From positions 65,586 to 129,585 of the forward strand of contig CAYPYG010000003.1 in the NCBI GenBank assembly GCA_964415175.1: a stretch of DNA of 64,000 nt. The letters are read 5' to 3'. A model generated the notes under the pieces. That model did not search any database. It was not told where the DNA came from and worked only from the letters and a program-made list of their open reading frames with translations. The DNA comes from an uncultured Elusimicrobiaceae bacterium. Its GTDB lineage: Bacteria > Elusimicrobiota > Elusimicrobia > Elusimicrobiales > UBA9959. This document shows, piece by piece, positions 1 to 64,000 of the stretch. Every line of letters begins with the position of its first letter. Position 1 is the first letter of the stretch. The translations under genes and the position numbers were made by a program.

Positions 1-2
1 TG

Positions 3-791
3 CTGCCGGACCTGCCCAAGATAATAAAGCTGGCCGCGAAGATCGGCTATCCCTGGATACAGGTGATGAGCAACGGCCTGAGGCTGGCCGATAAGGCCTA
101 TACGCGCTCCCTGATAGGGGCCGGGGCCAACCTGTTCCGCCTTTCGCTGCACGGCCCCGGGCCGGAGATACACGACCGGCTCGTCGGGGTGGACGGCGCC
201 TTCGCGAAGCTGACGGCCGCTTTCGGCAATATCAGGGAAGGCGGCGCCGAGCTCTGCGTCAACATGGCGCTCAACGCCCCCAATTACAGGTCGCTGCCGG
301 AGATGCTCGGACTGATAACCGGGCGTTTCGGCGTGCGCGACTTCAACATCATCTTCCCTCATTACAGCGGCATGATGGCCAGGAACGCGGACCTGCTCAA
401 GGTCAGCGTCACCAGGGCCGTGCCGTACCTGAGGAAGGCATTGGCGCTTCTGAAGGAGACCGGCGTACGCCCGGAGAGCCGGATACTCATAAATTTCTGC
501 CCCTGCAATATACCCGAGGCGGCCCACCTGATGGCGGAATGGGACCGCCCGGAGCGGGCGGAGGACGACGAGCCGCTCTACTACGTGGAGGGGAAGACCG
601 ACGCCGTTTACTCGGTCAAGGAACGCATACGGGTAAAGAACAAGTCCTGTTCCCGCTGCGTCTACGACAAGGTCTGCATGGGTTTCGAGAAATGGTACGC
701 CGACGTTTTCGGCCGCCGCGAGTTCCGCCCCGTACTCCGCAAGCCGGCCCCTTTCCCGCTGCGGCCGCTGCCCCGCCGGAAAGTCGCCTGA
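3..791 (+). CDS. Radical SAM protein, C-terminal portion (5' end outside window)
   Basis: The frame is open from base 3 (LPDLPKIIKLAAKIGYPWIQVMSNGLRL), so the GTG at 63 is internal. It has barrel-like strands (VMSNG, RLSLHG). The C-terminal NFCPCN...CSRCVYDKVCMG (Cx2Cx5C) tail is shared with 6508-7434 and with the tail of 50095-51885. Confidence 0.6.
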   Translation: MPDLPKIIKLAAKIGYPWIQVMSNGLRLADKAYTRSLIGAGANLFRLSLHGPGPEIHDRLVGVDGAFAKLTAAFGNIREGGAELCVNMALNAPNYRSLPEMLGLITGRFGVRDFNIIFPHYSGMMARNADLLKVSVTRAVPYLRKALALLKETGVRPESRILINFCPCNIPEAAHLMAEWDRPERAEDDEPLYYVEGKTDAVYSVKERIRVKNKSCSRCVYDKVCMGFEKWYADVFGRREFRPVLRKPAPFPLRPLPRRKVA

Positions 792-835
792 CCTGTCCCG
801 GACCCCCCTTCCGGCCGGACGGCCGTTCCGGGGGT

Positions 836-853
836 TTATTATATAATTGTAGC
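836..853 (+). promoter_or_regulatory. AT-rich promoter-like element upstream of Nif-like pair 1
   Basis: Sequence tttattatataattgtagc has TATAAT at 842-847 overlapping ATTGTA at 846-851. It is an AT island in GC-rich DNA about 25 nt upstream of GAGGAGAG + GTG 877. This is sequence pattern only. Confidence 0.3.
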
Positions 854-876
854 GATAGCGGCCCGAGAGGAGAGAA

Positions 877-3378
877 GTGGAGAACATAGTATTTTTCGGC
901 AAAGGCGGCATCGGTAAAAGCACCATCGCCGCCAATGTTTCCGTCCTGCTGGCCGCCGCCGGCCGGAAGGTCCTGCATATCGGCTGCGACCCTAAGCGCG
1001 ATTCGACGCTCGCGCTGACCGGCCGCCGCATAAAGCCTTTCAGCGACGGCGGTTTCGCCGGCGCGGCCGCCCTGGCCGGCGCCGTTCACAAGGGCGCGAA
1101 GGGAATAGACTGCATAGAGGCCGGCGGTCCCCAGGCCGGCGTGGGGTGCGCGGGCGCAGGGATCGGGGCCATGCTCGACGCCGTGCGGGATTCCGGGCTG
1201 ATGGAGCGCAACGCCTACGATACCGTGATCTTCGACGTGCTGGGGGACGTGGTCTGCGGCGGTTTCGCCGCGCCGTTGCGGCGCGGTTTCACCAGCAAGG
1301 CCGTCATCGTAGTCTCCGAGGAGATCCTTTCCCTTTACGCCGCCAACAACCTGGTGGCGATGATAAACAACTACGCCAGGAACGGCGTGTACCTGGCCGG
1401 CCTGGCCGTCAACGCCAAGGATATTTCCGCCGTCCGCCGGACCGAGGAATTCGCAAGGGCCGTCGATACGCGGGTGCTGGGCGTGATACCGCGGGACCCG
1501 GCCGTCGGCAGGGCGGAGAAGGCCCGCAAGCCGGTCGTGCTGCTGGACCCGCGCAGCCCCGCCGCCGGCGCCCTGGCCGGGCTGACGAGGGGGATAATTT
1601 CCTCCGGGAAGCCGGCTTCACCGCCCCGCATGATGAGCGAGCGCGAATTCGAATCCTTTATAGGCGGCGCGGCGGCGGACGAGTCCCGGACCGGTCCCGC
1701 CCCGTCGGGGCGGCCGGCGCCGGTCCCGCCGCCGGCCCTGCTGGCCGCCGCCGGTTTCTCCGTGACGGGTCTCCTGGGCGGCCAGGTCGTATGCGCCTGG
1801 AAGAAGGGGGACGACGCCTGCAAGGTCTTCGTGGCCCCGCTCTCGGAGATCAGGCCCGGCATGACATCCGTCTCCGACTGGGCCTTCTGCTTCGCGCCGG
1901 GCGAAGAGCCGCGCGGCGACAGGGCTGCGTTCGAGTCCGCCGTGCGGGGGATCTCGGCGCTCCGCTTCGATGATTTCGTGGCGGCTTTCAGCGGAGGTCC
2001 GGATTTTTACGGCGACGCCGATTCCTTCGGCCGCACCGGTTACCATCCCCGCCTGCCGGAAGGCGACCGTCCCATAGACCAGCATACCGGCTTCGGCCAG
2101 TGGCACAGGTTCGTGTTCTCCGATAATTCAGGGGTCTGCGTCCCCCCGGGCACGGTCATAGTGGAGCACGGCGATATCGAGTGCCGCTTCAGCAGCTGTT
2201 CCAGCACCCTGCTCAATACTTTCCAGAAAATGGGGGGGCTCGCCAACGATCAGGCCCCGTCGATGGCGCCGTTCCTGCCCAAGGAAGGCTCGACCGTGAT
2301 GAACACGGATTTCGGTTACGGCGACGCCATACGGGGGGACGAGCGCAAGATGGCCGGGAGACTGGCCGCCGTCAAGACCAGGGGCAGCGCCGGGGGCCTG
2401 CTGGAGTTCTACAACGGCTGTTCGCCGCTGCTGCTCTCCAGCGACGTGAACAGTTTCCTGGAAAAGGCCTCGCGCGACCTCGGGATGGAAGTGCTGCGCG
2501 ACAATTTCAATAATTTCGAGGACGCCACTCCCGAGAAGGTCCGCGCGCGCGCGGCGCTGGTAGTCCGCCGGCTGGCCGCCCTGCGGAGGACGAAGCCGTC
2601 CTGCGATCTCAACCTCGTCAATTTCGCGTCATCCAAGGCGCTGCCGCTGGCGGACCTGCTCGCCGGGCGCGGTCTGTCGGCTGCCCCTCCCGAACGGGAC
2701 TTTTACGGTGATATCGCCGCCTCCCGCCTGCAGGTGCTGGCCTATCCGGACCCGGTGCTGACCACCGCCTTCGACGAGCTGAAGATAAAATGGACGGCGC
2801 CGCCGGCCCCCTACGGCTTCGCCGCCACCGAGGCCTGGCTGAGGGAACTCTTCGCCAGGCTCGGGCGCAAGGCGCCGCGCGGCGGCCTGGGGCCTTCCGC
2901 CGCGGAGGCCGCGGGCCGCTCCGCTCTTAAGAAGCGGCTTTCCCGCTTCGCGGCCGGATTCATCGCCTCTCCCGACGAGATCCCCACTCTGGAGGGGACC
3001 TGGGCGGTATCGGGAGTGCCGATGTTCTCGCTGCTGCGGGAAGCGGGCATGCCGGTGCGCCTTTTCGCCTATGCGCGGGACCGGGCGGCCCGGACGCTGG
3101 CCGTGAAAGAAGCGGGACTGCTCGGCAAGAGGACCGGCGCGAGGCCGAGGCTGCTCTTTTTCGATTCTCCCGCCGGTCTTCGCCGCGCGCTGTCGGCCGA
3201 CCGGACCATGCGCATAGTCTACTCCGACATCCCCGGCGACGCGCGGCTGGCCGAGGCGGGGAAGAACGATTTTTCGGCCGCCATGTGCGAACCGGGTTAC
3301 GAAGGGACCATAGAGACGATGCGCCGCCTGGCGAACCTTTGCGAATGGGAGTTCAATGAGCGATACGGCCGCCGATAA
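877..3378 (+). CDS. NifH-like Fe-protein/ATPase domain fused to NifD/NifE/BchN-like component-1 domain (copy 1)
   Basis: N-terminal ~255 aa carry P-loop GKGGIGKST, switch I CDPKRDST, and both Fe-protein cluster-Cys contexts (GGPQAGVGCAGAGIG and FDVLGDVVCGGFAAPLR). A P/A-rich linker follows. The C-terminal ~560 aa have component-1-like motifs VEHGDIECRF and FYNGCSPLLLSSD. GTG start with GAGGAGAG RBS. The same architecture recurs at 17215 and 21023. Confidence 0.85.
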   Translation: MENIVFFGKGGIGKSTIAANVSVLLAAAGRKVLHIGCDPKRDSTLALTGRRIKPFSDGGFAGAAALAGAVHKGAKGIDCIEAGGPQAGVGCAGAGIGAMLDAVRDSGLMERNAYDTVIFDVLGDVVCGGFAAPLRRGFTSKAVIVVSEEILSLYAANNLVAMINNYARNGVYLAGLAVNAKDISAVRRTEEFARAVDTRVLGVIPRDPAVGRAEKARKPVVLLDPRSPAAGALAGLTRGIISSGKPASPPRMMSEREFESFIGGAAADESRTGPAPSGRPAPVPPPALLAAAGFSVTGLLGGQVVCAWKKGDDACKVFVAPLSEIRPGMTSVSDWAFCFAPGEEPRGDRAAFESAVRGISALRFDDFVAAFSGGPDFYGDADSFGRTGYHPRLPEGDRPIDQHTGFGQWHRFVFSDNSGVCVPPGTVIVEHGDIECRFSSCSSTLLNTFQKMGGLANDQAPSMAPFLPKEGSTVMNTDFGYGDAIRGDERKMAGRLAAVKTRGSAGGLLEFYNGCSPLLLSSDVNSFLEKASRDLGMEVLRDNFNNFEDATPEKVRARAALVVRRLAALRRTKPSCDLNLVNFASSKALPLADLLAGRGLSAAPPERDFYGDIAASRLQVLAYPDPVLTTAFDELKIKWTAPPAPYGFAATEAWLRELFARLGRKAPRGGLGPSAAEAAGRSALKKRLSRFAAGFIASPDEIPTLEGTWAVSGVPMFSLLREAGMPVRLFAYARDRAARTLAVKEAGLLGKRTGARPRLLFFDSPAGLRRALSADRTMRIVYSDIPGDARLAEAGKNDFSAAMCEPGYEGTIETMRRLANLCEWEFNERYGRR

Positions 3379-4669
3379 AGTTTTCGAAAGGACTTACCAG
3401 CTGCCTTACCTGCTGGGGGTTTTCATGGCCGTCAACGCCGTGCGGGACGCCTGCCTGGTCGTGGACTCTCCCAACTGCGCTATGGTCAAGGCCGACCTGA
3501 TAGCCGGCAACCACGACCTCTTTTCCACGCTCCTCTCCCCCTCGGGCCGCCACCGCGTGGCCTGTACCATGGTGACCCCTTTCACCCCGCAGAAGAACCC
3601 GGAGAAAAGGGTGGCCGCCATACTGAACAGCATCGCCGGCTCCGGTGAATTCGGCGCCGTCCTGCTCACCGGCCTTCCTTTCGGCTGGCTGGCCGGGATG
3701 GATTACGACGGGATCGCGGCGGCCGTGCCGCCCGGTGTCCCGGCCGCCGCCGTTCCCGCAAAATCGATGGACCTGGACTGGTTGGAAGGCTACGACCTTT
3801 CGCTGGAGGCGCTGGCGCGCTCCCTGCGGTTCCCCGCCAGGCCCCGGCGCGCCGCCGGCAAGGTCGCCCTCGCGGGCTATATGCTGGACCGCAACGAGTT
3901 CGACCACGCGGCCAATCTGAAGGAACTTGAGAGGCTGCTGGCGCTCGCCGGCCTGGAACTCGTCTCCGTCTGGCCCTCCGGCGGCGGCGTGGCGGAACTC
4001 GCGAGGGCCGCCGAAGCTTCGCTGATCGTCTCGCTCCCCTACGGCCGACGGGCCGCCAGGACGCTGGCGGGGAGGACCGGGGCAAAGCTCCTGGAGACCG
4101 GGCTCCCCATGGGCCTGGGCGGCACTTCCGCCTGGCTGGCCGCCGTGAGAAAGGCCGCCGGGCTGAAAGGCGGACCTCCTCCCGCGCTGGCGGAGGCCGA
4201 ACGGGCCGCGGCGGCCGCGCTGGCCCCGGCGCTGCGGGTGCTCCGCAACCGGAACGTCCTCTTTGCCGGCGACCCCCATCTCTACTCCGCGTTCTCCTCG
4301 TTCGCGGCGGAACTCTGCGTCGGCGTGCCGGCGGCCCTGCTGGGCTCCTCCTCCAGAACGCTCGGCCCTTCCGCCGGACGGGCTGAGACCGTTCTCTTCG
4401 CCCCCTCCGCGTCCGAGGCGAGGTCCGCCCTGGCCGCCCTGCCGCGCTACCGCAAACCGGACCTGGCCGTGGCCAATTCTTTCGCCGTTACGGAGGGCTT
4501 CGCCGAAGGGCTGCCTTTCGTCGAGCTGGGTTTCCCGTCCTACGGGCATCACTGTCTTCTCGACGAACCTTATTTCGGCTATGCCGGCGCGCGCGTCCTG
4601 GCGGCGCGCATGCTGAACGCTCTGCAGGCGGGCCTGGCGGCGCCGTCTTTCAGGGAAAGAGGATTCTGA
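3356..4669 (+). CDS. NifK/NifN/BchB-like component-1 type subunit (copy 1)
   Basis: 437 aa with VVDSPNCAMVKADLIAGNHDLFSTLL, RVACTMV, LTGLPF and ELGFPSYGHHCL. It is clearly paralogous to 19661-20959 and 23644-24945. The ATG lies 23 nt inside the upstream gene. Confidence 0.7.
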   Translation: MSDTAADKVFERTYQLPYLLGVFMAVNAVRDACLVVDSPNCAMVKADLIAGNHDLFSTLLSPSGRHRVACTMVTPFTPQKNPEKRVAAILNSIAGSGEFGAVLLTGLPFGWLAGMDYDGIAAAVPPGVPAAAVPAKSMDLDWLEGYDLSLEALARSLRFPARPRRAAGKVALAGYMLDRNEFDHAANLKELERLLALAGLELVSVWPSGGGVAELARAAEASLIVSLPYGRRAARTLAGRTGAKLLETGLPMGLGGTSAWLAAVRKAAGLKGGPPPALAEAERAAAAALAPALRVLRNRNVLFAGDPHLYSAFSSFAAELCVGVPAALLGSSSRTLGPSAGRAETVLFAPSASEARSALAALPRYRKPDLAVANSFAVTEGFAEGLPFVELGFPSYGHHCLLDEPYFGYAGARVLAARMLNALQAGLAAPSFRERGF

Positions 4670-4724
4670 AATTTCTACGGTAAGCGGGGGGCTTCCCCGT
4701 TCTCCGCGGCGGTCCGGGGTCCGG

Positions 4725-5549
4725 TCAGGGGAAGGGCGAGTAGACCAGCCTGTCTATGTTCAGCGCGGCCAGCTGCCTTTCCGAAGAATAGAACCTCTCC
4801 GGGAATTCCAGGAACACGGCGTTCCCTCTTATCAGCAGCTTTTCCTTTATCATCGGATGCCTGAGCTCGAAATGGCCTATCAGGCACTCGCGCGAGCAGC
4901 CCGGAGCGCGCCGCGCGCCGCCGGGAGGGTCGTCGCGCAGGCCGACGGGGCAGGCCCGCGTCGCCGTCAGGTCCAGGTACGGGTAGTGGAGAGTGACGCG
5001 GAAAGAGCGCCGGTCGAAGCCGTAACGCCGGCCTTCGCGGAAATTGGAAAGAGGCAGGGTCCCTATGGCGGGTATCTCGAAGCGGGTTATCCCTATCGAG
5101 CGGAAGAACTCCAGCGCCGCGCCGTTGTGGACTTTCAGCGGCTTGCCGGTGGTGTCGAAAACGTTGTCGCGCAGCAGGCGCCCCGCGTTAAGCCGGAACG
5201 GCAGCCGGCGCTTCGCCGCGAGTTCGACGGCACCGAAATCATTGACCGTGATCTCGAGCCCGGCCGGGCGCAGGCGGCCTTTCGCGGCCAGGGCCGCCAA
5301 TTCCGCGAAGACGCGGTCCAGCTTCGCCGCCCCGCGCTCCCCCAGCATGGGCGTGAGCAGGCAGACCTTCTTGCCCAGTCCGGACAGCCGGACGGCCTCG
5401 CGGCAGAGCGACTCGTCCAGCAGTTCCTCGCAGAATTCCGGTCCGATGTAGACGCGGGAGAAGCCGCGCAGCGCGTCCTCCGGCGCCCCGGTCCCGAGAA
5501 GGGAGTCCAGGGAGACGGGGCCGAGCCTGATCCCCTTTTCGACGGCCAT
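4725..5549 (-). CDS. U32-family-like protein, putative small partner subunit (UbiV-like)
   Basis: Start chosen at ATG 5549 (MAVEKGIRLG), 3 nt after the upstream stop. Contains RVYIGPEFCEELL and a Cys group TRACP...GCSRECL. About 274 aa, directly downstream of a clearer U32 gene. The longer track ORF to 5900 is read-through in another frame. Confidence 0.5.
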   Translation of the reverse strand: MAVEKGIRLGPVSLDSLLGTGAPEDALRGFSRVYIGPEFCEELLDESLCREAVRLSGLGKKVCLLTPMLGERGAAKLDRVFAELAALAAKGRLRPAGLEITVNDFGAVELAAKRRLPFRLNAGRLLRDNVFDTTGKPLKVHNGAALEFFRSIGITRFEIPAIGTLPLSNFREGRRYGFDRRSFRVTLHYPYLDLTATRACPVGLRDDPPGGARRAPGCSRECLIGHFELRHPMIKEKLLIRGNAVFLEFPERFYSSERQLAALNIDRLVYSPFP

Positions 5550-5551
5550 CG

Positions 5552-6499
5552 TCAAAGCCCTCCCCCGTTCCAGCGGGACATCTCCGCTATGAATTCCCGC
5601 CTGGCCGCGGCCGCGGGAAGGCGCGCGCGCAGGCCTTCCGCCAGGGAGATCATCGCGCGCATGGCCCTCACCTTGGAGACCTTCGCCGCGGGCGCGTCGC
5701 GCCGCGTGCCGTATTTGAGGTAACCGACGCCCGCCGAGAGGAGATCGAAGAAGGCGGCGGCGTCCGAGAATCGCGGCGCTCCGCACGGCGTCAGCCGGCG
5801 CTCGAGGCGCGCGAGGAGGGCGGGGAGTTCCGCCGCCCGGCGGGGCAGCTCCGGGGGGAGCGGGCGCACGAGCCCGCCGGCGCCGGCCGAGACCCGGCAC
5901 ATGGCCCCTTCCGGCAGGCCGCGCCGGGTCGTGTAATGTCCCGGCTTGTGCAGCTGGCAGCGGCCGTTCACGTAGACGCAGCCGAAGAAACGGTAGTCGA
6001 AGATCTCGGTCTCTATCCCGCGCTCCCGGCAGAAAGCGAGCAGCGGCCCGGCTTCGCGGGGGTCCAGCTGGTTGGGCAGTATGAACCGGGAGACGCCGAA
6101 CCGGGAGAAGAAGGCCGCGGCGCGGCTGTTGAAGACCGGCTGCACGGAGCTCAGGTGCAGGGCGGCGCGCAGTTTCCGCCCCGGGGCCGAGAACATCCGC
6201 AGCAGGTAAGGACTGGCGAATATGAACGAGTCGGCCCCGGCCTCGTCGAGACGGCGCACGCTCTTTTCCACGGCGGCCAGCCGCCGTACCGTGGCGGTGG
6301 CCAGCAGGGCGTTGACGGCGACGGAGATCTTCCTGCCCAGGGAGTGCGCCAGCCTGATGGCCCCGGGCAGGCGGGCGAGCGGCAGCTCTCCGGAGTGGAA
6401 AGCCGGGAGCTCCCGGGCGGCCGTATAGAATTCGTCGGCACCCGCTTCGGCGAGCGGCCCGAGTTCCTTTATGTCCGAAAAACAGGAGACTATCTTCAT
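5552..6499 (-). CDS. Peptidase-U32-family protein (UbiU/RlhA/TrhP-like putative Fe-S enzyme)
   Basis: Start at ATG 6499 (MKIVSCFSDIKELGPLAEAGADEFYTA). Contains GRKISVAVNAL. EIFDYRFFGCVYVNGRCQLH is a near match to the U32 signature (C-x4-G-x-C-x-L). About 315 aa. The track ORF to 6925 overlaps the upstream gene out of frame. Confidence 0.75.
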   Translation of the reverse strand: MKIVSCFSDIKELGPLAEAGADEFYTAARELPAFHSGELPLARLPGAIRLAHSLGRKISVAVNALLATATVRRLAAVEKSVRRLDEAGADSFIFASPYLLRMFSAPGRKLRAALHLSSVQPVFNSRAAAFFSRFGVSRFILPNQLDPREAGPLLAFCRERGIETEIFDYRFFGCVYVNGRCQLHKPGHYTTRRGLPEGAMCRVSAGAGGLVRPLPPELPRRAAELPALLARLERRLTPCGAPRFSDAAAFFDLLSAGVGYLKYGTRRDAPAAKVSKVRAMRAMISLAEGLRARLPAAAARREFIAEMSRWNGGGL

Positions 6500-6507
6500 G
6501 CCGGGGC

Positions 6508-7434
6508 TCACTGGAAAGGCTCGGGTCTTATCGCCGCCGGGTCGAGGGAGGAAGCGGAGAGTTCCGACCTGCCGTGCACGCGCAGGTAATCCTTTCTGGC
6601 GCCGCAGCAGGCCGGCTCCAGGCGGCAGCGGGAGCAGGCGGCGCACGCGGCCTTGCCGGCCACCCCCGCCTCCAGGACCCGGTCGCCGCGTCTCCAGCGG
6701 TGGAACTCGAAGGAGAACCCTTCGAAGTTCCCGAGGCGGCAGAGCGGGAAGTTCTGGACCACGGCCCTGATCCCGGCGAGTTTCAGCCGGCCGAGCGCCA
6801 GTTTGAGGTACGGTTCGACCTCGGAGTAGCGGGGCACGAGTTCCGCGCTGTCCGCGACCCGTCCCGCGTTGCGCACGAAAGTGAAATTCACGAAGGCCAG
6901 GTCCGGCAGCGCGCCGGCCGTCCACTCCGCGAAGGCCGGCAGGCGGCGGTAATTGCCGCGGTAGATGATATGGAAGAGCCTGATCCTGTCCGCGGCCCCC
7001 ATGGCTTTAAGATTTTCGAGGCCTTTCATGGCCAGGGGGAACTTCACGCTCCGGGTGGCGTGCGCGTAGGTCCTCTCGTCGGCCCCGGGCAGGTTCACCG
7101 TGAAATAGTCTATCTCCTTAACTGCCTTCCGGCAGAATGCCGGGTCGGACAGCGCCACGCCGTTCGTCGAGAGCATGAAACGCCGCACCCCGGCCTTTTT
7201 CAGCGCGGCCACCCAGTCGAAGAAATCGTTCCCGGCGGTCGGCTCGCCTCCGCCCTCCAGGCTGACCGCTTCTATCCGCCGCCGCCGCACTTCGGCCAGG
7301 ACCTTGTTCAGCGGCGCCGCCGGTTCGCCCCTGGGCGGGCTCTGGCAGCAGCGGCAATAGAGGTTGCAGGTGCGGGCCATCGGCACGCACAACTGCTCGC
7401 TGATCCAGCTTTTGTCCCCGGTCTTCCGCTTCAC
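6508..7434 (-). CDS. Radical SAM protein (small, MoaA/PqqE-like core with Cx2Cx5C tail)
   Basis: CNLYCRCC (CxxxCxxC) near the N-terminus, plus SLEGGGEPT and LSTNG. The C-terminal NFPLCRLG...CAACSRCRLEPACCG resembles the tail of the 3-791 product. Its stop lies 9 nt upstream of the U32 start. Confidence 0.8.
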   Translation of the reverse strand: MKRKTGDKSWISEQLCVPMARTCNLYCRCCQSPPRGEPAAPLNKVLAEVRRRRIEAVSLEGGGEPTAGNDFFDWVAALKKAGVRRFMLSTNGVALSDPAFCRKAVKEIDYFTVNLPGADERTYAHATRSVKFPLAMKGLENLKAMGAADRIRLFHIIYRGNYRRLPAFAEWTAGALPDLAFVNFTFVRNAGRVADSAELVPRYSEVEPYLKLALGRLKLAGIRAVVQNFPLCRLGNFEGFSFEFHRWRRGDRVLEAGVAGKAACAACSRCRLEPACCGARKDYLRVHGRSELSASSLDPAAIRPEPFQ

Positions 7435-7474
7435 GAGCGTATTCTATCATTTCAGGCCGGCCCGGCAGGGGAGT

Positions 7475-7506
7475 AAAAAAAAGCCCCCGGGGAGCCGGGG
7501 GCTTTC
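7475..7506 (-). terminator. Rho-independent terminator (bidirectional hairpin) after ygeW-like gene
   Basis: GCCCCCGG (7483-7490) / loop GGAG / CCGGGGGC (7495-7502). On the minus strand it is followed by an 8-T run (A-run 7475-7482 on plus). It lies 25-55 nt downstream of the stop at 7530. Confidence 0.75.
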
Positions 7507-7529
7507 GCGGGGCGCGGCCGCCGTTCCGT

Positions 7530-8741
7530 TCAGCGCGCGCGCCTGCCGCCGGCCTTGAGGAGTTCCGCCAGCAGTTTCGCCGGGTCCTTCTTTGTGCAGG
7601 CGGTTATCATCGCGGCGATGATGAAAGGCTTGTAGCCGGCTTCCTTGTAGGTGCCGATGCGGGCCTTTTCGAAGACGCTCGCGCTCACCTCGCCCGCCTT
7701 GCAGCTGACGCCGGTGATATCGGCCGGCAGGCAGTGCATGTACACGGCCTTGCCTCCCTTCGTGAGCTTCATCTTCGCCTCGTCGCATTCCCAGCTCTTG
7801 AACTTCGCGTTGTTCTCCAGGCACTCCTTCTCCAGCGCCTTGAGACCGGCCTGGTCGCCATTCTCGAGCAGCTGCGTGCGGCGCTCCATCACCTTGAACG
7901 GGGCCCAGCTCTTTGGATAGACGATGTCGGCGTCCTTGAAGGCGCTCTCCATGCTGTTCGATACCTTGAAGCTGCCGCCGGACTTTTTAGCGTGCTTCTT
8001 CGCGACCTCGATGGTGTCGGGCAGCAGGTCGTAGCCCTCGGGGTAGGCCAGCTCCACCTCCATGCCGAAGCGGCTCATCAGCGTGATGACGCCCTGCGGC
8101 ACCGAGAGCGGCTTGCCGTAACTGGGCGAGTAGGCCCAGGTCATGGCTATTTTTTTGCCCTTGAGCTTGTCGAAGCCGCCGAAATGGTTCTTGATGAACA
8201 GCAGGTCGGACATGCTCTGCGTCGGGTGGTCGAGGTCGCACTGGAGGTTGACCACGGCCGGGCGCTGGTTGAGCACGCCCTGCTTATGGCCGTCGTCGAG
8301 GGCTTCGGCGACTTCCTTCATGTAGGTGTGGCCCTTGCCGATGAACATGTCGTCGCGGATGCCGACGGCCTCGGTCAGGAAGGAGATCATGTTGGCGGTC
8401 TCGCGCACGGTCTCGCCGTGGGCTATCTGCGACTTGCCCTCGTCGAGGTCCTGCACGGCCAGTCCGAGCAGGTTGCAAGCGCTGGCGAAGGAGAAGCGGG
8501 TGCGGGTGGAGTTGTCGCGGAAGTTGGAGACGGCCAGGCCGGTCTCGAACATGCGCGCGCTGATATTGCGGGCGTGCATCTCTTTCAGTATCTCGGCGAT
8601 CTTGAGCACCGAGTGTATCTCGGCGTCGTTCTTCTGCCAGGTCAGCAGGAAGTCCTTGTGGTAGAGGTCGGCGTCGAGTTTTTTCAGCTCGGCGATGGCC
8701 TTCTCGAGGTCGAATTTCTGCGTCTTGGTGGCGGTGGGCAT
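7530..8741 (-). CDS. ygeW: YgeW-type (knotted) carbamoyltransferase
   Basis: 403 aa. There is strong recognisable similarity to E. coli YgeW along the whole length: KDFLLTW, FRDNSTRTRFSFASA, LDEGKSQIAHGETVRETANMISF, NLQCDLDHPTQSM, KKIAMTWAYSPSYGKPLSVPQG, YMHCLPADI. Confidence 0.9.
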   Translation of the reverse strand: MPTATKTQKFDLEKAIAELKKLDADLYHKDFLLTWQKNDAEIHSVLKIAEILKEMHARNISARMFETGLAVSNFRDNSTRTRFSFASACNLLGLAVQDLDEGKSQIAHGETVRETANMISFLTEAVGIRDDMFIGKGHTYMKEVAEALDDGHKQGVLNQRPAVVNLQCDLDHPTQSMSDLLFIKNHFGGFDKLKGKKIAMTWAYSPSYGKPLSVPQGVITLMSRFGMEVELAYPEGYDLLPDTIEVAKKHAKKSGGSFKVSNSMESAFKDADIVYPKSWAPFKVMERRTQLLENGDQAGLKALEKECLENNAKFKSWECDEAKMKLTKGGKAVYMHCLPADITGVSCKAGEVSASVFEKARIGTYKEAGYKPFIIAAMITACTKKDPAKLLAELLKAGGRRAR

Positions 8742-8783
8742 GTTTTTTCTCCTGAATGATATCCTTAAAAAGGCTCCTCCGTC

Positions 8784-8797
8784 GGCGCCCGGGCGCC
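8784..8797. repeat. 14-bp perfect palindrome GGCGCCCGGGCGCC in divergent intergenic region
   Basis: Self-complementary by inspection. It lies between the divergent starts at 8741 (-) and 8845 (+). Its function (operator or 5'-UTR hairpin) is unknown. Confidence 0.3.
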
Positions 8798-8810
8798 CGG
8801 ATGCTTAATG

Positions 8811-8842
8811 GATTAAATATATTGTATCGTTTTATTGTCAAG
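8811..8842 (+). promoter_or_regulatory. AT-rich promoter-like element upstream of 8845
   Basis: Sequence gattaaatatattgtatcgttttattgtcaagg has ATTGTA at 8821-8826 and ATTGTC at 8834-8839, immediately upstream of ATG 8845. It is the same motif class as 846-851, 13004-13009 and 30705-30710. Confidence 0.3.
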
Positions 8843-8844
8843 GT

Positions 8845-9516
8845 ATGCGCTTTTTAATTCTCGCGTCCATAACCATTTTCTCCTTTTACGGCTGCTCCCC
8901 CGCGACCTACCGGCTGGGACCGGACGCCCACGCGGATTTCGCCGCCCTGACCTCTCCTCTCACGGAGGGGCGGGACTATTCCGTGGAGGTCTATGACCGC
9001 GGCGCGGAGGTGACTGTCCTGGCGCCTCACGGCGGCGACCTGGAGCGCGGCACCTCGCGCCTGGCCCGGTCCGTGGCCGGCGCCGACTGGAACCTCTATA
9101 TCTTCAACGCCTGGCTGGGGCGGGGCAGCGGCCGGCTGCACCTGACCTCGGCCAATTTCGACGACCCCCGGGCCCTGGACCTGGCGGGCCGCTCCCGGCT
9201 CGCCGTCTCGCTGCACGGCCAGGCCGAGAAGGGCAGATGGGTCTGCGTCGGCGGCGCCAACGCGGAGGCCGGCCGGCTGGTGTCGGAGGCGCTGGAAAAG
9301 GCCGGTTTCAGGACGCAGTTCCCCTGCCGGCGCCTGCCCGGCCGCTCGCCCCGGAACCTGACCAACCGGGCCGCCGCCGGCGGCGTACAGCTGGAAGTCA
9401 GCCTCTCCCTCCTGCGGGAACTTGATAAAGGGGGGGAGGATTTACCAGAATTTACGCTCGCCGTCAGGAAAGGCCTGTCGGCCGCTTTAAAGAGCATCAA
9501 GGAGACTCCCAGATGA
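8845..9516 (+). CDS. Lipoprotein, poly-gamma-glutamate hydrolase-like (DUF867/PghP-like) family
   Basis: Lipobox-like signal MRFLILASITIFSFYGCS. Contains VLAPHGGDLERGTS, LAVSLHG and GGVQLEVS, motifs typical of the DUF867/PghP zinc hydrolase fold. Confidence 0.65.
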   Translation: MRFLILASITIFSFYGCSPATYRLGPDAHADFAALTSPLTEGRDYSVEVYDRGAEVTVLAPHGGDLERGTSRLARSVAGADWNLYIFNAWLGRGSGRLHLTSANFDDPRALDLAGRSRLAVSLHGQAEKGRWVCVGGANAEAGRLVSEALEKAGFRTQFPCRRLPGRSPRNLTNRAAAGGVQLEVSLSLLRELDKGGEDLPEFTLAVRKGLSAALKSIKETPR

Positions 9517-10613
9517 AAAAGATAAGGATATTCGCTTTCGGCGGCAACGAGGTGGCCCCGGTCGGCCTCAAGGACAAGGACGGCAGGACCATCAATCCCG
9601 ATATCGCCATGCAGTGGCAGCGCACCGCCGAGACCGGCAAGCTGGTGGCCGACATCTTCGAGAAACACCCCGAAGACAGGTACGTCATCACTCACGGCAA
9701 CGGCCCGCAGGTCGGCAATATCCTGCAGCGCGCCGAGATGTGCCGCCCGACGCTCTTCCCGCTGCCGCTCGACGTCTGCGTGGCCGATACGCAGGGAGCC
9801 ATGTCCTTCATGATGGCCCAGCTCAACAATGAGCTCAATATCCGCGGCATCGACAATATCCTGGCCGGCGTCGTGACGCAGGTCGTGGTCAACAAGGACG
9901 ACCCGGATTTCAAGAACCCCTCCAAGTACGTCGGCCAGTCCTATACCGCCGAGGAGGCGAAGCGGCGCCAGGCCGAGGGCTGGGTCATGAAGATGTACAA
10001 GAAGGACGCCGCCGGCAACGAGATCTGGCGCCGCGTCGTGCCCTCCCCGGCCCCGGTGGACATCGTCGAGATAGACGCCATCGAGGCCCTGCTGGAGAAG
10101 GGCATAGTGCCGATAACCGTCGGCGGCGGCGGCATCCCCGTGCGCGAGGTGCCGGTCGAGATACAGGACGGCAAAGAGGTTTACTCCACCAATTACGGCG
10201 TGAAGTTCTCCCGCCCCCACAAGGGCGGCAAGCCGCTCAAGATGTACACCGGCGTGGAGGCCGTCATCGACAAGGACCTGGCCAGCGCCCTGCTGGGCTG
10301 CATGCTGATGAAGCGCGCCAAAGCCCGCGGCGAAAAGGTCGAGGTAAGCCTGACCATCTTCACCGGCGAGGACGGCGCCAAGCTCAATTACCAGAAACCC
10401 GACGAGAAGGCGCTGCGCGTCATAAAGGTCTCGGAGCTGGAGGAGATCTACAACCGGAAGCCGGCCCCGTTCCCGCCTGGCTCGATGGGCCCCAAGATCA
10501 AGGCCGTGATAGAGTTCATCAAGAACGGCGGTTCGGTGGCCTATATCTCCAAGACCGAGCTGTTCGAGGAGACGCTCGCGGGCAAGGCCGGCACCACCGT
10601 CCTGCCGGGCTGA
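9513..10613 (+). CDS. Carbamate kinase family protein (ArcC/YqeA-like)
   Basis: Contains IFAFGGNEV, VITHGNGPQVGNIL, ITVGGGGIPV and AVIDKDLASALL. The ATG overlaps the upstream stop (ATGA at 9513-9516). It neighbours ygeW as in the E. coli ygeW-yqeA region. Confidence 0.8.
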   Translation: MKKIRIFAFGGNEVAPVGLKDKDGRTINPDIAMQWQRTAETGKLVADIFEKHPEDRYVITHGNGPQVGNILQRAEMCRPTLFPLPLDVCVADTQGAMSFMMAQLNNELNIRGIDNILAGVVTQVVVNKDDPDFKNPSKYVGQSYTAEEAKRRQAEGWVMKMYKKDAAGNEIWRRVVPSPAPVDIVEIDAIEALLEKGIVPITVGGGGIPVREVPVEIQDGKEVYSTNYGVKFSRPHKGGKPLKMYTGVEAVIDKDLASALLGCMLMKRAKARGEKVEVSLTIFTGEDGAKLNYQKPDEKALRVIKVSELEEIYNRKPAPFPPGSMGPKIKAVIEFIKNGGSVAYISKTELFEETLAGKAGTTVLPG

Positions 10614-10623
10614 GGCGCGAACG

Positions 10624-11865
10624 ATGAAAAAAATAAAAACCCTGCAGTGCATACACTGCGGCAAGGACCATAAGCTTTCGGAGACCAGGTACAACTGCGT
10701 CGCCTGCGGCGGCAACCTGCAGGTGCTCTACGATTACAACCTGGTGAAGAAGCGGCTCAACTACGAGGTCCTCAAGGAGAACTGGGACCGCAGCATCTGG
10801 CGCTACGCGGAGCTGCTGCCGCTGCCCAACCTCAAGCATATCCCGCCGGTGCAGATAGGCTGGACGCCCCTCTACAGGGCCGAGAAGCTGGGCCAGACGA
10901 TAAACGTGCCCAACCTTTTCGTGAAGGACGACGGCCGCAACCCGTCGGCCTCGTTCAAGGACCGCGCCAACGCGGTGGTGGTGGCGCGCGCGATGGACCA
11001 GAAAGAGAAGGTCATTACGACCGCTTCCACCGGCAACGCCGCCTCCTCGCTGGCCTGCCTGACAGGGAGCCTGGACATCTCTACCGTCATTTTCATGCCC
11101 GAGAACGCGCCGCCGGCCAAGATCGCGCAGGTGCTGGTCTTCGGCGCGACGGTCATCCTGGTCAGGGGCAATTACGACGACGCCTTCGACCTCTGCCTCA
11201 AGGCCAGCCGCGAGTACGGCTGGTATAACCGCAGCACCGGCTACAACCCCTTCACGCGCGAGGGCAAGAAGACCTGCGCCTTCGAGATCTGCGAACAGCT
11301 CAAGTGGGAGGTGCCGGACAAGGTCGTAGTGCCCGTCGGGGACGGCAACATCATAAGCGGCGTCTGGAAGGGCTTCGTGGAGTTCCAGAACCTGGACATC
11401 ATCGAGAAGCTGCCGCAGCTGATAGCCGTGCAGGCCGAGGGCAGCGACGCCGTCAAGCGCGCCTTCGAGTCCGGCGCCGACATACAGGCCGTGAGCGGGA
11501 AAACGCTGGCCGACAGCATCTCCGTCTGCGTGCCGCGCGACGGGCAGGCCGCCGTAGGCGCGATAAAGGATTCCGGCGGCTTCGCGGTCTCGGTCACCGA
11601 CGACGAGATCCTGGCCGCCATACCCGAGCTGGCCCGCGGCTCCAACGTTTTCGCCGAGCCCGCCGGGGCCGCCTCCTGGGCGGGCCTCAAGAAGGCCGCC
11701 GCGCAGGGCCTGGTCAAAGAGAACGAGAGCGTGGTCCTGCTGGTCACGGGCAGCGGGCTCAAGGACGTCGGCGCCGCCATGAAGTCCGTCGGCAAGCCGC
11801 ACGTGATAAAGCCCGACCTCGGCGAGCTGAAGAAGCTGGTCTCCGGGCTGAAACTGCCGGCCTGA
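10624..11865 (+). CDS. Threonine-synthase-like PLP-dependent enzyme with N-terminal zinc ribbon
   Basis: CIHCG...CVACGG zinc ribbon followed by LQVLYDY. PLP-lysine motif NPSASFKDRA and glycine loop TASTGNAASSLA. The short ThrC-type layout. Confidence 0.75.
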   Translation: MKKIKTLQCIHCGKDHKLSETRYNCVACGGNLQVLYDYNLVKKRLNYEVLKENWDRSIWRYAELLPLPNLKHIPPVQIGWTPLYRAEKLGQTINVPNLFVKDDGRNPSASFKDRANAVVVARAMDQKEKVITTASTGNAASSLACLTGSLDISTVIFMPENAPPAKIAQVLVFGATVILVRGNYDDAFDLCLKASREYGWYNRSTGYNPFTREGKKTCAFEICEQLKWEVPDKVVVPVGDGNIISGVWKGFVEFQNLDIIEKLPQLIAVQAEGSDAVKRAFESGADIQAVSGKTLADSISVCVPRDGQAAVGAIKDSGGFAVSVTDDEILAAIPELARGSNVFAEPAGAASWAGLKKAAAQGLVKENESVVLLVTGSGLKDVGAAMKSVGKPHVIKPDLGELKKLVSGLKLPA

Positions 11866-11894
11866 GGGCCGGCCGCGCGGCGGCCGGACGGAGC

Positions 11895-12968
11895 ATGACG
11901 GGAAAGAAAGAGATCTCCAAGCTCAAGATCGCGGTCACCTCGGACTGCTGTCTCTCCTGCACGCACTGTTTCATAGATAAATCGGCCGGGCTGACCGTGA
12001 AGGAGCCCGACGCGCGGCGCGCCGTGGACGCGCTTCTGGGGTCCCCCGGGAACGCCAAGAAACTGGAACTCTACGGCGGGGAAGCCCTGCTGAAACTGCC
12101 GCTGCTGGAGCGTATAACGGACTATGCCCGCGCCGCGGCCGCGCGCCGCCGCAAGAAGCTCTCGGTCTGGCTGGCCTCCAACGGTCTCACCCTCGGCCCC
12201 GGAGAACTCGGGTTCGTCCGGTCCAGGGATATCGTGCTTTCGATAAGCCTCTACGGCTCCGCCGCCTCGCACGACCGGGTCCGCCGCTTTCCCGGCGGCC
12301 GGGGAAGTTTCGAAGCGCTGGAACGGCGGCTGCCGGCGGTGTTCGCCGCGCTCGACCCCATGCGCGTGACGGCGCTGCTCTGCGTTCATCCCTCGCGCGC
12401 GGGCCTGGCCGACAGGGACCTCGCCGGCATCCTGTCCCTCGGTTTCCGGATCGTCAACATAGAGTGCGTGCACGGCGCGCCGTGGGGGACCGCGCGGCTG
12501 GCGGCTTTTTCGCGCGCCCTGGCGCGGGCGCGCTCCTCCTTCCTCGGGACCGTGCGGGCCGGCGGTTTCTATGCCTTCGAGCCCTTCATGGAGAGGGCGT
12601 CGCCGGCGCGTGCGAAGGGACCGGATTCCTGCCCTTTCCTGCGCGACCTGGAGCTTTTCCCCGACGGGCATTACTCGCTTTACCCTTTCGGTTTCGTCGA
12701 TTATCCGCGTTACGCCGCCCAGGTCAGGATCGGGACGCCGGCGGAAGGGTTCCTGGGCCGCTTCAGAGACTGCCGCCCCGGCGGGCCGGACTGTCCCTCG
12801 TGCGTGAGCCGTTACTACCGGGTGCCCGGGCTTTCCGGCGGTTCCGAGGCATATTCCCTGCGCACGGCTTTCCTGGACGCCCTGCTGCGGGAGGTGCTCG
12901 CCTCCAAAGACCCCTCCCTCCGGCGCTATTCCGGCCGGCTCGTTTCCCTGGCCGCCTCGGTCTGGTAA
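11895..12968 (+). CDS. Radical SAM protein (distant relative of the paralog family, Cys-rich tail retained)
   Basis: Start at ATG 11895 (MTGKKEISKLKIAVTSDCCLSCTHC = CxxxCxxC). Contains YGGEALL, SISLYGSAASHDRVRRF and CRPGGPDCPSC. The track ORF from 11304 is out-of-frame overlap with the ThrC-like gene. Confidence 0.75.
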   Translation: MTGKKEISKLKIAVTSDCCLSCTHCFIDKSAGLTVKEPDARRAVDALLGSPGNAKKLELYGGEALLKLPLLERITDYARAAAARRRKKLSVWLASNGLTLGPGELGFVRSRDIVLSISLYGSAASHDRVRRFPGGRGSFEALERRLPAVFAALDPMRVTALLCVHPSRAGLADRDLAGILSLGFRIVNIECVHGAPWGTARLAAFSRALARARSSFLGTVRAGGFYAFEPFMERASPARAKGPDSCPFLRDLELFPDGHYSLYPFGFVDYPRYAAQVRIGTPAEGFLGRFRDCRPGGPDCPSCVSRYYRVPGLSGGSEAYSLRTAFLDALLREVLASKDPSLRRYSGRLVSLAASVW

Positions 12969-12993
12969 AGGCGGGGCGGCGGATTGTCGCCGC

Positions 12994-13010
12994 TTATAAT
13001 TTAATTGTAT
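12994..13010 (+). promoter_or_regulatory. AT-rich promoter-like element upstream of 13072
   Basis: Sequence ttataatttaattgtat has TATAAT at 12995-13000 and ATTGTA at 13004-13009, inside a 103-nt intergenic gap. Confidence 0.25.
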
Positions 13011-13071
13011 ACTGGGGGCCGGCGGAGCGTCCGCGCGGACCGCCGCCTGAGAGCGAGGACGGGGGACGATT

Positions 13072-14106
13072 ATGAGGAACTGGATAATCCTGCTGATAAT
13101 AGCGCTGATGGCGCTCATCCTGGGTCTTCAGTACGCGGAAAAGAAGAGAACGGCCGCCACGGCCGTCCCGGGCCCGACGCAGCAAGGCGGGCCCGAGGGC
13201 GTACCCCTGCCCTCCGACACCGGCCCGGACGGCACCTTCGTCAATACCGGCGCGTACGATCCGGATAAGTCCGCCTGCGTGGGCGGCTCGGTCGGGGAGA
13301 TCCTCGGGGCCTACAATATGACCTGGGGGCCGAAATCGGGCAACCAGCCCTATTCGCTGAAAACGGCCGCCACGGAAAAACTGCAGAAAGGCCTGGCCGA
13401 TTATTTTTACTGCCGGGCTTTCGCCGCGAGGGACTCCGCGTCCTGCGAGAACCTGAACAATCTGCCGAGCGACCGGCGGAGGGACTGCCGTCTCGACCTG
13501 GCCGAGATGTTCTCCATGGCCTATTCCGCCGGTGTGTACAGCGACAATTCGTTCTGTGTCGCGAGGCTCAAGGAATCCGAGGCGGATTTCCCCTTCCTCG
13601 CCGGCAAGGACCACGCCGCGTTATGCGCGGCGGCCGCCAGGGGCTGCGAGGGGCTGCCGGCGGACGAGAAGAAGCAGTGCCTGACGCTGTTCCCCAGGTC
13701 CAAGGAGGACTGCGCCGGCGCCCGCGCTTCCTGCCTCGAATATTACGCTCTTTACCGGGCGATAAAGTCCGGCGATCCCGCCGACTGCCCCTCCAGCCAC
13801 AGCGACTCCTGCCGGCCCTTCGTGGCCAAGGCGGAGGCCGAGTGCTCCCCCCTGGCCCTCAACGTAAGCCGGTACTACTGCGCGGAACTGGAAAAGGCCC
13901 GCGACGCCTCCCCGGCTGCCATGCTGATCAGGCAGGAGGAGGCCCGGCAGAAGGACGCCGAGCGGGAGAAGGCCAAGCAGGAGGCGGCCGCGCGGCTGGC
14001 GGCCGAGCACGAAGCGGCCAAACAGGCCGAACGGGAGCGGCTCGAGCGGGAGAAACTGCTCGAGGAGATAAACAAAGAGATCCGGAAGTCGATGGGGAAA
14101 AAATAG
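13072..14106 (+). CDS. Membrane-anchored Cys-rich protein with charged coiled-coil tail (hypothetical)
   Basis: N-terminal TM or signal anchor WIILLIIALMALILGL. The ectodomain has about 16 Cys. The tail is EEARQKDAEREKAKQEAAARLAAEHEAAKQAERERLEREKLLEE. No family was recognised. Confidence 0.6.
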   Translation: MRNWIILLIIALMALILGLQYAEKKRTAATAVPGPTQQGGPEGVPLPSDTGPDGTFVNTGAYDPDKSACVGGSVGEILGAYNMTWGPKSGNQPYSLKTAATEKLQKGLADYFYCRAFAARDSASCENLNNLPSDRRRDCRLDLAEMFSMAYSAGVYSDNSFCVARLKESEADFPFLAGKDHAALCAAAARGCEGLPADEKKQCLTLFPRSKEDCAGARASCLEYYALYRAIKSGDPADCPSSHSDSCRPFVAKAEAECSPLALNVSRYYCAELEKARDASPAAMLIRQEEARQKDAEREKAKQEAAARLAAEHEAAKQAERERLEREKLLEEINKEIRKSMGKK

Positions 14107-14111
14107 TCCGC

Positions 14112-14136
14112 CGGCCCGGCGGGCGGGGCCGGGCCG
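14112..14136 (+). other. GC-rich stem-loop between 13072-14106 and P1
   Basis: CGGCCCGGC (14112-14120) / 7-nt loop / GCCGGGCCG (14128-14136) forms a 9-bp perfect stem. It is followed by TCCTTCC, with no clear U tract, so the terminator call is weak. Confidence 0.35.
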
Positions 14137-14148
14137 TCCTTCCACCCT

Positions 14149-15666
14149 ATGAAACACCCGCGAACGATACCGGAACCTTTCCTGCTTGAGGTCTTCCTGA
14201 CCAACCGGTGCAATATGGACTGCTCCTATTGCGCCTCCCGGCACATGATAACGCAGAAGACCGGCCGCGCCCTGAGCTTCGGGCAGCTCAAGGCCGCGGT
14301 GGACGTTTACGCCGCCTACGGCCGCGACGGCGGCGGGCCCCGCCGCGTTTCCGTGACGGGCGGGGAGCCTCTGCTGGAATTCGATACTCTTAAGCGCTTC
14401 GTCCGCTACGTCAGGCGCCGGTATCCCGGTTTCGAGATCAAGGTCGTGACCAATGCCACGCTGCTGGACAGGGAGAAAGCGGAGTTCTTCTTCGAGAACG
14501 ATGTCTTCCTCGTGATAAGCCTCGACGGCTGCCGGGAGGAGCACGACAGGCACCGCGTCTTCGGGGACGGCGCCGGACGCTCCGCCTTCGACGCCGTCCT
14601 GCGCAATCTCCGGCGCCTGCCGGCCGGGATGCGCCGCTCCGGCAACTTCTGCGTCTCCACGGTCATAACCTCCGAGACCGTCGCCTCTCTGCCCAGGACG
14701 CTGCGCTTCTTCGAGGAACTGGGGTTCCGCCAGGTCGCGCTCGGCTTCGACGAGTACGAGATGTGGAAGCCGGACGGGATACGCCGCCTGGAGAGAGCGC
14801 TAGCGGAGATAAAGGAGCGCCATTTCCGCGGGATAGTCGAGAGCGGCGACCTCGACGACCTCATCTGCTTCTCTTTCGTCGCCAGCTACCGGCTGGAAAG
14901 CCAGCGCCTGCTCTCGGATTATTTCGACGTTTTCTGCCGCGAGGTCACGCTGATGTTCGACGGGTACTTCTATCCCGGCGAGGCGGTCTTCGGCATGTCG
15001 GGGGAGGAGAAGTACAGGATAGGGACCCCGCGGACCGGGATAGACTTCGGCCGGGTCCGGGAGATCTATTCCGAGGCTTTCCCGGTCATACGGCGCTACG
15101 GGGAGAACGTGGGCGTGATCTGGCCGGTCAGCAGGTACTTCCACGCCGCCAACCGCGGCGTCGATCCGGACGCGATGATCGGGAACGCCGTGAGCGTCAA
15201 CGCCGCTTTCGACCGGGTCTTCGGCCCCTATTGGCGCATACAGAAGGTGCTGCTGCTGCTTAAGTCCGACGCGGCTTTCGGCGATTTCGCGCATCGCCCG
15301 AAGTATCTGGCGGGCAGGGAGACCGGCAGGCTGCGGCTCGCCGTATCCGGGATATCCGGACTCGCGGGCCTGCGGGCCGCGACCGACTATTTCCTGTATT
15401 CGCCCGGGAAGAAAAAGTCGCTGGTCCTGGAGGCCGTTGATCCCTCCGCCAGGACCCTGGACGCGGCGGAGGGGATGATTCTCTATTCGGTCATGAAGGC
15501 CCGTTCCCTTGGAAAAAAACTGGAACTGACGCTGGAGGCCGATGCGTCCTGCCTCGATGCCGGACGTTGGCGTTACCTGACCGAGCACGGCGTCAGGATC
15601 GGTATCAAGACTTCGGTAAAGAGCGCGCCCCGGAGATCACAGAACCCGCGGTGCCGCGTCTTATGA
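14149..15666 (+). CDS. Radical SAM paralog P1 (anSME/SPASM-type core, novel C-terminal domain)
   Basis: LLEVFLTNRCNMDCSYCAS; TGGEPLLEF; SLDGCREEHDRHRVF; FGDFAHRPKY; FLYSPGKKKSLVL; MKARSLGKKLEL. Confidence 0.85.
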   Translation: MKHPRTIPEPFLLEVFLTNRCNMDCSYCASRHMITQKTGRALSFGQLKAAVDVYAAYGRDGGGPRRVSVTGGEPLLEFDTLKRFVRYVRRRYPGFEIKVVTNATLLDREKAEFFFENDVFLVISLDGCREEHDRHRVFGDGAGRSAFDAVLRNLRRLPAGMRRSGNFCVSTVITSETVASLPRTLRFFEELGFRQVALGFDEYEMWKPDGIRRLERALAEIKERHFRGIVESGDLDDLICFSFVASYRLESQRLLSDYFDVFCREVTLMFDGYFYPGEAVFGMSGEEKYRIGTPRTGIDFGRVREIYSEAFPVIRRYGENVGVIWPVSRYFHAANRGVDPDAMIGNAVSVNAAFDRVFGPYWRIQKVLLLLKSDAAFGDFAHRPKYLAGRETGRLRLAVSGISGLAGLRAATDYFLYSPGKKKSLVLEAVDPSARTLDAAEGMILYSVMKARSLGKKLELTLEADASCLDAGRWRYLTEHGVRIGIKTSVKSAPRRSQNPRCRVL

Positions 15667-17210
15667 TGAAACGCTTCGCCGCCGGCGCTGACCCTCTACA
15701 GTCGGCCATTCATTTAGCCCAGGATTTTCTGCGCTCTGGAGACGACGAAAAGGCCATTCCGCTGATCGATTGGGTCCTCGCGGCGAATCCGGGTTTGGCG
15801 CATGTCCATTATCTTAAAGCCATGGTCCACGCCCGCCGGGGGGAGCGCGGACGCGCGCTCTGCCGGCTCAGGAAATCCTTGTCCCTCGACCCCGGAAACG
15901 TGCCGGCAGAAAATCTTTTTTTCTTTCTCTCGAAACACGCGGATTGGCGGCCGTCCGAAGGCGACTCATTACATCTTTTTAAAGAGGCCGCCTCGGCCAG
16001 AGAGAGTCGGGACTGGCGGAAACTGCGCACGCGCCTTATCGATATTGCTTTCGCGCAGTCCCATAATAAAGCACCGGATCTTTTGACCGTGCAGATATTA
16101 TGCACGCTTTCTCACTATGAGAAGGCCTGTGAGGCCCTTTCGCTGATGACTTCATCCGTCGGCGGGAGAAGGATGTTCAACCCGGATCATCCCTGGGACC
16201 CGGTCGTCAAATGTGAACTGCCGGCGGGCTATTATGCCCGACATCTCCGGGCGCTTAAAAGAACCAGGGTGCGGCGGGAGCTCTCCGGGTTCCTTACATA
16301 TCTCCGGTGTTCTTTGGAGAGGAGTATCCCTTCGTTGGGAAGCCGGAGATGGATGCGCGCGCTGAATGGGCTGCTGCGCAGAGGCAAAGGGCGCTATGAT
16401 TTCGCGCGGTATATACCCGGCGAGATAATGCTCTTTTCCGGCTCATATGCCGGGGCTGTCCGGGAATTCCGGCGGATGCTTTCTTCCGGATACACCCACC
16501 CCCACGTGCATTGCTATATCGGCGAAGCGCTTTTATGTGAAGGCGACGTGGAGGGAGGGCTGAAAAAGTTCGAGGACGCTTGCGGGGTGGCGTTACCGGA
16601 AGAGAAAGAGGACGTGGTCGTCTGGGAGGGCGAGATGCGGCTGTTCCTGAAACAGTACAGGCGCGTCATCGCCCTTCTAAAGGACAGCGGCCACCGCTAT
16701 GCGGCCGGGTGGCTGGGGGCGGCCTATCTGGAGTTGGGTGATACGAAAAATGCTCTTGCCAGTCTCAGGAAAGCCGTGGTCAGCTCTCCTGAGGACGCGG
16801 AGGTGCGCACCTGGCTTGGGGAAGCTTACAGGCGTGTCGGCCGCAGCAGGGAAGCCTTCAAGGAACTGGAGACGGCCGGCCGTCTTTGGACCGATGATGT
16901 ATCCGTTTCCGGAGAGAGTGGCGGGGCCTGGGTTCGGTTGAATAAAGTGCTTCTGTTCTCTAAAACCGGGGCGGACGCGGCCATGGAGCGCGAGTTCTTC
17001 CTGGCCGAGCGGGAATGGCCTGAGCTTTTTTCCATCGCCCGCAAGGACCTCGGCATGTGCCTCCCGGCGCCGGCGGACCCGGCCGGCCGGCGCCGGATAA
17101 CGGAATACATTCTTGACATCTGCGGAGGCTACAGGCGGATGGAGAGACACTTTCTGCCCATGATAATGCGAAATCGCGGCGCGGCCGGGCCGCGGCCGAA
17201 GGGACGCTGA
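15663..17210 (+). CDS. TPR-repeat protein
   Basis: Start at ATG 15663 (MMKRFAAG) overlaps the P1 stop (ATGA). It has TPR-like helices throughout (AIHLAQDFLRSGDDEKAIPLIDWVL, YLELGDTKNALASLRKAVVSSPEDAEVRTWLGEAYRRVGRSREA). It is visibly less GC-rich than its neighbours. Confidence 0.75.
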   Translation: MMKRFAAGADPLQSAIHLAQDFLRSGDDEKAIPLIDWVLAANPGLAHVHYLKAMVHARRGERGRALCRLRKSLSLDPGNVPAENLFFFLSKHADWRPSEGDSLHLFKEAASARESRDWRKLRTRLIDIAFAQSHNKAPDLLTVQILCTLSHYEKACEALSLMTSSVGGRRMFNPDHPWDPVVKCELPAGYYARHLRALKRTRVRRELSGFLTYLRCSLERSIPSLGSRRWMRALNGLLRRGKGRYDFARYIPGEIMLFSGSYAGAVREFRRMLSSGYTHPHVHCYIGEALLCEGDVEGGLKKFEDACGVALPEEKEDVVVWEGEMRLFLKQYRRVIALLKDSGHRYAAGWLGAAYLELGDTKNALASLRKAVVSSPEDAEVRTWLGEAYRRVGRSREAFKELETAGRLWTDDVSVSGESGGAWVRLNKVLLFSKTGADAAMEREFFLAEREWPELFSIARKDLGMCLPAPADPAGRRRITEYILDICGGYRRMERHFLPMIMRNRGAAGPRPKGR

Positions 17211-17214
17211 ATAA

Positions 17215-19683
17215 ATGGAAAGCATAGTCTTCTTCGGAAAAGGAGGGGTGGGAAAGAGCACCATCGCCTCGAACGTGACGGTCGTCCTGGCCCGCGGCGG
17301 CCGGAAGGTCCTCCATGTGGGCTGCGACCCCAAAATGGATTCGACGCTGGCGCTGATGGGCCGGCATATCCCGCCGTACGCGGGGAAGGCGGGCGACGGA
17401 GACCGGCTGGTCGAGAGCGTCTTCGAATCGCCAGTCCCCGGCGTCCATTGCGTGGAGGCCGGCGGGCCCGAGCCCGGGGTCGGCTGCGCCGGGCTGGGGA
17501 TAGGCATAATGCTGGACGCGATGAAGGACGGCGGGCTCCTGGAGGACGCCGGCTACGGGGCCGCCGTCTTCGACGTTCTGGGCGACGTGGTCTGCGGCGG
17601 TTTCGCCGCCCCTCTGCGCCGCGGTTTCGCCAGGAAGGTCGTGATAGTCACCTCGGAGACGCCGCTCTCGCTTTACGCCGCCAACCGGCTGATAATGATG
17701 ACGGGGAATTATTCGCGCAACGGCGTCTACCTGGCCGGCCTGGCCGTCAACGCGCTGAGGCCGGAGGGTGTCGGTACCGCGGAGGCCTTCGCCGCCGCGG
17801 TCAATACGCGCGTTCTCGGGGTGACGCTCCGGGACCCCGCGGTGTCGGAGGCGGAGAACGCGCGGCTTCCGGCCGTGCTGTCGAGCCCGAAAAGCGACTT
17901 CGCCCGCCGCCTGGTGAAACTCTGTTCCGCCATACAGGCGGCCGGCAGGCCGTCCTCCCCTCCGCGCGCCCTGACCGAGGCCGAGTTCCGCTCTTTTATC
18001 GGGGGGGGCGCCGGCCCCGCCGCCCGCCCTTCCGGCGCGCGCCGGGGCGGCCGTTCCGCTCCCGCGGCGCCGGAGAAACTGATCGTCTCGGCGGGATTCC
18101 GTTTCGCGGGCATCGAGGGGGGGCAGCTCCTTTTCGACTGGACCTCCTCGCGCGGCGTCTTCAGGACCGTCATCGCCCCCGCGTCGGCTTCGAAGGGTGG
18201 CGCGACCGTGTTCTCCGACTGGACGGTCTGCTTCCATCCCTCCGCCGGCCGCGCCTCGGAGGCCTTCGGCGTGGAACTGATGGAGGCGGCGGGACGTCTC
18301 GCTTCGCTGCGTTTCGAGGAGCTGTCCGGGGCCCAGGCCGGACCCGGAGGGGAACCCGTTCCGGCGCTCCGCCACGCGGGCGCCCCGGCGGGGGAACGGC
18401 ATCACCTGGGTTTCGGCCGCTGGCCGCGGTTCATCTTCGCCGGTAGCGAGGTCGACGCCCTGGCGCCGCCGGACTCGGTCATGGCGATGCACGGGGACGA
18501 CGAGTGCCGTTTCTGCATCTGCGAGGGCGGCGCGCTGGGCGCTTTCAGCGAGAACGCCTGCGTCAGGCCGGGCGGCGCGGACATGCCGGGCCCGGTGCTG
18601 CCCAGGTCCGACGAACGGGAGCCTTCCACCGGTCTGCGCTCCATCGAGGCGGTCATGGGCGACGACGATAAGATGCTCGCGGCCATGCGCGCCGCCGCCG
18701 CCCAGGCCGGGCCGGGCGGGCTGGCCGAGTTCTACGTGGGCTGTTCCCCGCTGCTGCTGGCCAGCGACGCCGGGGCCGCGGCCCGTCGCGTCCGCGCTGA
18801 AACCGGCGTCGAGGTCTCCCTGGAGCGCTACTGTTCGCTGGGCAGACATTCCCCGGAGAAGGCGGAGCGCCGCGCCGCCTTCATGGCCGACAAACTTCGC
18901 CGCGCGGCCCGCTCCCCGTCGCGGGACGTGAACCTGGTCTATTACGGCGAATGCCCGCCCGGACTGCGCGCGCTGCTCAACGACAGGGGGATATCCGCGG
19001 AGGAGCCGGGCGAGGATTTTTACGCCGGTTCGGCGGCCGCCAGGCTGCAGGTCCTCTCCGCGCCCGACCCGGTGCTGCAGAACGCCCTCGACCGGGCGGG
19101 TCTGCGCTGGCTGCTGCCGCCGGCGCCCTACGGCCTCGCCGGCACCTCCGCCTGGCTGGAGGCCATAGCCGGCGCCCTGGGCCGCCGGGGTTTCGACGCC
19201 GCTCCTCCGCCCGCGACGCTCGCCGTCCACGCCCGACTGCGCCGCCGCGCCGCCGGAGTTTCCGCCGCTTTCGTACTGCCCGCCGGGGACGCGGCGCTGC
19301 TCTCCGGCGGCGGGGCTTTCAGGCGCGTCCCCGTCCCGGCCGTGCTGGCCGAGGGAGGCTTCGGCCTGCGCTTTTTCGTGCTGGCGCGCCCGGCCGACGG
19401 ACGGAAGGCCGCCGCCGGGCTGAAGGCCGCGCTGCCGGGGTTCAGGTTCCCGGCGCCGGTCCTTTTCTCCTCCCCGCAGGGCCTGGCCCGCCCGCTGAAA
19501 GCCGACCGGTCCGTGCGCCTGGTCTACTCCGACGTGCGTTCGGACGGGCGGGTGACGGCGGCCGGGAAGACCCCTTTCTCCTCCGGTATATTCGAGCCCG
19601 GCTTCGACGGCGCGGCGGAGACGCTGCGCCGCCTGCTGGAACTGTGCGACTGGGATTTCAATGAACGCTACTTCGCGCGCTGA
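17215..19683 (+). CDS. NifH-like domain fused to NifD/E/BchN-like domain (copy 2)
   Basis: GKGGVGKST, CDPKMDST, GGPEPGVGCAGLGIG and FDVLGDVVCGGFAAPLR, then MAMHGDDECRF and FYVGCSPLLLASD. 822 aa. Starts 4 nt after the TPR gene stop. Confidence 0.85.
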   Translation: MESIVFFGKGGVGKSTIASNVTVVLARGGRKVLHVGCDPKMDSTLALMGRHIPPYAGKAGDGDRLVESVFESPVPGVHCVEAGGPEPGVGCAGLGIGIMLDAMKDGGLLEDAGYGAAVFDVLGDVVCGGFAAPLRRGFARKVVIVTSETPLSLYAANRLIMMTGNYSRNGVYLAGLAVNALRPEGVGTAEAFAAAVNTRVLGVTLRDPAVSEAENARLPAVLSSPKSDFARRLVKLCSAIQAAGRPSSPPRALTEAEFRSFIGGGAGPAARPSGARRGGRSAPAAPEKLIVSAGFRFAGIEGGQLLFDWTSSRGVFRTVIAPASASKGGATVFSDWTVCFHPSAGRASEAFGVELMEAAGRLASLRFEELSGAQAGPGGEPVPALRHAGAPAGERHHLGFGRWPRFIFAGSEVDALAPPDSVMAMHGDDECRFCICEGGALGAFSENACVRPGGADMPGPVLPRSDEREPSTGLRSIEAVMGDDDKMLAAMRAAAAQAGPGGLAEFYVGCSPLLLASDAGAAARRVRAETGVEVSLERYCSLGRHSPEKAERRAAFMADKLRRAARSPSRDVNLVYYGECPPGLRALLNDRGISAEEPGEDFYAGSAAARLQVLSAPDPVLQNALDRAGLRWLLPPAPYGLAGTSAWLEAIAGALGRRGFDAAPPPATLAVHARLRRRAAGVSAAFVLPAGDAALLSGGGAFRRVPVPAVLAEGGFGLRFFVLARPADGRKAAAGLKAALPGFRFPAPVLFSSPQGLARPLKADRSVRLVYSDVRSDGRVTAAGKTPFSSGIFEPGFDGAAETLRRLLELCDWDFNERYFAR

Positions 19684-20959
19684 GCGCTTCCCTAAACTTT
19701 TCAGCCTGCCCTACCAGCTGGGGGTCTACCTCGCGGTGAACGCCGTGAGCGACGCCGGGCTGGTAGTGGACGGCGGGGATTGCGTCATGCCCAAGGCCGA
19801 TTTCATCGCCGGGAACCACGATCTCCGGTCCACGCTGCTTTCCCCCGACGGAAAGCACCGTATCGTCTGCACCATGACCGCCCCCCTGCCCCAGGACTCC
19901 AACCACGAGAGGAAGATCTCTTCGCTGCTGGCCGAGGTCGCCTCGGACGGGGGTTTTTCCGCGGTGCTGGTCACCGGCCTGCCTTTCTTCAAGCTGGCCG
20001 GGGTGGATTACGAGGGCGTCGCCGCGGGGATCACGAAAGGGGCGCCGGTCGCCGATGTGCCGGCCCTTTCGCTGGAGGCCGGCTGGCTGGAGGGCTACGA
20101 CCTGGCGCTGGAAGCGCTGGTCCGGCTGCTGCCGGCCCCGCGCCGCCGCGTCCGCCGTCCCGGTAAGCGGCCCCGCGTGGCCGTCGCCGGTTACCTTTTC
20201 GACCGCGGGGAACGCGATCATGCCGCCAATCTCGCGGAACTGGGCCGCCTGCTGCAACTGAGCGGCCTGGAGCTCGTCTCGGTGCTGCCGTCGGGCGTTC
20301 CCTTCCTGGAACTGGCCCGGGGTCTGGAGGCGGACCTCGTAGTCTCCCTTCCCTACGGCCGCCGTGCCGCCGCGCGGCTGGCCGCCCGCTCCGGCGCCGT
20401 CCTGCTGGAGACGGGGCTGCCGATGGGCCTGAAAGGCACTTCGGCCTGGCTGGCCGCGCTGCGCCGCGCCGCCGGACTCCGGGGAGGGCCGCCGGCCGCC
20501 GTCGCCGCGGAGGAAGTCCTGGCCGCCGGGGAGATGGCCCCGCTGCTGGACGTGCTGGCCCACCGCGGCGCCGTATTCGCCGGAGACCCGCATCTGTTCG
20601 GGGCTTTCGCCTCCTTCGCCGGGGAATTGAAGCTCCGCGTGCCGGCCGCGGTGCTGGATTCCGGCACGCGGGAGAAACTGCCGGTCCGTCCGCCTGAACT
20701 CCTGCTCCTGTGCCCGGACATGGCCGGGGCCGCCGGAGCGGTCGCAGCGCTGGCGGGCTATGACAGGCCTCATCTGCTGGTGGGCAATTCTTTCGCGGCG
20801 ACCGAAGGGCTGGCCCCCGGGCTGCCGTTCGTCGAGCTCGGGTTCCCTTCCTACGGACATCACTGCCTCAACGACGAGCCCTTCCTCGGCTTCGCCGGGG
20901 CCAGGACGCTCGCCGGCAGGATGGCGAACGCCTTAAGGGGCGGCAACGGGCCCCGCTGA
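19661..20959 (+). CDS. NifK/N/BchB-like subunit (copy 2)
   Basis: 432 aa with LVVDGGDCVMPKADFIAGNHDLRSTLL, IVCTMT and ELGFPSYGHHCL. It has the same 23-nt overlap with its upstream fusion gene as copy 1. Confidence 0.7.
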   Translation: MNATSRAERFPKLFSLPYQLGVYLAVNAVSDAGLVVDGGDCVMPKADFIAGNHDLRSTLLSPDGKHRIVCTMTAPLPQDSNHERKISSLLAEVASDGGFSAVLVTGLPFFKLAGVDYEGVAAGITKGAPVADVPALSLEAGWLEGYDLALEALVRLLPAPRRRVRRPGKRPRVAVAGYLFDRGERDHAANLAELGRLLQLSGLELVSVLPSGVPFLELARGLEADLVVSLPYGRRAAARLAARSGAVLLETGLPMGLKGTSAWLAALRRAAGLRGGPPAAVAAEEVLAAGEMAPLLDVLAHRGAVFAGDPHLFGAFASFAGELKLRVPAAVLDSGTREKLPVRPPELLLLCPDMAGAAGAVAALAGYDRPHLLVGNSFAATEGLAPGLPFVELGFPSYGHHCLNDEPFLGFAGARTLAGRMANALRGGNGPR

Positions 20960-21022
20960 GCTTTCGCCGGAAACGCCTCCCGTTTTTAGGTAAAATAAAG
21001 CGCGCGCGGAACGGCGTATAAT

Positions 21023-23644
21023 ATGGAAAGCATCGTATTCTTCGGGAAAGGCGGGATAGGCAAGAGCACGCTGGCCTCCAACGTGTCGGCGCTGCTGGCG
21101 GCCGGCGGCGGCCGCGTCCTGCACATCGGCTGCGACCCCAAGATGGATTCCACGCTGGCGCTGATGGGCCGCCATATCCAGCCTTTTTCCGATTCCCCCG
21201 GCCCCGACCCGGAGGCGCGCCTGCGCGAGTTCATCTTCGACGCTCCGGTGAAGGGCGTGCGCTGTATAGAGGTCGGCGGCCCCCGGCCCGGCCTGGGCTG
21301 CGCCGGCACCGGGATAGGCGTCATGCTGGACGCCGTAAGGGATTCGGGACTCCTCGAGAAGGACGGCTACACGGCGGCGGTCTTCGACGTGCTGGGCGAC
21401 GTGGTCTGCGGAGGTTTCGCCGCGCCGCTCCGGCGGGGCTTCGCGAAAAAGGTCGTTATCGTGGTGTCGGAAGAGCTCCTTTCGCTCTATTCCGCCAACA
21501 AACTGATAAAGATGGTCGAGAACTACGCCCGCAACGGCGTCTACCTGGCCGGGCTGGCGGTCAACGCCAAGAACGCGGCCGGCGCGAGAACGGCGGCGGA
21601 TTTCGCTGCCGCCGTGAATACGCGCGTACTGGCCGTCATCCCGCGCGACCCGGCCGTGGCGGCCGCGGAGCGCGGACGGGTGCCGGCGGTACTGGCCTCG
21701 CCGAAGAGCCCTTTCGCCGGGGCTCTGCGCGGTCTTTGCGCCGCCATACGCGCGGCGCGGCCGGGTTCTTCGCCGCCCAGGGCCATGAGCGACCAGGAGT
21801 TCTCGGATTTTATAGAGGGCCGCCCCCCCGCCGCCCGGCCGCCCGCCCCGCGGAGCGTTCTTCCGGCCGGCCGTTCCGGGGCTTCCCGCGGCCTGGCCGC
21901 GGCCTTTACGCGGGCCCGCATGAAACCCATAGGCCTGGAGGGCGGCCAGATCGTCTGCGAGTGGACCGTGCCGTCCTCCTTTGACTGGGGAGAGAGGGGG
22001 CAGGGTCCGGCGAACGGGCGGACCTCGCCGCGCGGGACGCTGAAGATCCTCATCGCCCCCGCCGCCGGCTCCCGGGACGGGCCGATAAGGCTCTCCGACT
22101 GGGCGGTCTGTTTCTACCCCGGCCGGGCGGAGCCCCAGGTACGCGGTCTGGGCGAGGAACTCGCGGCGGCCGCCGCCGGCCTCGCCGGTTTTAAATACGC
22201 GGAGTTGACGGATTATTTCGGCCGCGGCGGGGATCATTACGCCAGGATAAGTTCGTTTTCCGAACACGGGGAACAAACCGGGCCTTTCGGCACGCTCATC
22301 CTCCCGCACATGAGACTGGGGCAGTGGCAGCGGTTTATCTTTCCGCCGGGCACTGTGGACCTGCATATACCGCAGGGCGCGGTCATGGTGGAGCACGGCG
22401 ACATCGAGTGCCGTTTCAGCTGCTGCGACAACGGGGCGTTGAACCTGTTCCGCGAACAAGCCGGTCTCGCCGGTTCCAGCGGCCCCTCGCGCTGCCCGCT
22501 GCTGCCGAAGGAAGAAGCGCACGTGATGAACACCGATTTCGGGGCGCTGGACGCCGCCCGCGGCGACGAAGCGCTGATAAAAGATTCGCTCGACCGCGCC
22601 GCGCGCCTGGCCGGGCCGGGAGGATTGGTGGAATTCTACCTCAGCTGCGCGCCGATGCTGCTGGCCGGCGACACCGCCAGGCTGCTGGAGGGGGTCGAAG
22701 AAGAGCGCGCTGTGACGGCGGTGCAGCTGGGCAGCGACAGCGCCGGGCTGTCGGAGAGGGTCGAGGAAAAGCGCGGCGCGACGGTGGTGGTGGAGAACTG
22801 CAACGGTATTCTTTCCGGCTACGCGTCGGCCAAAACCAAAGCGCGCGCCGCTTTCATGGCCCGCAGGCTGGCGGCGTTCAGGGGCGTGAAACCCTCCGTG
22901 GACGTCAACCTCATCGGTTTCGGGGCTTGCCGGGAAGAGCTCGCCGCCCTGCTGGAGCGGACGGGGCTCACGAGCGCTTCGCCCTCGGAGGATTTTTACG
23001 CGTCGGTCTCGCGCGGCAGGCTGGCCGTGCTGCCCGCCCCCGACGCCGCGCTGTGCGCCGCTTTCGACGAGGCCGGGCTCAAATGGCTCGTCCCGCCCGC
23101 GCCTTACGGCTTCGCCGGAGTCCGCGCCTGGCTGGAAGGCATCCGCGCGGCCCTCGGCCGCCGGACCCCGGCCGCCGGGCCGGCTCCAGGAGCGGAAAAA
23201 GAGCGGCGCGCGCTGGCGCTGGCCGCCGGGCGCTACCGCGCCTGTTTCGTCGCCGCGCCGGAGGAGCTGGAGCCGCTCGCCGGCGGCATCCTCACGGGCG
23301 GCGTGCCGGTGCTGCCGGTAGTGCTCGAGGGCGGCTTCAGGGCGGACCTGCTGGTATACGCGCCGGACCCCGCGGCCAGAACCAGGGCGGCCGCGGCGGC
23401 GCTCGCTCTCGGGCGGAAGCTCGGGGCGCCGCTGCGGCCGCGCTTCTTCTCCACGCCCGCGCGGCTCGACGCGCTGCTCAGGCGGCCCCGCGCCATGAAG
23501 CTCGTCTATTCCGACGCCAGGCTGGACCCCCGCGTGACCGGCGCCGGCCGGAGACCTTTTTCCGCGGCGCTGTTCGAGCCGGGTTATGACGGGGCGCTGG
23601 AGACGGTCCGCCGGCTGCTGGAACTCTGCGAGTGTGACTTTTAA
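21023..23644 (+). CDS. NifH-like domain fused to NifD/E/BchN-like domain (copy 3)
   Basis: GKGGIGKST, CDPKMDST, GGPRPGLGCAGTGIG and FDVLGDVVCGGFAAPLR, then MVEHGDIECRF and FYLSCAPMLLAGD. 873 aa, with an insertion relative to copies 1 and 2. Confidence 0.85.
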   Translation: MESIVFFGKGGIGKSTLASNVSALLAAGGGRVLHIGCDPKMDSTLALMGRHIQPFSDSPGPDPEARLREFIFDAPVKGVRCIEVGGPRPGLGCAGTGIGVMLDAVRDSGLLEKDGYTAAVFDVLGDVVCGGFAAPLRRGFAKKVVIVVSEELLSLYSANKLIKMVENYARNGVYLAGLAVNAKNAAGARTAADFAAAVNTRVLAVIPRDPAVAAAERGRVPAVLASPKSPFAGALRGLCAAIRAARPGSSPPRAMSDQEFSDFIEGRPPAARPPAPRSVLPAGRSGASRGLAAAFTRARMKPIGLEGGQIVCEWTVPSSFDWGERGQGPANGRTSPRGTLKILIAPAAGSRDGPIRLSDWAVCFYPGRAEPQVRGLGEELAAAAAGLAGFKYAELTDYFGRGGDHYARISSFSEHGEQTGPFGTLILPHMRLGQWQRFIFPPGTVDLHIPQGAVMVEHGDIECRFSCCDNGALNLFREQAGLAGSSGPSRCPLLPKEEAHVMNTDFGALDAARGDEALIKDSLDRAARLAGPGGLVEFYLSCAPMLLAGDTARLLEGVEEERAVTAVQLGSDSAGLSERVEEKRGATVVVENCNGILSGYASAKTKARAAFMARRLAAFRGVKPSVDVNLIGFGACREELAALLERTGLTSASPSEDFYASVSRGRLAVLPAPDAALCAAFDEAGLKWLVPPAPYGFAGVRAWLEGIRAALGRRTPAAGPAPGAEKERRALALAAGRYRACFVAAPEELEPLAGGILTGGVPVLPVVLEGGFRADLLVYAPDPAARTRAAAAALALGRKLGAPLRPRFFSTPARLDALLRRPRAMKLVYSDARLDPRVTGAGRRPFSAALFEPGYDGALETVRRLLELCECDF

Positions 23645-24945
23645 TGAAGAACGCCGCGGCTCCCGAAAAATTCCGGAAGACCTACGACCCGCCCTACCTG
23701 CTGGGAGTCTATCTCGCGGTCAACGCCGTTCCCGACGCGGCCGTCATGGTGGACGGGCCCAGCTGCGTCATAACGAAAGCGGATTATATCGCCGGCAACC
23801 ACGATCTTCATTCCACGCTTCTCTCCTGCGACGGGCGGCACAGGGTGATGTGCACCGTGACCAGCACGATGCCGCAGCCGCCCAACCCCGAGGATAAACT
23901 GTCCGCGCTGCTGGAAAGCGCGGCCGGTTCCGGCCTCTACGGCGTGGTGCTGCTTACCGGGCTGCCTTTCATGAGGCTTATCGGCATGGATTACGAGGGG
24001 ATAGCCTCCCGCGTCCGTTCCGGCGCGCCGGTAGCCGTCGTGCCCCCGCTTTCCCTGGAGGGCGACTGGCTGGACGGTTACGCGAAGGCGCTGGACGCGC
24101 TGGTCTCCGCGCTGCCCGTCCGCCGGGTACGCAAGAGGCGCCGTTCGGCGGTGATAGCGGGTTATCTTTTCGACAGGAACGAGCGCGACCACTCCGCCAA
24201 CATTTCCGGTCTGAAGCGCCTGCTCGCGGCCGCGGGCGTGGACCTGCTGGCCGTGCTGCCCGGGGGGAAGGAATTCAAAAGCTGGGAGCGCGCCCGGGAG
24301 GCGGAACTGGTCATTTCGATGCCGTACGGCAGGCAGGCCGCCGCGCGGCTGGCCGCCATGACAGGCGCGCGCCTCGTGGAAACTGGTCTTCCCGTCGGGA
24401 TCGGGGGAACGTCCGCCTGGCTGGCCTCCGTAAGGGCCGCCGCGGGACTCAAAGGTCCTCTGCCTCCGGTCCTCGCGGAACTGGAACGGGCGACCAGGCG
24501 TGAACTCGCTCCGGCGCAGGCCGCGCTCGCGCATCATAACATCGTTTTCGCGGGGGACCCTTACCTTTATTCCGCGCTCCGCGGCTTCGCGCTCGAGCTG
24601 TGCATGCGGGTGCCTGCCGCTTTTATCGGCTCTTTAAGCCGCCCGTTGTCCGCACCGGGTCCCGCCGCCAAGCTCGTTATGTTCGCCCCGGAGGTCGCGG
24701 AGGCGGCGGAGGCGCTGGCCGCGCTGGGCCGTTACGACAGGCCGCACCTGGGCGTATGCGATTCGCTGGCCATCACCGCGGGGCTGACCGGCGGTGTTCC
24801 CGCGGTGGAGCTGGGGTTCCCGTCCTACGCCCATCATTGTCTGAGCGACGAGCCTTTTATGGGTTATGAAGGCGCCAGGTCCCTGGCAGGCCGGCTGCTG
24901 AACGCCCTTCAGTCCGCGGAGCCGGCGGCCGACCGCGGGCGATGA
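23644..24945 (+). CDS. NifK/N/BchB-like subunit (copy 3)
   Basis: 433 aa with VMVDGPSCVITKADYIAGNHDLHSTLL, VMCTVT and ELGFPSYAHHCL. The ATG shares one base with the upstream TAA (TAATG). Confidence 0.7.
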   Translation: MKNAAAPEKFRKTYDPPYLLGVYLAVNAVPDAAVMVDGPSCVITKADYIAGNHDLHSTLLSCDGRHRVMCTVTSTMPQPPNPEDKLSALLESAAGSGLYGVVLLTGLPFMRLIGMDYEGIASRVRSGAPVAVVPPLSLEGDWLDGYAKALDALVSALPVRRVRKRRRSAVIAGYLFDRNERDHSANISGLKRLLAAAGVDLLAVLPGGKEFKSWERAREAELVISMPYGRQAAARLAAMTGARLVETGLPVGIGGTSAWLASVRAAAGLKGPLPPVLAELERATRRELAPAQAALAHHNIVFAGDPYLYSALRGFALELCMRVPAAFIGSLSRPLSAPGPAAKLVMFAPEVAEAAEALAALGRYDRPHLGVCDSLAITAGLTGGVPAVELGFPSYAHHCLSDEPFMGYEGARSLAGRLLNALQSAEPAADRGR

Positions 24946-26403
24946 CTATCCCTGGTCCGGGAGCGGCCCAGGCCGGGATGTCCCCGCGAGCCTGAGTTTC
25001 TTGCCAAGGTAGCGCGCCTTCATGGCGGCGTAGAGCGCCATCCCGTCCGCCAGTTCCCGGCAGGACGCGGGTTCCCCGGCGCATTCCAGCGCCAGTTCCT
25101 TGCGCTCGCCCGGAGAGTAAAGGAAGGGGTCGAGCCTCTCCCGCAGTTTTACCGTCGAACAATCTGGACGGACCGCGAGGCGGAGGGAGCGTATCTCCTT
25201 GTCCCCCCGGTGGCGCGGCAGGTGAGTGAAGTCCCCGAAACCGGGGGTCATGTAGAGGCTTTTGTAGATGGCGAAGATGGAGAGATAATAGCGGGACTCC
25301 TCCTGGAAGGCCCGGTTCAGCTCGGAGGTGCTTTCCAGGATACGGTCTATTTTTTTCTCCGGGTAGCCGTTCACGAGCCCCCAGTAGTAGCCTTCCACCG
25401 GATTGCGCGGACCGGAGCGGTAGCGGCATTTCCTGGAAACCTCGTCGAGCATGGGGGCGAGTATGTCCCTGAGCCGCCCGAGGTCTATGCCGCTCTCCAG
25501 GTCCCCTATGCGGTATTTCGGGTCGATGGGCGGCGGCGCGGTCACGAAATCCGGCGAAGGGTAGAAGAAGCCGTCGTAGTGCAGGGCGAGCGTGCCCGAA
25601 GTGCATTCCCTGCCGTCGTCCTCCGATTTCAGCTCCCGCCTCAGCGGGAATTCCGCGAACGCGGCCTCGGTGCGTTTCACGTCCGAGCCCGGGTTCAGCG
25701 CTCCGAGGAACCCGTCTATCATGCGTCGTAAAGCCAGCCGGAAGCGTTCGATATCGGCCCTCTCCCATATTCCGTAAGCCTCCAGGCCTACCGGGATGGT
25801 CCTCGCCCCGAGGTCGTGCCTGAAAAAATCGACTATCTCCGGCAGCGCGTCCACGGTCCCGGGCGTCAGCGTGGGGGTGATGCAGCAGCGGTCCATGCGC
25901 TCCGGCGTCGGGTAGCCCTTCCTGAGATTTGCCGTCACGGCCTCGAAGACCGAGCCGCGCCCGCCGTCCGCGAATTTCCTGTGCAGATCGTTGACCGGTT
26001 TTATCCCGTCGAGGCTTACGCGCGCGAGAACCCCGTTCCGGAAGAAATAATCCGCCCGGTCCTTCGTCAGGAGGGTCCCGTTGGTGGCCACGGCCAGCTC
26101 GAAGTCCAGCCCCTCGGAGCGTATGTAATCGATGGTCCTTTTGACCAGGTCGAACTCCAGCAGGGGCTCCCCGCCGGAGAACTCCAGCTTGACGGACCCG
26201 GTGAACGTGCGGCGCATCCTGGGGCCCCTGGACACCAGGTCCACGAAGCGCTTCAACTGGGCGAAGGTCAGCGTCCTGTTCTCCGCGCCCCCCCGGAGAT
26301 GCCTGGTGTAGCAGTAGGAGCAGGCCTGGTTGCAGCGGTTCGTCATGATGATCTCGAGGTCGAGCATGGGCGGCTTGGCCGGTTTTGACGGTCCTGTCTT
26401 CAT
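24946..26403 (-). CDS. Radical SAM paralog P2
   Basis: Start at ATG 26403 (MKTGPSKPAKPPMLDLEIIMTNRCNQACSYCYT). SGGEPLLEF; SLDGIKPVNDLHRKF; GFGDFTHLPRH; FLYSPGERKEL; MKARYLGKKLRL. The track ORF to 26871 is read-through of P3. Confidence 0.85.
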   Translation of the reverse strand: MKTGPSKPAKPPMLDLEIIMTNRCNQACSYCYTRHLRGGAENRTLTFAQLKRFVDLVSRGPRMRRTFTGSVKLEFSGGEPLLEFDLVKRTIDYIRSEGLDFELAVATNGTLLTKDRADYFFRNGVLARVSLDGIKPVNDLHRKFADGGRGSVFEAVTANLRKGYPTPERMDRCCITPTLTPGTVDALPEIVDFFRHDLGARTIPVGLEAYGIWERADIERFRLALRRMIDGFLGALNPGSDVKRTEAAFAEFPLRRELKSEDDGRECTSGTLALHYDGFFYPSPDFVTAPPPIDPKYRIGDLESGIDLGRLRDILAPMLDEVSRKCRYRSGPRNPVEGYYWGLVNGYPEKKIDRILESTSELNRAFQEESRYYLSIFAIYKSLYMTPGFGDFTHLPRHRGDKEIRSLRLAVRPDCSTVKLRERLDPFLYSPGERKELALECAGEPASCRELADGMALYAAMKARYLGKKLRLAGTSRPGPLPDQG

Positions 26404-26405
26404 CG

Positions 26406-27905
26406 TCACCTCGTTCTCCCCGGAAAGTGCTCCAGTTCCACGCGCAGCTTTTTCCCCAGCCAGGCGGCCTTCATGGCCGAATACATGAGGACGGCTTCGG
26501 TCTTTTCTTCCGCCGCCCCGGCGGACCCCAGCACAAGGGTCTTCCGCCCGCCGGGAGAATAAAGGAAGTGGTCCACCTCGCCGCGCAGCCGGGCAAGGGA
26601 GGACTCTTCGCCGGCCTCCAGCCGCAGGCGGCGGACCTCCGCGCCCGCCGCGTGTTTCGGCGCGTGGGGGAAATCCCCGAAACCGGCTTCGCGGGAGAGC
26701 CCGCCGTAAAGCCGGTGCAGTCTGAGGAACCCTCCGGCCTCTTCGCGGAAGACCCTGTTGACCTCGGAGGTGCTCTCCAGGATCCGCTCTATCCGCGCGC
26801 GGGAGTAGCGGTTCACCAGGCCCCAGTAATAGCCCTCCACGGGAGAGCGCGGCCCGGACCGGAACCGGCACTTGCGGTCTATGGCGCGCAGCATCGGCGC
26901 GAAAGCGCGGCGCACCGCCGCGAAGTCTATCCCGCTTTCCAGGTCCCCGACGCGGTACTTTTCCTCCGGCGGGGGCGGGGCGACCACGAAGTCCGGCGAG
27001 GGATAAAAGTGTCCGTCGTAGAGAAGGGCGAGCGTCACGGTGGCCTGTTCCGGCCCCTCGCGGTAGCAGCGGATGTCCTGGCGTACGGGGAAATCGGCGA
27101 AAGCGGCCTCTATCTCCTTAGGGTCGCCCCCGGGAGCGAGGGGGGACAGGAAACCGCGGACGGAGCGCCGCAGGGCCAGGCGCAGACGCCGCAGGCCGGC
27201 GGCGTCCCATTCGCCGAAGGCCTCCAGTCCTATCCTGAGCTTGCGCACCCCCATTTCCCCGCGGAAAAAACGGATCGTGTCCGGCAGGGTAGGGATGGTC
27301 TCCGGGTCCAGGGTCGGGGATATGTTGCAATAGGCCCTGTGGCGCTCCGTGGGGAAGCAGGCGGAGATGTTCTTCATGACGGCGTCGAAGACGGATTTGT
27401 CCCTGTCGTGGGCGAAGACCCGGTGCCTGTCGTTGACCGCCTTCAGTCCGTCCAGGCTTATCCTTATGTCGACTCCGTTGGCGACCAGCCAGTCCGCGCG
27501 CTCCGGGGTCAGCAGCGTGCCGTTCGTGGCGATGGCGAGCTCGAAATCCAGACCGCGCCCGCGGATATACTCCACCGCGCGTTTGAGCGACGAATACTCC
27601 ATGAGCGGCTCGCCCCCGGCGAACTCCAGGCGCACCGGGCCGGCGAACTCCGTCCTTATCGCGCGGTCGGAGGCCAGGAGGTCCACGAAGCGTTCGAGCT
27701 GTTCCGGTGTCAGCTTTCTGGCGGAGCTGTCGTCGCGGAGATGGCGCGAGGAGCAGTAGGAACAGGCCAGGTTGCAGCGGTTGGTCAGGAATACTTCGAC
27801 CTCGAAGGCCGGCCGCGGGACCGGTGAGGCCGCCTTTTTCATTCCGGCGGCCGCCCCGCGGCGGGCGGGAACGGGGCTGTTTGCGCGTGACGTCGTTCTG
27901 CTCAT
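26406..27905 (-). CDS. Radical SAM paralog P3
   Basis: FEVEVFLTNRCNLACSYCSS; GGEPLMEY; SLDGLKAVNDRHRVF; GFGDFPHAPKH; FLYSPGGRKTL; MKAAWLGKKLRV. The start could alternatively be the internal MKKAAS, 21 codons downstream. Confidence 0.8.
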   Translation of the reverse strand: MSRTTSRANSPVPARRGAAAGMKKAASPVPRPAFEVEVFLTNRCNLACSYCSSRHLRDDSSARKLTPEQLERFVDLLASDRAIRTEFAGPVRLEFAGGEPLMEYSSLKRAVEYIRGRGLDFELAIATNGTLLTPERADWLVANGVDIRISLDGLKAVNDRHRVFAHDRDKSVFDAVMKNISACFPTERHRAYCNISPTLDPETIPTLPDTIRFFRGEMGVRKLRIGLEAFGEWDAAGLRRLRLALRRSVRGFLSPLAPGGDPKEIEAAFADFPVRQDIRCYREGPEQATVTLALLYDGHFYPSPDFVVAPPPPEEKYRVGDLESGIDFAAVRRAFAPMLRAIDRKCRFRSGPRSPVEGYYWGLVNRYSRARIERILESTSEVNRVFREEAGGFLRLHRLYGGLSREAGFGDFPHAPKHAAGAEVRRLRLEAGEESSLARLRGEVDHFLYSPGGRKTLVLGSAGAAEEKTEAVLMYSAMKAAWLGKKLRVELEHFPGRTR

Positions 27906-27977
27906 CTTCGGGCCGGGCGCGGGCGGCCGCGGCGCCTTATGATTTTAACACTTTTCCGCGCCGGGTAAGGCCCGCCT

Positions 27978-27990
27978 ATTTAATATAATC
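27978..27990. promoter_or_regulatory. AT-rich element in divergent intergenic region between P3 (-) and P4 (+)
   Basis: Sequence atttaatataatc has TATAAT at 27984-27989, about 50 nt upstream of ATG 28039, which has a GGAGGAAGGAG RBS. It is the only AT island in the 133-nt gap. Confidence 0.3.
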
Positions 27991-28038
27991 TACGCCAGGA
28001 GCGCCGCGCCGCGCGCGGGGAGGAAGGAGCCGCCGGGA

Positions 28039-29427
28039 ATGAAAAAAAAGAGCGTGAAGCCGCAGCACCCCCGTTCGCCTTTCCTGCTGGAACTGGTGCT
28101 CTCCAACCGCTGCAACCTGGCCTGCGACTATTGTTCCTCCTCTTTCCTTCTGAAAGATAAGACCAGGAAGGTCCTTCCGTTCGGAACTCTCCGGCGCGCC
28201 GTCGACCTTTACGCGGTCTGTCTGCAGAAGAACGGCCTCGCCGGTGAGGGGCTCGTCTCCTTCACGGGCAACGAGCCGCTCCTGGATTTCCCGCTGCTGC
28301 GCCGGGTCGTCCGCTATATACGCCGCGCGTACCCCCGGATGAGGATGCGGCTGGATACGAACGGCACACTGCTGGACGCGGGGAAGGCCTCCTTCCTTTC
28401 CCGCAACGGCGTGCGTATCTTCGTCAGCCTGGACGGCTGCCGCGCGGCCCACGACAGGCACCGGACCTTTCCCGGCGGACGCGGGTCCTTCGACGCCGTC
28501 GTCGGGGCGCTCCGCGCTCTGCCGGAAGAGCTGCGCTCGGGCGGGGGACTCTGCGTCTGGTCGGTCGTCACGCCGGAGACCATCGGCCTGCTGCCGGAGT
28601 CCCTGGACCTCTTCCGCGGGCTCGGGGTCGGCACGGTGGTGCTCGGCCTCGAGACCTACGCCAGGTGGGACGCCGCGGCCCTTCGCCGGCTGAAGGCCGC
28701 TTTCCGGCTGTTCAGATCGCGGCCGCTCGAAGCGCTCGGCGGCTCCCCCCCGCCCCGCTTCCTCTTCGGCCTTTCGGGCGCCTCCGATTTCCGCGGGATG
28801 ATCGGGCAGGCCGTCTCGCTGGCGCTGGACGGCCGGTTCTATCCCTGCGATTTCGCCCTCATACCTCCGGGCGGGCGGGACCTCAGCGTGGGGGACCTGG
28901 AGAGCGGCATAGACATGCGGAAGCTGGACCGGATGATCTCGTCGCCCATGTTCCGCCGCATCGAACGCGGCTGCGAGCGCATGTCGGGCCTGCGCGCGCC
29001 GGTGGAGAGATATTACCGCGGGCTTTCCCTGGGGCTTTCCGGGCGGGAACTCTCCCGCGACCTGCGGGACACTTCCAGGGTCAACCTGCTTTTCGCGCGG
29101 GAGATGTCCGGTTATCTCGGACTGCTGGAGACCGGCGAGCGGCTGGCGACCGCTCCCGGTTTCGGCGACCTGGCCCACTCTCCCAAGTATTCCGCGGACA
29201 AGACCGCGGCCGCGTTCAGGCTGCGTCCGGGCGGCGCGCCGCTTTCCGCGCAGCGCGCCGGCCTGGACCTTTTCCTGTACGCGCCCGGCCGGAGAAAATC
29301 CCTGACCCTCGGGTTCGCGGCCGGGGACGACGCGGCCCGCGGGCCGGCCGCCGACCTCTGCGCTTATTCACTGGCCAAGGCCGGCCTGCTGGGCCTGAAA
29401 CTCGCCGTCAGCCTGGAGCCGGAGTGA
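28039..29427 (+). CDS. Radical SAM paralog P4
   Basis: LLELVLSNRCNLACDYCSS; TGNEPLLDF; SLDGCRAAHDRHRTF; GFGDLAHSPKY; FLYAPGRRKSL. Confidence 0.85.
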   Translation: MKKKSVKPQHPRSPFLLELVLSNRCNLACDYCSSSFLLKDKTRKVLPFGTLRRAVDLYAVCLQKNGLAGEGLVSFTGNEPLLDFPLLRRVVRYIRRAYPRMRMRLDTNGTLLDAGKASFLSRNGVRIFVSLDGCRAAHDRHRTFPGGRGSFDAVVGALRALPEELRSGGGLCVWSVVTPETIGLLPESLDLFRGLGVGTVVLGLETYARWDAAALRRLKAAFRLFRSRPLEALGGSPPPRFLFGLSGASDFRGMIGQAVSLALDGRFYPCDFALIPPGGRDLSVGDLESGIDMRKLDRMISSPMFRRIERGCERMSGLRAPVERYYRGLSLGLSGRELSRDLRDTSRVNLLFAREMSGYLGLLETGERLATAPGFGDLAHSPKYSADKTAAAFRLRPGGAPLSAQRAGLDLFLYAPGRRKSLTLGFAAGDDAARGPAADLCAYSLAKAGLLGLKLAVSLEPE

Positions 29428-30692
29428 GAGGGGATTTCCTGCTGGAGGTCTTCATCGGATGGCCCGGCTGCGGGAACGGGACCTCCGGGATCGCGCCGGA
29501 ACTCCTGCGCCGGGCGCTGGTCCGCGCGCGGCGCTTCGCCGGCCGGGGCGGGCGTTTCAAGATCGTTTTCACCGGCGGAGAGCCGCTCGGGGACCCCGGC
29601 CCGCTGTTCCGGCTGCTCCGGGCGGCGCGCCGCGCGGTCCCTTCGGCGGAACTGGAGGTCGTCTCCTCCGCGGAACTGCTGACCCCGCGGACCGTCCGGG
29701 ACCTGGTCTCCGCCGGCGCGGAGATAAGCGCCCGTTTCGACCTGCGCGGCGGCCGCCGCGCCCGCGCGGTCGTCCCCGCCCCTCTGGCCGCGACGATGTC
29801 CGACGGACGTCTCGCCGCGAGGGTGCACGCCGCCGCCGTTCTCGATTCGCGTTCGATAGGACGCCTGCCGGAGATCGCCCGCCTCCTCGGAGCACGCTCC
29901 GGGTTCAAGCAGCTGGAGATAGCGCTGGACGCCGGGGTAACATGGACCCCCGCCGCTCTGGACCGGCTGCGCCTGGAGCTGAAAGGCCTGAAAAGGTCCG
30001 CGGCCGCGGCGCTCGCCGCCGGCGGCCCGCCCGCCGGTTTTATTTTCAGCGGTTTCTCCGGGGCGCCCGCCGAGGAGGACCCGGGCCGGGCCCTCACGCT
30101 GTTCCCCGACGGGAGTTTCTTCCCGTCCGACCTGGCGACCCTGCCGCCGCTGCGGCGCTTCGCGGCCGGGGACGCCGCGGGGGGCATAGACGCTTCCCGG
30201 CTGCGCCGCCTGGCGGCCTTTCAGTCCGGGCTGGCCCGGAAGTACGGTGCGGGGCCCGTTTCGCCGGCCGAGAGTTACGCCCTGGGCGCCGCGCGCGGGC
30301 TTTCAGGGCGCGCGCTCGAGGGTTTCCTGGAGGGCGCCGCCCGCGTCAACCGGGTCTTCGCGGAGGAGGCCGGACCGCTGTTCTTCCTGGCCGGTATTTT
30401 CGCCCGCCTGCGCCGCGAACCCGGTTTCGGCGACCTGGTCCATCCGCCCAAATACGCCGCCCCGGTGCTCATGAGGGAGATGGCCATCGCCTGCGACGGT
30501 CCCGCGCCGGCCTCCCTGCGGGCCTGCGCCGACCTTTTCCTGCGGTCCCCCGGCGCGGCCAAGAGACTCTCGCTGGGAGGCCGGCCGGGTTCCCCGGCGG
30601 TCCCCCTCGCGGCCTACCTGCTGGCCGCCTCGCTGCTGCTCGGAAGGAAGTCCGCTCTTTCGATGATCCCTCCCGCCGGCCGTTCTCGCTAG
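29424..30692 (+). CDS. Degenerate paralog P5 lacking the CxxxCxxC radical-SAM cluster motif
   Basis: GTG start overlaps the P4 stop (GTGA 29424-29427). FLLEVFIGWPGCGNGTSG replaces TNRCNxxCxYC. It keeps TGGEPLG, GFGDLVHPPKY and FLRSPGAAKRL. The track ORF from 28665 is out-of-frame overlap with P4. Confidence 0.7.
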   Translation: MRGDFLLEVFIGWPGCGNGTSGIAPELLRRALVRARRFAGRGGRFKIVFTGGEPLGDPGPLFRLLRAARRAVPSAELEVVSSAELLTPRTVRDLVSAGAEISARFDLRGGRRARAVVPAPLAATMSDGRLAARVHAAAVLDSRSIGRLPEIARLLGARSGFKQLEIALDAGVTWTPAALDRLRLELKGLKRSAAAALAAGGPPAGFIFSGFSGAPAEEDPGRALTLFPDGSFFPSDLATLPPLRRFAAGDAAGGIDASRLRRLAAFQSGLARKYGAGPVSPAESYALGAARGLSGRALEGFLEGAARVNRVFAEEAGPLFFLAGIFARLRREPGFGDLVHPPKYAAPVLMREMAIACDGPAPASLRACADLFLRSPGAAKRLSLGGRPGSPAVPLAAYLLAASLLLGRKSALSMIPPAGRSR

Positions 30693-30697
30693 CTTTC

Positions 30698-30712
30698 TTA
30701 TTTTATTGTATC
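30698..30712 (+). promoter_or_regulatory. AT-rich promoter-like element upstream of AKR gene
   Basis: Sequence cttattttattgtatca has ATTGTA at 30705-30710, within the 102-nt gap after P5. Confidence 0.25.
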
Positions 30713-30723
30713 ATTGGCATAAG

Positions 30724-30766
30724 AGCCGCTGTGATGCATTCCGTAACCGCATTCGGCGGCTTTTTT
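30724..30766 (+). terminator. Terminator-like hairpin plus T-run (terminator or leader attenuator)
   Basis: AGCCGC (30724-30729) pairs with GCGGCT (30756-30761), with partial inner pairing (GATGC/GCATT). It is followed by TTTTTT (30761-30766). It lies downstream of the AT-rich element and 29 nt upstream of ATG 30795. Confidence 0.45.
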
Positions 30767-30794
30767 CAAGCCCCGGCGGCGGGGAGCTCCGGTC

Positions 30795-32090
30795 ATGAAA
30801 AAAAGGAAACTGGGAAATACAGGGCTCCGCGTCTCCGTGCTGGGTTACGGTTCGGGGGTGCTGAGTTCCGTTCCTCCGGGGGAGCCTTCGGCGGCGCGTC
30901 TCCTCAACCGGCTTCTCGACTCCGGCGTCAACTATATCGACACCTCGCCCGACTACGGCAGCAGCGAAGAGCTCATCGGCCGGGCCCTGTCCGGGAGGAG
31001 GAGCGAGTTCTTCCTGGCCACCAAGTGCGGCTGCCCGGACAGGGGCTGGAGCCGCGGACATGTCTGGACCGCCGCCAGACTGCTGCACAATATCGAGAAC
31101 AGTCTGCGCCGCCTGAAGACCTCCTGCGTCGACGTGTGGCAGCTCCATAATCCGCCCCCGGAACTGGTCCGGCGCGGCGGCCTGCTGGAGGTCATGGAGA
31201 AGGTGCGGCGGCAGGGGAAGGCCCGTTTCGTTTCCGTCAGCACTTTTCTGCCCGACGCGGAGGAGTACATCGGCTGGGGGGCTTTCGACGTGTTCCAGCT
31301 GCCCTACGGCGCGCTGGACCGGCGCAACGAGTCCGCGGTCGCCGCGGCCTCCTGTTCAGGGGCCGGCGTGGTGGTCCGAGGGAGCATAGCGGAGGGCGAG
31401 CCGAAAGGCGCGCTTTCGCGCGACAGGCTCTGGAAGTTCTGGGCGGCGGCCGGCCTCGACGGCCTGCGCCCGGAGGACGAGAGCCGGACGGCTTTCCTGC
31501 TGCGCTTCGCTCTTTCCAACCCGGACGTGGACACCGCCGTCCTCGGTACCCGTTCTTCCGCGCATCTGGACGAGGCCGTGCGGGCGGCCGAAGCCGGTCC
31601 TCTGCCCGCGGAACTGGTCCGGGAGGTCCGCCGCAGGCTGGACGCCGCGGGCTGCCCGTCCGCGCCTCCCCGCGGGCGCAGGAAAGCCGGCGGCGGGCCG
31701 GGCAGCGTCGAAGTCGAGGTGAAGCCGGCGGAGGCCGCCTGCCTGCCGGCGCTCGTCGAGTCCGCCGCCGCGGGCGGCGCGCGGATCAGGCTGCGCCCAG
31801 GGACCGGCCCCTGGGACAGGTCGTCCCTGGCGGCCCTAAGGCGCGGTCTGGCCGGCCTCGGCAAGACCATTATCTCGGGCGTCGCCAGGGGGCGCCGCCT
31901 GCACCTGGACGGCGCCGGCGGCCGCGCGGCTTCGGGGACGGGCCCGGCGGCGGAGGAACTTCGCCGGGGGCTGGACAGGATAGCGGAAGGAGTGGAGTCG
32001 CTGGCGGACAGAAGCAAGGCGTTCAGGGAGTACCTCGACGAAGCCGCGGGCGGCCGCGGCGTGCGGGGGCGCGGACGCGGCAAGAGGTAA
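30795..32090 (+). CDS. Aldo/keto reductase with ~140-aa C-terminal extension related to the locus-specific module
   Basis: AKR N-terminus KLGNTGLRVSVLGYG, then NYIDTSPDYG and VDVWQLHN. The extension (~31665-32090) has LRRGLAGLGKTII and KAFREYLDEA, matching LRAGLAGLGQLLL / PAFKAYLAAL of 42353-43135. Confidence 0.8.
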   Translation: MKKRKLGNTGLRVSVLGYGSGVLSSVPPGEPSAARLLNRLLDSGVNYIDTSPDYGSSEELIGRALSGRRSEFFLATKCGCPDRGWSRGHVWTAARLLHNIENSLRRLKTSCVDVWQLHNPPPELVRRGGLLEVMEKVRRQGKARFVSVSTFLPDAEEYIGWGAFDVFQLPYGALDRRNESAVAAASCSGAGVVVRGSIAEGEPKGALSRDRLWKFWAAAGLDGLRPEDESRTAFLLRFALSNPDVDTAVLGTRSSAHLDEAVRAAEAGPLPAELVREVRRRLDAAGCPSAPPRGRRKAGGGPGSVEVEVKPAEAACLPALVESAAAGGARIRLRPGTGPWDRSSLAALRRGLAGLGKTIISGVARGRRLHLDGAGGRAASGTGPAAEELRRGLDRIAEGVESLADRSKAFREYLDEAAGGRGVRGRGRGKR

Positions 32091-32099
32091 GGAGAGGCC

Positions 32100-34283
32100 A
32101 TGAAAAGCACTTATACCGAACAGGTCGGCATGACCAACGCTCTTTCGATAGAGATCTTCATCACCAACCGCTGCAGCATGGACTGTTCCTACTGCTCGTC
32201 GCGGTACATGATACACGAGAAGGACGCCAGGCGCCTGAGCTTCGAGCAGCTCAAGGTCGCCTTCGACGCGCTGGACCGCGATCCCTACATCAAAAAGCAT
32301 TTCGGCGGCAAGGTGCACGTGGACCTGACCGGCGGCGAGCCGCTGATAGAGTACGAGACCATAAAACAGATCGTGGCCTACGTGCGGGCCAACCTGAAGC
32401 TCGAATACGAGTTCGAGCTGGAGACCAACGGCACGCTGCTCACCGAGGAGCGGATAAAGTACCTCATCGACAACAAGATAGAGATACGGCTCAGCCTCGA
32501 CGGCTACAAGGCCCAGAACGACAAGCACCGCCGGTTCCGCAACGCCAGCGACGCCTCCGCCTACGAGGCCATCATCCGCAAGATGAAAATGGGCCTTATC
32601 GGGACCAGGCACATGGACCTGGTCTATGTCGGGGCCATACTGGACGCGGAGGACTTCCAGAACCTGCCCAAGGTGATGGACTATTTCAAGAACGAACTGG
32701 GCTTCAGGCGCATGGAGATAGGTCCGTCGGCCTACGAGCTCTGGGACGAGGCGGCCATCGCCCGTCTCCGCAAGGCCCTGCGCAGCATGACGCCCGAGCT
32801 GATGGCCACGCTGGAGCACCAGATGGGCATCAATAAGCGCGAGTCCGTCTTCCACGAATTCCTCTTCACCCAGTCGAAGACCATCGGCACGGCCTACGAG
32901 GACCTGGCCAAGAAGACCATAACCCTGTTCTACGACGGCTGCTGGTACATGTGCGACTTCGTGGTCAAGCCGCCGCTCGACCCGAAGTTCCGCGTCGGGG
33001 AGCTGAAGAAAGGGATAGATTTCGGCCGCATCCGGACGATAAGCCGCTACCCGATGTTCAAGGAGATCTACTCCAAGTGCGAGCACCGCTCCGGGTTCTT
33101 CTCCCCCGTAGAGGGTTATTACTGGGGAGTGGTCCATAAGTTCACGCCGAAACAGCTCGACGACATGATGTGGAACACCTCCAACATGAACAAGGTCCTG
33201 GGCGAGGAGGTCGGCTGGTACACCAAGCTGCAGAAGACCTATTACGACCTTTACATGAAGCCCGGCTTCGGCGACTTCGGCCACGACCCCAAGCATAAGG
33301 CCGGCAAGGAGATGCGCACGCTCCGCCTGTCGGTCAGCGACTCGTCCGATATCGTCAGGCTGAGGGCCGCGGTGGACTTCTTCCTCTACTCGCCCGGCGA
33401 CCGCAAGCGCCTGGTCATGGACGCCACCGACAACGGCGCGGAGACCGCGCGGATAGTCGAAGGCATGGTCCTCTACTCGCTGGTCAAGACCGGCAAGGGC
33501 TACCTGGACAAGAAGCTCCGCCTGATGCTGGAGACCGACGCGAAGGGTTTCGACGACGACAACTGGCGCTTCCTCGACGACCACGGCGTGCAGGTCGGCA
33601 TCAAGGCGGCCTCCCGCTACAGCGCCGCCACGGCCTACCGCCGCAGCTACCAGATGGACGCCGCCCTGAACACGGTCGACAGCACCTACGCCGTGCCCGG
33701 CGTCACGCGGCGCAACGCGCGGAACCTGCCGACCCTGGTGGAGGCGGCCGTGCGCAACGGCTGCCGCTGGGTGCGGCTGGAACTGTCGGGCCGCGAGGAC
33801 TGGCGCGACGCCGACATCGCGGGGCTGCGCTCCGGGATGGAGAAGCTCGGCCAGGCGCTCGTGGCCGGCATCGCCAAAGGAGAGCCGGTTTACCTGCTTA
33901 ACTTCGAGGAGGCCGAAACCCCCGCCGGCTGCCCCGTCTTCGCCGATTCCTTCCTGGCCGACGGCGGCGGCGACTACAGGCTTGTCCCGCCGCAATGGCG
34001 CTATGACGGCCGCGGCGTGAAGGTCGGCGATTTCGACCGCGGCGTCGGGGAGCTCGCCGGCTGCGCCTGGTCCGCCGCTTCGGGGACCTGCGCGGCCTGC
34101 GCGCGCCGGCCGGCCGCCGCCGGTTACGACGCCTGGGCGGAGCGGGAATTCTCCGCGGGGCTGCGCAGGGCGCTGGAAGGCATCAGATACCTGGCCGCCA
34201 AAAAGAAGCCCTTCGCCGCCTACCTGGAGGCCCTGCGCTCCGACAGGGAGAGGGTCTCGGGGCTGCTCATAAACAAGAAATGA
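32100..34283 (+). CDS. Radical SAM paralog P6 fused to C-terminal Cys4 module
   Basis: SIEIFITNRCSMDCSYCSS; TGGEPLIEY; SLDGYKAQNDKHRRF; GFGDFGHDPKH; FLYSPGDRKRL. Then a ~220-aa extension carries AGCPVF...YRLVPPQWRYDGRGVKVG...GCAWSAASGTCAAC...FAAYLEAL. AAGGAGAGG RBS. Confidence 0.85.
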   Translation: MKSTYTEQVGMTNALSIEIFITNRCSMDCSYCSSRYMIHEKDARRLSFEQLKVAFDALDRDPYIKKHFGGKVHVDLTGGEPLIEYETIKQIVAYVRANLKLEYEFELETNGTLLTEERIKYLIDNKIEIRLSLDGYKAQNDKHRRFRNASDASAYEAIIRKMKMGLIGTRHMDLVYVGAILDAEDFQNLPKVMDYFKNELGFRRMEIGPSAYELWDEAAIARLRKALRSMTPELMATLEHQMGINKRESVFHEFLFTQSKTIGTAYEDLAKKTITLFYDGCWYMCDFVVKPPLDPKFRVGELKKGIDFGRIRTISRYPMFKEIYSKCEHRSGFFSPVEGYYWGVVHKFTPKQLDDMMWNTSNMNKVLGEEVGWYTKLQKTYYDLYMKPGFGDFGHDPKHKAGKEMRTLRLSVSDSSDIVRLRAAVDFFLYSPGDRKRLVMDATDNGAETARIVEGMVLYSLVKTGKGYLDKKLRLMLETDAKGFDDDNWRFLDDHGVQVGIKAASRYSAATAYRRSYQMDAALNTVDSTYAVPGVTRRNARNLPTLVEAAVRNGCRWVRLELSGREDWRDADIAGLRSGMEKLGQALVAGIAKGEPVYLLNFEEAETPAGCPVFADSFLADGGGDYRLVPPQWRYDGRGVKVGDFDRGVGELAGCAWSAASGTCAACARRPAAAGYDAWAEREFSAGLRRALEGIRYLAAKKKPFAAYLEALRSDRERVSGLLINKK

Positions 34284-35845
34284 CGGCCAGGACCCTGTCT
34301 CGCGGCAAAGGCGGCGGGCCCGCCGGCGGAAGCGCCGGCCGGGCCATCGCCCCGACGCTGCTCGAGGTGGAGGTCTATCTTACCAACCGCTGCAACCTCG
34401 CCTGCTCCTACTGTTCCGCCAGGCACATCATACGCGAGCGCGACGTCTCGCGGCTCACCGGCGCGCAGCTCGTGCGGGCGGTCGACCTGCTGGCCGGCGA
34501 CCCCGGGGTGCGCCGGCGCTACGGCGGGCGCGTCAGGCTGACCTTCAAGGGAGGGGAGCCTCTCCTGGAGTACGGCGCGATGAAGGCGGCGATAGACCGC
34601 GTCAGGGAGCGCCGCCTCGGCTTCGAGCTGGCGCTGACCACCAACGGCACGCTGCTGACCCCGGAGCGGATGGACTACCTGGCGGCGAACGGCGTGGAGG
34701 TCTGCGTCAGCATAGACGGCTACAAGGAGGTCAACGACCTCCACCGCAAGTTCAAAGGGGCGGGCGGGCGTTCCGTCTACGACGCGGTGATGGGGAACCT
34801 GCGGCGGCTGATGGGGGACGAACGCTACCGCCGGCGCATACACATAGGGACCACTTTCACCGCCGACACCATCGCCAGCGCGCCGGAAGTGGCCGAGTTC
34901 TTCAGCCGCCGCCTCGGCTTCCGCCAGCTCAAGATAGGCATAGAGGTCTACGGGATCTGGGGACGGGCCGGCATCGCCGCGCTCCGCCGGGCTTTGCGGG
35001 CTTTCAAGTCGAGGTTCCTCGCTTCCCTGCCCGCGGCGGCGGCCGCCGGCCGCGTGGAGGAGCTCCTCTCCGAGATACAGTTCTCCCAGTACATGCGCAA
35101 CCTGCCCAATGTGTGGGACGGGGAGGCCCCGCTCAACGAGCTGGCCGCCAATCCCCTCGCCCTTTTCTACGACGGCGCCTTCTATCCCTGCGACCTGGCC
35201 CTGAAACCGCCCCTGGAGGCCGGGTACCGCGTGGGCGACCTCCGCAGCGGCCTCGATCTCCGGCGCTTCGACGAGATATGCGCCCTGCCGCGCTTCGCCG
35301 GGCTGTCCCGGAAATGCGCCCATCCTTCCGGCCTGCTCTCCCCCGTCGAGCGCTGCTGCTGGGGGATAGTCAACGGCTACGGCCCCGCCAGGCTGGCGCG
35401 CCTGCTGGAGAACACCTCCGAGGTCAACGAGGTATTCGGGCGGGAGATGGGCCCGTATGCCAGGATGCAGAGGGTCTGCGAACAGCTTTTCATGACGCCG
35501 GGCTTCGGCGATTTCGCGCATGAGCCGAAGTACCGCGCCCCGCGCGAAGTCCGCTCGCTGCGGGTCCGGGCCGCGCCGGGCGGGGATATCGTGCGGCTCC
35601 GGGCGGCCGCCGACTACGCGCTCTGCTCCCCGGGTCCGCGCAAGAAGCTCGTTATAGAGACGCCCCGCGGCGGCGGGGCGCTGGACCTCGCCGAGGCCCT
35701 CTCGCTGTACGCCGCGGTGAAGGCCCGGTGCCTCGGCAAGAGGCTGCTGCTCGCGGTGCGCTCCCCGGCGGGCGCCGCCGACGCCGCGAGAAAAAGGTCC
35801 TTCGCGGAGCTGGGCGTGCGGCTGGAGGAAACATGGGGGGAGTGA
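34280..35845 (+). CDS. Radical SAM paralog P7
   Basis: LLEVEVYLTNRCNLACSYCSA; KGGEPLLEY; SIDGYKEVNDLHRKF; GFGDFAHEPKY; VKARCLGKRLLL. ATGA overlap at 34280-34283. Confidence 0.85.
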   Translation: MTARTLSRGKGGGPAGGSAGRAIAPTLLEVEVYLTNRCNLACSYCSARHIIRERDVSRLTGAQLVRAVDLLAGDPGVRRRYGGRVRLTFKGGEPLLEYGAMKAAIDRVRERRLGFELALTTNGTLLTPERMDYLAANGVEVCVSIDGYKEVNDLHRKFKGAGGRSVYDAVMGNLRRLMGDERYRRRIHIGTTFTADTIASAPEVAEFFSRRLGFRQLKIGIEVYGIWGRAGIAALRRALRAFKSRFLASLPAAAAAGRVEELLSEIQFSQYMRNLPNVWDGEAPLNELAANPLALFYDGAFYPCDLALKPPLEAGYRVGDLRSGLDLRRFDEICALPRFAGLSRKCAHPSGLLSPVERCCWGIVNGYGPARLARLLENTSEVNEVFGREMGPYARMQRVCEQLFMTPGFGDFAHEPKYRAPREVRSLRVRAAPGGDIVRLRAAADYALCSPGPRKKLVIETPRGGGALDLAEALSLYAAVKARCLGKRLLLAVRSPAGAADAARKRSFAELGVRLEETWGE

Positions 35846-37251
35846 AGCGCCCCGCCGGGCCGGAGCCGTTCCTGGTCGAAATATTCCTGACCGGCCGCTG
35901 CAACATGGACTGTACCTACTGCGCGGCGCGTTACATGATCCATGCGAAGGAGCCCGGCCTGCTGACTTTCGAACAGCTGAAGCGGGCGGCGGAAGTGATA
36001 GCCGCCGACCGCGTGGTGAGGCGGAAGCACGGGGGGAGGGTCAGGATCTCCTTCACCGGCGGCGAGCCGATGCTCGAGTTCGCTCTTATCGAGAAGGCGG
36101 TGCGCCATATGCGGGCGCGGTACCCGGACTGGGAATTCGACGTCTCCACCAACGGCACGCTCCTGACACCGGAGAGGCTCGAGTTCTTCCTGCGCAACGA
36201 CGTGGGGCTCAGCGTCAGCCTGGACGGTTTCGGCCGCGTCAACGATTCCCACCGCCGCTTCGTCTCGGGAAAGGCTTCCGCTTTCGGCGTGGTCGAGCGG
36301 AGCCTGCGCGCCGGCCTGGACGATCCGCGCTACCGCGACCTGTTCCACGTCGCCGCGACGCTGACCTCCCGCACCATCGGGGACCTGCCCGGCGTCGTGA
36401 GTTTCTTCAGGGAACGGACGGGGCTCAGGGAGCTCGAGATAGCGCTGGAGGCCTACGAGGACTGGGGACCGCCGGCGCGCGCCGGGCTGCGCCGCGTCCT
36501 GCGCGGGCTGGGGAGGAGATGCGCGGCGGCCCTGGAGCGCGGCGAAGGGGCCGAGGAGGCTTTCAGGGAATTCATCTTCACGCAGGCGAAGGGGGCCGAG
36601 GGACGGGAACTGACCCAAAAAGCGCTGACGCTCTTTTACGACGGCCGTTTCTACCCGTGCGACTTCGTGGTCAAGCCGCCGCTGGAGGAGGAATACTGCG
36701 TGGGGGACCTGGAGCGGGGACTGGACCACGGCCGCCTGGAAGCCCTGGAGCGGCTGCCTCTTTTCAGGGAGATAGAGAGGAAATGCGAGTTCAAGTCCGG
36801 CCTGCTCTCCCCCGTCGAGCGCTACTACTGGGGGATGGTGCACGGCTATTCGAGGGCCGGACTGGACGCCGTCCTTCTCAATACTTCCGAGGTCAACAGA
36901 ATCTTCCACGAGGAACTGGGACCTTACCTGCGCCTCCAGCGCGCCTACGCCAGGCTGTTCATGTCCCCCGGCTTCGGCGATTTCGTCCACGCCCCTAAAT
37001 TCGCCGGGAGCTCCGCCGCCGGCCTGCTCCGGCTGGCCGTTCCGGCCGGAGCCCCGCCCGCGCGGCTGCGGGCCGCGGCCGACTGGCAGCTCCACTCTCC
37101 CGGCGCCGGCGCGCTCAGGCTGGCCGCGGCGGACGGCCGTCCGGCGCGGGCCGCCGCCGGGGACATCGCTTTCTACGCCATGGTCAAATCGCGCATGCTG
37201 GGGAAGAGGTCGCGCGTGGAGCTGGAAGCGGACGGCGGGGGGCGGGCATGA
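35833..37251 (+). CDS. Radical SAM paralog P8
   Basis: Start at ATG 35833 (MGGVKRPAGPEPFLVEIFLTGRCNMDCTYCAA), a 13-nt overlap with P7. TGGEPMLEF; SLDGFGRVNDSHRRF; GFGDFVHAPKF; VKSRMLGKRSRV. Confidence 0.85.
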   Translation: MGGVKRPAGPEPFLVEIFLTGRCNMDCTYCAARYMIHAKEPGLLTFEQLKRAAEVIAADRVVRRKHGGRVRISFTGGEPMLEFALIEKAVRHMRARYPDWEFDVSTNGTLLTPERLEFFLRNDVGLSVSLDGFGRVNDSHRRFVSGKASAFGVVERSLRAGLDDPRYRDLFHVAATLTSRTIGDLPGVVSFFRERTGLRELEIALEAYEDWGPPARAGLRRVLRGLGRRCAAALERGEGAEEAFREFIFTQAKGAEGRELTQKALTLFYDGRFYPCDFVVKPPLEEEYCVGDLERGLDHGRLEALERLPLFREIERKCEFKSGLLSPVERYYWGMVHGYSRAGLDAVLLNTSEVNRIFHEELGPYLRLQRAYARLFMSPGFGDFVHAPKFAGSSAAGLLRLAVPAGAPPARLRAAADWQLHSPGAGALRLAAADGRPARAAAGDIAFYAMVKSRMLGKRSRVELEADGGGRA

Positions 37252-38648
37252 TAGTCAACCCTCTGCGCGCCGACCACCGCCCGCGGGAGGAGTTCCTGCT
37301 CGAGGTCTTCCTTACCAACCGCTGCAACCTGGACTGCTCGTACTGCTCCTCGCGGCGGATGATAGACGAGCCGGCGCGGCGCGCCCTTTCTTTCGGGCAG
37401 GTGCGGCGCGCGGTGGACGTCTTCGCCGCCTACGGGCGCCGCCGCGGCGCGCGCCAGGAGCGCACCGTCTTTTTCACCGGCGGCGAGCCTTTCCTGGAAT
37501 ACGACGTTCTCCGGCGCTCCGTGGAGTACATCGACTCCCTGCCGGGCGGGTTCCGCGTCAGGATAGCCACCAACGCGACGATGCTGGACCCGGCGAGGGT
37601 GAAGTTCCTGCTGGACCATGACGTCCGGATATTCGTCAGTCTCGACGGCTGCCGGAAAGCGCACGACCGCCACCGGGTCTCCCGCGGCGGCCGCGGCTCC
37701 TTCACGGAGATAGACCGGGCGTTGCGCCGGCTGCCGCGCTCCGTGCGCGGCGGGCCCAATTTCTGCGTTTCCGCCACCTTCACCTCCGAGACCGCGAAGT
37801 GGCTTCCCGAGAGCCTGGATTACTTCCGGGACCTGGGCATAAGAGTGGTCGAGATCTGCCCCGAGGCCTACGAGGTCTGGCGGCCGGCGGACATAGCCCG
37901 CGCGGCCGCGGTGCTGGCCCGCGTGGCGAGGGAGCGCCTCTACCGCCGCTTCGAAGGGGAGGCCGGCGGGCCGCAGTTCGTGTTCTCCAATAGTTCGGCC
38001 CCCGACAACTCGAAATGGGCCGTCGCCGACTACAGGGATACCCTGCTGCACAGCGTCAGTTTCATGTACGACGGCTTTTTCTATCCCTGCGAGGCGGTCT
38101 TCGGCGGCGGGACGGAGGCCGCCTACCGCATCGGCGACGCGGAGCGCGGCATAGACCGGCGGCGGGCGGAGAAAGTGTACGCGGCCGCGCTCGCGCGCAT
38201 ACGCCGCTGCGCCCCCTCGGTCGGCACGCTGCTGACGGCAGGGCGCTATTATTACGCCGTGAACGCCGGGCTCGACCCGGCGGAATATTTCGACAACGCC
38301 CGCCGGGTTAACGAGGCCTTCGACTCGGCGTTGGGAGGCTGCCTGCGCGCCCAGCTGCTGCATGACCGCGTCACGGCGCTGCCCGATTTCGGCGATTTCG
38401 CTCACGCTCCCCGCCTCGCCTCCCGGCGGGAGCTCCCCGCCCTAAGGCTGGAAGCTGCGCCCGGCTCCGACCCGGCCCGCCTGCGGGCCTGCGTCGACCA
38501 TTTCCTGTACTCTCCCGGCGCGCGAAAGGCGCTGGCCATCCGCCGCGCCGCCGGCGCGGAGGAAGTATCCTCGGCCCTGGCGCTGTACGCCCTTTCCAAG
38601 GCGGGCCGCCTGCGCAAAAGACTTTCCGTCAGGACGGAGGCGGCGTGA
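37248..38648 (+). CDS. Radical SAM paralog P9
   Basis: FLLEVFLTNRCNLDCSYCSS; TGGEPFLEY; SLDGCRKAHDRHRVS; DFGDFAHAPRL; FLYSPGARKAL. ATGA overlap at 37248-37251. Confidence 0.85.
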   Translation: MIVNPLRADHRPREEFLLEVFLTNRCNLDCSYCSSRRMIDEPARRALSFGQVRRAVDVFAAYGRRRGARQERTVFFTGGEPFLEYDVLRRSVEYIDSLPGGFRVRIATNATMLDPARVKFLLDHDVRIFVSLDGCRKAHDRHRVSRGGRGSFTEIDRALRRLPRSVRGGPNFCVSATFTSETAKWLPESLDYFRDLGIRVVEICPEAYEVWRPADIARAAAVLARVARERLYRRFEGEAGGPQFVFSNSSAPDNSKWAVADYRDTLLHSVSFMYDGFFYPCEAVFGGGTEAAYRIGDAERGIDRRRAEKVYAAALARIRRCAPSVGTLLTAGRYYYAVNAGLDPAEYFDNARRVNEAFDSALGGCLRAQLLHDRVTALPDFGDFAHAPRLASRRELPALRLEAAPGSDPARLRACVDHFLYSPGARKALAIRRAAGAEEVSSALALYALSKAGRLRKRLSVRTEAA

Positions 38649-40942
38649 AGGATGCCGCCGTCAGACCGCCGGAGCGGGAGGTCGAGGTCCACGGGCCTTC
38701 GCTGACCCCGGCGAAGGCCGCCCCGCTGCTGCGTACGGGCGCCGAGGTCTGGGCCGTTTTCGAAGGCGCGGCCGGCGCGCGCGCTACGGCGGCCGCGCTC
38801 GCCGCCCTTCCCCCGGACCTGCTCCGGCGGGTATGCGTGTCCGGCGTTTTCGGCCCCGCCGACGCCGGCTCGCTGCTGCGCTCCGCCCGGCTCTTCCGCA
38901 AGACGGACATAAAAGAACTGGTCTTCGAACTGGACGCGCGCGCCGCGTGGAGGGGAAAGGGGCTGGCGCGGCTGCGCGCGGAGCTGAAGCGGATAGCCCT
39001 GGACTTCGCCCGCGAACTGCGGTCGGGTTCGTTCCCGTGGCCGCAGCCGAGCCGCCTCTACGGCATCGACCTGGCCGGAGGTTCCTTCGCCCCGCCCGGC
39101 GCAGCCGCCGCGGTAAGGAAGGAGATCGGGCCTTTCGCCGCCATAGAGAGGAAGCTCCGCCGCCTGGCCGCCGGGGACGCGGCCGGGGCCCTGGAATTCT
39201 TCCAGCCCCTCACGGCCCGCGGCTTCCGCGGCCGTATCGGGCGCAAGGCGGAGACTCTCAGGCGGCTGGCCGCGTCCGGCAGGGCCGTGCCGCCGTCCTA
39301 CGTGCTTTCGGCGGGAACGCTGCGGCGCCTGTCGCCGGCGCTCGGCGCGGACCGGCGGGGGCCGTCCCCGCGCGGCGCCGGCCTCCGGTTCCTGGCCGAA
39401 CTGCGCGGGCTTTTCCCGGCGGGCCGCCGCTTCATCGTCAGGAGTTCCTCCGCCGAAGAGGACGGGCCGGGCGCTTCCTTCGCCGGGGTCTTCCGCTCGG
39501 AAGTGGTCGCTTCGCCGGGCGCCGCTCCCGCCGCGATACGGCGCTGCCTGGTCTCCGGGCGGGACGCGGGAGCGGCCGCCTACAGGCGTCTCGCCGGCCG
39601 CGGCCGGCGGCCCGCCGGAGGCATGGCGCTGCTGTTCCAGCCTTTCGTAGAGACCGGGCTCGGGGGCGTCGCCGTCTTCGACGGGCAGGGCCGGGCCGTC
39701 ATGGAACTTTCCCGCGGCGGCAACGACGGCATAACGGGCGGCCGTTCCGCCGACTGGCGTTATACTCTCGACGCGCGCGCCCGCCGCCTGGACTGCCCGC
39801 CGCGCTCCCCGCTGTCCCGTTCCGCGGCCGCGCGGCTGCTCTCGGCGCTGGCCTCCGCGAAGAGCGCTCTGTTCCCGTCGGGCGCCGCCTCGTTCGAATT
39901 CCTGGCCGGGGAAGGAGAACCCCTTTTCCTGCAGGCGCGCCCCCTGCCGCGCGCGCCCGAAGAGCCGCGCGCGGACATGCCGGCCGTCTACGCGCGCATA
40001 GCGGCGGCCATGGCCGGCCTCGGCCTCGGGCCGCGCGGCTGGAGCCTGGCCGAGACGGCGGACGTGGCGGCCTTCAATTTCCTCGGCCTCGCGCGGCCGG
40101 CGGGAGAACGCCTGGAACATTTCCGCGTCAGGATAAGCCGCGCGGCCAGGGAGAAGATCTCCCCGCGCGGCTGGGTCAGCGTCAAGTACGACGACGACGA
40201 CGACACTCTTTTTCCCTCCGGGCTCCCGCCGCTCCGCCGCGCCGCGCTGGAACGCCTGGCCGAAGAGGGGATATTCGTCATTTTCGTGCTGCCGAAAGAA
40301 GGCGAGACGGTCCTGCGGAGGACGCTCTCTTTCCCCGCGCCGGGCGGCCGGCTGCGCGTCCCGTTCTCCTATTCCCCCGAAGGGCTGGAGAAGGAGGAGG
40401 AACGCGACCTGCTCCGGCGCGGCCCGGCGGAGGCGGCCGCCTGGCTGAGGCGCCTGGCCCGCGAACGGGAGATCTGGCTGGGCGTGCGCCGCGTCGTCCG
40501 GGCCGGAAAGACCGGGGCCTACGGCCGGGCGCTGGCCCGCTTCCTCCCGGGGGAACTGGCGCTCATAGCGCGCAAGGAGCGGCTGGCGCGCCGCGCGGCC
40601 GCGCGCGCTCCCGGGGACGGCGCCGCGGTAAAAGGGCTGCCTTTCCGCCCGTCCGACGCGGTAGTCTCCGGCGTGGCCGTGACGGCCGCCCGGGCCGCCG
40701 CCTGGAAAGGCGGACCCTTCGTCTATTTCGGCCACGACCTGGAGCCCTGTTTCCTGCCGCTGATGGGCCGCATAAAGGCGGTCGTCGTCTCGCGGGGGGC
40801 CTTCGGTTCCCACGCGGCGCAGATCTGCTCGGAACTCGGCGTCCCGCTGATACTCGAAACGTCCAACCTGGGCCTGGTCAGGGACGGCGACCGGGTCGCG
40901 CTGGACCTGCGCACCGGGGAAGTGAGGAGGAAGCCGGAATGA
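38645..40942 (+). CDS. PEP-utilising-enzyme-like phosphotransferase (ATP-grasp PPDK_N-type domain + C-terminal swivel-His domain, no TIM-barrel domain)
   Basis: GTG start with GTGA overlap at 38645-38648. The central region has RIGRKAETLRRLAASGRAVPPSYVL and FIVRSSSAEEDGPGASFAGVF (PpsA/PPDK nucleotide-binding domain). The C-terminal end has VVVSRGAFGSHAAQICSELGVPLIL (phospho-His mobile domain). The N-terminal ~190 aa are unassigned. Confidence 0.75.
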   Translation: MKDAAVRPPEREVEVHGPSLTPAKAAPLLRTGAEVWAVFEGAAGARATAAALAALPPDLLRRVCVSGVFGPADAGSLLRSARLFRKTDIKELVFELDARAAWRGKGLARLRAELKRIALDFARELRSGSFPWPQPSRLYGIDLAGGSFAPPGAAAAVRKEIGPFAAIERKLRRLAAGDAAGALEFFQPLTARGFRGRIGRKAETLRRLAASGRAVPPSYVLSAGTLRRLSPALGADRRGPSPRGAGLRFLAELRGLFPAGRRFIVRSSSAEEDGPGASFAGVFRSEVVASPGAAPAAIRRCLVSGRDAGAAAYRRLAGRGRRPAGGMALLFQPFVETGLGGVAVFDGQGRAVMELSRGGNDGITGGRSADWRYTLDARARRLDCPPRSPLSRSAAARLLSALASAKSALFPSGAASFEFLAGEGEPLFLQARPLPRAPEEPRADMPAVYARIAAAMAGLGLGPRGWSLAETADVAAFNFLGLARPAGERLEHFRVRISRAAREKISPRGWVSVKYDDDDDTLFPSGLPPLRRAALERLAEEGIFVIFVLPKEGETVLRRTLSFPAPGGRLRVPFSYSPEGLEKEEERDLLRRGPAEAAAWLRRLAREREIWLGVRRVVRAGKTGAYGRALARFLPGELALIARKERLARRAAARAPGDGAAVKGLPFRPSDAVVSGVAVTAARAAAWKGGPFVYFGHDLEPCFLPLMGRIKAVVVSRGAFGSHAAQICSELGVPLILETSNLGLVRDGDRVALDLRTGEVRRKPE

Positions 40943-42315
40943 AGTCCGTCCTCCCGCCGCCCACGCTGGAACTTTATTTCACCAACCGGTGCAACCTGGA
41001 CTGCGCGTATTGTTCCAGCCGCGCCGTCAAAGCGGGCGGGACCAGGACGATGAGCCTGGAGGAGATAGTCCGCGGAACGGACCTGGCCCTGGACTATGTC
41101 CGCCGGGCCGGCGGCGGCCCGCTTACCGTGGGACTTACCGGCGGAGAGCCGCTCACGGAATTCCCGCTGCTGCGGCGCGCGGTGGAGACGCTGCGCCGCA
41201 GGCGCGGCCTGAACCTGCACGTCTGCACCAACGGGACCCTGCTGGACCGGGAGAAGGCCGGCTTCCTGCTCGACAGCGGCGTGGAACTGGACATAAGTCT
41301 CGACGGGCCGGCGGCGCTGCACGACCGCAACAGGCGGGCGGGGCCGGGCGGGCCGCGCTCCGTCTTCGCCGCGGTACTGCGGAACCTGGAGCGTCTGCCG
41401 CCCTCCTGGACGGGGCGGATGCGCGCCGTCTCCACCTTCGATTCCCGCACCATCGGCGGCGCCGCCGGCGCGCTGGAATTCCTGCGGGACCTGGGTTTCC
41501 GGCAGGCCGGCTTCGGCATCGACATATACGAGAACTGGTCCCGGCGGGACCTCGTACGGCTGGCCGGGACGCTCGCCCTGTTCCGGCGCCGGTATACCGG
41601 CGCCTGGCTCTCGGCGCTGCGGTCCCGGCGGCCCGACCCGCCCCCCTTCCCGTTCGAGGACGGCCTGGTCGGAAGCCTGCGGCCGGAGGACTCCCGCGAG
41701 CTCTCGCTTTCGGTGGACGGCTATTTCTTCCCCTCGGACACGGTCCGCCGCGGTCCCGGCCGGCCGGGCTGGACGGTGGGCGACCTGCGGACGGGTATCG
41801 ACGCCTCCCTGCTGTCGAAAGCCCGGGCCAGGGTCTCGCGCGCCGCGTCCGGTCTCGGTTTCTCCAACTGGATAATACCTCCCGCCGACCGCTACTGGCA
41901 CGCGGTGTTCCGCGGCGCCGACCCCGTCCCTTCGCTGGCCAACGCGGCGGAGGTCTCGGCCGTGTTCGGACGGGAACTGGGCGGCCTGCTGGAGGCCCGG
42001 CGGGCGCTGGACGCGCTGGCGGTCGAGCCCGGTTTCGGGGACCTCGTCCACCGTCCCAGGCACGCCGCCCCGCGCGGCGTGGGCTCTTTCGCCTCCGCCG
42101 CGGGACGGCTGGCGGCGGCCAGGAGGGGAGTGGACTATTTCCTGCATTCCCCGGCGCGCGGCGGCCGGCTGACCCTGGAAGGCGCGGACGGGGAACGCTC
42201 CCGGCGCCTGGCGTTCTACGCGCTGCTGAAGGCGGCGCGGCTGGGGGGCTCGCTGAAGATCGCGCTCCGCCGGCAGGGCCCCGGCGGCCCCCGTTATGGT
42301 AAAATTGGAAGATAA
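40939..42315 (+). CDS. Radical SAM paralog P10
   Basis: TLELYFTNRCNLDCAYCSS; TGGEPLTEF; SLDGPAALHDRNRRA; GFGDLVHRPRH; FLHSPARGGRL; LKAARLGGSLKI. ATGA overlap at 40939-40942. The track ORF 38833-42315 is a composite. Confidence 0.85.
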   Translation: MKSVLPPPTLELYFTNRCNLDCAYCSSRAVKAGGTRTMSLEEIVRGTDLALDYVRRAGGGPLTVGLTGGEPLTEFPLLRRAVETLRRRRGLNLHVCTNGTLLDREKAGFLLDSGVELDISLDGPAALHDRNRRAGPGGPRSVFAAVLRNLERLPPSWTGRMRAVSTFDSRTIGGAAGALEFLRDLGFRQAGFGIDIYENWSRRDLVRLAGTLALFRRRYTGAWLSALRSRRPDPPPFPFEDGLVGSLRPEDSRELSLSVDGYFFPSDTVRRGPGRPGWTVGDLRTGIDASLLSKARARVSRAASGLGFSNWIIPPADRYWHAVFRGADPVPSLANAAEVSAVFGRELGGLLEARRALDALAVEPGFGDLVHRPRHAAPRGVGSFASAAGRLAAARRGVDYFLHSPARGGRLTLEGADGERSRRLAFYALLKAARLGGSLKIALRRQGPGGPRYGKIGR

Positions 42316-42352
42316 ATACTCGGAGGCGGGGCGACCGCCACGGAGGCGGACA

Positions 42353-43135
42353 ATGAAAGGTTTCGATCAGGACGAGATAAGGTTCATCAAGGAACACGGT
42401 ATTTTCCTCGGCTTGCGCGACACGGGCGGCGGGAAGCCTTCGCCCGACCTGGCCGGCTATGACAGGCTCTACGGCATAATCGGGCTCGACCGCCGCAACG
42501 CTTCGAGGGCCGCGGCCCTGGCCGGGACCGCGCTGAAGAACGGGTACACGCGGCTGCGTTTCGAACTCTGCGGCAAGGGCCGCTGGACCGCCAGGGAGCT
42601 CGACGGCCTGCGCGCCGGCCTGGCCGGGCTGGGCCAGCTGCTGCTCAAAAGCGTCATCGCGAAAAAACCTTTCATCCTCCTGAACCTGGAGGACCTGCTG
42701 GACCCCGAAGAGGGCTGCCGCATCTTCTCCGATATGCTGATGGCCGACGCTAAAGGGAACTACGTGCTGGTGCCCCCGCAGTGGCGCTACGACGGCCGCG
42801 GGGTCAAGGTCGGCCACGCCGACACCGGCATAAAGGAGTACCAGGGCTGCGTCCACGACGCCAAGTCGGCCCGCTGCGTCGAATGCGAGAAGAAGAATTT
42901 CGCGCTGCTGGCCAAGATCTACGACGGCAACGCCACCGCCGGTTTCCGCGCCGGCATAGGGAAGATCTTCGAGAGCGTCCGCTACCTGGCCGGCGCCAAG
43001 CCCGCCTTCAAGGCCTACCTGGCCGCCCTCCGGGAGGACAGGGACCTGGAGTCGGGCCTGTTCATAAACGAGGCCGGCAAGAAGGCGGAGAAGACGAAGA
43101 GGGCGAAAACGGCGGCCAGGGCGAAGACGCGTTAA
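42353..43135 (+). CDS. Free-standing Cys4 module protein (cluster-motif-less relative of the paralog C-terminal half)
   Basis: Start at ATG 42353 (MKGFDQDEIRF), preceded by GGAGGCGG. EGCRIF...YVLVPPQWRYDGRGVKVG...GCVHDAKSARCVEC...PAFKAYLAAL is collinear with the C-terminal extension of P6. It has a Lys-rich tail. Confidence 0.7.
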   Translation: MKGFDQDEIRFIKEHGIFLGLRDTGGGKPSPDLAGYDRLYGIIGLDRRNASRAAALAGTALKNGYTRLRFELCGKGRWTARELDGLRAGLAGLGQLLLKSVIAKKPFILLNLEDLLDPEEGCRIFSDMLMADAKGNYVLVPPQWRYDGRGVKVGHADTGIKEYQGCVHDAKSARCVECEKKNFALLAKIYDGNATAGFRAGIGKIFESVRYLAGAKPAFKAYLAALREDRDLESGLFINEAGKKAEKTKRAKTAARAKTR

Positions 43136-43187
43136 CGGTCCGCCCGCCGCCGGCTTCCCGCTCCCGTTCCCAGCGGTCCGCCACATT

Positions 43188-44546
43188 ATGTCCGTTTTCC
43201 GACCCACGAGGCTGGAGATCTTCCTCACCAACAAGTGCAACCTCAGGTGCACCTACTGCTCCTCCAGGCATCTCCTGGCCGGCGCGGCCAGGACGCTGTC
43301 CGCCCCCGCGCTTAAAAGAGCCGTCTCCGTCTTCGCCGCCTACGGCCCGGGGCCCGGCGGCCCGCGCACCATCTGCTTCACCGGCGGCGAGCCGCTGCTG
43401 GAGTTCCCCCTGCTGAAGGAGGCCGTGCTCCACATCCGCTCTCTGCGCGAGCGCTTCGATATCACCGTCAACACCAACGCCACCCTGCTCGACCGGAGCA
43501 AGGCCGCCTTCCTGGCCCGCAGCGGCGTCTACCTGGCCGTCAGCCTGGACGGGGGGAAGGAAGTCCACGACGCCCACCGCGTCTTCGCGGGAGGGGGGAA
43601 GGCCTCGGTCTACGACGCGCTGCTGCGCAACCTGCGCGCGCTGCCGCCGGATTCCCTGTCCGGCGTGCGGGCCTCCGTGACCGTCACCTCGCGCACGATG
43701 CCGTCGCTGCCGGACACCATAGAGACCCTGCAGGACATGGGTTTCCGTTTCGTCGAACTGGGGCTGGACGCCTACGAGCGCTGGACGCCGGCCGGGCTCC
43801 GCGCCCTGGGGCGGACGCTGGACGCCCTGCGGGGCCGCTACGCCGCCGCGCTGGCCTCGGGCGACCCCGCCAGGATCGCCCGCGTCTTTTCCTTCTCTCT
43901 CGAGAACAAGCGGCAGAAGGCCGGCTTCTACACCCCGCTGGGGGATGTTTCGCTTTCGCCGGAGGGGATCTTCTACCCGTCGGATACGCTGGCCACGGCC
44001 GCCGAGGGCGGCGCGGATTTCGCCGTGGGGGACCTGGAGAAGGGGATAGACGAGTCGAAGCTGCGCGCCGTCTACCGCCGGGCGGCCGCGATCATACCGC
44101 CCGGCGCGCGCGCGGAAGGAGCCTTCTCCCCCGTGGACAGGTGCCTCTACTGCCTCGTCCACGGCCTGGACCCGCGCGCCCTGCTCGCCGACGCCGCGGC
44201 CGCCAACCGCCTTTTCTCGGAGAAGATAGGCGGCCTGCTGGAAGTGCAGCGGGTCTGGCGCGAGCTGGCCAGGGACAGGGAGTTCGGCGACCTCGCCCAC
44301 GCGCCGAGGCAGGCCGCCTCCAAACCCGTGCGGCGGCTGGCCGTCGCGGCCGGAGGACTTTCGCCGGCCGCCCTGCGCGCCGCCGCCGACTTCGCCCTTT
44401 ATTCGCCCTCCCCGTCGGTGCGGCTGCGGCTGGCCGCCGGCCGCGGCGGCGGGCCCGCCCTGGGGACGGCGGCGGTCTACTCCTCGCTCAAGGCCAGGCT
44501 GCTGGGCAAAAAGCTGCGCCTGGCGGCGGAGGCGGACCTCTTATGA
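43188..44546 (+). CDS. Radical SAM paralog P11
   Basis: RLEIFLTNKCNLRCTYCSS; TGGEPLLEF; SLDGGKEVHDAHRVF; EFGDLAHAPRQ; LKARLLGKKLRL. Confidence 0.85.
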   Translation: MSVFRPTRLEIFLTNKCNLRCTYCSSRHLLAGAARTLSAPALKRAVSVFAAYGPGPGGPRTICFTGGEPLLEFPLLKEAVLHIRSLRERFDITVNTNATLLDRSKAAFLARSGVYLAVSLDGGKEVHDAHRVFAGGGKASVYDALLRNLRALPPDSLSGVRASVTVTSRTMPSLPDTIETLQDMGFRFVELGLDAYERWTPAGLRALGRTLDALRGRYAAALASGDPARIARVFSFSLENKRQKAGFYTPLGDVSLSPEGIFYPSDTLATAAEGGADFAVGDLEKGIDESKLRAVYRRAAAIIPPGARAEGAFSPVDRCLYCLVHGLDPRALLADAAAANRLFSEKIGGLLEVQRVWRELARDREFGDLAHAPRQAASKPVRRLAVAAGGLSPAALRAAADFALYSPSPSVRLRLAAGRGGGPALGTAAVYSSLKARLLGKKLRLAAEADLL

Positions 44547-45865
44547 GCGCGGGACTTTTCTCGAGGCGGCTGGACATCTTCGTCACCAACAGGTGCAACC
44601 TGGACTGCGACTACTGTTCCTCCAGGGGGATGCTCGGCCCCTCCGCCGCCCGCTCCCTGTCCGCCGCGGAACTGCGCCGGGCCGTGGACCTTTTCGCGGC
44701 TTGCGGGCCGGGGGGCGGGGAGCCGCGCACCATCGCTTTCAGCGGCGGGGAGCCTTTCCTCGAGTTCGACGCGGTCGCCGCCGCGGCGCGCTATATCCGT
44801 TCCCGCCGGGAGAAGTTCCTCGTCAGCGTGACCACCAACGGCACGCTGCTGACCCGCGACAGGGCCCTGCGCCTGCTGGACGAAGGGGTCTGCCTGGTGC
44901 TGAGCGTGGACGGCGGCCGCGCCGCCACCGACCGCCACCGCCGGTTCCGCTCCGGCGGCGCTTCCGTCTTCGGCGCCGTGAAGAGGAACCTCGGGCGGCT
45001 GCCGGCCAGCGCGCTGAACCGGCTGCACGTGACGCTGACGCTCACCTCCCGCACGATAGCGTCCGTGGCGGAGAGCGCGCGCCTGCTGGAGGAGATGGGC
45101 TTCGCTTCCGTCGAGATAGGCCTGGACGTCTACGAGACCTGGACCCCGGAGAAGCTGGCCCTGCTCGGCCGGGCCCTGGCGTCCTTCCGGGACCGCGCGC
45201 TGCGCTCCGCCGACGCCGGCGTCCTGCGGCGCGGCGGCGGACTGGTCTTCCGCTCCTTCTTCCAGGACTACGACGCCGGCGAGAAAGTGCTGCCTTTCGA
45301 TACGCTCTGCCTTTCCCCCGAAGGCGTCTTCTTCCCCTGCGACGCGCTCTGCGCCGCCTGGCCGCGGCAGGACCGCTACTCGGTCGGCGACCTGCGCCGC
45401 GGAGTGGACCTGCGCCGCCTCCGGCGGATATACGCCGGCGCCCTGTCCTTCATCCGCCGCCGCGGCCGGGCCGACGGCGTGCTCTCGCCCGTCGACAGGT
45501 ACTTCTTCGCCCTGGCCAGGGGGACCGACCCGGCCGCGCTGCTGCGCAACGGGGCCGAGGTGGACCGGATCTTCGACAGGGAACTGGGAGGCCTGGCCGG
45601 GGTGGAGAAATGCGCCGCCTCGGCGCGCTTCGCCCCGGCCGCGCCCGCGCCCTTCCGCTCGGCCCGGGCGGCCCTTCCCGGCGGGCCGGCGGCCTGCGGC
45701 GCCGTCCGCTCGCTTCTCTCCGGCGCCGGCGACAAAACCCTTTCGCTGCGGTTGCCCGGCGGCAGCGGCCGGCCGGCGGCCTCCGGCCCGCTCGCGCTCT
45801 ATTCGCTGCTGGCCGCCCGCGGCCGCCGCGGCAGGTTCGCCCTTTCGCTGGAGGCCGGCGCATGA
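44543..45865 (+). CDS. Radical SAM paralog P12 (C-terminal motifs degenerate)
   Basis: RLDIFVTNRCNLDCDYCSS; SGGEPFLEF; SVDGGRAATDRHRRF. The GFGDF and LYSPG motifs are not recognisable. ATGA overlap at 44543-44546. Confidence 0.8.
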   Translation: MSAGLFSRRLDIFVTNRCNLDCDYCSSRGMLGPSAARSLSAAELRRAVDLFAACGPGGGEPRTIAFSGGEPFLEFDAVAAAARYIRSRREKFLVSVTTNGTLLTRDRALRLLDEGVCLVLSVDGGRAATDRHRRFRSGGASVFGAVKRNLGRLPASALNRLHVTLTLTSRTIASVAESARLLEEMGFASVEIGLDVYETWTPEKLALLGRALASFRDRALRSADAGVLRRGGGLVFRSFFQDYDAGEKVLPFDTLCLSPEGVFFPCDALCAAWPRQDRYSVGDLRRGVDLRRLRRIYAGALSFIRRRGRADGVLSPVDRYFFALARGTDPAALLRNGAEVDRIFDRELGGLAGVEKCAASARFAPAAPAPFRSARAALPGGPAACGAVRSLLSGAGDKTLSLRLPGGSGRPAASGPLALYSLLAARGRRGRFALSLEAGA

Positions 45866-47283
45866 ACCGCTCCTCCGCCCTCCGCGCGCTTCAGCTGCTG
45901 CCGGCCAGCCTTGAGATCTACCTGACCTCCGCCTGCAATATGCGCTGCGGCTATTGCTCCAGTTCCGCCATCGTGAACGGCCCGGCCCGGCGCCTGACGG
46001 CGGGGCAGGTGAAGCGCGGCATAGATATTTTCGCCGCCCTCTGTTCGCCCCGGACCGCGGCGGCCGCCGGCGGGGACCCCAAGTTCCGGGTCGTCGGCCT
46101 GACCGGCGGGGAGCCGCTGCTCGAGTTCGGCGCCGTCGCAGCCGCCGTCGAGCACGTGCGCAAGAACCACAAGCGGCTCTCGGTGACGGTCTCGACCAAC
46201 GGCCTGCTGCTGGACCGGGAGAAGGCGCGGTTCCTGCTGGACCGGGACGTGGACCTCACGGTCAGCCTGGACGGGCCGCGCCGGGCCACGGATTCCCAGC
46301 GGCGCTTCGCGGCCGGCGGGGGCTCCGTATCCGCCGCGGTGCTGCGCCGCCTCGCGCGGCTGCCCGCCTCCTATCTCCGCCGCATGCGCGTGATGGCCAC
46401 CTTCACCCCGGATACCGCGCCGGACATCGCCGGCAGCGTGCGCTTCCTGCGGAGGCTCGGTTTCGCCGCCGTGGAGGCCGACCTCGACATGTACGCCGAC
46501 TGGACCGCCCGCGACCTGGCCCGCCTGCGCGCCGGCCTGGCCCGCCTGCGCGGCCTCTACATGCGGGGTTTCCGCGACGGGGACTGGACCTCCGACTGGG
46601 GGGATATCTTCGGCGGCGCGCTGCAGAACAAAGTGCGCGGCGCCGGCCCCTACGAGGCCTTCCACGAATTCTCCCTCTCCTGCGACGGCTGGTTCTACCC
46701 GGCCGACGTGCCCGCCCTGTTCGGGCCCGGGCCGGGTCCCGGCGCTTTCGCCGTGGGCGGCCTGGAAAAAGGCGTCGACCTCCGGCGGCTTAAAGGATAT
46801 TTCGACGGGGCCGCCGCCTTCCTGGGGCGCCGCTCCGGTACCGGCGAGGCGGTGCCGCCCGCCTGCCGCTATTTCAACGCCCTGGCCAGGGGGCTCGACC
46901 CCGCCGCCGCGATGGCGGGTTTCGGCCGCCTCTGCGCCGCGTTCGACGAAGAGCTCGGCGGCCTGCTGCGCCTGGAGCGCGTCTTCCGCCGGCTGGCCCG
47001 CGCCCGCGATTTCGGGGACTTCTCCCATCGGCCGAGAACCCTGCCCCGCCACCGGGCGGCTTCGCTCGCCGTGCATCCGTCCGCAGGACTCGGCGCGGCG
47101 CGCCGCGCCGCCGACGGGGCGCTCTATGCCCCCGGCCGCCGCAAGGTCCTGCGCTTCGCCGATCCGGGACCGGCCGGGCGCGGCGACGCGCTGGGGCTGG
47201 CCCTCTATTCCGCCCTCAAGGGCGCCTGGCTGGGCGGGAAGCCGCGCGTCGCCCTGGAATCCGGCGGCGGGAGGTCCTCGTGA
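45862..47283 (+). CDS. Radical SAM paralog P13
   Basis: SLEIYLTSACNMRCGYCSS; TGGEPLLEF; SLDGPRRATDSQRRF; DFGDFSHRPRT; ALYAPGRRKVL; LKGAWLGGKPRV. ATGA overlap at 45862-45865. Confidence 0.85.
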   Translation: MNRSSALRALQLLPASLEIYLTSACNMRCGYCSSSAIVNGPARRLTAGQVKRGIDIFAALCSPRTAAAAGGDPKFRVVGLTGGEPLLEFGAVAAAVEHVRKNHKRLSVTVSTNGLLLDREKARFLLDRDVDLTVSLDGPRRATDSQRRFAAGGGSVSAAVLRRLARLPASYLRRMRVMATFTPDTAPDIAGSVRFLRRLGFAAVEADLDMYADWTARDLARLRAGLARLRGLYMRGFRDGDWTSDWGDIFGGALQNKVRGAGPYEAFHEFSLSCDGWFYPADVPALFGPGPGPGAFAVGGLEKGVDLRRLKGYFDGAAAFLGRRSGTGEAVPPACRYFNALARGLDPAAAMAGFGRLCAAFDEELGGLLRLERVFRRLARARDFGDFSHRPRTLPRHRAASLAVHPSAGLGAARRAADGALYAPGRRKVLRFADPGPAGRGDALGLALYSALKGAWLGGKPRVALESGGGRSS

Positions 47284-48689
47284 GCCGCGCTGTCCCTCTC
47301 CCGGCCGCGCGCCGGCTGCGCGCCGTCCCCTCTTCCCTGGACATATACATGACGGACGCCTGCAATATGCGCTGCGGCTACTGCGCCAGCGCCAGGTTCA
47401 TAGAGGGCGGCGGGGCCAGGACGCTGCCGCCGCGGCTCCTGCTGAGGGGAGTGGACGCCTTCGCGGCGCTGGTCGCCCCCCGCCGCGGCGCGGCCGATCC
47501 TGCCGCGGTGAGGGAGATCTCCTTCACCGGCGGCGAGCCGCTGCTCCGCTGGGACCTGCTGAGGGATTCGGTCCGGGCGATAAAGCGCGAATACCCCTGG
47601 CTCAAGCAGACCGTCTTCACCAACGGCACTCTGCTCACGCCGGAAAAGGCGGACACGCTGCTGCGCGCGGGCGTCAGGATAGTGGTGAGCCTCGACGGCG
47701 GCCGCGCCGTCAACGACCGGCACCGCCGGCTGGCCGACGGCCGCCCCGGCTTCGCGGCCGTGGCCGCGAACCTGCGCCGCCTCGGCGCCGCCCGCCGCGC
47801 GGAGCTGCACCTGATGGCCACCTTTACCTCCGCTACCGCCGGGAAACTGGTCGATACCGTGCGGCTGTTCAGGACCTTCGGCTGCCGCGACATACATCTC
47901 GGCCTGGACCTTTACGAGGACTGGTCCCCCGCGGCCCTGGCCCGCCTGCGGGCCGCCCTGGCGGAACTGCGCGGCTACTGCCTGCGCGGCGGCGCCGCCG
48001 TCCGGGGGCCGGGCGGGGACTGGGATTTCAACTTCTATTTCAAGGACCGCGTGTCCGCCTGCCTCGACCTGACGCCGTCGAACTCCTTCACCCTCTCGCC
48101 CGACGGCTTCTTCTATCCCTGCGACGAGCTCTGCATCTCGGCCGCGGACCCGGCGAAGTACGCCGTCGGGTCGGCGGAGAGCGGCCTGGACCTGCGCCGG
48201 CTGGAACGGGTCTACTCCGCCGTGGAGCGGCGCGTGAGGGGGCTGGACCTGGTCAACGGCGTGCTTTCGCCCATAGACAGGTATTTCCGCGCGGTACTGG
48301 ACGGGCGCGACCCGTCCGCCTCCCTGCGGGCCGGCGGGCGGGTGACGCGCGTCTTCCTGGAGGAGCTCGGCGGGCTGGTGGAAGTGGAGCGGCTTTTCAA
48401 ACTGCTGGTGCGCGCGCCCGGTTTCGGCGATCTCATGCACCGGCCCCGCCACGCCCTGCGCGCCGGGGCCCGCCGCGCGCGGCTGTCCGCGCCGGCTTCG
48501 CCCGCCGCGCTGGCGGCTTCGCGGGCCGCCGCGGACCTGCTGCTTTACTCCCCGGGGAAGCGCAAGGAACTGGTCCTGCGGAGCGAAGGGGCTTTCGGCG
48601 AGGCGGCCCGCGGCCTCGCCCTCTACGCGGCGCTCAAGGGCGCGCGGCTCGGCGGGCGGACCCGGGTGGGCCTGGAGGCGGGCCGGTGA
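47280..48689 (+). CDS. Radical SAM paralog P14
   Basis: SLDIYMTDACNMRCGYCAS; TGGEPLLRW; SLDGGRAVNDRHRRL; GFGDLMHRPRH; LLYSPGKRKEL; LKGARLGGRTRV. GTGA overlap at 47280-47283. Confidence 0.85.
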   Translation: MSRAVPLPAARRLRAVPSSLDIYMTDACNMRCGYCASARFIEGGGARTLPPRLLLRGVDAFAALVAPRRGAADPAAVREISFTGGEPLLRWDLLRDSVRAIKREYPWLKQTVFTNGTLLTPEKADTLLRAGVRIVVSLDGGRAVNDRHRRLADGRPGFAAVAANLRRLGAARRAELHLMATFTSATAGKLVDTVRLFRTFGCRDIHLGLDLYEDWSPAALARLRAALAELRGYCLRGGAAVRGPGGDWDFNFYFKDRVSACLDLTPSNSFTLSPDGFFYPCDELCISAADPAKYAVGSAESGLDLRRLERVYSAVERRVRGLDLVNGVLSPIDRYFRAVLDGRDPSASLRAGGRVTRVFLEELGGLVEVERLFKLLVRAPGFGDLMHRPRHALRAGARRARLSAPASPAALAASRAAADLLLYSPGKRKELVLRSEGAFGEAARGLALYAALKGARLGGRTRVGLEAGR

Positions 48690-50077
48690 AAAAGAACCCC
48701 GCCCTTCCGCTCTATCCGCGGGCCGAATTCCCCCGGGAGCTGGACGTCTGCCTGACCGACGCCTGCAACCTCGACTGCCGCTACTGCTATTTCACCGCCA
48801 AGGCCAGGACCGCGCCGTCCTCCCTCTCGCCGGCGCAGGTTGAGCGGGCGCTGGACCTTTACCTCGAGCGCCTGCCGGCCCGGCGCGTGCAGAAGTTCAG
48901 CTTTTCCGGCGGCGAGCCGCTGCTGCGCTGGGACTCGCTCATAAGCGGCGTGGCCTCCGCCCGCCGCCGGCTGGGCCCGCGGCCCAATATCGAAGTTTTC
49001 ACCAACGGCACCCTGCTCGACCGGCGTAAGGCGGAGGCCCTGCTGGCGCACGACCCCGAGCTGGTCATAAGCCTGGACGGGCCGCGCGCGGTCTGCGACG
49101 CGGGCCGCCGCTTCTACGGCCGCGGCGGCTCGGTATTCGACGCCGTCGACCGCAATCTCCGCGCGCTCGGGCGGGGACTGGTCTCGCGCTGCTTCGCCGG
49201 CTCCACTTTCAGCGCCGCGACGGTCTCCAGGATGCGCGAGAGCGTGGAGTACCTGCTGGAGCGCGGCTTTAAATGCGTGATAGTGGACCTGGACGTCCTG
49301 GCGCGCTGGGACCGGCGCGCGCTGGACGTCCTGCGCCGGCAGGCGGAGGGCCTCAAGAAACTTTACTCCTCTTCCATGAACCTGGGTTTCGGCGAGGTGC
49401 AGCAGCGGCTGCGCTTCGACTTCCTGATCTCGCGGGAGGAGCTGCGGCAGGTGGCGCGCCCCGCGGGGCTCAGGGAACTTTCCCTGGCGCCCGACGGGAA
49501 GTTCTACCCCAGCGGGCTGGTCTCCGGGCGCGGCGCGGAGAAGGCGCGCTACGCCGTCGGCAGCCTCGCGGAAGGTTTCGACACGGACAGGATGAACGCC
49601 GTGCTGGGCGAGCTGCGCGGCTATTTCGGCCGGCACGCCAGGAGCGGCTACAACGGCTGCCCCACCCACGTCTATTTCGCCTGCCGCCTGGAGGGGCGCT
49701 CCGCGGAGGAGGTCTTCGATTCGGGCGAACGCCTGTTCGGGGCGCTGGACCCGGTAGTGGGCCCCGTCATAGATTTCGAGCTGCTGCAGAACTCCCTGGC
49801 CTCGGCGAAGGACCTCGGGGATTTCGATCACCCGCCGCGGCTGGCGCCCGCCGCGGGCCCGGCGGAGCTGAGGCTCTCCCTTTCTCCCGGGGCGGGCCGG
49901 GCCAGGGACGCCGCGGACGCGGCGCTTTATTCGCCCGGCCCCTGCAAGCGCCTGGAACTGGCGGCCGCGGAGAACGACCCGCCCGACGCGCTGCGCCGCC
50001 TCGCGGCCTATTCCCTGATGAAGGCGCGGCTGCTGGGGAAGAAAGTCAGGCTCGCGGTCGCGGCGGGGGCCGATTAA
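48686..50077 (+). CDS. Radical SAM paralog P15
   Basis: GTG start with GTGA overlap at 48686-48689. ELDVCLTDACNLDCRYCYF; SGGEPLLRW; SLDGPRAVCDAGRRF; DLGDFDHPPRL; ALYSPGPCKRL; MKARLLGKKVRL. Confidence 0.85.
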   Translation: MKKNPALPLYPRAEFPRELDVCLTDACNLDCRYCYFTAKARTAPSSLSPAQVERALDLYLERLPARRVQKFSFSGGEPLLRWDSLISGVASARRRLGPRPNIEVFTNGTLLDRRKAEALLAHDPELVISLDGPRAVCDAGRRFYGRGGSVFDAVDRNLRALGRGLVSRCFAGSTFSAATVSRMRESVEYLLERGFKCVIVDLDVLARWDRRALDVLRRQAEGLKKLYSSSMNLGFGEVQQRLRFDFLISREELRQVARPAGLRELSLAPDGKFYPSGLVSGRGAEKARYAVGSLAEGFDTDRMNAVLGELRGYFGRHARSGYNGCPTHVYFACRLEGRSAEEVFDSGERLFGALDPVVGPVIDFELLQNSLASAKDLGDFDHPPRLAPAAGPAELRLSLSPGAGRARDAADAALYSPGPCKRLELAAAENDPPDALRRLAAYSLMKARLLGKKVRLAVAAGAD

Positions 50078-50094
50078 AGTATCATATTCACGGC

Positions 50095-51885
50095 ATGGCC
50101 ATGGACGATACGCAACTCAGGGCGCTTTTCGGGCTGATGGACGCGGAGAACCCGCCCGAATACCCGCCCCATTACCCGCCGCCCGCGCTCTGGAAAAAGA
50201 CCTTCTCCGGCGCGGACGCCGCCGCCGCCTGGCGGCGCGCGCTGGCTCGCCGCGGCGACCTGGTCCTCTACGTCCACCTGCCTTTCTGCCGAGAGGTCTG
50301 CGCTTTCTGCGGCTTCTACGCCCGCCCCTGCCCCGGTCCCGGCGCCGTCGACGATTATCTCTCCGCGCTGGAGAGGGAGGCGGCCCTGCTCTCGCCCCTT
50401 TTCGCGGGCCGCCGCTTCAAATGGCTCTGTTTCGGCGGCGGCACGCCGTCGCTGCTCTCCGGCCCGCAGCTGGAGCGCCTCTTCGACGCGGTGAAAGGGA
50501 ACTTCCGGCCCGCGCGGGGGGCCCGCACCGCCTTCGAATCGCACCCGGACAGCCTGGACCCGGCCAAGCTGCGGCTGCTCAAGAAGCTCGGCGTGGACTG
50601 GCTTTCCATCGGCGTGCAGACCTTCGACGACGGGGTGCTGAAAAAGAACGGCCGCCGGCAGGACAATTCCAGGGTGCCGGGCCTGGTGCGCGCCGCCCGG
50701 GCCGCGGGCATAAAGAACGTCCAGCTCGACCTCATCGCCGGCCTGCCCTTCCAGTCCCGGGAGGCTTTCGAGGCCGACGTGGAGAAGGCCGCGCGGCTGG
50801 ACCCCGAGCGCATCTACCTCTTCCCGTTCCAGGCCAAGGAACGCGTGCGGCTGAAGGCGCGGCAGGCGCCCTGGCTGTGGGAGGCCTACCGCCGCGCGGT
50901 GGAGTCGCTCTCCCGGCGGGGCTACGAGCTCAGCTGCGGCCGCTGGCTTTATAAAAGGAGCGGCGGCGACTGGCCTTACAGCTACGACCAGGGCGAGCGC
51001 ATGTCCCGCGATTTCTACTCGGTGCTGGGTCTCGGCGCCGGCGCCATCTCCTACGCCAGGTACGGCGCGCGTTACCAGAACCTGGCGGACCCCGCCGACT
51101 ACGCGCGGGCGCTGTCCGGCGGCCGCCTGCCCGCGGCCAGGGGCTGCCGGCTGGGCGAAAAGGAGGAGGCGCTCAATTTCCTCCTGCTCAATTTCCTCCA
51201 GCGCGGCGCGCTGGACCGGCGGGAATTCCGCTCCGTCTTCGGCCGCGGCCCGCGCGGCGCCTTCGGCCGGGTCCTGGACTCGCTGGCCGCCGACGGTACG
51301 CTGGTCGCCTCCCGGGACGGCTGGCTCCTGGACGACAGGGAGAACGGCCTGTTCCGTCTCAGGAAGGCCTTTTACCCGGCGCGGCCGCTGACCGCCGCCG
51401 CGCGCGGCTGCGGCCGGCGCCTGGTCTCCGCGGCGCGCGCCGCGCGCCGGCCTTCCGCCGCGACGGCAGGGAGCGGCCGCGACGGCGCCCCCGGCACGCT
51501 CGTTTTCGAAGCGGGGCGCGCCCCTTTCGCCGCGCTCGCGCCCGCGCTGCTGCGGGAGATAAAAGCGCGCCGTCCCGTGACGGTCCTTCTCTACTGCGCC
51601 GGGCCCGGGCCGGGCCCCGCGCTGCCGCGCCTGGCGGAGCTGGTCGGCCGCGCGGGGCTGAAGGCGGCCGTCAACCTGCCGCCCTGCCTGCTGCCCGGCC
51701 TGCCGCGGCTGCCACAGGCCGCGCCGGCCGGGAGCGGCGATCCCGGCGTCTTCCGGCCGGAAGGCTGGGTCAAGCCGGCGCGCTGCGCCGACTGCGCGCT
51801 GCAGCTGGAATGCCCGGGCCTGGACGCCGCCTACGCCGCGCGCCACGGCGCGCGGGCGGTGAAGCCGCTGAGGAGGCGCCCGTGA
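50095..51885 (+). CDS. HemN/HemW-family radical SAM protein with ~130-aa Cys-containing C-terminal extension
   Basis: Start at ATG 50095 (MAMDDTQ). LYVHLPFCREVCAFCGFY matches the HemN-type cluster motif. Also GGGTPSLL and SIGVQTFDD. The tail (~51493-51882) has NLPPCLLPG...CADCALQLECPG (Cx2Cx5C), as in 3-791 and 6508-7434. Confidence 0.85.
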   Translation: MAMDDTQLRALFGLMDAENPPEYPPHYPPPALWKKTFSGADAAAAWRRALARRGDLVLYVHLPFCREVCAFCGFYARPCPGPGAVDDYLSALEREAALLSPLFAGRRFKWLCFGGGTPSLLSGPQLERLFDAVKGNFRPARGARTAFESHPDSLDPAKLRLLKKLGVDWLSIGVQTFDDGVLKKNGRRQDNSRVPGLVRAARAAGIKNVQLDLIAGLPFQSREAFEADVEKAARLDPERIYLFPFQAKERVRLKARQAPWLWEAYRRAVESLSRRGYELSCGRWLYKRSGGDWPYSYDQGERMSRDFYSVLGLGAGAISYARYGARYQNLADPADYARALSGGRLPAARGCRLGEKEEALNFLLLNFLQRGALDRREFRSVFGRGPRGAFGRVLDSLAADGTLVASRDGWLLDDRENGLFRLRKAFYPARPLTAAARGCGRRLVSAARAARRPSAATAGSGRDGAPGTLVFEAGRAPFAALAPALLREIKARRPVTVLLYCAGPGPGPALPRLAELVGRAGLKAAVNLPPCLLPGLPRLPQAAPAGSGDPGVFRPEGWVKPARCADCALQLECPGLDAAYAARHGARAVKPLRRRP

Positions 51886-53351
51886 AGAAAAAGGAGACGC
51901 TGCCGATAGGCTCCTTCGACATCTGCCTGTCCAACCGCTGCAACCTGGCGTGCCGGTACTGCTATTTCGATTCCATAAACCGGGGCGCGCCGCGGTTCCT
52001 GGACTTCGCGGCCGTGAAGAAGGCCGTCGACGCCTATGTCTCCCTCGTTTCCGTCAGGGGCATAGACAAGATCAGCGTCGCGGGCGGCGAGCCGTTCCTG
52101 GATTTCCCGCTGCTGCTGAAGATAGCGAAGTACATACGGCGTTCCTGCGGGCCGCGGACGGAGATAGAGGTCTTCACCAACGGCACGCTGGCGACGCCGG
52201 AGAAAGTGCGGCGCCTGCTTCCCTACACCGGCAAGATAGTGGTGAGCCTGGACGGCGGAAAGGGGAGCAACGATCTCAACCGGGTCTTCCTGAAAGGCGG
52301 AGGTTCGGTCTTCGAGGCCGTGATGAACAATCTCCGCGGCCTCACCGCGGCGGAGCGGCTGAAGGTGTGCGCCAGCATGACGGTGACGGCCGCCACCGCC
52401 GGCGGCCTCTGTTCCAATGTGCGGTTCCTGCGCGGGCTGGGCCTGGGCGAGGTGCAGATAAACCTGAACCTGCTCGAGCGGTGGTCCGCCCCGTCGCTGG
52501 AGCGTCTGCGCGCCTCGGTCCGGGAACTGAAGTCCTATTACGGCGCGCTGGCGGCCGCGCGGCTGCGCTCCTTCGAGGGTTTCCGCTTCGGCCTGGAGTA
52601 CATCCTGCTCAAATGGGACGAGACTCTCAGCGAGAGCGGGGTCTTCAAGGAGATCTCCGTCGCGCCGGACGGTCGTTTCTATCCCTGCGGCATAGTCTCC
52701 ACTTACGGCCCGCAGAAAGAGGTTTTCGCCGTCGGTTCGCTGGAAAAGGGGTTCGACCGCCGCCGTCTTCGTTCGCTGCGCGGCAAGGCCGTCCGCGCCA
52801 TGCTGCCCGCGGACCGCGGGATAGGGCTGCTGGAATACATCCCCAACCCGATGCTGCTCTATTTCGAGACCCGGCTCAAAGGCGAGGACCTGCGGGAGGT
52901 CTTCGCCAACGCGCGCCGCGTCTTCAAGGTCTTCTACGACGAGCTTTCCGTCTTCCTGCGGCTGGAGAGGTTCTTCGACATCCTCTCCAGCGACCCGCTG
53001 GTGGGCGACTTCTCCCACGAGCCGCCCTTCAGGTCCGGAAAGGGACTGCGGTCCCTGGCCGTCGCCATGGGCGAGCCCGGCCGACCGGCCGCCAAGGCCT
53101 GCGCCTGCGGCAAGGGCTGGGTCGGTTTCCCGGGCCTGGCGCAGCGGCGGCGCGCGGCCGACCTGCTGCTCTATTCCCCCGGCGGGAACAAGGAGCTGCG
53201 GCTGCGCTCGGAGCGTCCGTCGGAGGAGTTCGAACTGACCGGCTCCGCGGCCGTCTACGCGGCCCTCAAGGCCCGCGCGCTGGGAGGAAAGCTGAAGGTG
53301 AAAGTGGAACTCCCGCCGGGCGGCGTCACTTCTTCTTCTTCACGTACTTGA
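51882..53351 (+). CDS. Radical SAM paralog P16
   Basis: GTG start with GTGA overlap at 51882-51885. SFDICLSNRCNLACRYCYF; AGGEPFLDF; SLDGGKGSNDLNRVF; LVGDFSHEPPF; LLYSPGGNKEL; LKARALGGKLKV. Confidence 0.85.
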   Translation: MKKKETLPIGSFDICLSNRCNLACRYCYFDSINRGAPRFLDFAAVKKAVDAYVSLVSVRGIDKISVAGGEPFLDFPLLLKIAKYIRRSCGPRTEIEVFTNGTLATPEKVRRLLPYTGKIVVSLDGGKGSNDLNRVFLKGGGSVFEAVMNNLRGLTAAERLKVCASMTVTAATAGGLCSNVRFLRGLGLGEVQINLNLLERWSAPSLERLRASVRELKSYYGALAAARLRSFEGFRFGLEYILLKWDETLSESGVFKEISVAPDGRFYPCGIVSTYGPQKEVFAVGSLEKGFDRRRLRSLRGKAVRAMLPADRGIGLLEYIPNPMLLYFETRLKGEDLREVFANARRVFKVFYDELSVFLRLERFFDILSSDPLVGDFSHEPPFRSGKGLRSLAVAMGEPGRPAAKACACGKGWVGFPGLAQRRRAADLLLYSPGGNKELRLRSERPSEEFELTGSAAVYAALKARALGGKLKVKVELPPGGVTSSSSRT

Positions 53352-55395
53352 GCCGGCTTATGCCGGTGCCGGGGAAGTAGAAGTCCAGTATCTCCCTGTA
53401 TTTCTTCCCGTGCCTGCCCGCCATGCCCGCCGCCCCCGACTGGCACAGCCCTATGCCGTGCCCCCAGCCGCCGCCGTAGAGCCAGTAGTTGCGCACTCTG
53501 CCGTCGGGGAACCTGTTGGTCTCCATGAAGAAAAGCGTGCTCTTGAGCGAGCCGAACCCCAGGATATTGCGTATCAGGTGCTCGCGGTCCACGTCCACGG
53601 TCTTCCTGGAGCCGACGAAGCGTATGGAGTTGACGTTGCCGGAGACGGCCCGGCGCAGCGGGACCACTTCTTTCAGCGAGCCGGTGCCGTAACTCCTGTT
53701 CACCCTGAACTCGATGTCCTTGTGCTTGAGTATGCGCAGCCAGCGGTATTCGGAAGGGCGCACGGCTTCCGGGTAATTGCAGCTGGCCGGCGGGTTCCCG
53801 GTCATCCAGAGATGGAAATCCCAGGGCCCGCGCGGCGCCGCGGGCGCTTCCTCTTCGGGCATGTCCGGGCGCCCCTTAAGATAGGCCAGCGGGCTCCAGC
53901 CGGTGACCTCGCCCGAGGACTGGGTGTGGCCGCCGCAGTTGGAGTGGTAGAAGGTCCAGGCGGGCTTGCCCTTGTAGGTCAGTATCTCGGACTCCGTCTC
54001 CAGCACGGCTTTATTGGTGGAGTTCGCCTCGTGGCCCACGCCGCGGTAGACCTGGCAGTGCTGGCTGTCGCAGATGTGGTAGCCGTCGGCTTTGTGCGGT
54101 CCGCCGCGGGAACGCAGCACGGCCTGCGTGCGGGCTATGACGGCCTGCGCCTTGAGCGATTCGTAGGGCCATTGCGGGGAGACCTCGGCCGGCACTACCC
54201 CGAGCAGGTAGAGCTCCATGTCGATGTGATTGCGCACGCCGATGCCGCGGCCGGGCAGGGGGTAGAGTTCCAGCGCGCCGCGGTACTGGCGGTCGGAATA
54301 CCTGAAGTACGGGTTGCCGCAGTTCCTGACGGCCTCTATTATCACGGAGCCGGTCCTCTTGTCGAGCGATTCGAGCATTATGGCCCCCTGGAAACGGCCG
54401 TAGACCGCGCCCTCCGCGTTCTTCAGCACTATCCTGCCGTTCTCGAAAAGGGCGGTCCAGCTCTCGCCCGCCGGGACCGTCGCGTAGAGTTTGCCGCTGG
54501 ACCGGCCCGTTATCGTGAAGCCCTCGAAGGAGCGCAGCCGCAGTATATTGTTGCGGCCCTGTTTGCCGGTATTATCGGTGCCGACGCCCACTTTCAGCCT
54601 CACCGACTTCTCCAGAGCCTGCACGGCGTCGACGTGCTCCACGCGCGTGGGAGAGGTGATGCGGAAAGGCGGCCTGATGTCCTCGGGCTGCTTCGTCAGC
54701 TTCCCTTCGAGGACCTTTATGTTCTCCGCGGCTATCGGGTGCTCCGGCGCGTAGTCCAGGACCCTGTAGTACTGGTTCCAGGCCTCGTCGAACTTCTTCT
54801 GCCGCGCGTAGATGCCGGCCAGCGGCAGCCGGGCCTCCACGAAGGAAGGGTCCTGCCGGAGCACTTCGATGAGCTTTTCCTCGGCCTCGGCGTACATGCG
54901 GAAGTTCACGTAGTTCCAGGCGATGATATAATCCACGCCGGAGAAATCGGGCCGCAGTTCCTTGTAGCGCGACAGCAGGCGCATCGTGCCCGCCCTGTCC
55001 CCCAGATGGGAGCGCACGCTGGCCATGCCGAGCACCGATCTCGAATGGCCCGGCCTCAGCTTCAGCGCCCTTTCGAAGAAATAGACGGCCTTGTCGTAGG
55101 AAGCCTCGTGGAAATATAGCCAGCCAGCCTCGCACAGGATGTCCGGGTCCCCGGGCTTCTCCGCCGCGGCTTTTTCCAGCAGTTCCGCCGCGCGGCGGCC
55201 CCTGCCCAGCTGTTTCAGGACCATCGCGGCGTCCAGCAGCGGCTTCACCGAAGAAGGGTCGGCCTCGAAAGCGTCCTGGTAGGCCCTGGCCGAGTCGGTC
55301 AGGCGGCCGGACAGGTAGAGGTTGTAAGCATCGGCCGAGGCGCCGGCCGGGGCGGCCGTGAAAAGGAGCAACAGGGGGAAAAAATAAATATTCAT
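53326..55395 (-). CDS. Secreted TPR-repeat protein with C-terminal SpoIID/LytB domain
   Basis: Signal peptide MNIYFFPLLLLFTAAPAGASA, then N-terminal TPR helices. SpoIID-type motifs are YLLGVVPAEV, LKAQAVIARTQ, HICDSQHCQVYRG and TFYHSNCGGHTQS. The 3' end overlaps P16 by 26 nt (convergent). Confidence 0.85.
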   Translation of the reverse strand: MNIYFFPLLLLFTAAPAGASADAYNLYLSGRLTDSARAYQDAFEADPSSVKPLLDAAMVLKQLGRGRRAAELLEKAAAEKPGDPDILCEAGWLYFHEASYDKAVYFFERALKLRPGHSRSVLGMASVRSHLGDRAGTMRLLSRYKELRPDFSGVDYIIAWNYVNFRMYAEAEEKLIEVLRQDPSFVEARLPLAGIYARQKKFDEAWNQYYRVLDYAPEHPIAAENIKVLEGKLTKQPEDIRPPFRITSPTRVEHVDAVQALEKSVRLKVGVGTDNTGKQGRNNILRLRSFEGFTITGRSSGKLYATVPAGESWTALFENGRIVLKNAEGAVYGRFQGAIMLESLDKRTGSVIIEAVRNCGNPYFRYSDRQYRGALELYPLPGRGIGVRNHIDMELYLLGVVPAEVSPQWPYESLKAQAVIARTQAVLRSRGGPHKADGYHICDSQHCQVYRGVGHEANSTNKAVLETESEILTYKGKPAWTFYHSNCGGHTQSSGEVTGWSPLAYLKGRPDMPEEEAPAAPRGPWDFHLWMTGNPPASCNYPEAVRPSEYRWLRILKHKDIEFRVNRSYGTGSLKEVVPLRRAVSGNVNSIRFVGSRKTVDVDREHLIRNILGFGSLKSTLFFMETNRFPDGRVRNYWLYGGGWGHGIGLCQSGAAGMAGRHGKKYREILDFYFPGTGISRLKYVKKKK

Positions 55396-55518
55396 CGCCA
55401 GCGCAGCGCCAAATCCTATAATATCTTATGAAATTAGGGGGAACCCTCAAAAAAGCCGGACTTGCGGCGCAATAAAAAATGGACCTGGAACGTTATATAT
55501 GCGAGGAGGCCGGGCGAC

Positions 55519-56112
55519 ATGCTGAGCGACGCTGAACTGGTCCGGTCCTTCAGGGGCGGCGACGAGGCCGCTCTGGGAGAGCTGATAGAGCGGCACAGGA
55601 ACGGGCTTTACGCCTACCTGCGCCGGCTGGCCGGGGACGCGGCGAGGGCGGAGGATATGTTCCAGGACACCTGGGTCAAGGTCGCGCGCAACATAGGCGC
55701 CTACAGGGAGGAAAGCAAATTCTCCGCCTGGCTTTTTTCGGTCGCCCACAACACCGCCATGGACGCGCTCAGGCGACGCCGGCCCGATAACGTATCTCTG
55801 GACGCGGCATCGGCGGGGGACACCATGCGGCATGGCGTCCCGGTTCCGTTCGGCCGCCCGCTGTCCGAGGTCATAGCCTCCGCCGAGCCCGGCCCCGAGG
55901 CTTCTTACGCGGCTTCGGAGTCCCGCCGGACCATAGACGCGGCGCTGGCGGCGCTTTCGCCGGAGCAGAGGGAAGTCTTCCTGCTCAGGCATTATTCGGG
56001 GATGTCGTTCAGGGAGATCGCGGAGGCGCTGGGCGTGCCGATCGGCACCGTTCTCGCGCGGGCTTCCAGGGCGGCGGCGAAACTCAGGGAGAAACTGGCG
56101 GGGGAAATATGA
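55519..56112 (+). CDS. ECF-type RNA polymerase sigma factor (sigma-70 family, group 4)
   Basis: Start at ATG 55519, with GAGGAGG 9 nt upstream. Region 2 is DMFQDTWVKVARNIGAY...FSAWLFSVAHNTAMDALRRR. Region 4 is LSPEQREVFLLRHYSGMSFREIAEALGVPIGTVLARASRA. Confidence 0.85.
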   Translation: MLSDAELVRSFRGGDEAALGELIERHRNGLYAYLRRLAGDAARAEDMFQDTWVKVARNIGAYREESKFSAWLFSVAHNTAMDALRRRRPDNVSLDAASAGDTMRHGVPVPFGRPLSEVIASAEPGPEASYAASESRRTIDAALAALSPEQREVFLLRHYSGMSFREIAEALGVPIGTVLARASRAAAKLREKLAGEI

Positions 56113-56582
56113 GCTGTGATAAAGAAGGAAAGACTTTGCTGCTGTATTACGGCGAACTGCCGCCTGGCGAGGCGGCCGCCGCGCGCGCCCACGCCGACTC
56201 CTGCGCGGATTGCCGCCGCCTGCTGGCCGGTCTGGGGAAGGCCGCAGCCATGCTGGCCGCCTCCGACCCCGCCGCGCCCGCCGGCCTGTCCGCCCTGACG
56301 CTGGAGCGCGCCGTGGCCGGAGGCCAGGGCCTGCTTTCCTGGATTTTCCTCGACTGGCGGCGGGCGGCCGTTTCGGCCGCGGCCGCGGTCATGATGGTCG
56401 CCGTTTTCCGCGGCGCCGCGCCCGAGCCCGTTCCGCAGGCGGTCTCGCTGGCGACGATAGAGGAGGGGCTCGAGGACCTGGAATATTCCATCTACCAGGC
56501 GCGGGTGGACTTCTCCTCGCGCGACACGCAGGATTTCGACTATAAGTACGCGGACATGGAGTCGAGAAAAGAAAGCGTTTAA
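56109..56582 (+). CDS. Anti-sigma factor (zf-HC2-like) with one TM segment
   Basis: ATGA overlap with the sigma gene. Contains HADSCADCRRLL (H-x3-C-x2-C) and a hydrophobic segment AAVSAAAAVMMVAVF. Confidence 0.7.
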   Translation: MSCDKEGKTLLLYYGELPPGEAAAARAHADSCADCRRLLAGLGKAAAMLAASDPAAPAGLSALTLERAVAGGQGLLSWIFLDWRRAAVSAAAAVMMVAVFRGAAPEPVPQAVSLATIEEGLEDLEYSIYQARVDFSSRDTQDFDYKYADMESRKESV

Positions 56583-56598
56583 GATGACCGGAGGGTAT

Positions 56599-57315
56599 AT
56601 GAAAAGGACTGTGGCGGTGTTATTCGGTTCGATGCTGGCTTTCGCGGCGTCGGCGCCTTTCGCGGCGGCCCTGGACGACGGGCCGGACGGGGAGGAGATC
56701 GAGATAGAGGAGGTTTTCGAGGGAGGCCCGGGTATGGGAATGGGCCCCGGCGGCCGGCAGGGCGGCGGTCCCGGCATGATGCAGCGCGGCCCGCAGGAGC
56801 GGCAGATGAACGTCAAGTTCCGCAAGACCATGCGCCAGGGGGAGGGCCGCTTCGGCTGGGAGGAGGAGGGAGGCGAGGACAGGGTGCTGGAGATCGTGAA
56901 GAAGCACGATCCCGCCTTCCACGGCAAGTTGCTCGGACTGCGCGAGTCCGCCCCGGCCAAGTACAAGATGGCGACCCGGATGGCCGGCAAGGCCTTCATG
57001 ATGTCCAGGATGGAACAGGACCCGTCGCTGGAGAAGGACGCGGTGCGCATGATGGCGCTGGAGTACGAGACCCGCGAACTCGGCCTCTCCTATGAGAAGG
57101 CCAAGGACTCCGAGAAGGCGAAGCTAAAGGCCGAGCTGAAGAAAGGCCTCTCCGAACTGTTCGACCTGCGCCTCAAGGGGCAGGAACTGCGCGTGAAGCG
57201 CATGGAGAAGGACCTCGCCAAGCTCAAGGGCCAGCTCGAGAAGCGAAAGGGCTCCAAGGCCAGGCTCGTGGAGAGCCGCCTGGAGCAGATGACCGGCGAA
57301 GCCGAGACCTGGTAA
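56599..57315 (+). CDS. Secreted Gly/Met-rich, coiled-coil protein (hypothetical periplasmic)
   Basis: Start at ATG 56599 (MKRTVAVLFGSMLAFAASAPFAAA signal). GGPGMGMGPGGRQGGGPGMMQRGP is followed by a K/E-rich helical region. It is third in the sigma/anti-sigma operon. Confidence 0.6.
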   Translation: MKRTVAVLFGSMLAFAASAPFAAALDDGPDGEEIEIEEVFEGGPGMGMGPGGRQGGGPGMMQRGPQERQMNVKFRKTMRQGEGRFGWEEEGGEDRVLEIVKKHDPAFHGKLLGLRESAPAKYKMATRMAGKAFMMSRMEQDPSLEKDAVRMMALEYETRELGLSYEKAKDSEKAKLKAELKKGLSELFDLRLKGQELRVKRMEKDLAKLKGQLEKRKGSKARLVESRLEQMTGEAETW

Positions 57316-57335
57316 GCCGCCGTCGCCGGGAAATA

Positions 57336-57369
57336 AAGAACCCCCGCGGGCCCGCCCGCGGGGGTTCTT
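57336..57369. terminator. Bidirectional rho-independent terminator between convergent genes
   Basis: AAGAACCCCCGCGGG (57336-57350) / loop CCCG / CCCGCGGGGGTTCTT (57355-57369) forms a perfect 15-bp stem. It is flanked by A/T runs on both sides (gaaataa ... atttgg). Confidence 0.85.
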
Positions 57370-57385
57370 ATTTGGACCGCGGCCC

Positions 57386-58588
57386 TTACTTCACCAGCTT
57401 GGCCGCGTCGACCATGCCGGCGCCCTGGTGGCCGGGATCGACGGCCGGGAGCAGCGTCGCCGCGCCCTTGAGCGCCGCGCGCACGGCTTCCGCGCCCTTA
57501 TGGCCGGCTTCCACCGCCAGCGCCGCCAGGCCCGCCGCGTGGGGGCTGGCCATCGAGGTGCCGGACATCGTGGTGTAGCCGCCGCCCTTCTTGGTCGAGT
57601 AGACGCTGACGCCGGGGGCTATAACGGAGAGTTCCGGGCCCTTGGACGAGAAGTAGGCCAGCTTGTCGGAGGAGTCCGACGCCGAGACCGCGATGGCCTC
57701 CGGGTACTTGGCGGGGTAGTTGACCGCGCCGGAGTCGTTGCCCGCGGCGCAGACTATCGCTATGCCGGCCTTGTGCGCCTCGGTCATCGCCTCCGCGAGG
57801 GCCGCGGTGCCGCTGCGGCCGCCCAGGCTCATATTGATGACCTGCATCCCGTTCTCGACGGCCCACTGTATGCCGGCGACGATCCAGGAATACTGGCCGG
57901 AGCCGTTCTTATCGAGGACCTTCACGCCGTAGAGACTGGCGCGGGGGGCCACGCCGGCCACGCCGGCGCCGTCGCGCACCGCGGCGACCGTGCCGGACAC
58001 GTGGGTGCCGTGGCCCTGGTCGTCCATCGGGTCGGGGCCCTGGGTCACCGCGTTCCAGCCGCCCTTATAATTGGGGGCCAGCTCGGGGTGGGTATAGTCT
58101 ATGCCGGTGTCTATCACGGCGACCTTGACGCCGTCGCCGGTCACATCGGTCCAGGCTCCGGCGGCGTTGACGCGCTTTATGCCCCAGGGCAGCTCGGCGT
58201 CCTCTTCCTTAGTGAAGGAGACGGAGGGCGCGGCGGCCGGGGTAGCCAGTTCGCCGGCGGAGGTCAGCGCGGACTCCATGGTCGGCAGCGGGCTGGTCCT
58301 CAGCGAGGCTTCGTTGAGCCAGGGCAGGTAGAGGTCGTCCTCCACGTTGGTCACGCCTTTGAGCGACCAGATCTTGAAATCCTTGACGTCCTCGGGGAAG
58401 ACGGCCGCGACCGCGCCGATGAGCCGCAGGTCGCGCTCCACGGTGCCGCCGATGCTGTTTATCTGGACGAACCTCTCCGACGACTTCATGTGCCTGTCGA
58501 ACGTCACTATCTTGCTCCCGCCGGCGAAGGCCGAGGCCGCGAAGGACGCGGTCAGCGCCAGGGACAACATTATTTTGAGCTGCTTCAT
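57386..58588 (-). CDS. Secreted subtilisin-like serine protease (peptidase S8) with N-terminal propeptide
   Basis: Signal MKQLKIMLSLALTASFAASAFA. The catalytic triad contexts are VAVIDTGIDYTHPEL, HGTHVSGTVAA and GTSMASPHAAGLAAL. Confidence 0.9.
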   Translation of the reverse strand: MKQLKIMLSLALTASFAASAFAGGSKIVTFDRHMKSSERFVQINSIGGTVERDLRLIGAVAAVFPEDVKDFKIWSLKGVTNVEDDLYLPWLNEASLRTSPLPTMESALTSAGELATPAAAPSVSFTKEEDAELPWGIKRVNAAGAWTDVTGDGVKVAVIDTGIDYTHPELAPNYKGGWNAVTQGPDPMDDQGHGTHVSGTVAAVRDGAGVAGVAPRASLYGVKVLDKNGSGQYSWIVAGIQWAVENGMQVINMSLGGRSGTAALAEAMTEAHKAGIAIVCAAGNDSGAVNYPAKYPEAIAVSASDSSDKLAYFSSKGPELSVIAPGVSVYSTKKGGGYTTMSGTSMASPHAAGLAALAVEAGHKGAEAVRAALKGAATLLPAVDPGHQGAGMVDAAKLVK

Positions 58589-58638
58589 GAAGAACCTCCG
58601 TTGGGTCAGGCCGGAGCCTACCCTTTGTACCTACAGCA

Positions 58639-58668
58639 TTTATAGGACTTTTGATTGACAGGTGTCAA
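58639..58668 (-). promoter_or_regulatory. Sigma-70-like promoter for the S8 protease gene
   Basis: On the minus strand, TTGACA (58663-58668), an 18-nt spacer, then TATAAA (58639-58644). GGAGG RBS at ~58596-58600 before ATG 58588. TTGACA is also part of the inverted repeat TTGACAggTGTCAA (58655-58668). Confidence 0.5.
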
Positions 58669-58710
58669 GCGCCGTATTGACCGGGGACAAGGCGGCGGGC
58701 GGAGGACGGG

Positions 58711-59634
58711 TCAGAAAGGGGTCTTGACCTTGCTGGTATCGAACTTGTCCACGACGCCGCTCACTTCCGGGTTGGACATGAGCATGGCGAGGGTCTGCGG
58801 GTTCTGCATGGCCAGCTGCACCAGCTGGGGGTTCTCCTGCACCAGGGCGGCGATCGCGTTCGGATCGTTCATCAGCGCCTTGGCCGCCGGCGTCTCCAGC
58901 ATGGCCGCGACCATGCCGCTGGAGGCCACGGCGCTTACCACGGCCGGATTGTTCATGGCCGCCTTGACCACGGGGTTGTTGAGGAAACTGACCGGGCCGG
59001 AGCCCTTGAGGTACTGTTTGAGCGCTTCGGGGCTCGAAGTCGCCTGCTTGACCGTGCCGCGGGCCATGAAGCCTTCGACCACGTACTTGTTGTTGAGCAG
59101 CGCCCTCACCGCCTTGGGGTTCTTCATCGCGGCGCCGACGGCCTTGGTCAGATAGCCTTTCTGGTGCCCGACGCTCATCTGCTCCCGCTTGTTCACGTCG
59201 GCCATGTCCGGCTTCTTTATCCCGGCGGCCAGCGCTTTGGACGCGGACATGCGCTCGTCGCCGCCGCCGGTCCCGCCGTCCCGGCCCTCCGCCGGCTTGG
59301 CGCCCCGCTTTTTCTCCCCGTCGGAAGAGGCGGAGCCGGACCTCACCAGGGGCTGTTCCGGCTCCTCGCCTCCCGTCCGGTACCTGACGCGCAGGACGCC
59401 GTCCACGAATTCAGGCTCCTCCAGCTCTCCCCAATCCTTGAGCTCCCCTTCGTCGGAAGCGAAGGCGCTGTAATCCTCCTTCGAGAGGCTGATCTCGCTG
59501 GAGTCTATCTTCATGCTCCAGCGGACCAGCGGCCAGAGCAGCAGCAGGTAGACCGGCGTCAGGTAGAGCCAGATGCGCCAGCCGGATCGTTTTTCGCCTG
59601 TCTCCATAAAGGGGTAAATATGATATAACACCAA
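58711..59634 (-). CDS. Membrane-anchored protein with C-terminal STI1/ubiquilin-like NP-repeat helices (hypothetical)
   Basis: TM segment WRIWLYLTPVYLLLLWPLV. The C-terminal repeats are NNPVVKAAMNNPAVVSAV...LMNDPNAIAALVQENPQLVQLAMQNPQTLAMLMSNPEV. The start may be the internal METGEK (59607). Confidence 0.6.
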   Translation of the reverse strand: MVLYHIYPFMETGEKRSGWRIWLYLTPVYLLLLWPLVRWSMKIDSSEISLSKEDYSAFASDEGELKDWGELEEPEFVDGVLRVRYRTGGEEPEQPLVRSGSASSDGEKKRGAKPAEGRDGGTGGGDERMSASKALAAGIKKPDMADVNKREQMSVGHQKGYLTKAVGAAMKNPKAVRALLNNKYVVEGFMARGTVKQATSSPEALKQYLKGSGPVSFLNNPVVKAAMNNPAVVSAVASSGMVAAMLETPAAKALMNDPNAIAALVQENPQLVQLAMQNPQTLAMLMSNPEVSGVVDKFDTSKVKTPF

Positions 59635-59669
59635 ATATAGCCCGCTGTCAATGATATCTTTCTGAATAC

Positions 59670-60929
59670 ATGACCAAATACCTGTTATACTACCCCGCGC
59701 TGTTCGCGGCCAACCTGCTGCAGGCCTTCCTTTTTTTTACCGGGCTCTACTACCTTTTTCTCAGTTTCAGGGGCCTGGCCCGTCCGCCCGCGGCGCCGCG
59801 CGACCCGGGAACGAGGGCCGTCTTCGCCGTCATGCTGCCGGCCTATAACGAGGAGAAGGTCGTGAAGTATTCCCTCGAAAGCCTACTGGGTATGGATTAC
59901 CCGCGCGAGGCTTTCGACGTCTGGCTGGTGGCCGACCACTGCACCGACGCGACGGCGGAGATAGGCGAGGCGGCCGGCGCGCGGGTGCTGCGCTACGGCC
60001 CCGCCGACGGTCCCGCCGGCAAGGCGCGGGCGCTGAACTGGGGCACGGACCGCGCGCTGGCGCACCGGCGCTACGACGCCTTCTGTTATTTCGACGCCGA
60101 TTCCCTGGCCCATCCCGGCTTCCTGAAGGCGATGAACGCGAGACTGGCCGCGGGGGAGACGGCGATACAGGGGCGGCAGCTCGCCAAGAACAAGCGCGAA
60201 GGGCTCATCCCGCGGATCCTGGCGGCCGGCCACTGCATCACGAACCGCTTCTTCCAGCAGCCCAAGGAGGCCTGGGGACTTTCCGCCACGTTCCACGGCA
60301 AAGGGATCTGCCTGACGGCTTCCGTCGCCGCCGCCTTCCGCTGGGACCAGCACTGCCTGACCGAGGACCTGGAACTCCAGATGCGCCTGGCCCGGCACGG
60401 GGTGCGCATCGCCTGGGCGGCCGACGCCGTAGTGTACGACGAGGAGCCGGTGACGCTGGCGCAGTACGTCAAACGCTCCATACGCTGGACGCGCGGTTCA
60501 CTGGACACGGCGCGCAGGCATCTGCGGGGGCTGTGGGCGCGCGCCGTCCTGAAGGGCGATTTGCGCGCGCTGGAGGCCGGCGTCTACTGCGCCCAGGCCT
60601 ACAAGTTCGCGGTCGTTTTGCTTGCGGCCGCCCTTATTTATTACACTAGGGACGGCTTCAACCTCGTGCTGTGGTTCTACGAGGTGCTGCCGGGTTCGCG
60701 GGCGGCCCTGAAAGCGCTGTCCCTCGCGCCCCTGTTGCTCTACCCCTCGACCGCGATACTGCTGGCGGGGGAAGGAGCGGACGTTTTCGCGGCTTACTTC
60801 CTGCATCCCGTGCTGCTCTCGCTGAGGATGCCGGTCTTCGTTGCGGGGCTTTTCCGCAGCCGGGACTACTGGGGCAGGACGGAACACGCCAGCCGGGTCG
60901 CCATTTCCGAACTGGCCGACCAGGAATAG
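59670..60929 (+). CDS. Membrane glycosyltransferase family 2 (processive-type)
   Basis: N- and C-terminal TM segments. Contains AVMLPAYNEEKVV, YFDADS and a QxxRW-like KRSIRWTRG. Confidence 0.8.
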   Translation: MTKYLLYYPALFAANLLQAFLFFTGLYYLFLSFRGLARPPAAPRDPGTRAVFAVMLPAYNEEKVVKYSLESLLGMDYPREAFDVWLVADHCTDATAEIGEAAGARVLRYGPADGPAGKARALNWGTDRALAHRRYDAFCYFDADSLAHPGFLKAMNARLAAGETAIQGRQLAKNKREGLIPRILAAGHCITNRFFQQPKEAWGLSATFHGKGICLTASVAAAFRWDQHCLTEDLELQMRLARHGVRIAWAADAVVYDEEPVTLAQYVKRSIRWTRGSLDTARRHLRGLWARAVLKGDLRALEAGVYCAQAYKFAVVLLAAALIYYTRDGFNLVLWFYEVLPGSRAALKALSLAPLLLYPSTAILLAGEGADVFAAYFLHPVLLSLRMPVFVAGLFRSRDYWGRTEHASRVAISELADQE

Positions 60930-60950
60930 GCCGCCGCACGGAGGATGAAA

Positions 60951-61556
60951 ATGAACAGGATGATCCTACTGCCGGCCTGCCTGGCCGCGGCCGCGCTGCT
61001 GGCCCCGGTCTCGTTCGCCGCCGACCTCGAAGTGCCCCCGGAACCGGGCGCCCTCAGCGTCTCCAGGCCGGAGGCCGGGGCCGTGATCACCGATCTGGGC
61101 GGGCGGCTGAAGCTGAGCGCCCGCCAGGAAGAGCGCATCTCGGGCGCGATACAGAAGCAGACGCGCGACTTCGACACGATCTTCAAGGAATACGAGGCGG
61201 CGGCCGCCGAGGAGAAGAAATGGCGGTACCGCATGAACGAGACCCGGTACCGGCTTTCCCTGATAAGCAGGGGGATACCCGACCTCGTCAGGGAATACCT
61301 GGACGAGGAGCAGCGGGAGGCCTTCGACGAACTCCTGGAGGAGCGGCGCAGGACCCTGGCCGAGATGAAGCAGTCCGCCCAGCCGCCGGAGAAACCGGCC
61401 GAGGCGAAGCCCAGGCCCAAGAAGAAGGTCCTGGTGCGGAAAAAGAAGGCCCCGTCCAAGGCCAAACCCGCCCCGGCCGCGCCGGCCGCCCCGGCTCCGG
61501 CCGAAGAGCCGCCGGCCCCCGAAGAAGAGTACGACGACCTGGGTTCTTATCCCTGA
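60951..61556 (+). CDS. Secreted protein with K/P/A-rich tail (hypothetical)
   Basis: Signal MNRMILLPACLAAAALLAPVSFA. ATG 60951 is preferred (GGAGG at 60940-60944), and ATG 60945 is an alternative. The tail is PEKPAEAKPRPKKKVLVRKKKAPSKAKPAPAAPAAPAPAEEPPAPEEE. Confidence 0.6.
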   Translation: MNRMILLPACLAAAALLAPVSFAADLEVPPEPGALSVSRPEAGAVITDLGGRLKLSARQEERISGAIQKQTRDFDTIFKEYEAAAAEEKKWRYRMNETRYRLSLISRGIPDLVREYLDEEQREAFDELLEERRRTLAEMKQSAQPPEKPAEAKPRPKKKVLVRKKKAPSKAKPAPAAPAAPAPAEEPPAPEEEYDDLGSYP

Positions 61557-61630
61557 ACTCCCGGTCCGGGACCGGCGCGGGGCCGCGCCCGTCCCGCGGG
61601 GCGGGGGGACGGGCTGAAGGCCCCGCCGAT

Positions 61631-64000
61631 ATGCTGAGAAGGAGATTTTCCGGGGGGGAGCCTCCCGCGGGTATTGCGATGCCGGAATTCATCCCACCAC
61701 GCGCTCCGGGCCGACGCCGGGGCGTAACCCTTACCGAACTGATGATAGCGATGTCCGTCATCACCATAGGCGTGGTGGGAGGGATGGGCGCTTTCAAGTA
61801 CATCAACGTCGCCCTGGCGCAGTCGAGGCTGAAGACCATCGCCACCAACCTCGCGCAGGAGCGGATGGAAGTGCTCAAGAACATGTCGTACTTCCAGATC
61901 AAGGTCACCACCGCCCCGGCCGTCAGTTCCGGCTATTCGCCTGATTTCATCTACGACACCGGCAGTTACCCCCCGGAACTGATAACCCTCTGGGGCATGC
62001 CGCCTTTCACCCGTTCCGTGAACGTGGACTACGCCTACGTGTCCGGCAACACGGTCTCCACCGTCACGTATACGGCCAGCGATACCGGGATGAAAAGGAT
62101 CACGGTCTACGTCACCTGGACCGACCGCGGCGAAGGCCGGAAGGTCCAGATCGACAGCTATTACCAGAACCCGGACGCCGCCACGCTGAGCGCCGGTTTC
62201 AGCGGCACGGTGAGCGAAGCGGGAGTGCCGGCGCAGGGCGTCCTGGTCCAGGTGGTAGGCACCCCGAAGTGGAGAGGTTACACCGACGCGGCCGGGGAAT
62301 ACCGGTTCCAGGTGGCGCCGGGGACCTATACGCTCAGCTGTTCGTCGGCCGGGTTCTTCTCCCAGACGACCCCCCAGAGCCTCAGCGTGCCGCAGGGCTC
62401 CTATGTGCCGAAGGATTTCTCCATCGTCCGCATCGGGACCGGCACCATCGCCTCCGACAGCGTCTACGCGGTCAATCCGGGCCTGGTCATAAGCCAGGTC
62501 GTGGCCTCGACGGTGCAGGCCGGGGGTTTCGACGCGCAGTACGTGGAACTTTTCAATCCGACGTCCGCCCCGGTAGATATCGGCCTGAACGCTTTCAGCC
62601 ATTCCATAAGGCTCAATTACGGCAGCAAGTACATGAACCAGCTCTGCTCCGACATCCCGCTGGTCTATGTCTCCACTTTCGTCCCCGCCGGAAGCTATTA
62701 CCTGATCGCCAACGCGCCCTCCCTTACCGTCGGGGGGGTCGCGCTGACGGCCGACGCGTATTACACCGATTCGGCCAACTCGGCCTGTTCCGTCGGCAGC
62801 CCGCCGGGTTTCGCCTGGGCGCCGCCGGGCGCGAAACCGATCCTGATGTACGACCACAGCGGCGCGGTCTGGCTCACGGACGCTTCGGGTCCCGTCATCG
62901 ACTCCGTCGGTTGGCGGCATACGGCCAGCGTGCCGGCCGAATGCGAAACTTCCTGCATCCCCCTGCCGGCCGGCCTCAAGCGGGATGACCAGCTCGTCCG
63001 GTTCTCCCTGCCCTGCGCGCCGGGGACGGTCTACGGCCGCGCCTACGACAGCGGGAACAACGCGAACGATTTTTATTACAACCCCGGCGGCGCGGCCGCC
63101 GGCCTGCCCTACCGCCCCTTCAACAAGGCCGCCGGCGCGCAGACCGTGCTTTCGGGCGTCCCGGCGACCGGGGCTTACGTGCTTTCCGACGACGGCAATT
63201 CCCCGGCCGTCCGCTCGTCGGTCAGTTCCGTCTCCGGCGCGCAGGGGCAGACCTGCCCGGTCTCCTCCTTCACGCTGGTCGGGGTGGCCACCGGCACCTG
63301 GAGCCTGACGGCGGCGTACGGCTCCTATATGGCGGTGATCGCGGGCGTGACGGTCTCGCAGAACGCGACGACCATGGTCCCCGGCGCCTCCACCTCTCCG
63401 CCCTGGCCCGTCGCCGGCCTCAATTATTCGGTCCTGACCTCCACTTATACTGGCGGGCTGGTCTCCGGCCACGTTTACGGCGCGGGGCCGGATCACTGGA
63501 CGCCGCTCCAGGGCAAGGCGGTCTGCTCCTCCGACGGCAATTCCATAACGACCGACGCCCAGGGCTGGTACTTCCTCGCCGTTTCGACGGGCACGGCCGT
63601 GATCACGGCCAACTGCGGTTCCGACGACGGCAATTACGGGACGGAGAACGCGGTGGTGAGCGTGAACCAGGGCGAGGTGACCACGGCGCCGGACCTGCAC
63701 CTCTCCCGCGGCGGCTATATCCGGGGTTACGTCACTTCCGGGACGGGGGCCCTGCCCAATATCCCGGTGCGGGCCTCCAACGGAGGGCCCGTCTACGAGG
63801 ATGTCAGCGACATCACGGGCTATTTCTACATCTTCGCCGCCACTTCCTCCGCCACCTACCAGATAGAACCCGACCTGGACCCGCTGCAGACCTATACCTC
63901 GGTGCCCGACATGCCGCTGGCCGCCGACGTGACCGTCGCGGGGGCCGTCGTCTTCGCCGGCACCATCACGGTGGTGGGGGCCATGGGGACCATCAACGGC
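61631..64000 (+). CDS. Large prepilin-type N-terminal-motif protein with CarboxypepD_reg-like and lamin-tail-like (LTD) regions; 3' end outside window
   Basis: It is not in the ORF track because no stop occurs. I translated 61631-64000 and found it open throughout. Contains RRGVTLTELMIAMSVITIGVVGG (pilin-like cleavage/methylation segment), GYTDAAGEYRFQVAPGTYTL and VISQVV...AQYVELFNPTSAPVDI (LTD-like). An alternative start is ATG 61679 (MPEFIPP). Confidence 0.7.
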   Translation, partial: MLRRRFSGGEPPAGIAMPEFIPPRAPGRRRGVTLTELMIAMSVITIGVVGGMGAFKYINVALAQSRLKTIATNLAQERMEVLKNMSYFQIKVTTAPAVSSGYSPDFIYDTGSYPPELITLWGMPPFTRSVNVDYAYVSGNTVSTVTYTASDTGMKRITVYVTWTDRGEGRKVQIDSYYQNPDAATLSAGFSGTVSEAGVPAQGVLVQVVGTPKWRGYTDAAGEYRFQVAPGTYTLSCSSAGFFSQTTPQSLSVPQGSYVPKDFSIVRIGTGTIASDSVYAVNPGLVISQVVASTVQAGGFDAQYVELFNPTSAPVDIGLNAFSHSIRLNYGSKYMNQLCSDIPLVYVSTFVPAGSYYLIANAPSLTVGGVALTADAYYTDSANSACSVGSPPGFAWAPPGAKPILMYDHSGAVWLTDASGPVIDSVGWRHTASVPAECETSCIPLPAGLKRDDQLVRFSLPCAPGTVYGRAYDSGNNANDFYYNPGGAAAGLPYRPFNKAAGAQTVLSGVPATGAYVLSDDGNSPAVRSSVSSVSGAQGQTCPVSSFTLVGVATGTWSLTAAYGSYMAVIAGVTVSQNATTMVPGASTSPPWPVAGLNYSVLTSTYTGGLVSGHVYGAGPDHWTPLQGKAVCSSDGNSITTDAQGWYFLAVSTGTAVITANCGSDDGNYGTENAVVSVNQGEVTTAPDLHLSRGGYIRGYVTSGTGALPNIPVRASNGGPVYEDVSDITGYFYIFAATSSATYQIEPDLDPLQTYTSVPDMPLAADVTVAGAVVFAGTITVVGAMGTING

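What the first reader, a model, noticed from the sequence alone, without database searches (positions are those of the whole stretch)
1..53351. Nitrogenase-like reductases embedded in a ~50-kb radical-SAM super-cluster of unknown product
In 53 kb I count three NifH-fusion/NifK-like pairs. There are 16 members of one radical-SAM paralog family and four other rSAM genes: 3-791 (partial), 6508-7434, 11895-12968 and the HemN-like gene at 50095-51885. There is also a U32 pair, an aldo/keto reductase, a PEP-utilising-type phosphotransferase, a TPR protein and a Cys4 module. I see no nifB/nifE/nifN-like scaffold genes, no separate NifD and no small precursor-peptide ORF. Characterised Nif-like systems (DPOR BchLNB, COR BchXYZ, CfbCD of F430 synthesis, methylthio-alkane reductases) perform ATP-driven reductions of tetrapyrroles or C-S bonds. 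The HemN-family gene hints at a tetrapyrrole-type substrate. From memory, Meheust et al. (ISME J 2020) reported a new group of nitrogenase paralogs co-occurring with many radical SAM proteins in groundwater Elusimicrobia, Gracilibacteria and Myxococcales. They predicted reduction of a tetrapyrrole to a novel cofactor. I cannot verify that this window belongs to that group. No biochemistry is known to me for such loci.
Basis: partly seen in the sequence, partly recalled or inferred. Interest (0 to 1): 0.95.

Follow-up and report, generated by a model that had tools for sequence, protein, structure and literature searches.

The report
Nitrogenase-like reductases in radical-SAM supercluster
This is a very large example of an already published but biochemically uncharacterised gene cluster from groundwater Elusimicrobia. 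Three ATP-driven nitrogenase-like reductases sit among about 25 radical-SAM enzymes, which probably build an unknown, heavily modified cofactor or natural product without oxygen.

Summary
The window holds three NifH::NifD-like fusion genes, each followed by a NifK-like gene. It also holds 16 paralogous radical-SAM (rSAM) genes, one of them a pseudo-enzyme, and four other rSAM genes. A U32 protein with a Cys-rich partner, an aldo/keto reductase, a PEP-dikinase-like enzyme and a TPR protein are present too. There is no NifB/E/N.

The source is an Elusimicrobiales MAG. The NifH domains group with those of Elusimicrobia GWF2_62_30, a genome Meheust et al. (2020) name as carrying "Group VI" nitrogenase paralogs. 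They fail the curated thresholds for NifH, CfbC, BchL and BchX. A July 2026 review says Group VI has no characterised member. The locus is therefore a new, unusually large member of a known but unsolved kind.

New details:
- The cluster continues at least 10 kb left of the window.
- The H::D fusion is present in Elusimicrobia but absent in Myxococcales.
- The 16-paralog family has a peptide-maturase-like fold, lacks auxiliary-cluster cysteines, and carries a C-terminal domain found in only 70 of 1.84 billion representatives.
- A YgeW/YgeY/carbamate-kinase module and polytopic membrane proteins are embedded in the cluster.

The most likely function is ATP-driven C=C reductions plus radical tailoring of a tetrapyrrole-like small molecule. 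The substrate is unproven. Peptide, lipid/quinone and N-heterocycle substrates remain open.

The parts
3..791 (+). g01, 3' part of a 336-aa rSAM (HxsC/AhbC/NirJ-like, with a CX2CX5C C-terminal motif), directly upstream of the first reductase
   Evidence: Pfam Radical_SAM. The full-length gene is in L081 8905-9915. NCBIfam gives HxsC4 81 bits, AhbC 46 and NirJ 41, all below cutoff. Relatives lie next to the reductase genes in L004, L005, L088 and L094.
877..3378 (+). g02, NflH::NflD fusion (833 aa), reductase pair 1
   Evidence: Fer4_NifH 220 bits plus Oxidored_nitro 33 bits. P-loop, switch I/II, C91 and C127 are invariant, as are D-domain C436 and C515. The AF2 H domain matches MarH/NifH at TM 0.82-0.89.
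3356..4669 (+). g03, NflK-like subunit of pair 1
   Evidence: Oxidored_nitro 120 bits. Only 25-47 bits to BchN/BchB/BchZ/NifK, against cutoffs of at least 324. One conserved Cys (C41) plus D31, D37, H53-D54 and H66-R67.
4725..5555 (-). g04, Cys-rich partner of the U32 protein (five invariant Cys); family not detectable
   Evidence: No Pfam or NCBIfam hit. Conserved next to U32 in L001, L089 and L093 at 37-50% identity. hhalign against g05 is not significant.
5552..6511 (-). g05, U32-family protein, weakly UbiU-like (candidate O2-independent hydroxylase)
   Evidence: Pfam Peptidase_U32 46.7 bits, above the 22.4 cutoff. UbiU 48.9 bits against a cutoff of 440.
6508..7434 (-). g06, 308-aa rSAM forming a conserved triad with g05 and g04
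   Evidence: Radical_SAM 48 bits. HxsC-like 63 bits. 55-64% identical orthologues sit beside the U32 genes in L001, L089 and L093.
7530..8741 (-). g07, YgeW knotted carbamoyltransferase, followed by a strong terminator at 7506-7479
   Evidence: NCBIfam YgeW 688 bits, above the 453 cutoff. Terminator. A 91% orthologue lies in cluster L094.
8845..9516 (+). g08, poly-gamma-glutamate-hydrolase-like zinc amidase
   Evidence: Pfam Gamma_PGA_hydro 146 bits. Orthologue in L094.
9513..10613 (+). g09, carbamate-kinase-like protein
   Evidence: NCBIfam arcC 252 bits, below the 358 cutoff. Orthologue in L094 at 90%.
10624..11865 (+). g10, threonine-synthase-family PLP enzyme
   Evidence: PALP 252 bits. 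NCBIfam PRK08197 312 bits, above the 303 cutoff. Orthologue in L094 at 93%.
11895..12968 (+). g11, rSAM with a SPASM-like CX6CX2C tail; distant 17th relative of the paralog family
   Evidence: nif11-like maturase 92 bits and PapB 82 bits. 24-33% identical to the paralogs.
13072..14106 (+). g12, membrane-anchored protein with 14 Cys and a Lys/Glu-rich tail
   Evidence: Sequence. No family hit. Homologue in L089 (E 6e-35) beside HxsD-like proteins and an rSAM.
14149..15666 (+). g13, rSAM paralog family member 1
   Evidence: Radical_SAM 71 bits plus Fer4_12. Family membership.
15663..17210 (+). g14, TPR protein directly upstream of reductase pair 2
   Evidence: TPR families. A TPR gene also precedes the reductase in L003 and is present in L093.
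17215..19683 (+). g15, NflH::NflD fusion (822 aa), pair 2
   Evidence: Fer4_NifH 191 bits plus Oxidored_nitro 27 bits. Motifs.
19661..20959 (+). g16, NflK-like subunit, pair 2
   Evidence: Oxidored_nitro 109 bits.
21023..23644 (+). g17, NflH::NflD fusion (873 aa), pair 3; contains a 66-nt tandem duplication at 22656-22789
   Evidence: Fer4_NifH 201 bits plus Oxidored_nitro 28 bits. Tandem repeat.
23644..24945 (+). g18, NflK-like subunit, pair 3
   Evidence: Oxidored_nitro 115 bits.
24946..26409 (-). g19, rSAM paralog
26406..27905 (-). g20, rSAM paralog
28039..29427 (+). g21, rSAM paralog
29424..30692 (+). g22, degenerate paralog without the CX3CX2C cluster motif (pseudo-rSAM)
   Evidence: Only 3 Cys. 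The motif columns are gapped in alignment A2.
30795..32090 (+). g23, aldo/keto reductase whose C-terminal extension is related to the g30/g24 extension domain
   Evidence: Aldo_ket_red 118 bits. hhalign 92%.
32100..34283 (+). g24, rSAM paralog (727 aa) with a C-terminal g30-like domain
34280..35845 (+). g25, rSAM paralog
   Evidence: 85-95% orthologues in L090 and L091.
35833..37251 (+). g26, rSAM paralog
37248..38648 (+). g27, rSAM paralog (the one modelled)
   Evidence: AF2 pLDDT 85.9. Foldseek top hits are CteB, ChlB and anSME.
38645..40942 (+). g28, PEP-utilising (dikinase-type) enzyme with the phospho-His motif GSHAA and an N-terminal fragment of the paralog barrel
   Evidence: PPDK_N plus PEP-utilizers. 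Weak PEP synthase/PigC/RedH/Rph similarity. hhalign 96.7% to the paralog profile. Sequence.
40939..42315 (+). g29, rSAM paralog
   Evidence: hhalign 99.9%. 92-95% orthologues in L090 and L091.
43188..44546 (+). g31, rSAM paralog
44543..45865 (+). g32, rSAM paralog
45862..47283 (+). g33, rSAM paralog
47280..48689 (+). g34, rSAM paralog
48686..50077 (+). g35, rSAM paralog
50095..51885 (+). g36, HemN-family rSAM (596 aa)
   Evidence: STM4012 family 198 bits, HemN 156 and ChuW 127, all below cutoff. Best PDB matches are HemN 1olt at 120 bits and NocN at 96 bits.
51810..53351 (+). g37, rSAM paralog, last gene of the cluster (the orthologue suggests a start at 51882)

Best explanation
The locus is a Group VI nitrogenase-like (Nfl) and radical-SAM biosynthetic supercluster of an Elusimicrobiales bacterium. 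It is at least 63 kb long, and the window shows its right-hand 53 kb.

Reductases. Three paralogous ATP-driven reductases are encoded. Each is a NifH-like ATPase and [4Fe-4S] domain fused through a linker of about 160-200 residues to a very divergent NifD-like domain, and it works with a NifK-like partner.
- Shown: intact P-loop, switch I/II and the two cluster cysteines in all three H domains; two invariant Cys in D and one in K; no NifB/E/N.
- Inferred: two H domains dimerise around a [4Fe-4S] cluster, and ATP hydrolysis gates electron transfer to a simple inter-subunit Fe-S cluster at the D/K interface. That cluster would have three Cys plus an Asp or other ligand, a count like that of DPOR. 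The enzyme would then perform two-electron reductions of C=C (or C=N) bonds in a conjugated organic substrate. The three enzymes would act at different positions or stages, as DPOR and COR do.

Tailoring (inferred). About 25 rSAM enzymes tailor the same scaffold without oxygen. They comprise two HemN-family enzymes, five AhbC/NirJ/HxsC-like enzymes, g11, and 16 individually conserved paralogs of a lineage-specific family. A U32 (UbiU-like) protein with its Cys-rich partner would add hydroxyl groups. An aldo/keto reductase and a phospho-histidine dikinase would process or activate oxygen functions. A SufS-like desulfurase would supply sulfur. A YgeW/YgeY/carbamate-kinase module would make or remove ureido groups.

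Substrate. The most likely substrate class is a tetrapyrrole-type macrocycle, giving a highly reduced, heavily modified cofactor or pigment. This is the least secure step.
For: Identity as Group VI:
- All named close homologues are from Elusimicrobia, and the contig is an Elusimicrobiales MAG.
- The H domains form a clade with GWF2_62_30 and Myxococcales. They are 57-62% identical within the clade and 40-44% identical to ordinary NifH/CfbC.
- GWF2_62_30 and the Myxococcales are named in Meheust 2020.
- Curated cutoffs for NifH, CfbC, BchL and BchX are not met, and the D domain hits nothing.

Mechanism:
- H-domain motifs are invariant, and the AF2 H domain matches MarH/NifH at TM 0.82-0.89.
- D has C436 and C515; K has C41 plus conserved Asp and His.
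- No NifB/E/N occurs in the 74 kb examined.

A biosynthetic pathway rather than recent duplication:
- Each paralog has a one-to-one orthologue at 82-97% identity, in the same order, in related MAGs. Paralogs are only 24-53% identical to each other.

Tetrapyrrole hints:
- The K-like proteins' best, though weak, curated hits are BchN/BchB/BchZ.
- There are two HemN-family rSAMs, and the best PDB match of g36 is HemN.
- The g01/u8 families show AhbC/NirJ-like similarity.
- Two divergent TP_methylase genes sit in cluster L087, closest to CbiE and CbiF.
- B12-binding rSAMs occur in L088, L094 and L026.
- A HemN_C rSAM lies directly upstream of the reductase in L094.
- The only well-studied precedent I know for nitrogenase-like reductases working with HemN-type and B12-type rSAMs is anaerobic (bacterio)chlorophyll synthesis (established knowledge).
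Against: - No chelatase, uroporphyrinogen-pathway gene or tetrapyrrole amidotransferase appears in any of the roughly 15 neighbourhoods examined.
- Meheust et al. found uroporphyrinogen III synthesis in only 5 of 22 Group VI genomes, and found the reductase in Gracilibacteria.
- Some genomes carry the reductase pair with no or only one neighbouring rSAM (L085, L084).
- By sequence and by predicted fold, the 16 paralogs resemble peptide- and protein-modifying SPASM enzymes more than AhbC/AhbD or HemN.
- The YgeW/YgeY/carbamate-kinase module and the recurrent polytopic membrane proteins have no obvious role in tetrapyrrole chemistry.
- All tetrapyrrole-related hits are below the curated thresholds.
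- The neighbour-joining support for the clade is only 95 of 200 bootstraps.
Confidence: 0.45

Rival explanations
1. Peptide or protein modification. The rSAM paralogs are maturases that install many different modifications on a ribosomal peptide or on a cluster-encoded protein such as the Cys-rich g12. The nitrogenase-like enzymes reduce a modified residue or a cross-link.
For: - The best curated hits of the paralogs and of g11 are peptide maturases: PapB 82-115 bits, plus CcpM, nif11-type, HxsB and QhpD.
- The best PDB sequence matches are CteB, ChlB and anSME.
- The best fold matches are CteB, ChlB, anSME, SkfB and SuiB.
- In L089 a g12 homologue lies beside two HxsD-like proteins and an rSAM.
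- M20 and PGA-hydrolase-like amidases and a TPR protein are present.
Against: - No precursor ORF fits in the cluster, because intergenic gaps are at most 133 bp.
- There is no RRE domain, leader peptidase or export ABC transporter.
- No SPASM auxiliary-cluster cysteine is conserved in the 16 paralogs.
- All scores are far below the equivalog cutoffs.
- g12 has an N-terminal membrane anchor, whereas rSAM enzymes are cytoplasmic.
- No nitrogenase-like enzyme is known to act on peptides.
Confidence: 0.2
2. Membrane-associated lipid or quinone tailoring. The substrate is a polyprenyl, quinone-like or other hydrophobic compound. The U32 protein hydroxylates it, HemN-type class C enzymes methylate it, the nitrogenase-like enzymes saturate or dearomatise it, and a membrane enzyme transfers it.
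For: - The U32 triad (g06-g05-g04) is among the most conserved accessory units. It occurs in the window, L001, L089 and L093, with a fragment in L087.
- g05 is weakly UbiU-like.
- Polytopic membrane proteins recur inside clusters. u3 has 7 TM-like segments, L093 has two such proteins (one between the HD and K genes), and L087 has one.
- u3 has a sub-threshold PMT/GT-C hit.
- Several rSAMs hit Tes and HpnH weakly.
- HemN-like enzymes include menaquinone methyltransferases (established knowledge).
Against: - No prenyltransferase, polyprenyl synthase, quinone-pathway or lipid-pathway gene was detected.
- The membrane proteins of different lineages show no mutual similarity.
- The UbiU score is 49 bits against a cutoff of 440.
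- g04 is not detectably a U32 protein.
Confidence: 0.12
3. Anaerobic catabolism of an N-heterocycle such as a purine or urate. The nitrogenase-like enzymes carry out ATP-driven reductive dearomatisation in place of YgfK/UacX. YgeW, YgeY, carbamate kinase and a PLP enzyme then degrade the resulting ureido-amino acid to pyruvate, ammonia and ATP.
For: - g07 is a YgeW equivalog (688 bits against a cutoff of 453) and u6 is a YgeY equivalog (553 against 321). g09 is carbamate-kinase-like and g10 is a PLP enzyme.
- YgeW, YgeY, YqeA and YgeX catalyse the last steps of reductive uric-acid degradation, and the dearomatising reductase varies between lineages (PMC12507026).
- YgeY sits inside the rSAM operon upstream of g02 and also next to the reductase in the distant L087.
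- The whole module recurs in L094.
Against: - No XdhD, SsnA or HyuA homologue is in the cluster.
- A catabolic route gives no role to about 25 rSAM enzymes.
- ygeW has its own terminator.
- L094 is a close relative, so deep conservation is shown only for YgeY.
- g10 belongs to the threonine-synthase family, not to the YgeX family.
Confidence: 0.08
4. The fused nitrogenase-like proteins have no organic substrate of their own. They serve as ATP-driven low-potential electron pumps that reduce the [4Fe-4S] clusters of the neighbouring rSAM enzymes.
For: - The reductase associates with many unrelated rSAM families across phyla.
- Every rSAM enzyme needs a low-potential reductant (established knowledge).
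- The D domain is extremely divergent and hits no curated family.
Against: - The D/K pair is retained with conserved Cys, Asp and His residues.
- Three specialised paralogous pairs are kept.
- Some genomes have the pair without neighbouring rSAMs.
- No nitrogenase-family precedent that I know of supports this role.
Confidence: 0.07
5. Genuine nitrogen fixation by an unusual nitrogenase.
For: NifH-like, NifD-like and NifK-like domains are present.
Against: - NifH scores 193-213 bits against a cutoff of 394.
- The D domain has no NifD hit, and the K-like proteins reach at most 25 bits to NifK.
- Only 3 of the 6 P-cluster cysteine positions are kept.
- No NifB/E/N was found.
Confidence: 0.01

Closest known systems
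Group VI nitrogenase-like (NflHDK) loci of groundwater Elusimicrobia (Meheust et al. 2020; reviewed in Chem Rev 2026, PMC13474568)
   Same: - Same phylum and the same H-domain clade as GWF2_62_30.
- The ATP-binding motifs and both cluster cysteines are kept.
- D and K are very divergent, with few cluster cysteines.
- There is no NifB/E/N.
- Several reductase copies occur per genome, surrounded by rSAM genes that include HemN-type ones.
   Different: - This locus is larger than any described there. It has about 25 rSAM genes in at least 63 kb, against a stated maximum of 13.
- The texts I could read do not mention the H::D fusion, the lineage-specific 16-paralog family, the U32 triad, the YgeW/YgeY/carbamate-kinase module or the membrane proteins.
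DPOR (BchLNB/ChlLNB) and COR (BchXYZ) of (bacterio)chlorophyll synthesis
   Same: - Both are two-component, ATP-dependent reductases with a simple [4Fe-4S] catalytic cluster.
- Paralogous enzymes are used for different C=C bonds.
- The weak best curated hits of the K-like proteins are BchN/BchB/BchZ.
- In anaerobes these enzymes work alongside HemN-type and B12-type rSAM enzymes.
   Different: - All curated thresholds are missed by a wide margin.
- The Cys distribution is 2 (D) plus 1 (K), rather than 3 (N) plus Asp (B).
- The Fe-protein is fused to the catalytic subunit.
- No bch or chl genes are nearby.
CfbCD (Ni-sirohydrochlorin a,c-diamide reductive cyclase of F430 synthesis)
   Same: CfbC is the best-scoring or near-best-scoring curated model for the H domain (190-220 bits). 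Both enzymes would act in cofactor biosynthesis.
   Different: - The scores are about half the cutoff of 402.
- CfbD is homomeric, whereas here distinct D and K subunits are present.
- No cfbA, cfbB or cfbE genes are present.
SPASM/twitch rSAM peptide and protein maturases (CteB, PapB, CcpM, anSME)
   Same: These are the best sequence and fold matches of the 16 paralogs. They share the CX3CX2C core and a remnant of the SPASM beta-hairpin (DGxFYP).
   Different: - No auxiliary-cluster cysteines are conserved.
- There is no RRE domain and no precursor gene.
- The paralogs carry a unique C-terminal beta-alpha-beta-alpha-beta domain with the motifs PGFGDFxHxPK and FLYSPG. It is found in only 70 of 1.84 billion representatives.
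Terminal module of reductive uric-acid degradation (YgeW, YgeY, YqeA, YgeX)
   Same: YgeW and YgeY pass the equivalog thresholds. A carbamate-kinase-like protein and a PLP enzyme accompany them.
   Different: - The upstream enzymes XdhD, YgfK, SsnA and HyuA are absent.
- The PLP enzyme is ThrC-like, not YgeX-like.
- The module is embedded in rSAM and reductase operons.

Membership tests
Group VI nitrogenase-like system (Meheust 2020) | The NifH-like sequence groups with Elusimicrobia lineage IV/V and Myxococcales sequences, outside groups I-V | tested here: met
   In a neighbour-joining tree of 94 H domains, the three window domains fall in an 18-member pure clade with GWF2_62_30 (L001) and Myxococcales (L005, L006, L011). 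Bootstrap support is 95 of 200. Identity is 57-62% within the clade and 40-44% to other NifH-type proteins. No BchL or BchX references were in the tree.
Group VI nitrogenase-like system (Meheust 2020) | The nucleotide-binding motif and the two [4Fe-4S] cysteines (Av Cys97 and Cys132) are retained | tested here: met
   GKGGIGKST, GCDPKxDS, GVGCAG (C91) and DVLGDVVCGGF (C127) are invariant in 15 of 15 sequences.
Group VI nitrogenase-like system (Meheust 2020) | D-like and K-like proteins are highly divergent and lack part of the P-cluster cysteines and the FeMo-co ligands | tested here: met
   D has only C436 and C515 invariant. K has only C41 conserved. The D domain has no NCBIfam hit, and K reaches at most 47 bits to any curated model. 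Exact equivalence to Av Cys275 and His442 was not aligned.
Group VI nitrogenase-like system (Meheust 2020) | No NifB/NifEN maturation genes; many rSAM genes in the neighbourhood | tested here: met
   None was found in the 64-kb window plus 10 kb upstream. The same 74 kb holds 25 rSAM-type genes. Genome-wide absence could not be tested.
Nitrogenase NifHDK | NifH, NifD and NifK equivalog scores; six P-cluster cysteines; NifB/E/N present | tested here: not met
   NifH scores 193-213 bits against a cutoff of 394. D has no hit. K scores at most 25 bits against 427. Three conserved cysteines were found instead of six. No NifB/E/N.
DPOR / COR (BchLNB, BchXYZ) | Equivalog scores for BchL, BchX, BchN, BchB, BchY and BchZ; bch genes nearby | tested here: not met
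   BchL scores 143-171 bits against 345, and BchX 130-148 against 331. The K-like proteins score 23-47 bits against cutoffs of at least 324. No bch genes are in the cluster.
DPOR / COR (BchLNB, BchXYZ) | Inter-subunit [4Fe-4S] cluster with three Cys plus one Asp | tested here: inconclusive
   Three conserved Cys (two in D, one in K) and invariant Asp residues in K (D31, D37) give the same ligand count but a different distribution. No structure or spectroscopy is available.
CfbCD | CfbC equivalog score; homomeric CfbD; cfbABE context | tested here: not met
   CfbC scores 190-220 bits against 402. Distinct D and K genes are present, and there are no cfb genes.
rSAM/SPASM peptide maturases | CX3CX2C rSAM cluster motif | tested here: met
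   Present in 15 of 16 paralogs and absent in g22.
rSAM/SPASM peptide maturases | Seven-Cys SPASM (or twitch) motif for auxiliary clusters | tested here: not met
   No Cys outside the rSAM motif is conserved in A2 (16 sequences) or A3 (31 sequences).
rSAM/SPASM peptide maturases | Equivalog score for a named maturase; adjacent precursor peptide or RRE | tested here: not met
   The best hit is PapB at 82-115 bits against a cutoff of 340. No space exists for a precursor ORF, and there is no N-terminal RRE because the rSAM motif starts near residue 20.
HemN / HemN-like class C rSAM (g36 and u7) | Equivalog score | tested here: not met
   g36 scores 198 bits to STM4012 (cutoff 380), 156 to HemN (325) and 127 to ChuW (400). 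u7 scores 130 and 126. Family-level similarity is clear, with HemN 1olt at 120 bits.
Peptidase U32 / UbiU-UbiV hydroxylases | U32 domain in both partners; UbiU/UbiV equivalog | tested here: inconclusive
   g05 passes Pfam U32 (46.7 bits against 22.4), but UbiU scores 49 bits against 440. g04 has no U32 hit, and hhalign of g04 against g05 gives a probability of 1.3%.
YgeW carbamoyltransferase / YgeY hydrolase | NCBIfam equivalog score | tested here: met
   g07 scores 688 bits against 453. u6 (L081 5152-6342) scores 553 bits against 321.

The most novel reading that the evidence does not exclude
The cluster is not a tetrapyrrole pathway at all. Instead it is an anaerobic assembly line in which tethered nitrogenase-like reductases work with a physically integrated array of 16 specialised rSAM enzymes. 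The accessory enzymes would dock through shared barrel fragments. The system would build or remodel a new class of molecule, either a peptide or protein-derived product or a membrane-bound or N-heterocyclic cofactor. That would be the first nitrogenase-family enzyme acting outside N2, tetrapyrrole and C-S chemistry.
Probability: 0.3. Interest if true: 0.9.

Novelty: new member of a known kind. Interest (0 to 1): 0.62.

Why it matters
Group VI is the only major branch of the nitrogenase superfamily with no characterised member, and the organisms that carry it are uncultured. This locus is an unusually complete and information-rich example.

- It has three reductase types, each with orthologues in other genomes.
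- Each enzyme is a single-chain Fe-protein/catalytic-subunit fusion with an H:D:K ratio of 1:1:1. That poses a direct question about how Fe-protein docking cycles work when the partners are tethered.
- Its private family of 16 rSAM enzymes has a new C-terminal domain.
- The accessory modules (U32 triad, SufS-like plus rSAM pair, YgeW/YgeY/carbamate kinase, membrane proteins) narrow the chemistry that needs testing.

If the product were identified, it would probably be a new cofactor or natural-product class made entirely by oxygen-independent radical and low-potential reductive chemistry.

Tried and rejected
- Standard ORF listing was unusable at 68% GC. I replaced it with a GC3 frame analysis.
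- Foldseek of the full fusion model returned only NifH-type hits in the 50 rows shown, so the D-domain fold neighbours were not obtained.
- hhalign of g04 against g05 was not significant with three-sequence profiles.
- Rfam found no riboswitch or other RNA in the window or the upstream 22 kb. There are no tRNAs.
- Promoter and terminator scans were at chance level except for the terminator after ygeW. I therefore did not use them for operon structure.
- The journal version of Meheust et al. (PMC7785019) is not held. I could not match accession numbers against its supplementary NifH list and used the bioRxiv text instead.
- u3 has no PDB match and only a sub-threshold PMT hit.
- My first bootstrap script timed out. 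I rewrote it with my own neighbour-joining code, and support for the Group VI clade is only moderate.
- I considered an HXS-type antiphage system because of the HxsB/HxsC/HxsD-like hits. I rejected it because the scores are far below cutoff, g12 has no His-x-Ser repeats, and no such repeat protein is encoded.
- I considered g01-type rSAMs as NifB analogues. They show no NifB similarity.

Full report
**Observation**

The window is 63-74% G+C, so raw ORF lists are dominated by spurious frames. I derived gene models from the third-position GC signal and scanned all 46 with Pfam.

- Three proteins of 822-873 aa carry an N-terminal Fer4_NifH domain (191-220 bits) and a weak C-terminal Oxidored_nitro match. 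They are g02 877-3378, g15 17215-19683 and g17 21023-23644.
- Each is followed by an overlapping or abutting Oxidored_nitro protein of about 435 aa (109-120 bits): g03, g16 and g18.
- All-vs-all BLASTP recovers exactly 16 full-length paralogous rSAM proteins at 24-53% identity. It also finds a distant 17th relative (g11), the related pair g01/g06, and a HemN-family protein (g36).
- One paralog, g22, has lost the CX3CX2C motif.
- The aldo/keto reductase, the PPDK_N plus PEP-utilizers protein and the TPR protein are confirmed.
- Of the 'U32 pair', g05 is a U32 protein. g04 is a conserved Cys-rich partner with no detectable U32 similarity.
- There is no NifB/E/N, no separate NifD, and no intergenic space above 133 bp for a precursor peptide.

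**Extent**

The left edge of the finding is the edge of the window, not of the cluster. The same contig is found in NCBI MAGs GCA_029557855.1 and GCA_035340895.1. It carries a further 10 kb of co-directional, mostly overlapping genes upstream of g02.
- Five more rSAM genes are there: one double-domain protein, one second HemN-family protein and three HxsC/AhbC/NirJ-like proteins.
- There is also a 516-aa protein with seven hydrophobic segments, a SufS-like desulfurase, and a YgeY-family hydrolase that passes its equivalog cutoff (553 bits against 321).

The right edge at 53351 is real. SpoIID-TPR, an ECF sigma/anti-sigma pair, a subtilase, a GT2 glycosyltransferase and a pilin-like protein follow.

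**What it is**

All named close homologues of the fusion protein come from Elusimicrobia MAGs. A scan of species-representative genomes returned full-length relatives in several places:
- Elusimicrobia GWF2_62_30 (L001), at 46% identity over the full length, with a second pair, the U32 triad and g01-type rSAMs;
- Elusimicrobia RBG_16_66_12;
- Myxococcales MAGs (L005, L011).

Meheust et al. (bioRxiv 10.1101/765248) define 'Group VI' nitrogenase paralogs from exactly these Elusimicrobia lineages. They name GWF2_62_30, report homologues in Myxococcales and Gracilibacteria, and note up to 13 neighbouring rSAM genes.

In my neighbour-joining tree of 94 NifH-type domains, the three window domains lie in an 18-member clade made only of these Elusimicrobia and Myxococcales sequences. 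Bootstrap support is 95 of 200. Identity is 57-62% inside the clade and 40-44% to ordinary NifH, CfbC and NflH.

Curated NCBIfam models give a membership test.
- The H domains reach only about half the cutoffs: CfbC 190-220 against 402, NifH 193-213 against 394, BchL 143-171 against 345, BchX 130-148 against 331.
- The D domains hit nothing.
- The K-like proteins reach 23-47 bits to BchN, BchB, BchZ and NifK, against cutoffs of at least 324.

PDB sequence searches agree.

[quoted passage not shown] The locus is therefore a new member of a known, unsolved kind.

**Anatomy of the reductases**

- The P-loop, switch I, switch II and both cluster cysteines (C91 and C127 in g02) are invariant in 15 diverse fusion proteins.
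- The AF2 model (pLDDT 78.7) has five parts. The H domain covers residues 1-263 and matches MarH and NifH at TM 0.82-0.89. A disordered stretch follows at 265-280, then a small beta-rich domain at 285-372, a low-confidence region at 375-470, and the D domain at 470-825.
- The D domain keeps two invariant Cys, in the motifs EHGDxEC and GCSP. The K-like protein keeps one Cys plus invariant Asp, His and Arg residues. That is three Cys in total, compatible with a single inter-subunit [4Fe-4S] cluster as in DPOR. This is an inference.
- In Myxococcales, H and D are separate genes with abutting or overlapping stop and start codons, and D carries the 'linker' as an N-terminal extension. In L026 the order is D, K, H, as separate genes. 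The fusion is therefore a feature of the Elusimicrobia branch. Neither paper's searchable text mentions it.
- The fusion fixes H:D:K at 1:1:1, half the canonical Fe-protein complement. This implies alternating use of one H2 dimer or formation of higher-order assemblies (inference).
- Each of the three paralog types finds its best match in other genomes. The g15 type matches L089, L001, L094 and L085. The g17 type matches L002 and L084. The g02 type matches L001. The triplication is therefore old and functionally partitioned.

**The rSAM suite**

- The 16 paralogs keep only the rSAM cluster motif. No SPASM or twitch cysteine is conserved.
- Even so, their best curated matches are peptide maturases: PapB at 89-115 bits against a cutoff of 340, plus CcpM and HxsB.
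- Their best PDB sequence matches are CteB, ChlB and anSME.
- A confident AF2 model of g27 (pLDDT 85.9) has the same fold neighbours by Foldseek: CteB, ChlB, anSME, SkfB and SuiB.
- A C-terminal domain of about 170 residues is family-specific. It consists of a long helix followed by beta-alpha-beta-alpha-beta, and carries the motifs PGFGDFxHxPK, FLYSPG and LYSxxKA. An exhaustive HMM search of 1.84 billion representatives found it in only 70 proteins, almost always in the same architecture. A word-indexed search found full-length relatives only in Elusimicrobiales.
- Related MAGs carry the same array in the same order. One-to-one orthologues are 82-97% identical, whereas paralogs are 24-53% identical. 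Each paralog is therefore individually maintained.
- Fragments of the paralog barrel are fused to non-rSAM enzymes. The N-terminus of the dikinase g28 matches the paralog profile (hhalign 96.7%). The C-terminal extensions of the AKR g23 and of g24 are related to the stand-alone g30. This suggests, by inference, physical integration into one complex.

**Accessory modules and their conservation**

I examined 15 other neighbourhoods.
- The minimal unit is HD plus K. L085 has no adjacent rSAM, L084 has one, and L086 has one between two HD genes.
- Recurrent modules:
  - the g06-rSAM/U32/g04 triad (window, L001, L089, L093);
  - g01-type rSAMs (L004, L005, L088, L094);
  - a pair of a roughly 280-aa rSAM and a SufS-like protein (window, L094, L093);
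  - HemN-type rSAMs (L004, L026, L094);
  - B12-binding rSAMs (L088, L094, L026);
  - TPR or HEAT proteins (window, L003, L093, L085);
  - polytopic membrane proteins (u3; two in L093, one of them between HD and K; one in L087).
- g07 is a YgeW equivalog at 688 bits against 453. Together with YgeY, a carbamate-kinase-like protein and a ThrC-family PLP enzyme, it mirrors the terminal module of reductive uric-acid degradation (PMC12507026). The whole module recurs in the related L094, and YgeY recurs beside the reductase in the very distant L087. Its role is unexplained.

**Function**

I commit to an oxygen-independent biosynthetic pathway.
- The three tethered reductases perform ATP-driven two-electron reductions of a conjugated small molecule.
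- The rSAM enzymes, the U32 protein, the AKR and the dikinase tailor that molecule.

A tetrapyrrole-type substrate is still the best single guess, at about 0.3-0.35. The support is:
- the K-like proteins lean weakly toward DPOR subunits;
- there are two HemN-family enzymes, and HemN is the best PDB match of g36;
- the g01/u8 families resemble AhbC and NirJ;
- divergent CbiE/CbiF-like methylases sit in cluster L087;
- B12-rSAMs are present in several clusters;
- anaerobic bacteriochlorophyll synthesis is a precedent.

Against it:
- no chelatase or uroporphyrinogen-pathway gene appears in any neighbourhood;
- only 5 of 22 Group VI genomes make uroporphyrinogen III;
- the paralogs resemble peptide maturases;
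- the ureido module and the membrane proteins are unexplained.

Peptide or protein, lipid or quinone, N-heterocycle-catabolic and electron-pump readings remain possible. Each is listed with its evidence. Nitrogen fixation is excluded.

**Verdict**

The finding is not a new kind of system. It is an exceptionally large and informative member of the uncharacterised Group VI nitrogenase-like/rSAM loci, with several features not discussed in the literature I could read.

Noticed in passing
L081 1-9915 (same contig, upstream of window position 1): The cluster continues at least 10 kb to the left. It holds a 658-aa double rSAM, rSAMs of 399, 279, 448 (HemN-like) and 371 aa, a 516-aa protein with seven TM-like segments (sub-threshold PMT/GT-C hit), a SufS-like desulfurase and a YgeY-family hydrolase.
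   Followed up: yes
window 877-3378, 17215-19683, 21023-23644; L005 10001-12926; L011 10001-12924; L026 9665-13479: The NifH::NifD fusion is present in Elusimicrobia. In Myxococcales, H and D are separate genes with abutting or overlapping stop and start codons. In L026 the order is D, K, H. The fusion fixes H:D:K at 1:1:1, half the canonical Fe-protein complement.
   Followed up: partly
L092 10001-14674 (protein P0093): A different fusion family of 1080-1106 aa has two tandem NifH domains plus an Oxidored_nitro domain and is followed by a K-like gene. It sits directly after a Peripla_BP_2/FecCD/ABC_tran importer of the heme, B12 or siderophore type.
   Followed up: partly
window 38645-39030 (g28 N-terminus), 31665-32087 (g23 C-terminus), 33600-34283 (g24 extension), 42296-43135 (g30): Fragments of the rSAM paralog barrel, or of a related Cys-containing half-domain, are fused to the dikinase, the aldo/keto reductase and one paralog. 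The same domain also occurs as the stand-alone g30. These may be docking modules for a multi-enzyme complex.
   Followed up: partly
window 29424-30692 (g22): One of the 16 paralogs has lost the CX3CX2C radical-SAM cluster motif but keeps the rest of the fold and the C-terminal domain, so it looks like a pseudo-enzyme. I could not check whether its orthologues share the loss.
   Followed up: no
window 7530-11865; L081 5152-6342; L094 1899-6201 and 15802-16992; L087 8695-9906: The cluster embeds a YgeW equivalog, a YgeY equivalog, a carbamate-kinase-like protein, a ThrC-family PLP enzyme and a PGA-hydrolase-like amidase. Four of these mirror the terminal steps of reductive uric-acid degradation. 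Their role here is unexplained.
   Followed up: partly
window 7479-7506 (minus strand): A strong intrinsic terminator (12-bp GC-rich stem and a T8 tail) lies directly after ygeW. It separates ygeW from the g06-g05-g04 operon.
   Followed up: no
window 13072-14106 (g12); L089 17834-18949: g12 is a membrane-anchored protein with 14 Cys and a Lys/Glu-rich coiled tail, lying between the rSAMs g11 and g13. Its homologue in L089 lies next to two HxsD-like proteins and a 487-aa rSAM.
   Followed up: partly
L093 12389-13987 and 16806-18398; L087 18608-19813 and 5335-6804: Polytopic membrane proteins of unknown family (5-8 hydrophobic segments) recur inside divergent Group VI clusters. One lies between the HD and K genes. 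They show no detectable similarity between lineages.
   Followed up: partly
L087 14853-15512 and 7527-7973: Two divergent tetrapyrrole-methylase-superfamily genes lie in a low-GC (28%) Elusimicrobiota Group VI cluster. Their weak best matches are CbiE (23 bits) and CbiF (E 0.015).
   Followed up: partly
L085 13856-17377: A 1173-aa HEAT-repeat protein, which includes PBS-lyase-type HEAT repeats, directly follows an HD-K pair that has no neighbouring rSAM genes.
   Followed up: no
window 22656-22789: A 66-nt tandem duplication (2 copies, 79% match) inside g17 creates an insertion just after the conserved GCSP cysteine motif of the D domain.
   Followed up: no
L094 7950-8684: A Dph6-like PP-loop protein (Diphthami_syn_2, 72 bits) lies next to the HemN_C rSAM and the HD gene in a related cluster. 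It is a candidate ATP-dependent amidating enzyme.
   Followed up: no
window 53326-55395; L085 19594-21801; L090 18943-20136: A large SpoIID(-TPR) gene flanks the cluster in the window and in L090, and lies near the HD-K pair in L085. This is probably conserved synteny rather than part of the system.
   Followed up: no
L026 15260-21160: A 1966-aa open frame has four Radical_SAM stretches, three B12-binding stretches and a UPF0004 match. It is either a giant multi-rSAM fusion or several genes read through in a high-GC frame.
   Followed up: no

What the first reader, a model, noticed from the sequence alone, without database searches (positions are those of the whole stretch)
877..3378. Fe-protein (NifH-type) and component-1 (NifD/E/BchN-type) domains fused in one polypeptide
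In all characterised nitrogenase-like systems I know, the ATP-dependent reductase (NifH/BchL/BchX/CfbC) is a separate, transiently docking homodimer. Here the NifH-like domain keeps the P-loop, switch I and both [4Fe-4S]-ligand Cys contexts. It is covalently tethered through a P/A-rich linker (SPPRMMSEREFESFIGG...PAPVPPPALL) to a ~560-aa domain with component-1-like motifs (HGDIECRF, GCSPLLLSSD). The same architecture occurs three times (877, 17215, 21023), which argues against a frameshift or assembly artefact. Tethering would change the dock-undock cycle that gates electron transfer.
Basis: partly seen in the sequence, partly recalled or inferred. Interest (0 to 1): 0.85.

Follow-up and report, generated by a model that had tools for sequence, protein, structure and literature searches.

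The report
Natural Fe-protein–NifD-like fusion, Elusimicrobia
Three genes in this Elusimicrobia gene cluster each join the ATP-driven electron-donor protein of a nitrogenase-like enzyme to its catalytic subunit in one chain, an arrangement that is real and conserved but that the papers describing this enzyme family do not mention.

Summary
ORFs 877-3378, 17215-19683 and 21023-23644 are uninterrupted (833, 822 and 873 aa). Each has a complete NifH-type domain with an intact P-loop, switch I/II and both [4Fe-4S] cysteines. This is followed by a 15-33 residue disordered linker, a ~100 aa domain of unknown type, and a NifD/NifE/MarD-like (alpha-type) component-1 core. Each fusion gene overlaps a downstream NifK/NifN/BchB-like (beta-type) partner gene.

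More than 80 full-length homologues from independent assemblies share this architecture, as do 11 of 11 Elusimicrobia loci in a GTDB scan. This excludes an assembly artefact.

The system is the already named but uncharacterised "Group VI" nitrogenase-like family (Meheust et al. 2020). It sits here among about 18 radical-SAM genes. Neither that paper nor a 2026 review mentions the fusion.

Cysteine conservation indicates one simple [4Fe-4S] cluster at the D'/K' interface, with no P-cluster or FeMo-co.

Relatives exist unfused (H|D|K, with an ATGA overlap) and as H-H-D tandems in Polyangiaceae.

The fusion fixes H:D:K at 1:1:1 instead of 2:1:1. The consequence for the docking cycle is inferred, not shown.

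Verdict: new variant of a known kind. Substrate unknown.

The parts
877..3378 (+). nflH-nflD' fusion gene, copy 1 (833 aa)
   Evidence: Uninterrupted ORF. Fer4_NifH plus Oxidored_nitro. Identical protein P0001 / HNT96641.1, 'AAA family ATPase', Elusimicrobiales MAG.
877..1662 (+). NifH-type reductase domain (aa 1-262): P-loop GKGGIGKS 8-15, switch I D38/K40/D42, cluster Cys C91 and C127, switch II D120/D124
   Evidence: PDB NifH E 5e-47. Foldseek TMt 0.85-0.92. All listed residues are invariant or >=98% in 83 homologues.
1663..1728 (+). Flexible linker (aa 263-284), rich in A/G/R/P
   Evidence: pLDDT <50 for 265-280. Length 15-33 residues and 17% mean identity across 83 homologues.
1729..2025 (+). 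Middle domain of unknown type (aa 285-383; beta-sheet plus 3 helices; SDW motif, semi-conserved C306 and C338)
   Evidence: AF2 secondary structure. No PDB match by profile, best E 0.23. No Pfam hit.
2026..2151 (+). Second, largely unstructured connector (aa 384-425)
   Evidence: pLDDT <50 for 384-399 and no regular secondary structure to 425.
2152..3375 (+). Alpha-type (NifD/NifE/MarD-like) component-1 core (aa 426-833) with invariant C436 (HGDxEC) and C515 (GCSP)
   Evidence: Invariant Cys. No conserved Cys/His at FeMo-co ligand positions.
3356..4669 (+). nflK' partner, copy 1 (437 aa), beta-type component-1 subunit; 23-nt overlap with the fusion gene
   Evidence: Oxidored_nitro E 1e-34. Profile hits AnfK 6e-22, NifK 1e-18, NifN 2e-16, BchB 7e-14. 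Foldseek TM 0.77-0.81 to AnfK/NifK/NifN/BchB. Invariant C41; C70 in 62%.
17215..19683 (+). nflH-nflD' fusion gene, copy 2 (822 aa)
19661..20959 (+). nflK' partner, copy 2 (432 aa), 23-nt overlap
21023..23644 (+). nflH-nflD' fusion gene, copy 3 (873 aa; = HNT96656.1 'hypothetical protein')
   Evidence: Has insertions in the middle domain and after the GCxP motif.
23644..24945 (+). nflK' partner, copy 3 (433 aa), 1-nt overlap
28039..53351 (+). Co-directional block holding 13 radical-SAM genes (28039-29427, 32100-34283, 34280-35845, 35728-37251, 37248-38648, 40939-42315, 43188-44546, 44543-45865, 45862-47283, 47280-48689, 48686-50077, 50095-51885 HemN-like, 51810-53351). It also holds an aldo-keto reductase (30795-32090), a PEP-utilising enzyme (38645-40942) and two unknowns (29424-30692, 42296-43135).
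   Evidence: Pfam Radical_SAM/Fer4_12. NCBIfam best hits are SPASM peptide-maturase-like, all below cut-off, and one is HemN/STM4012-like.
24946..27905 (-). Two radical-SAM/SPASM-like genes on the minus strand
14149..17210 (+). Radical-SAM gene (14149-15666) and TPR protein (15567-17210) directly upstream of fusion copy 2
4725..7434 (-). Two U32-family (UbiU/TrhP-like) genes (4725-5900, 5552-6925) and a radical-SAM gene (6508-7434)
   Evidence: The 4725-5900 product has no HMM hit; it is included only on position.

Best explanation
These are three paralogous modules of the Group VI nitrogenase-like (NFL) reductase of Elusimicrobia. In each module the ATP-dependent electron donor (NflH) is covalently joined to the alpha-type catalytic subunit (NflD'). 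A translationally coupled gene supplies the beta-type subunit (NflK').

Proposed mechanism, by homology to NifH/BchL/CfbC/MarH:
1. Two H domains from two chains dimerise around a shared [4Fe-4S] cluster (C91 and C127 of each chain).
2. MgATP binding and hydrolysis drives docking onto a D'K' pair.
3. One electron passes to a simple [4Fe-4S] cluster held at the D'/K' interface. Its ligands would be D' C436 and C515 plus K' C41 and usually C70.
4. From there the electron reaches an organic substrate bound in D'K'.

The 15-33 residue disordered linker, the middle domain and a second ~40-residue coil act as a leash. The leash keeps the reductase at high local concentration and at fixed stoichiometry, while still allowing it to dock and undock.

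The substrate is unknown. It is probably a metabolite or cofactor precursor built or tailored by the ~18 neighbouring radical-SAM enzymes. The three modules likely carry out distinct reductions, as DPOR and COR do in bacteriochlorophyll synthesis.

What is shown: the domain identities, conserved catalytic and ligand residues, conservation of the fusion, gene coupling and gene context. What is inferred: the electron path, the cluster type, the leash function and the substrate class.
For: Uninterrupted ORFs, three times.

The H domain is canonical. K9, K14, S15, D38, K40, D42, D120, D124, C91 and C127 are conserved in 82-83 of 83 homologues. The structure matches Fe proteins.

The D' core is alpha-type. 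The partner is beta-type.

Invariant cysteines are limited to D' C436/C515 and K' C41, plus C70 in 62% of homologues and in all three window copies. There are no FeMo-co-type ligands. hhalign places D' C436 opposite K' C41.

The linker is disordered, variable in length and unconserved.

Fusion and partner genes overlap by 23, 23 and 1 nt.

The fusion is conserved in more than 80 homologues and in 11 of 11 Elusimicrobia GTDB loci.

Unfused relatives keep the same H-D-K order, with an ATGA overlap and an adjacent radical-SAM gene. This shows the fusion joins what are elsewhere separate, cooperating subunits.

H domains are far more conserved among the paralogues (62-69%) than D' cores (40-45%). 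This fits a common reductase chemistry with diverged substrate sites.

The published description of Group VI agrees on the motifs and the radical-SAM context.
Against: There is no experimental data for any Group VI enzyme.

With one H per D'K', a canonical alpha2beta2 tetramer would carry only one H2 dimer for two docking sites, so the quaternary structure cannot be the textbook one. No multimer model could be made.

The monomer model's pTM of 0.60 leaves the inter-domain geometry undefined.

The Arg100-equivalent docking residue of NifH is absent in 83 of 83 family members. The docking surface therefore differs from that of nitrogenase.

The assignment of cluster ligands rests on motif and topology correspondence and on hhalign, not on a structure of the complex.

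The Oxidored_nitro Pfam score is below the gathering threshold in copies 2 and 3.

The middle domain's role is unknown.
Confidence: 0.7

Rival explanations
1. The fused H domain is not a cycling electron donor. It acts instead as a dedicated maturase or chaperone, as NifH does in P-cluster maturation and FeMo-co assembly. In this reading it inserts or remodels the cluster of its own D'K' partner, or only stabilises the complex, and electrons come from another donor.
For: NifH is known to have maturation roles (established knowledge; noted in PMC13385145). The 1:1:1 stoichiometry is odd for a canonical reductase (this work). The Arg100-equivalent docking residue is lost.
Against: Every residue needed for ATP hydrolysis and for signal transduction to the cluster is invariant. 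Unfused relatives have a normal free NflH in the H-D-K operon. No alternative low-potential donor gene was seen in the cluster.
Confidence: 0.1
2. The D'K' pair is a NifEN-like scaffold rather than an enzyme. Together with the many radical-SAM proteins it assembles a new metallocluster or cofactor on the protein, and the tethered H domain supplies electrons or metal during assembly.
For: The family profile hits NifE about as well as NifD and the partner hits NifN. The radical-SAM context is very large. Meheust et al. propose synthesis of a novel cofactor.
Against: None of the radical-SAM genes scores as NifB; the best hits are SPASM peptide-maturase-like and HemN-like. There are no conserved extra Cys/His ligands for a second cluster. 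Three diverged modules suggest several substrates rather than one scaffold.
Confidence: 0.1
3. The polypeptide is made as a fusion but is separated afterwards, or an internal start makes free D'. The working enzyme would then be conventional.
For: The linker is disordered and protease-accessible. This was not tested.
Against: There is no conserved Met, start codon or cleavage motif in the linker, which is only 17% identical and variable in length. The fusion is maintained across relatives down to 27% identity, which argues for selection on the covalent link.
Confidence: 0.07
4. The fusion is an assembly or frameshift artefact that joins adjacent nflH and nflD genes.
For: Unfused relatives have an ATGA overlap between H and D', which a single error could merge.
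Against: There are three diverged paralogues in this window. More than 80 homologues of 790-890 aa come from different assemblers and samples. Eleven of 11 Elusimicrobia loci have constant spacing of motifs within one frame. The fused proteins carry a specific ~20 aa linker that the overlapping unfused genes lack.
Confidence: 0.01

Closest known systems
Group VI nitrogenase-like (NFL) system of groundwater Elusimicrobia (Meheust et al. 2020, ISME J; bioRxiv 10.1101/765248; reviewed in Chem Rev 2026, PMC13474568)
   Same: Same phylum and the same genomes: orthologous fused loci were found here in GWF2_62_30 and GWC2_64_44. The features also match: a NifH-like protein with GXGXXG and the two cluster Cys, highly divergent D/K-like genes lacking the P-cluster Cys set and FeMo-co ligands, several copies per genome, and a dense radical-SAM neighbourhood.
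   Different: The papers treat NflH, NflD and NflK as separate proteins. The words 'fused' and 'fusion' do not occur in this context. The review's statement that about one third of genomes have 'only NflH and NflD' may reflect the weakly scoring D' domain hidden inside the 'NflH' gene. That is my inference.
Methylthio-alkane reductase MarHDK (PDB 9fmg / 9d9u)
   Same: It is the best solved match for both halves. MarH is the top Foldseek hit (37% identity, TMt 0.89). MarD is the top profile hit for the D' core (E 1e-16). It shares the SCP/GCSP cysteine motif and the P(A/M)PYGFAGTxAWL motif.
   Different: In Mar the reductase is a separate homodimer. NCBIfam and Pfam scores of the window proteins are far below any equivalog cut-off.
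DPOR (BchL/BchNB), COR (BchX/BchYZ) and CfbCD
   Same: These are ATP-dependent NifH-like reductases plus a component-1-like catalytic part with a single inter-subunit [4Fe-4S] cluster and an organic (tetrapyrrole) substrate. DPOR and COR act sequentially, which offers a precedent for several modules in one pathway. CfbC is the top NCBIfam hit for the H domain (216 bits).
   Different: All scores are below the family cut-offs: CfbC 216 vs 402, BchL 168 vs 345, BchN 47 vs 420. The reductase is never fused in these systems. No tetrapyrrole substrate is demonstrated here.
Engineered NifH-NifH tandem fusions (Yang et al. 2018 as cited in PMC13385145; Plant Mol Biol 2026)
   Same: Covalent linkage of Fe-protein subunits through a ~25-residue flexible linker is compatible with function.
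   Different: Those fusions are artificial and join H to H. The window proteins are natural and join H to the catalytic subunit. Natural H-H-D proteins were found here in Polyangiaceae.
Known natural fusions within nif systems: NifE-NifN, NifN-NifB, NifB-NifX
   Same: They provide a precedent for gene fusion among nitrogenase-family components.
   Different: None of them joins the transiently docking ATPase to its electron acceptor.

Membership tests
Group VI NFL (Meheust et al. 2020) | NifH-like subunit with a nucleotide-binding P-loop and the two [4Fe-4S] Cys (Av C97, C132) | tested here: met
   GKGGIGKS, C91 and C127 are invariant.
Group VI NFL (Meheust et al. 2020) | Divergent D/K-like subunits lacking the full P-cluster Cys set and the FeMo-co ligands | tested here: met
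   Only C436/C515 (D') and C41 (+C70) (K') are conserved. There is no conserved Cys/His elsewhere in the D' core.
Group VI NFL (Meheust et al. 2020) | Occurrence in Elusimicrobia lineage IV/V with several copies and many adjacent radical-SAM genes, and no nifB/E/N | tested here: met
   The source is an Elusimicrobiales MAG. There are three copies and ~18 radical-SAM genes, none NifB-like. Orthologues occur in GWF2_62_30 and GWC2_64_44. Absence of nifB/E/N could be checked only within the window.
Group VI NFL (Meheust et al. 2020) | Phylogenetic placement of NifH in the Group VI clade, sister to Group V | not tested
   No reference tree was built. Only identities (35-44% to NifH, MarH and unfused NflH) and sub-threshold NCBIfam scores are available.
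Nitrogenase proper (Nif/Vnf/Anf) | Six P-cluster Cys (alpha 62/88/154, beta 70/95/153) and FeMo-co ligands alpha C275/H442; the NifH equivalog score | tested here: not met
   The alpha-88 position is Asn, the beta-153 position is not Cys, and there is no C275/H442 equivalent. TIGR01287 scores 189-209 against a cut-off of 394.
DPOR / COR / CfbCD | Equivalog-level similarity to BchL/N/B, BchX/Y/Z or CfbC/D | tested here: not met
   All scores are far below the cut-offs.
Methylthio-alkane reductase (MarBHDK) | Close sequence similarity to MarH/D/K | tested here: inconclusive
   It is the best PDB relative for H and D', but only at 37% identity and E 1e-16 by profile. The library copy searched has no Mar-specific HMM, so membership could not be scored.
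Methylthio-alkane reductase (MarBHDK) | An associated marB gene | not tested
   marB was not specifically searched for in the window.

The most novel reading that the evidence does not exclude
The covalent H-D' link fixes the reductase:catalytic-half ratio at 1:1 instead of 2:1. One H2 dimer, built from two chains, would then have to serve two D'K' halves in obligate alternation, giving a hard-wired half-of-sites nitrogenase-type machine. Alternatively, H domains of the three paralogous modules could heterodimerise and physically couple different D'K' reductases into an assembly line that carries out successive reductions on one radical-SAM-built scaffold. The Polyangiaceae H-H-D proteins would be the alternative evolutionary solution, placing a whole pseudo-dimeric reductase on one catalytic subunit.
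Probability: 0.25. Interest if true: 0.85.

Novelty: new variant of a known kind. Interest (0 to 1): 0.65.

Why it matters
In every studied nitrogenase-family enzyme, electron delivery is gated by transient docking of a free ATPase dimer. That step is rate-limiting, hard to trap structurally, and an obstacle to engineering.

A natural, conserved, covalently tethered version offers three things. First, with its unfused and H-H-D relatives it forms a ready-made comparative series for asking what tethering does to the ATP/electron cycle and to half-site reactivity. Second, it is a favourable cryo-EM target for the docked state. Third, it is a natural precedent for the fixed-stoichiometry fusions that plant-nitrogenase engineers build by hand.

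The finding also corrects how Group VI systems are counted. The D' subunit is hidden inside genes annotated 'NifH', 'AAA family ATPase' or 'hypothetical protein'.

Finally, it flags a >50 kb cluster with about 18 radical-SAM enzymes whose product is unknown.

Tried and rejected
- Assembly or frameshift artefact: rejected.
- C-terminal part unrelated to component 1: rejected.
- Middle domain (aa 285-383): no Pfam hit, no PDB profile hit, and no detectable similarity to the N-terminal extension of an unfused D'.
- Literature: six full-text searches plus targeted reading found no description of a natural NifH-NifD-type fusion. Absence from the held library is not proof of absence elsewhere.
- NCBIfam: no equivalog-level assignment for any H, D', K' or radical-SAM protein.
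- RiPP precursor: the one gap inspected for small ORFs, the 1.2 kb gap at 11.9-13.1 kb, held another radical-SAM gene and no obvious precursor peptide.
- True nitrogenase, DPOR, COR and CfbCD membership: rejected on ligand pattern and scores.
- Multimer modelling and inspection of model coordinates or PAE were not possible with the tools.
Full report
**1. What is there**

The window has 63-74% G+C and comes from an Elusimicrobiales MAG. Copy 1 is identical to P0001, whose 90% cluster holds HNT96641.1 'AAA family ATPase'. Copy 3 is HNT96656.1 'hypothetical protein'.

The ORF listing shows three long uninterrupted ORFs at 877-3378 (833 aa), 17215-19683 (822 aa) and 21023-23644 (873 aa). Each is followed by a ~435 aa ORF that overlaps its end by 23, 23 and 1 nt: 3356-4669, 19661-20959 and 23644-24945. 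phmmer of copy 1 and of its partner against all window ORFs recovers exactly these three pairs.

**2. Domain identities**

Pfam places Fer4_NifH on aa 3-260 of all three long proteins (E 1e-56 to 1e-65). It also gives a weak Oxidored_nitro match in the C-terminal part (E 3e-8 to 3e-6). Only copy 1 passes the gathering score. The partners match Oxidored_nitro strongly (E 1e-31 to 1e-34).

NCBIfam ranks CfbC, NifH, BchL and BchX models highest for the N-terminal domain, and BchN/BchB/NifK models for the partner. All scores are far below the curated cut-offs.

Against the PDB, the N-terminal domain aligns end to end with Fe proteins (E 5e-47, 34-37% identity).

I aligned 83 full-length homologues (alignment A1). 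A profile of A1 also hits alpha-type subunits with its C-terminal part: MarD of methylthio-alkane reductase (9fmg_A/9d9u_A, E 1e-16), NifD (6e-8), NifE (7e-8) and VnfD (9e-7). hhalign of A1 against a 71-sequence partner alignment (A2) gives 97.2% probability and E 3e-11 over 358 columns.

The partner profile prefers beta-type subunits: AnfK 6e-22, NifK 1e-18, NifN 2e-16, MarK 6e-16 and BchB 7e-14. Its AF2 model (pLDDT 90) superposes on AnfK, NifK, NifN and BchB with TM 0.77-0.81.

The architecture is therefore NflH-NflD' in one chain, plus NflK'.

**3. Anatomy of the fusion**

The AF2 model of copy 1 (pLDDT 86, pTM 0.60) and the alignment statistics give this map:

| Segment | Residues | Window nt | Notes |
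|---|---|---|---|
| H domain | 1-262 | 877-1662 | NifH fold |
| Linker | 263-284 | 1663-1728 | disordered; 15-33 residues in homologues; 17% identity; A/G/R/P-rich |
| Middle domain | 285-383 | 1729-2025 | folded, beta-sheet plus helices, SDW motif; no detectable relative |
| Coil | 384-425 | 2026-2151 | largely unstructured |
| Component-1 core | 426-833 | 2152-3375 | alpha-type |

It aligns to the 'PTPLxxDELE' region of Fe proteins and is helical in the model.

**4. Conserved chemistry**

All residues that define a working Fe protein are conserved in 82-83 of 83 homologues:
- both P-loop lysines and the serine (K9, K14, S15)
- switch I (D38, K40, D42)
- Walker B / switch II (D120, D124)
- both cluster cysteines (C91 = Av C97, C127 = Av C132)

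The Arg100-equivalent of NifH, a docking residue by established knowledge, is never Arg here. It is A, T, V, L or M in 83 of 83 sequences.

In the D' core only two cysteines are invariant:
- C436 in HGDxEC. By motif and topology this is the alpha-Cys62 position, at the N-terminus of the helix after strand 1.
- C515 in GCSP. This is the alpha-Cys154 position and aligns to MarD 'SCPT'.

The alpha-Cys88 position is Asn.

In K', C41 is invariant and is aligned opposite D' C436 by hhalign. C70, at the end of strand 2 (the beta-Cys95 position), is Cys in 62% of homologues and in all three window copies. D31, H53 and D54 are also invariant. No conserved Cys or His exists where FeMo-co ligands would lie.

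The simplest reading is one [4Fe-4S] cluster at the D'/K' interface, as in DPOR, NifEN and CfbD. This is an inference from sequence. It agrees with the published view of Group VI.

**5. Not an artefact, and not isolated**

The protein search returned more than 80 clusters of 790-890 aa covering 95-100% of the query, down to 27% identity. They come from JGI, ENA, NCBI and Logan assemblies, and nearly all named ones are Elusimicrobia.

A representative search with aa 285-833 alone found 23 representatives at E<1e-30. All the full-length ones are fused.

A scan of GTDB species genomes returned 11 Elusimicrobia loci. In all of them the P-loop, both Fe-protein Cys motifs and HGDxEC lie in one frame with constant spacing. 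These loci include GWF2_62_30 (two copies), GWC2_64_44 and RIFOXYA12_FULL_57_11. In GWF2_62_30 the ORF is 832 aa and is followed by a 425 aa partner.

**6. Relatives with other architectures**

Three other arrangements were found:
- *Unfused operons.* In L002, nflH (273 aa) overlaps D' (590 aa) by ATGA, followed by K' (443 aa) and a radical-SAM gene. In L014 (Myxococcales RS415), nflH (275 aa), D' (751 aa) and K' (468 aa) are separate genes.
- *H-H-D proteins.* These are ~1080-1114 aa, with two complete NifH domains (each with P-loop and both Cys) and a component-1 core. Cluster members are named Polyangiaceae. In L001 such a gene is followed by a 433 aa partner and preceded by a BtuFCD/heme-type ABC importer.
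- *H-H proteins without a D domain*, and H-D proteins of 720-790 aa.

The fusion therefore joins subunits that elsewhere are separate and co-operonic. Tethering of the reductase is seen in more than one form. Whether these are independent events was not tested.

**7. Context**

The three modules lie in a cluster that runs from before position 1 to about 53.3 kb. It contains about 18 radical-SAM genes. Most are SPASM/twitch-like with sub-threshold similarity to peptide maturases, and one is HemN/STM4012-like. It also holds two U32 (UbiU/TrhP-like) genes, a TPR protein, an aldo-keto reductase and a PEP-utilising-domain enzyme. From 53.3 kb onward the genes are unrelated: SpoIID, an ECF sigma factor, a subtilase and a GT2 glycosyltransferase. 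No NifB, NifE or NifN was seen.

**8. What is known**

Meheust et al. (2020) defined these genes as 'Group VI' nitrogenase paralogues of groundwater Elusimicrobia lineages IV/V. They noted the P-loop and the two Cys in NifH, divergent D/K lacking P-cluster cysteines, multiple copies, and up to 13 nearby radical-SAM genes. They proposed reduction of a tetrapyrrole to make a new cofactor, and found homologues in Myxococcales and Gracilibacteria. The 2026 Chemical Reviews article repeats this and states that nothing is known biochemically.

Neither the main texts nor the held supplements mention a fusion. 'Fused' and 'fusion' have zero relevant occurrences. Further searches found only NifE-N, NifN-B and NifB-X as natural fusions, and NifH-NifH as an engineered one.

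Because the D' domain scores near or below Pfam's threshold, automated annotation labels these genes NifH, 'AAA family ATPase' or 'hypothetical'. This may explain both the oversight and the review's remark that a third of genomes have 'only NflH and NflD'. That explanation is my inference.

**9. How it most likely works**

By homology, the H domains of two chains form the [4Fe-4S]-bridged, ATP-driven reductase dimer. This dimer docks on a D'K' pair and passes electrons via the interface cluster to an organic substrate.

The leash keeps donor and acceptor together and equimolar. It has three parts: the linker, the middle domain and the coil.

The non-trivial consequence is stoichiometry. H:D:K is 1:1:1 rather than 2:1:1, so a conventional alpha2beta2 tetramer would own a single H2 dimer. 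Three outcomes are possible: the two halves are served alternately, the quaternary structure differs, or H domains pair between complexes. The H-H-D proteins restore 2:1:1 within one chain.

The paralogues' H domains are 62-69% identical, their D' cores 40-45% and their partners 55-59%. This is consistent with shared reductase chemistry and diverged substrate pockets, i.e. three different reduction steps. All of this paragraph is inference, since no multimer model or experiment was available.

**10. Verdict**

The enzyme family is known and uncharacterised. Its fused architecture, and the series of unfused, H-D and H-H-D forms, appears undescribed in the literature I could search. I rate it a new variant of a known kind, with interest 0.65.

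Noticed in passing
L001:10001-14674 (ENA ERZ21878447 ctg45165l); proteins P0086, P0091, P0093, P0249: A second natural architecture: two complete NifH domains in tandem plus a component-1 core in one ~1080-1114 aa chain (H-H-D). Cluster members are named Polyangiaceae. The gene is followed by a 433 aa Oxidored_nitro partner and an ABC exporter, and preceded by a Peripla_BP_2 / 2x FecCD / ABC_tran importer (heme, B12 or siderophore type). There are no radical-SAM genes within 10 kb. H-H proteins without a D domain also exist (P0096, P0099).
   Followed up: partly
L002:7183-13551 and L014:2691-7190: Unfused relatives with the same gene order. In L002 nflH and D' overlap by ATGA, and K' and an 817 aa radical-SAM gene follow. 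L014 is Myxococcales RS415, a genome listed in Meheust et al. Table S2. Its D' has a ~330 aa N-terminal extension of unknown type.
   Followed up: partly
window 1-53351: About 18 radical-SAM genes in 53 kb, more than the maximum of 13 reported for a Group VI neighbourhood. Most are SPASM/twitch-like with sub-threshold similarity to RiPP maturases. No precursor peptide was identified.
   Followed up: partly
window 50095-51885: One radical-SAM protein is HemN/STM4012/ChuW-like (NCBIfam E 2e-58, below cut-off). It is the only tetrapyrrole-flavoured gene in the window, which gives weak support to the published tetrapyrrole hypothesis.
   Followed up: no
window 4725-6925 (-): Two adjacent or overlapping U32-family ORFs. 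One has weak UbiU/TrhP similarity, reminiscent of the UbiU-UbiV O2-independent hydroxylase pair. The 4725-5900 product has no HMM hit.
   Followed up: no
window 38645-40942: A PEP-utilising enzyme (PPDK_N plus mobile domain) with faint similarity to the prodigiosin ligases PigC/RedH. It could be an ATP-dependent condensing or phosphorylating step of the pathway.
   Followed up: no
window 1156-1158, 17497-17499 and 21308-21310 (aa 94, 95 and 96 of copies 1-3): The residue three positions after the first cluster Cys, which is Arg100 in A. vinelandii NifH (docking and ADP-ribosylation site), is never Arg in the ~830 aa H-D family (0 of 83). It is Arg in all 44 motifs of the H-H-D proteins. The docking surface of the tethered reductase has diverged.
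   Followed up: partly
window 13072-14106: A 344 aa protein with an N-terminal membrane anchor, 16 cysteines and a C-terminal charged coiled-coil. It has no Pfam hit. Cys-rich lipoprotein-like ORFs also lie upstream of the Myxococcales locus (L014:733-2421, minus strand). The similarity between them was not tested.
   Followed up: no
window 7530-11865: An inserted block that resembles the E. coli ygeW-ygeX-yqeA group, by recollection only: a carbamoyltransferase, a gamma-PGA-hydrolase-like protein, an amino-acid (carbamate) kinase-like protein and a PLP-dependent enzyme. It is probably unrelated to the NFL cluster.
   Followed up: no
window 11900-12968 (+): A further radical-SAM-like gene (CX3CX2C motif 'CCLSCTHC') lies hidden inside a longer spurious ORF (11304-12968). 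Many ORF calls in this high-GC window over-extend upstream. For example, 24946-26871 (-) overlaps 26406-27905 (-) by 466 nt.
   Followed up: partly
window 21023-23644: Copy 3 carries a ~19-residue insertion in the middle domain and a 22-residue insertion immediately after the GCxP cluster-ligand motif, relative to copies 1 and 2.
   Followed up: no
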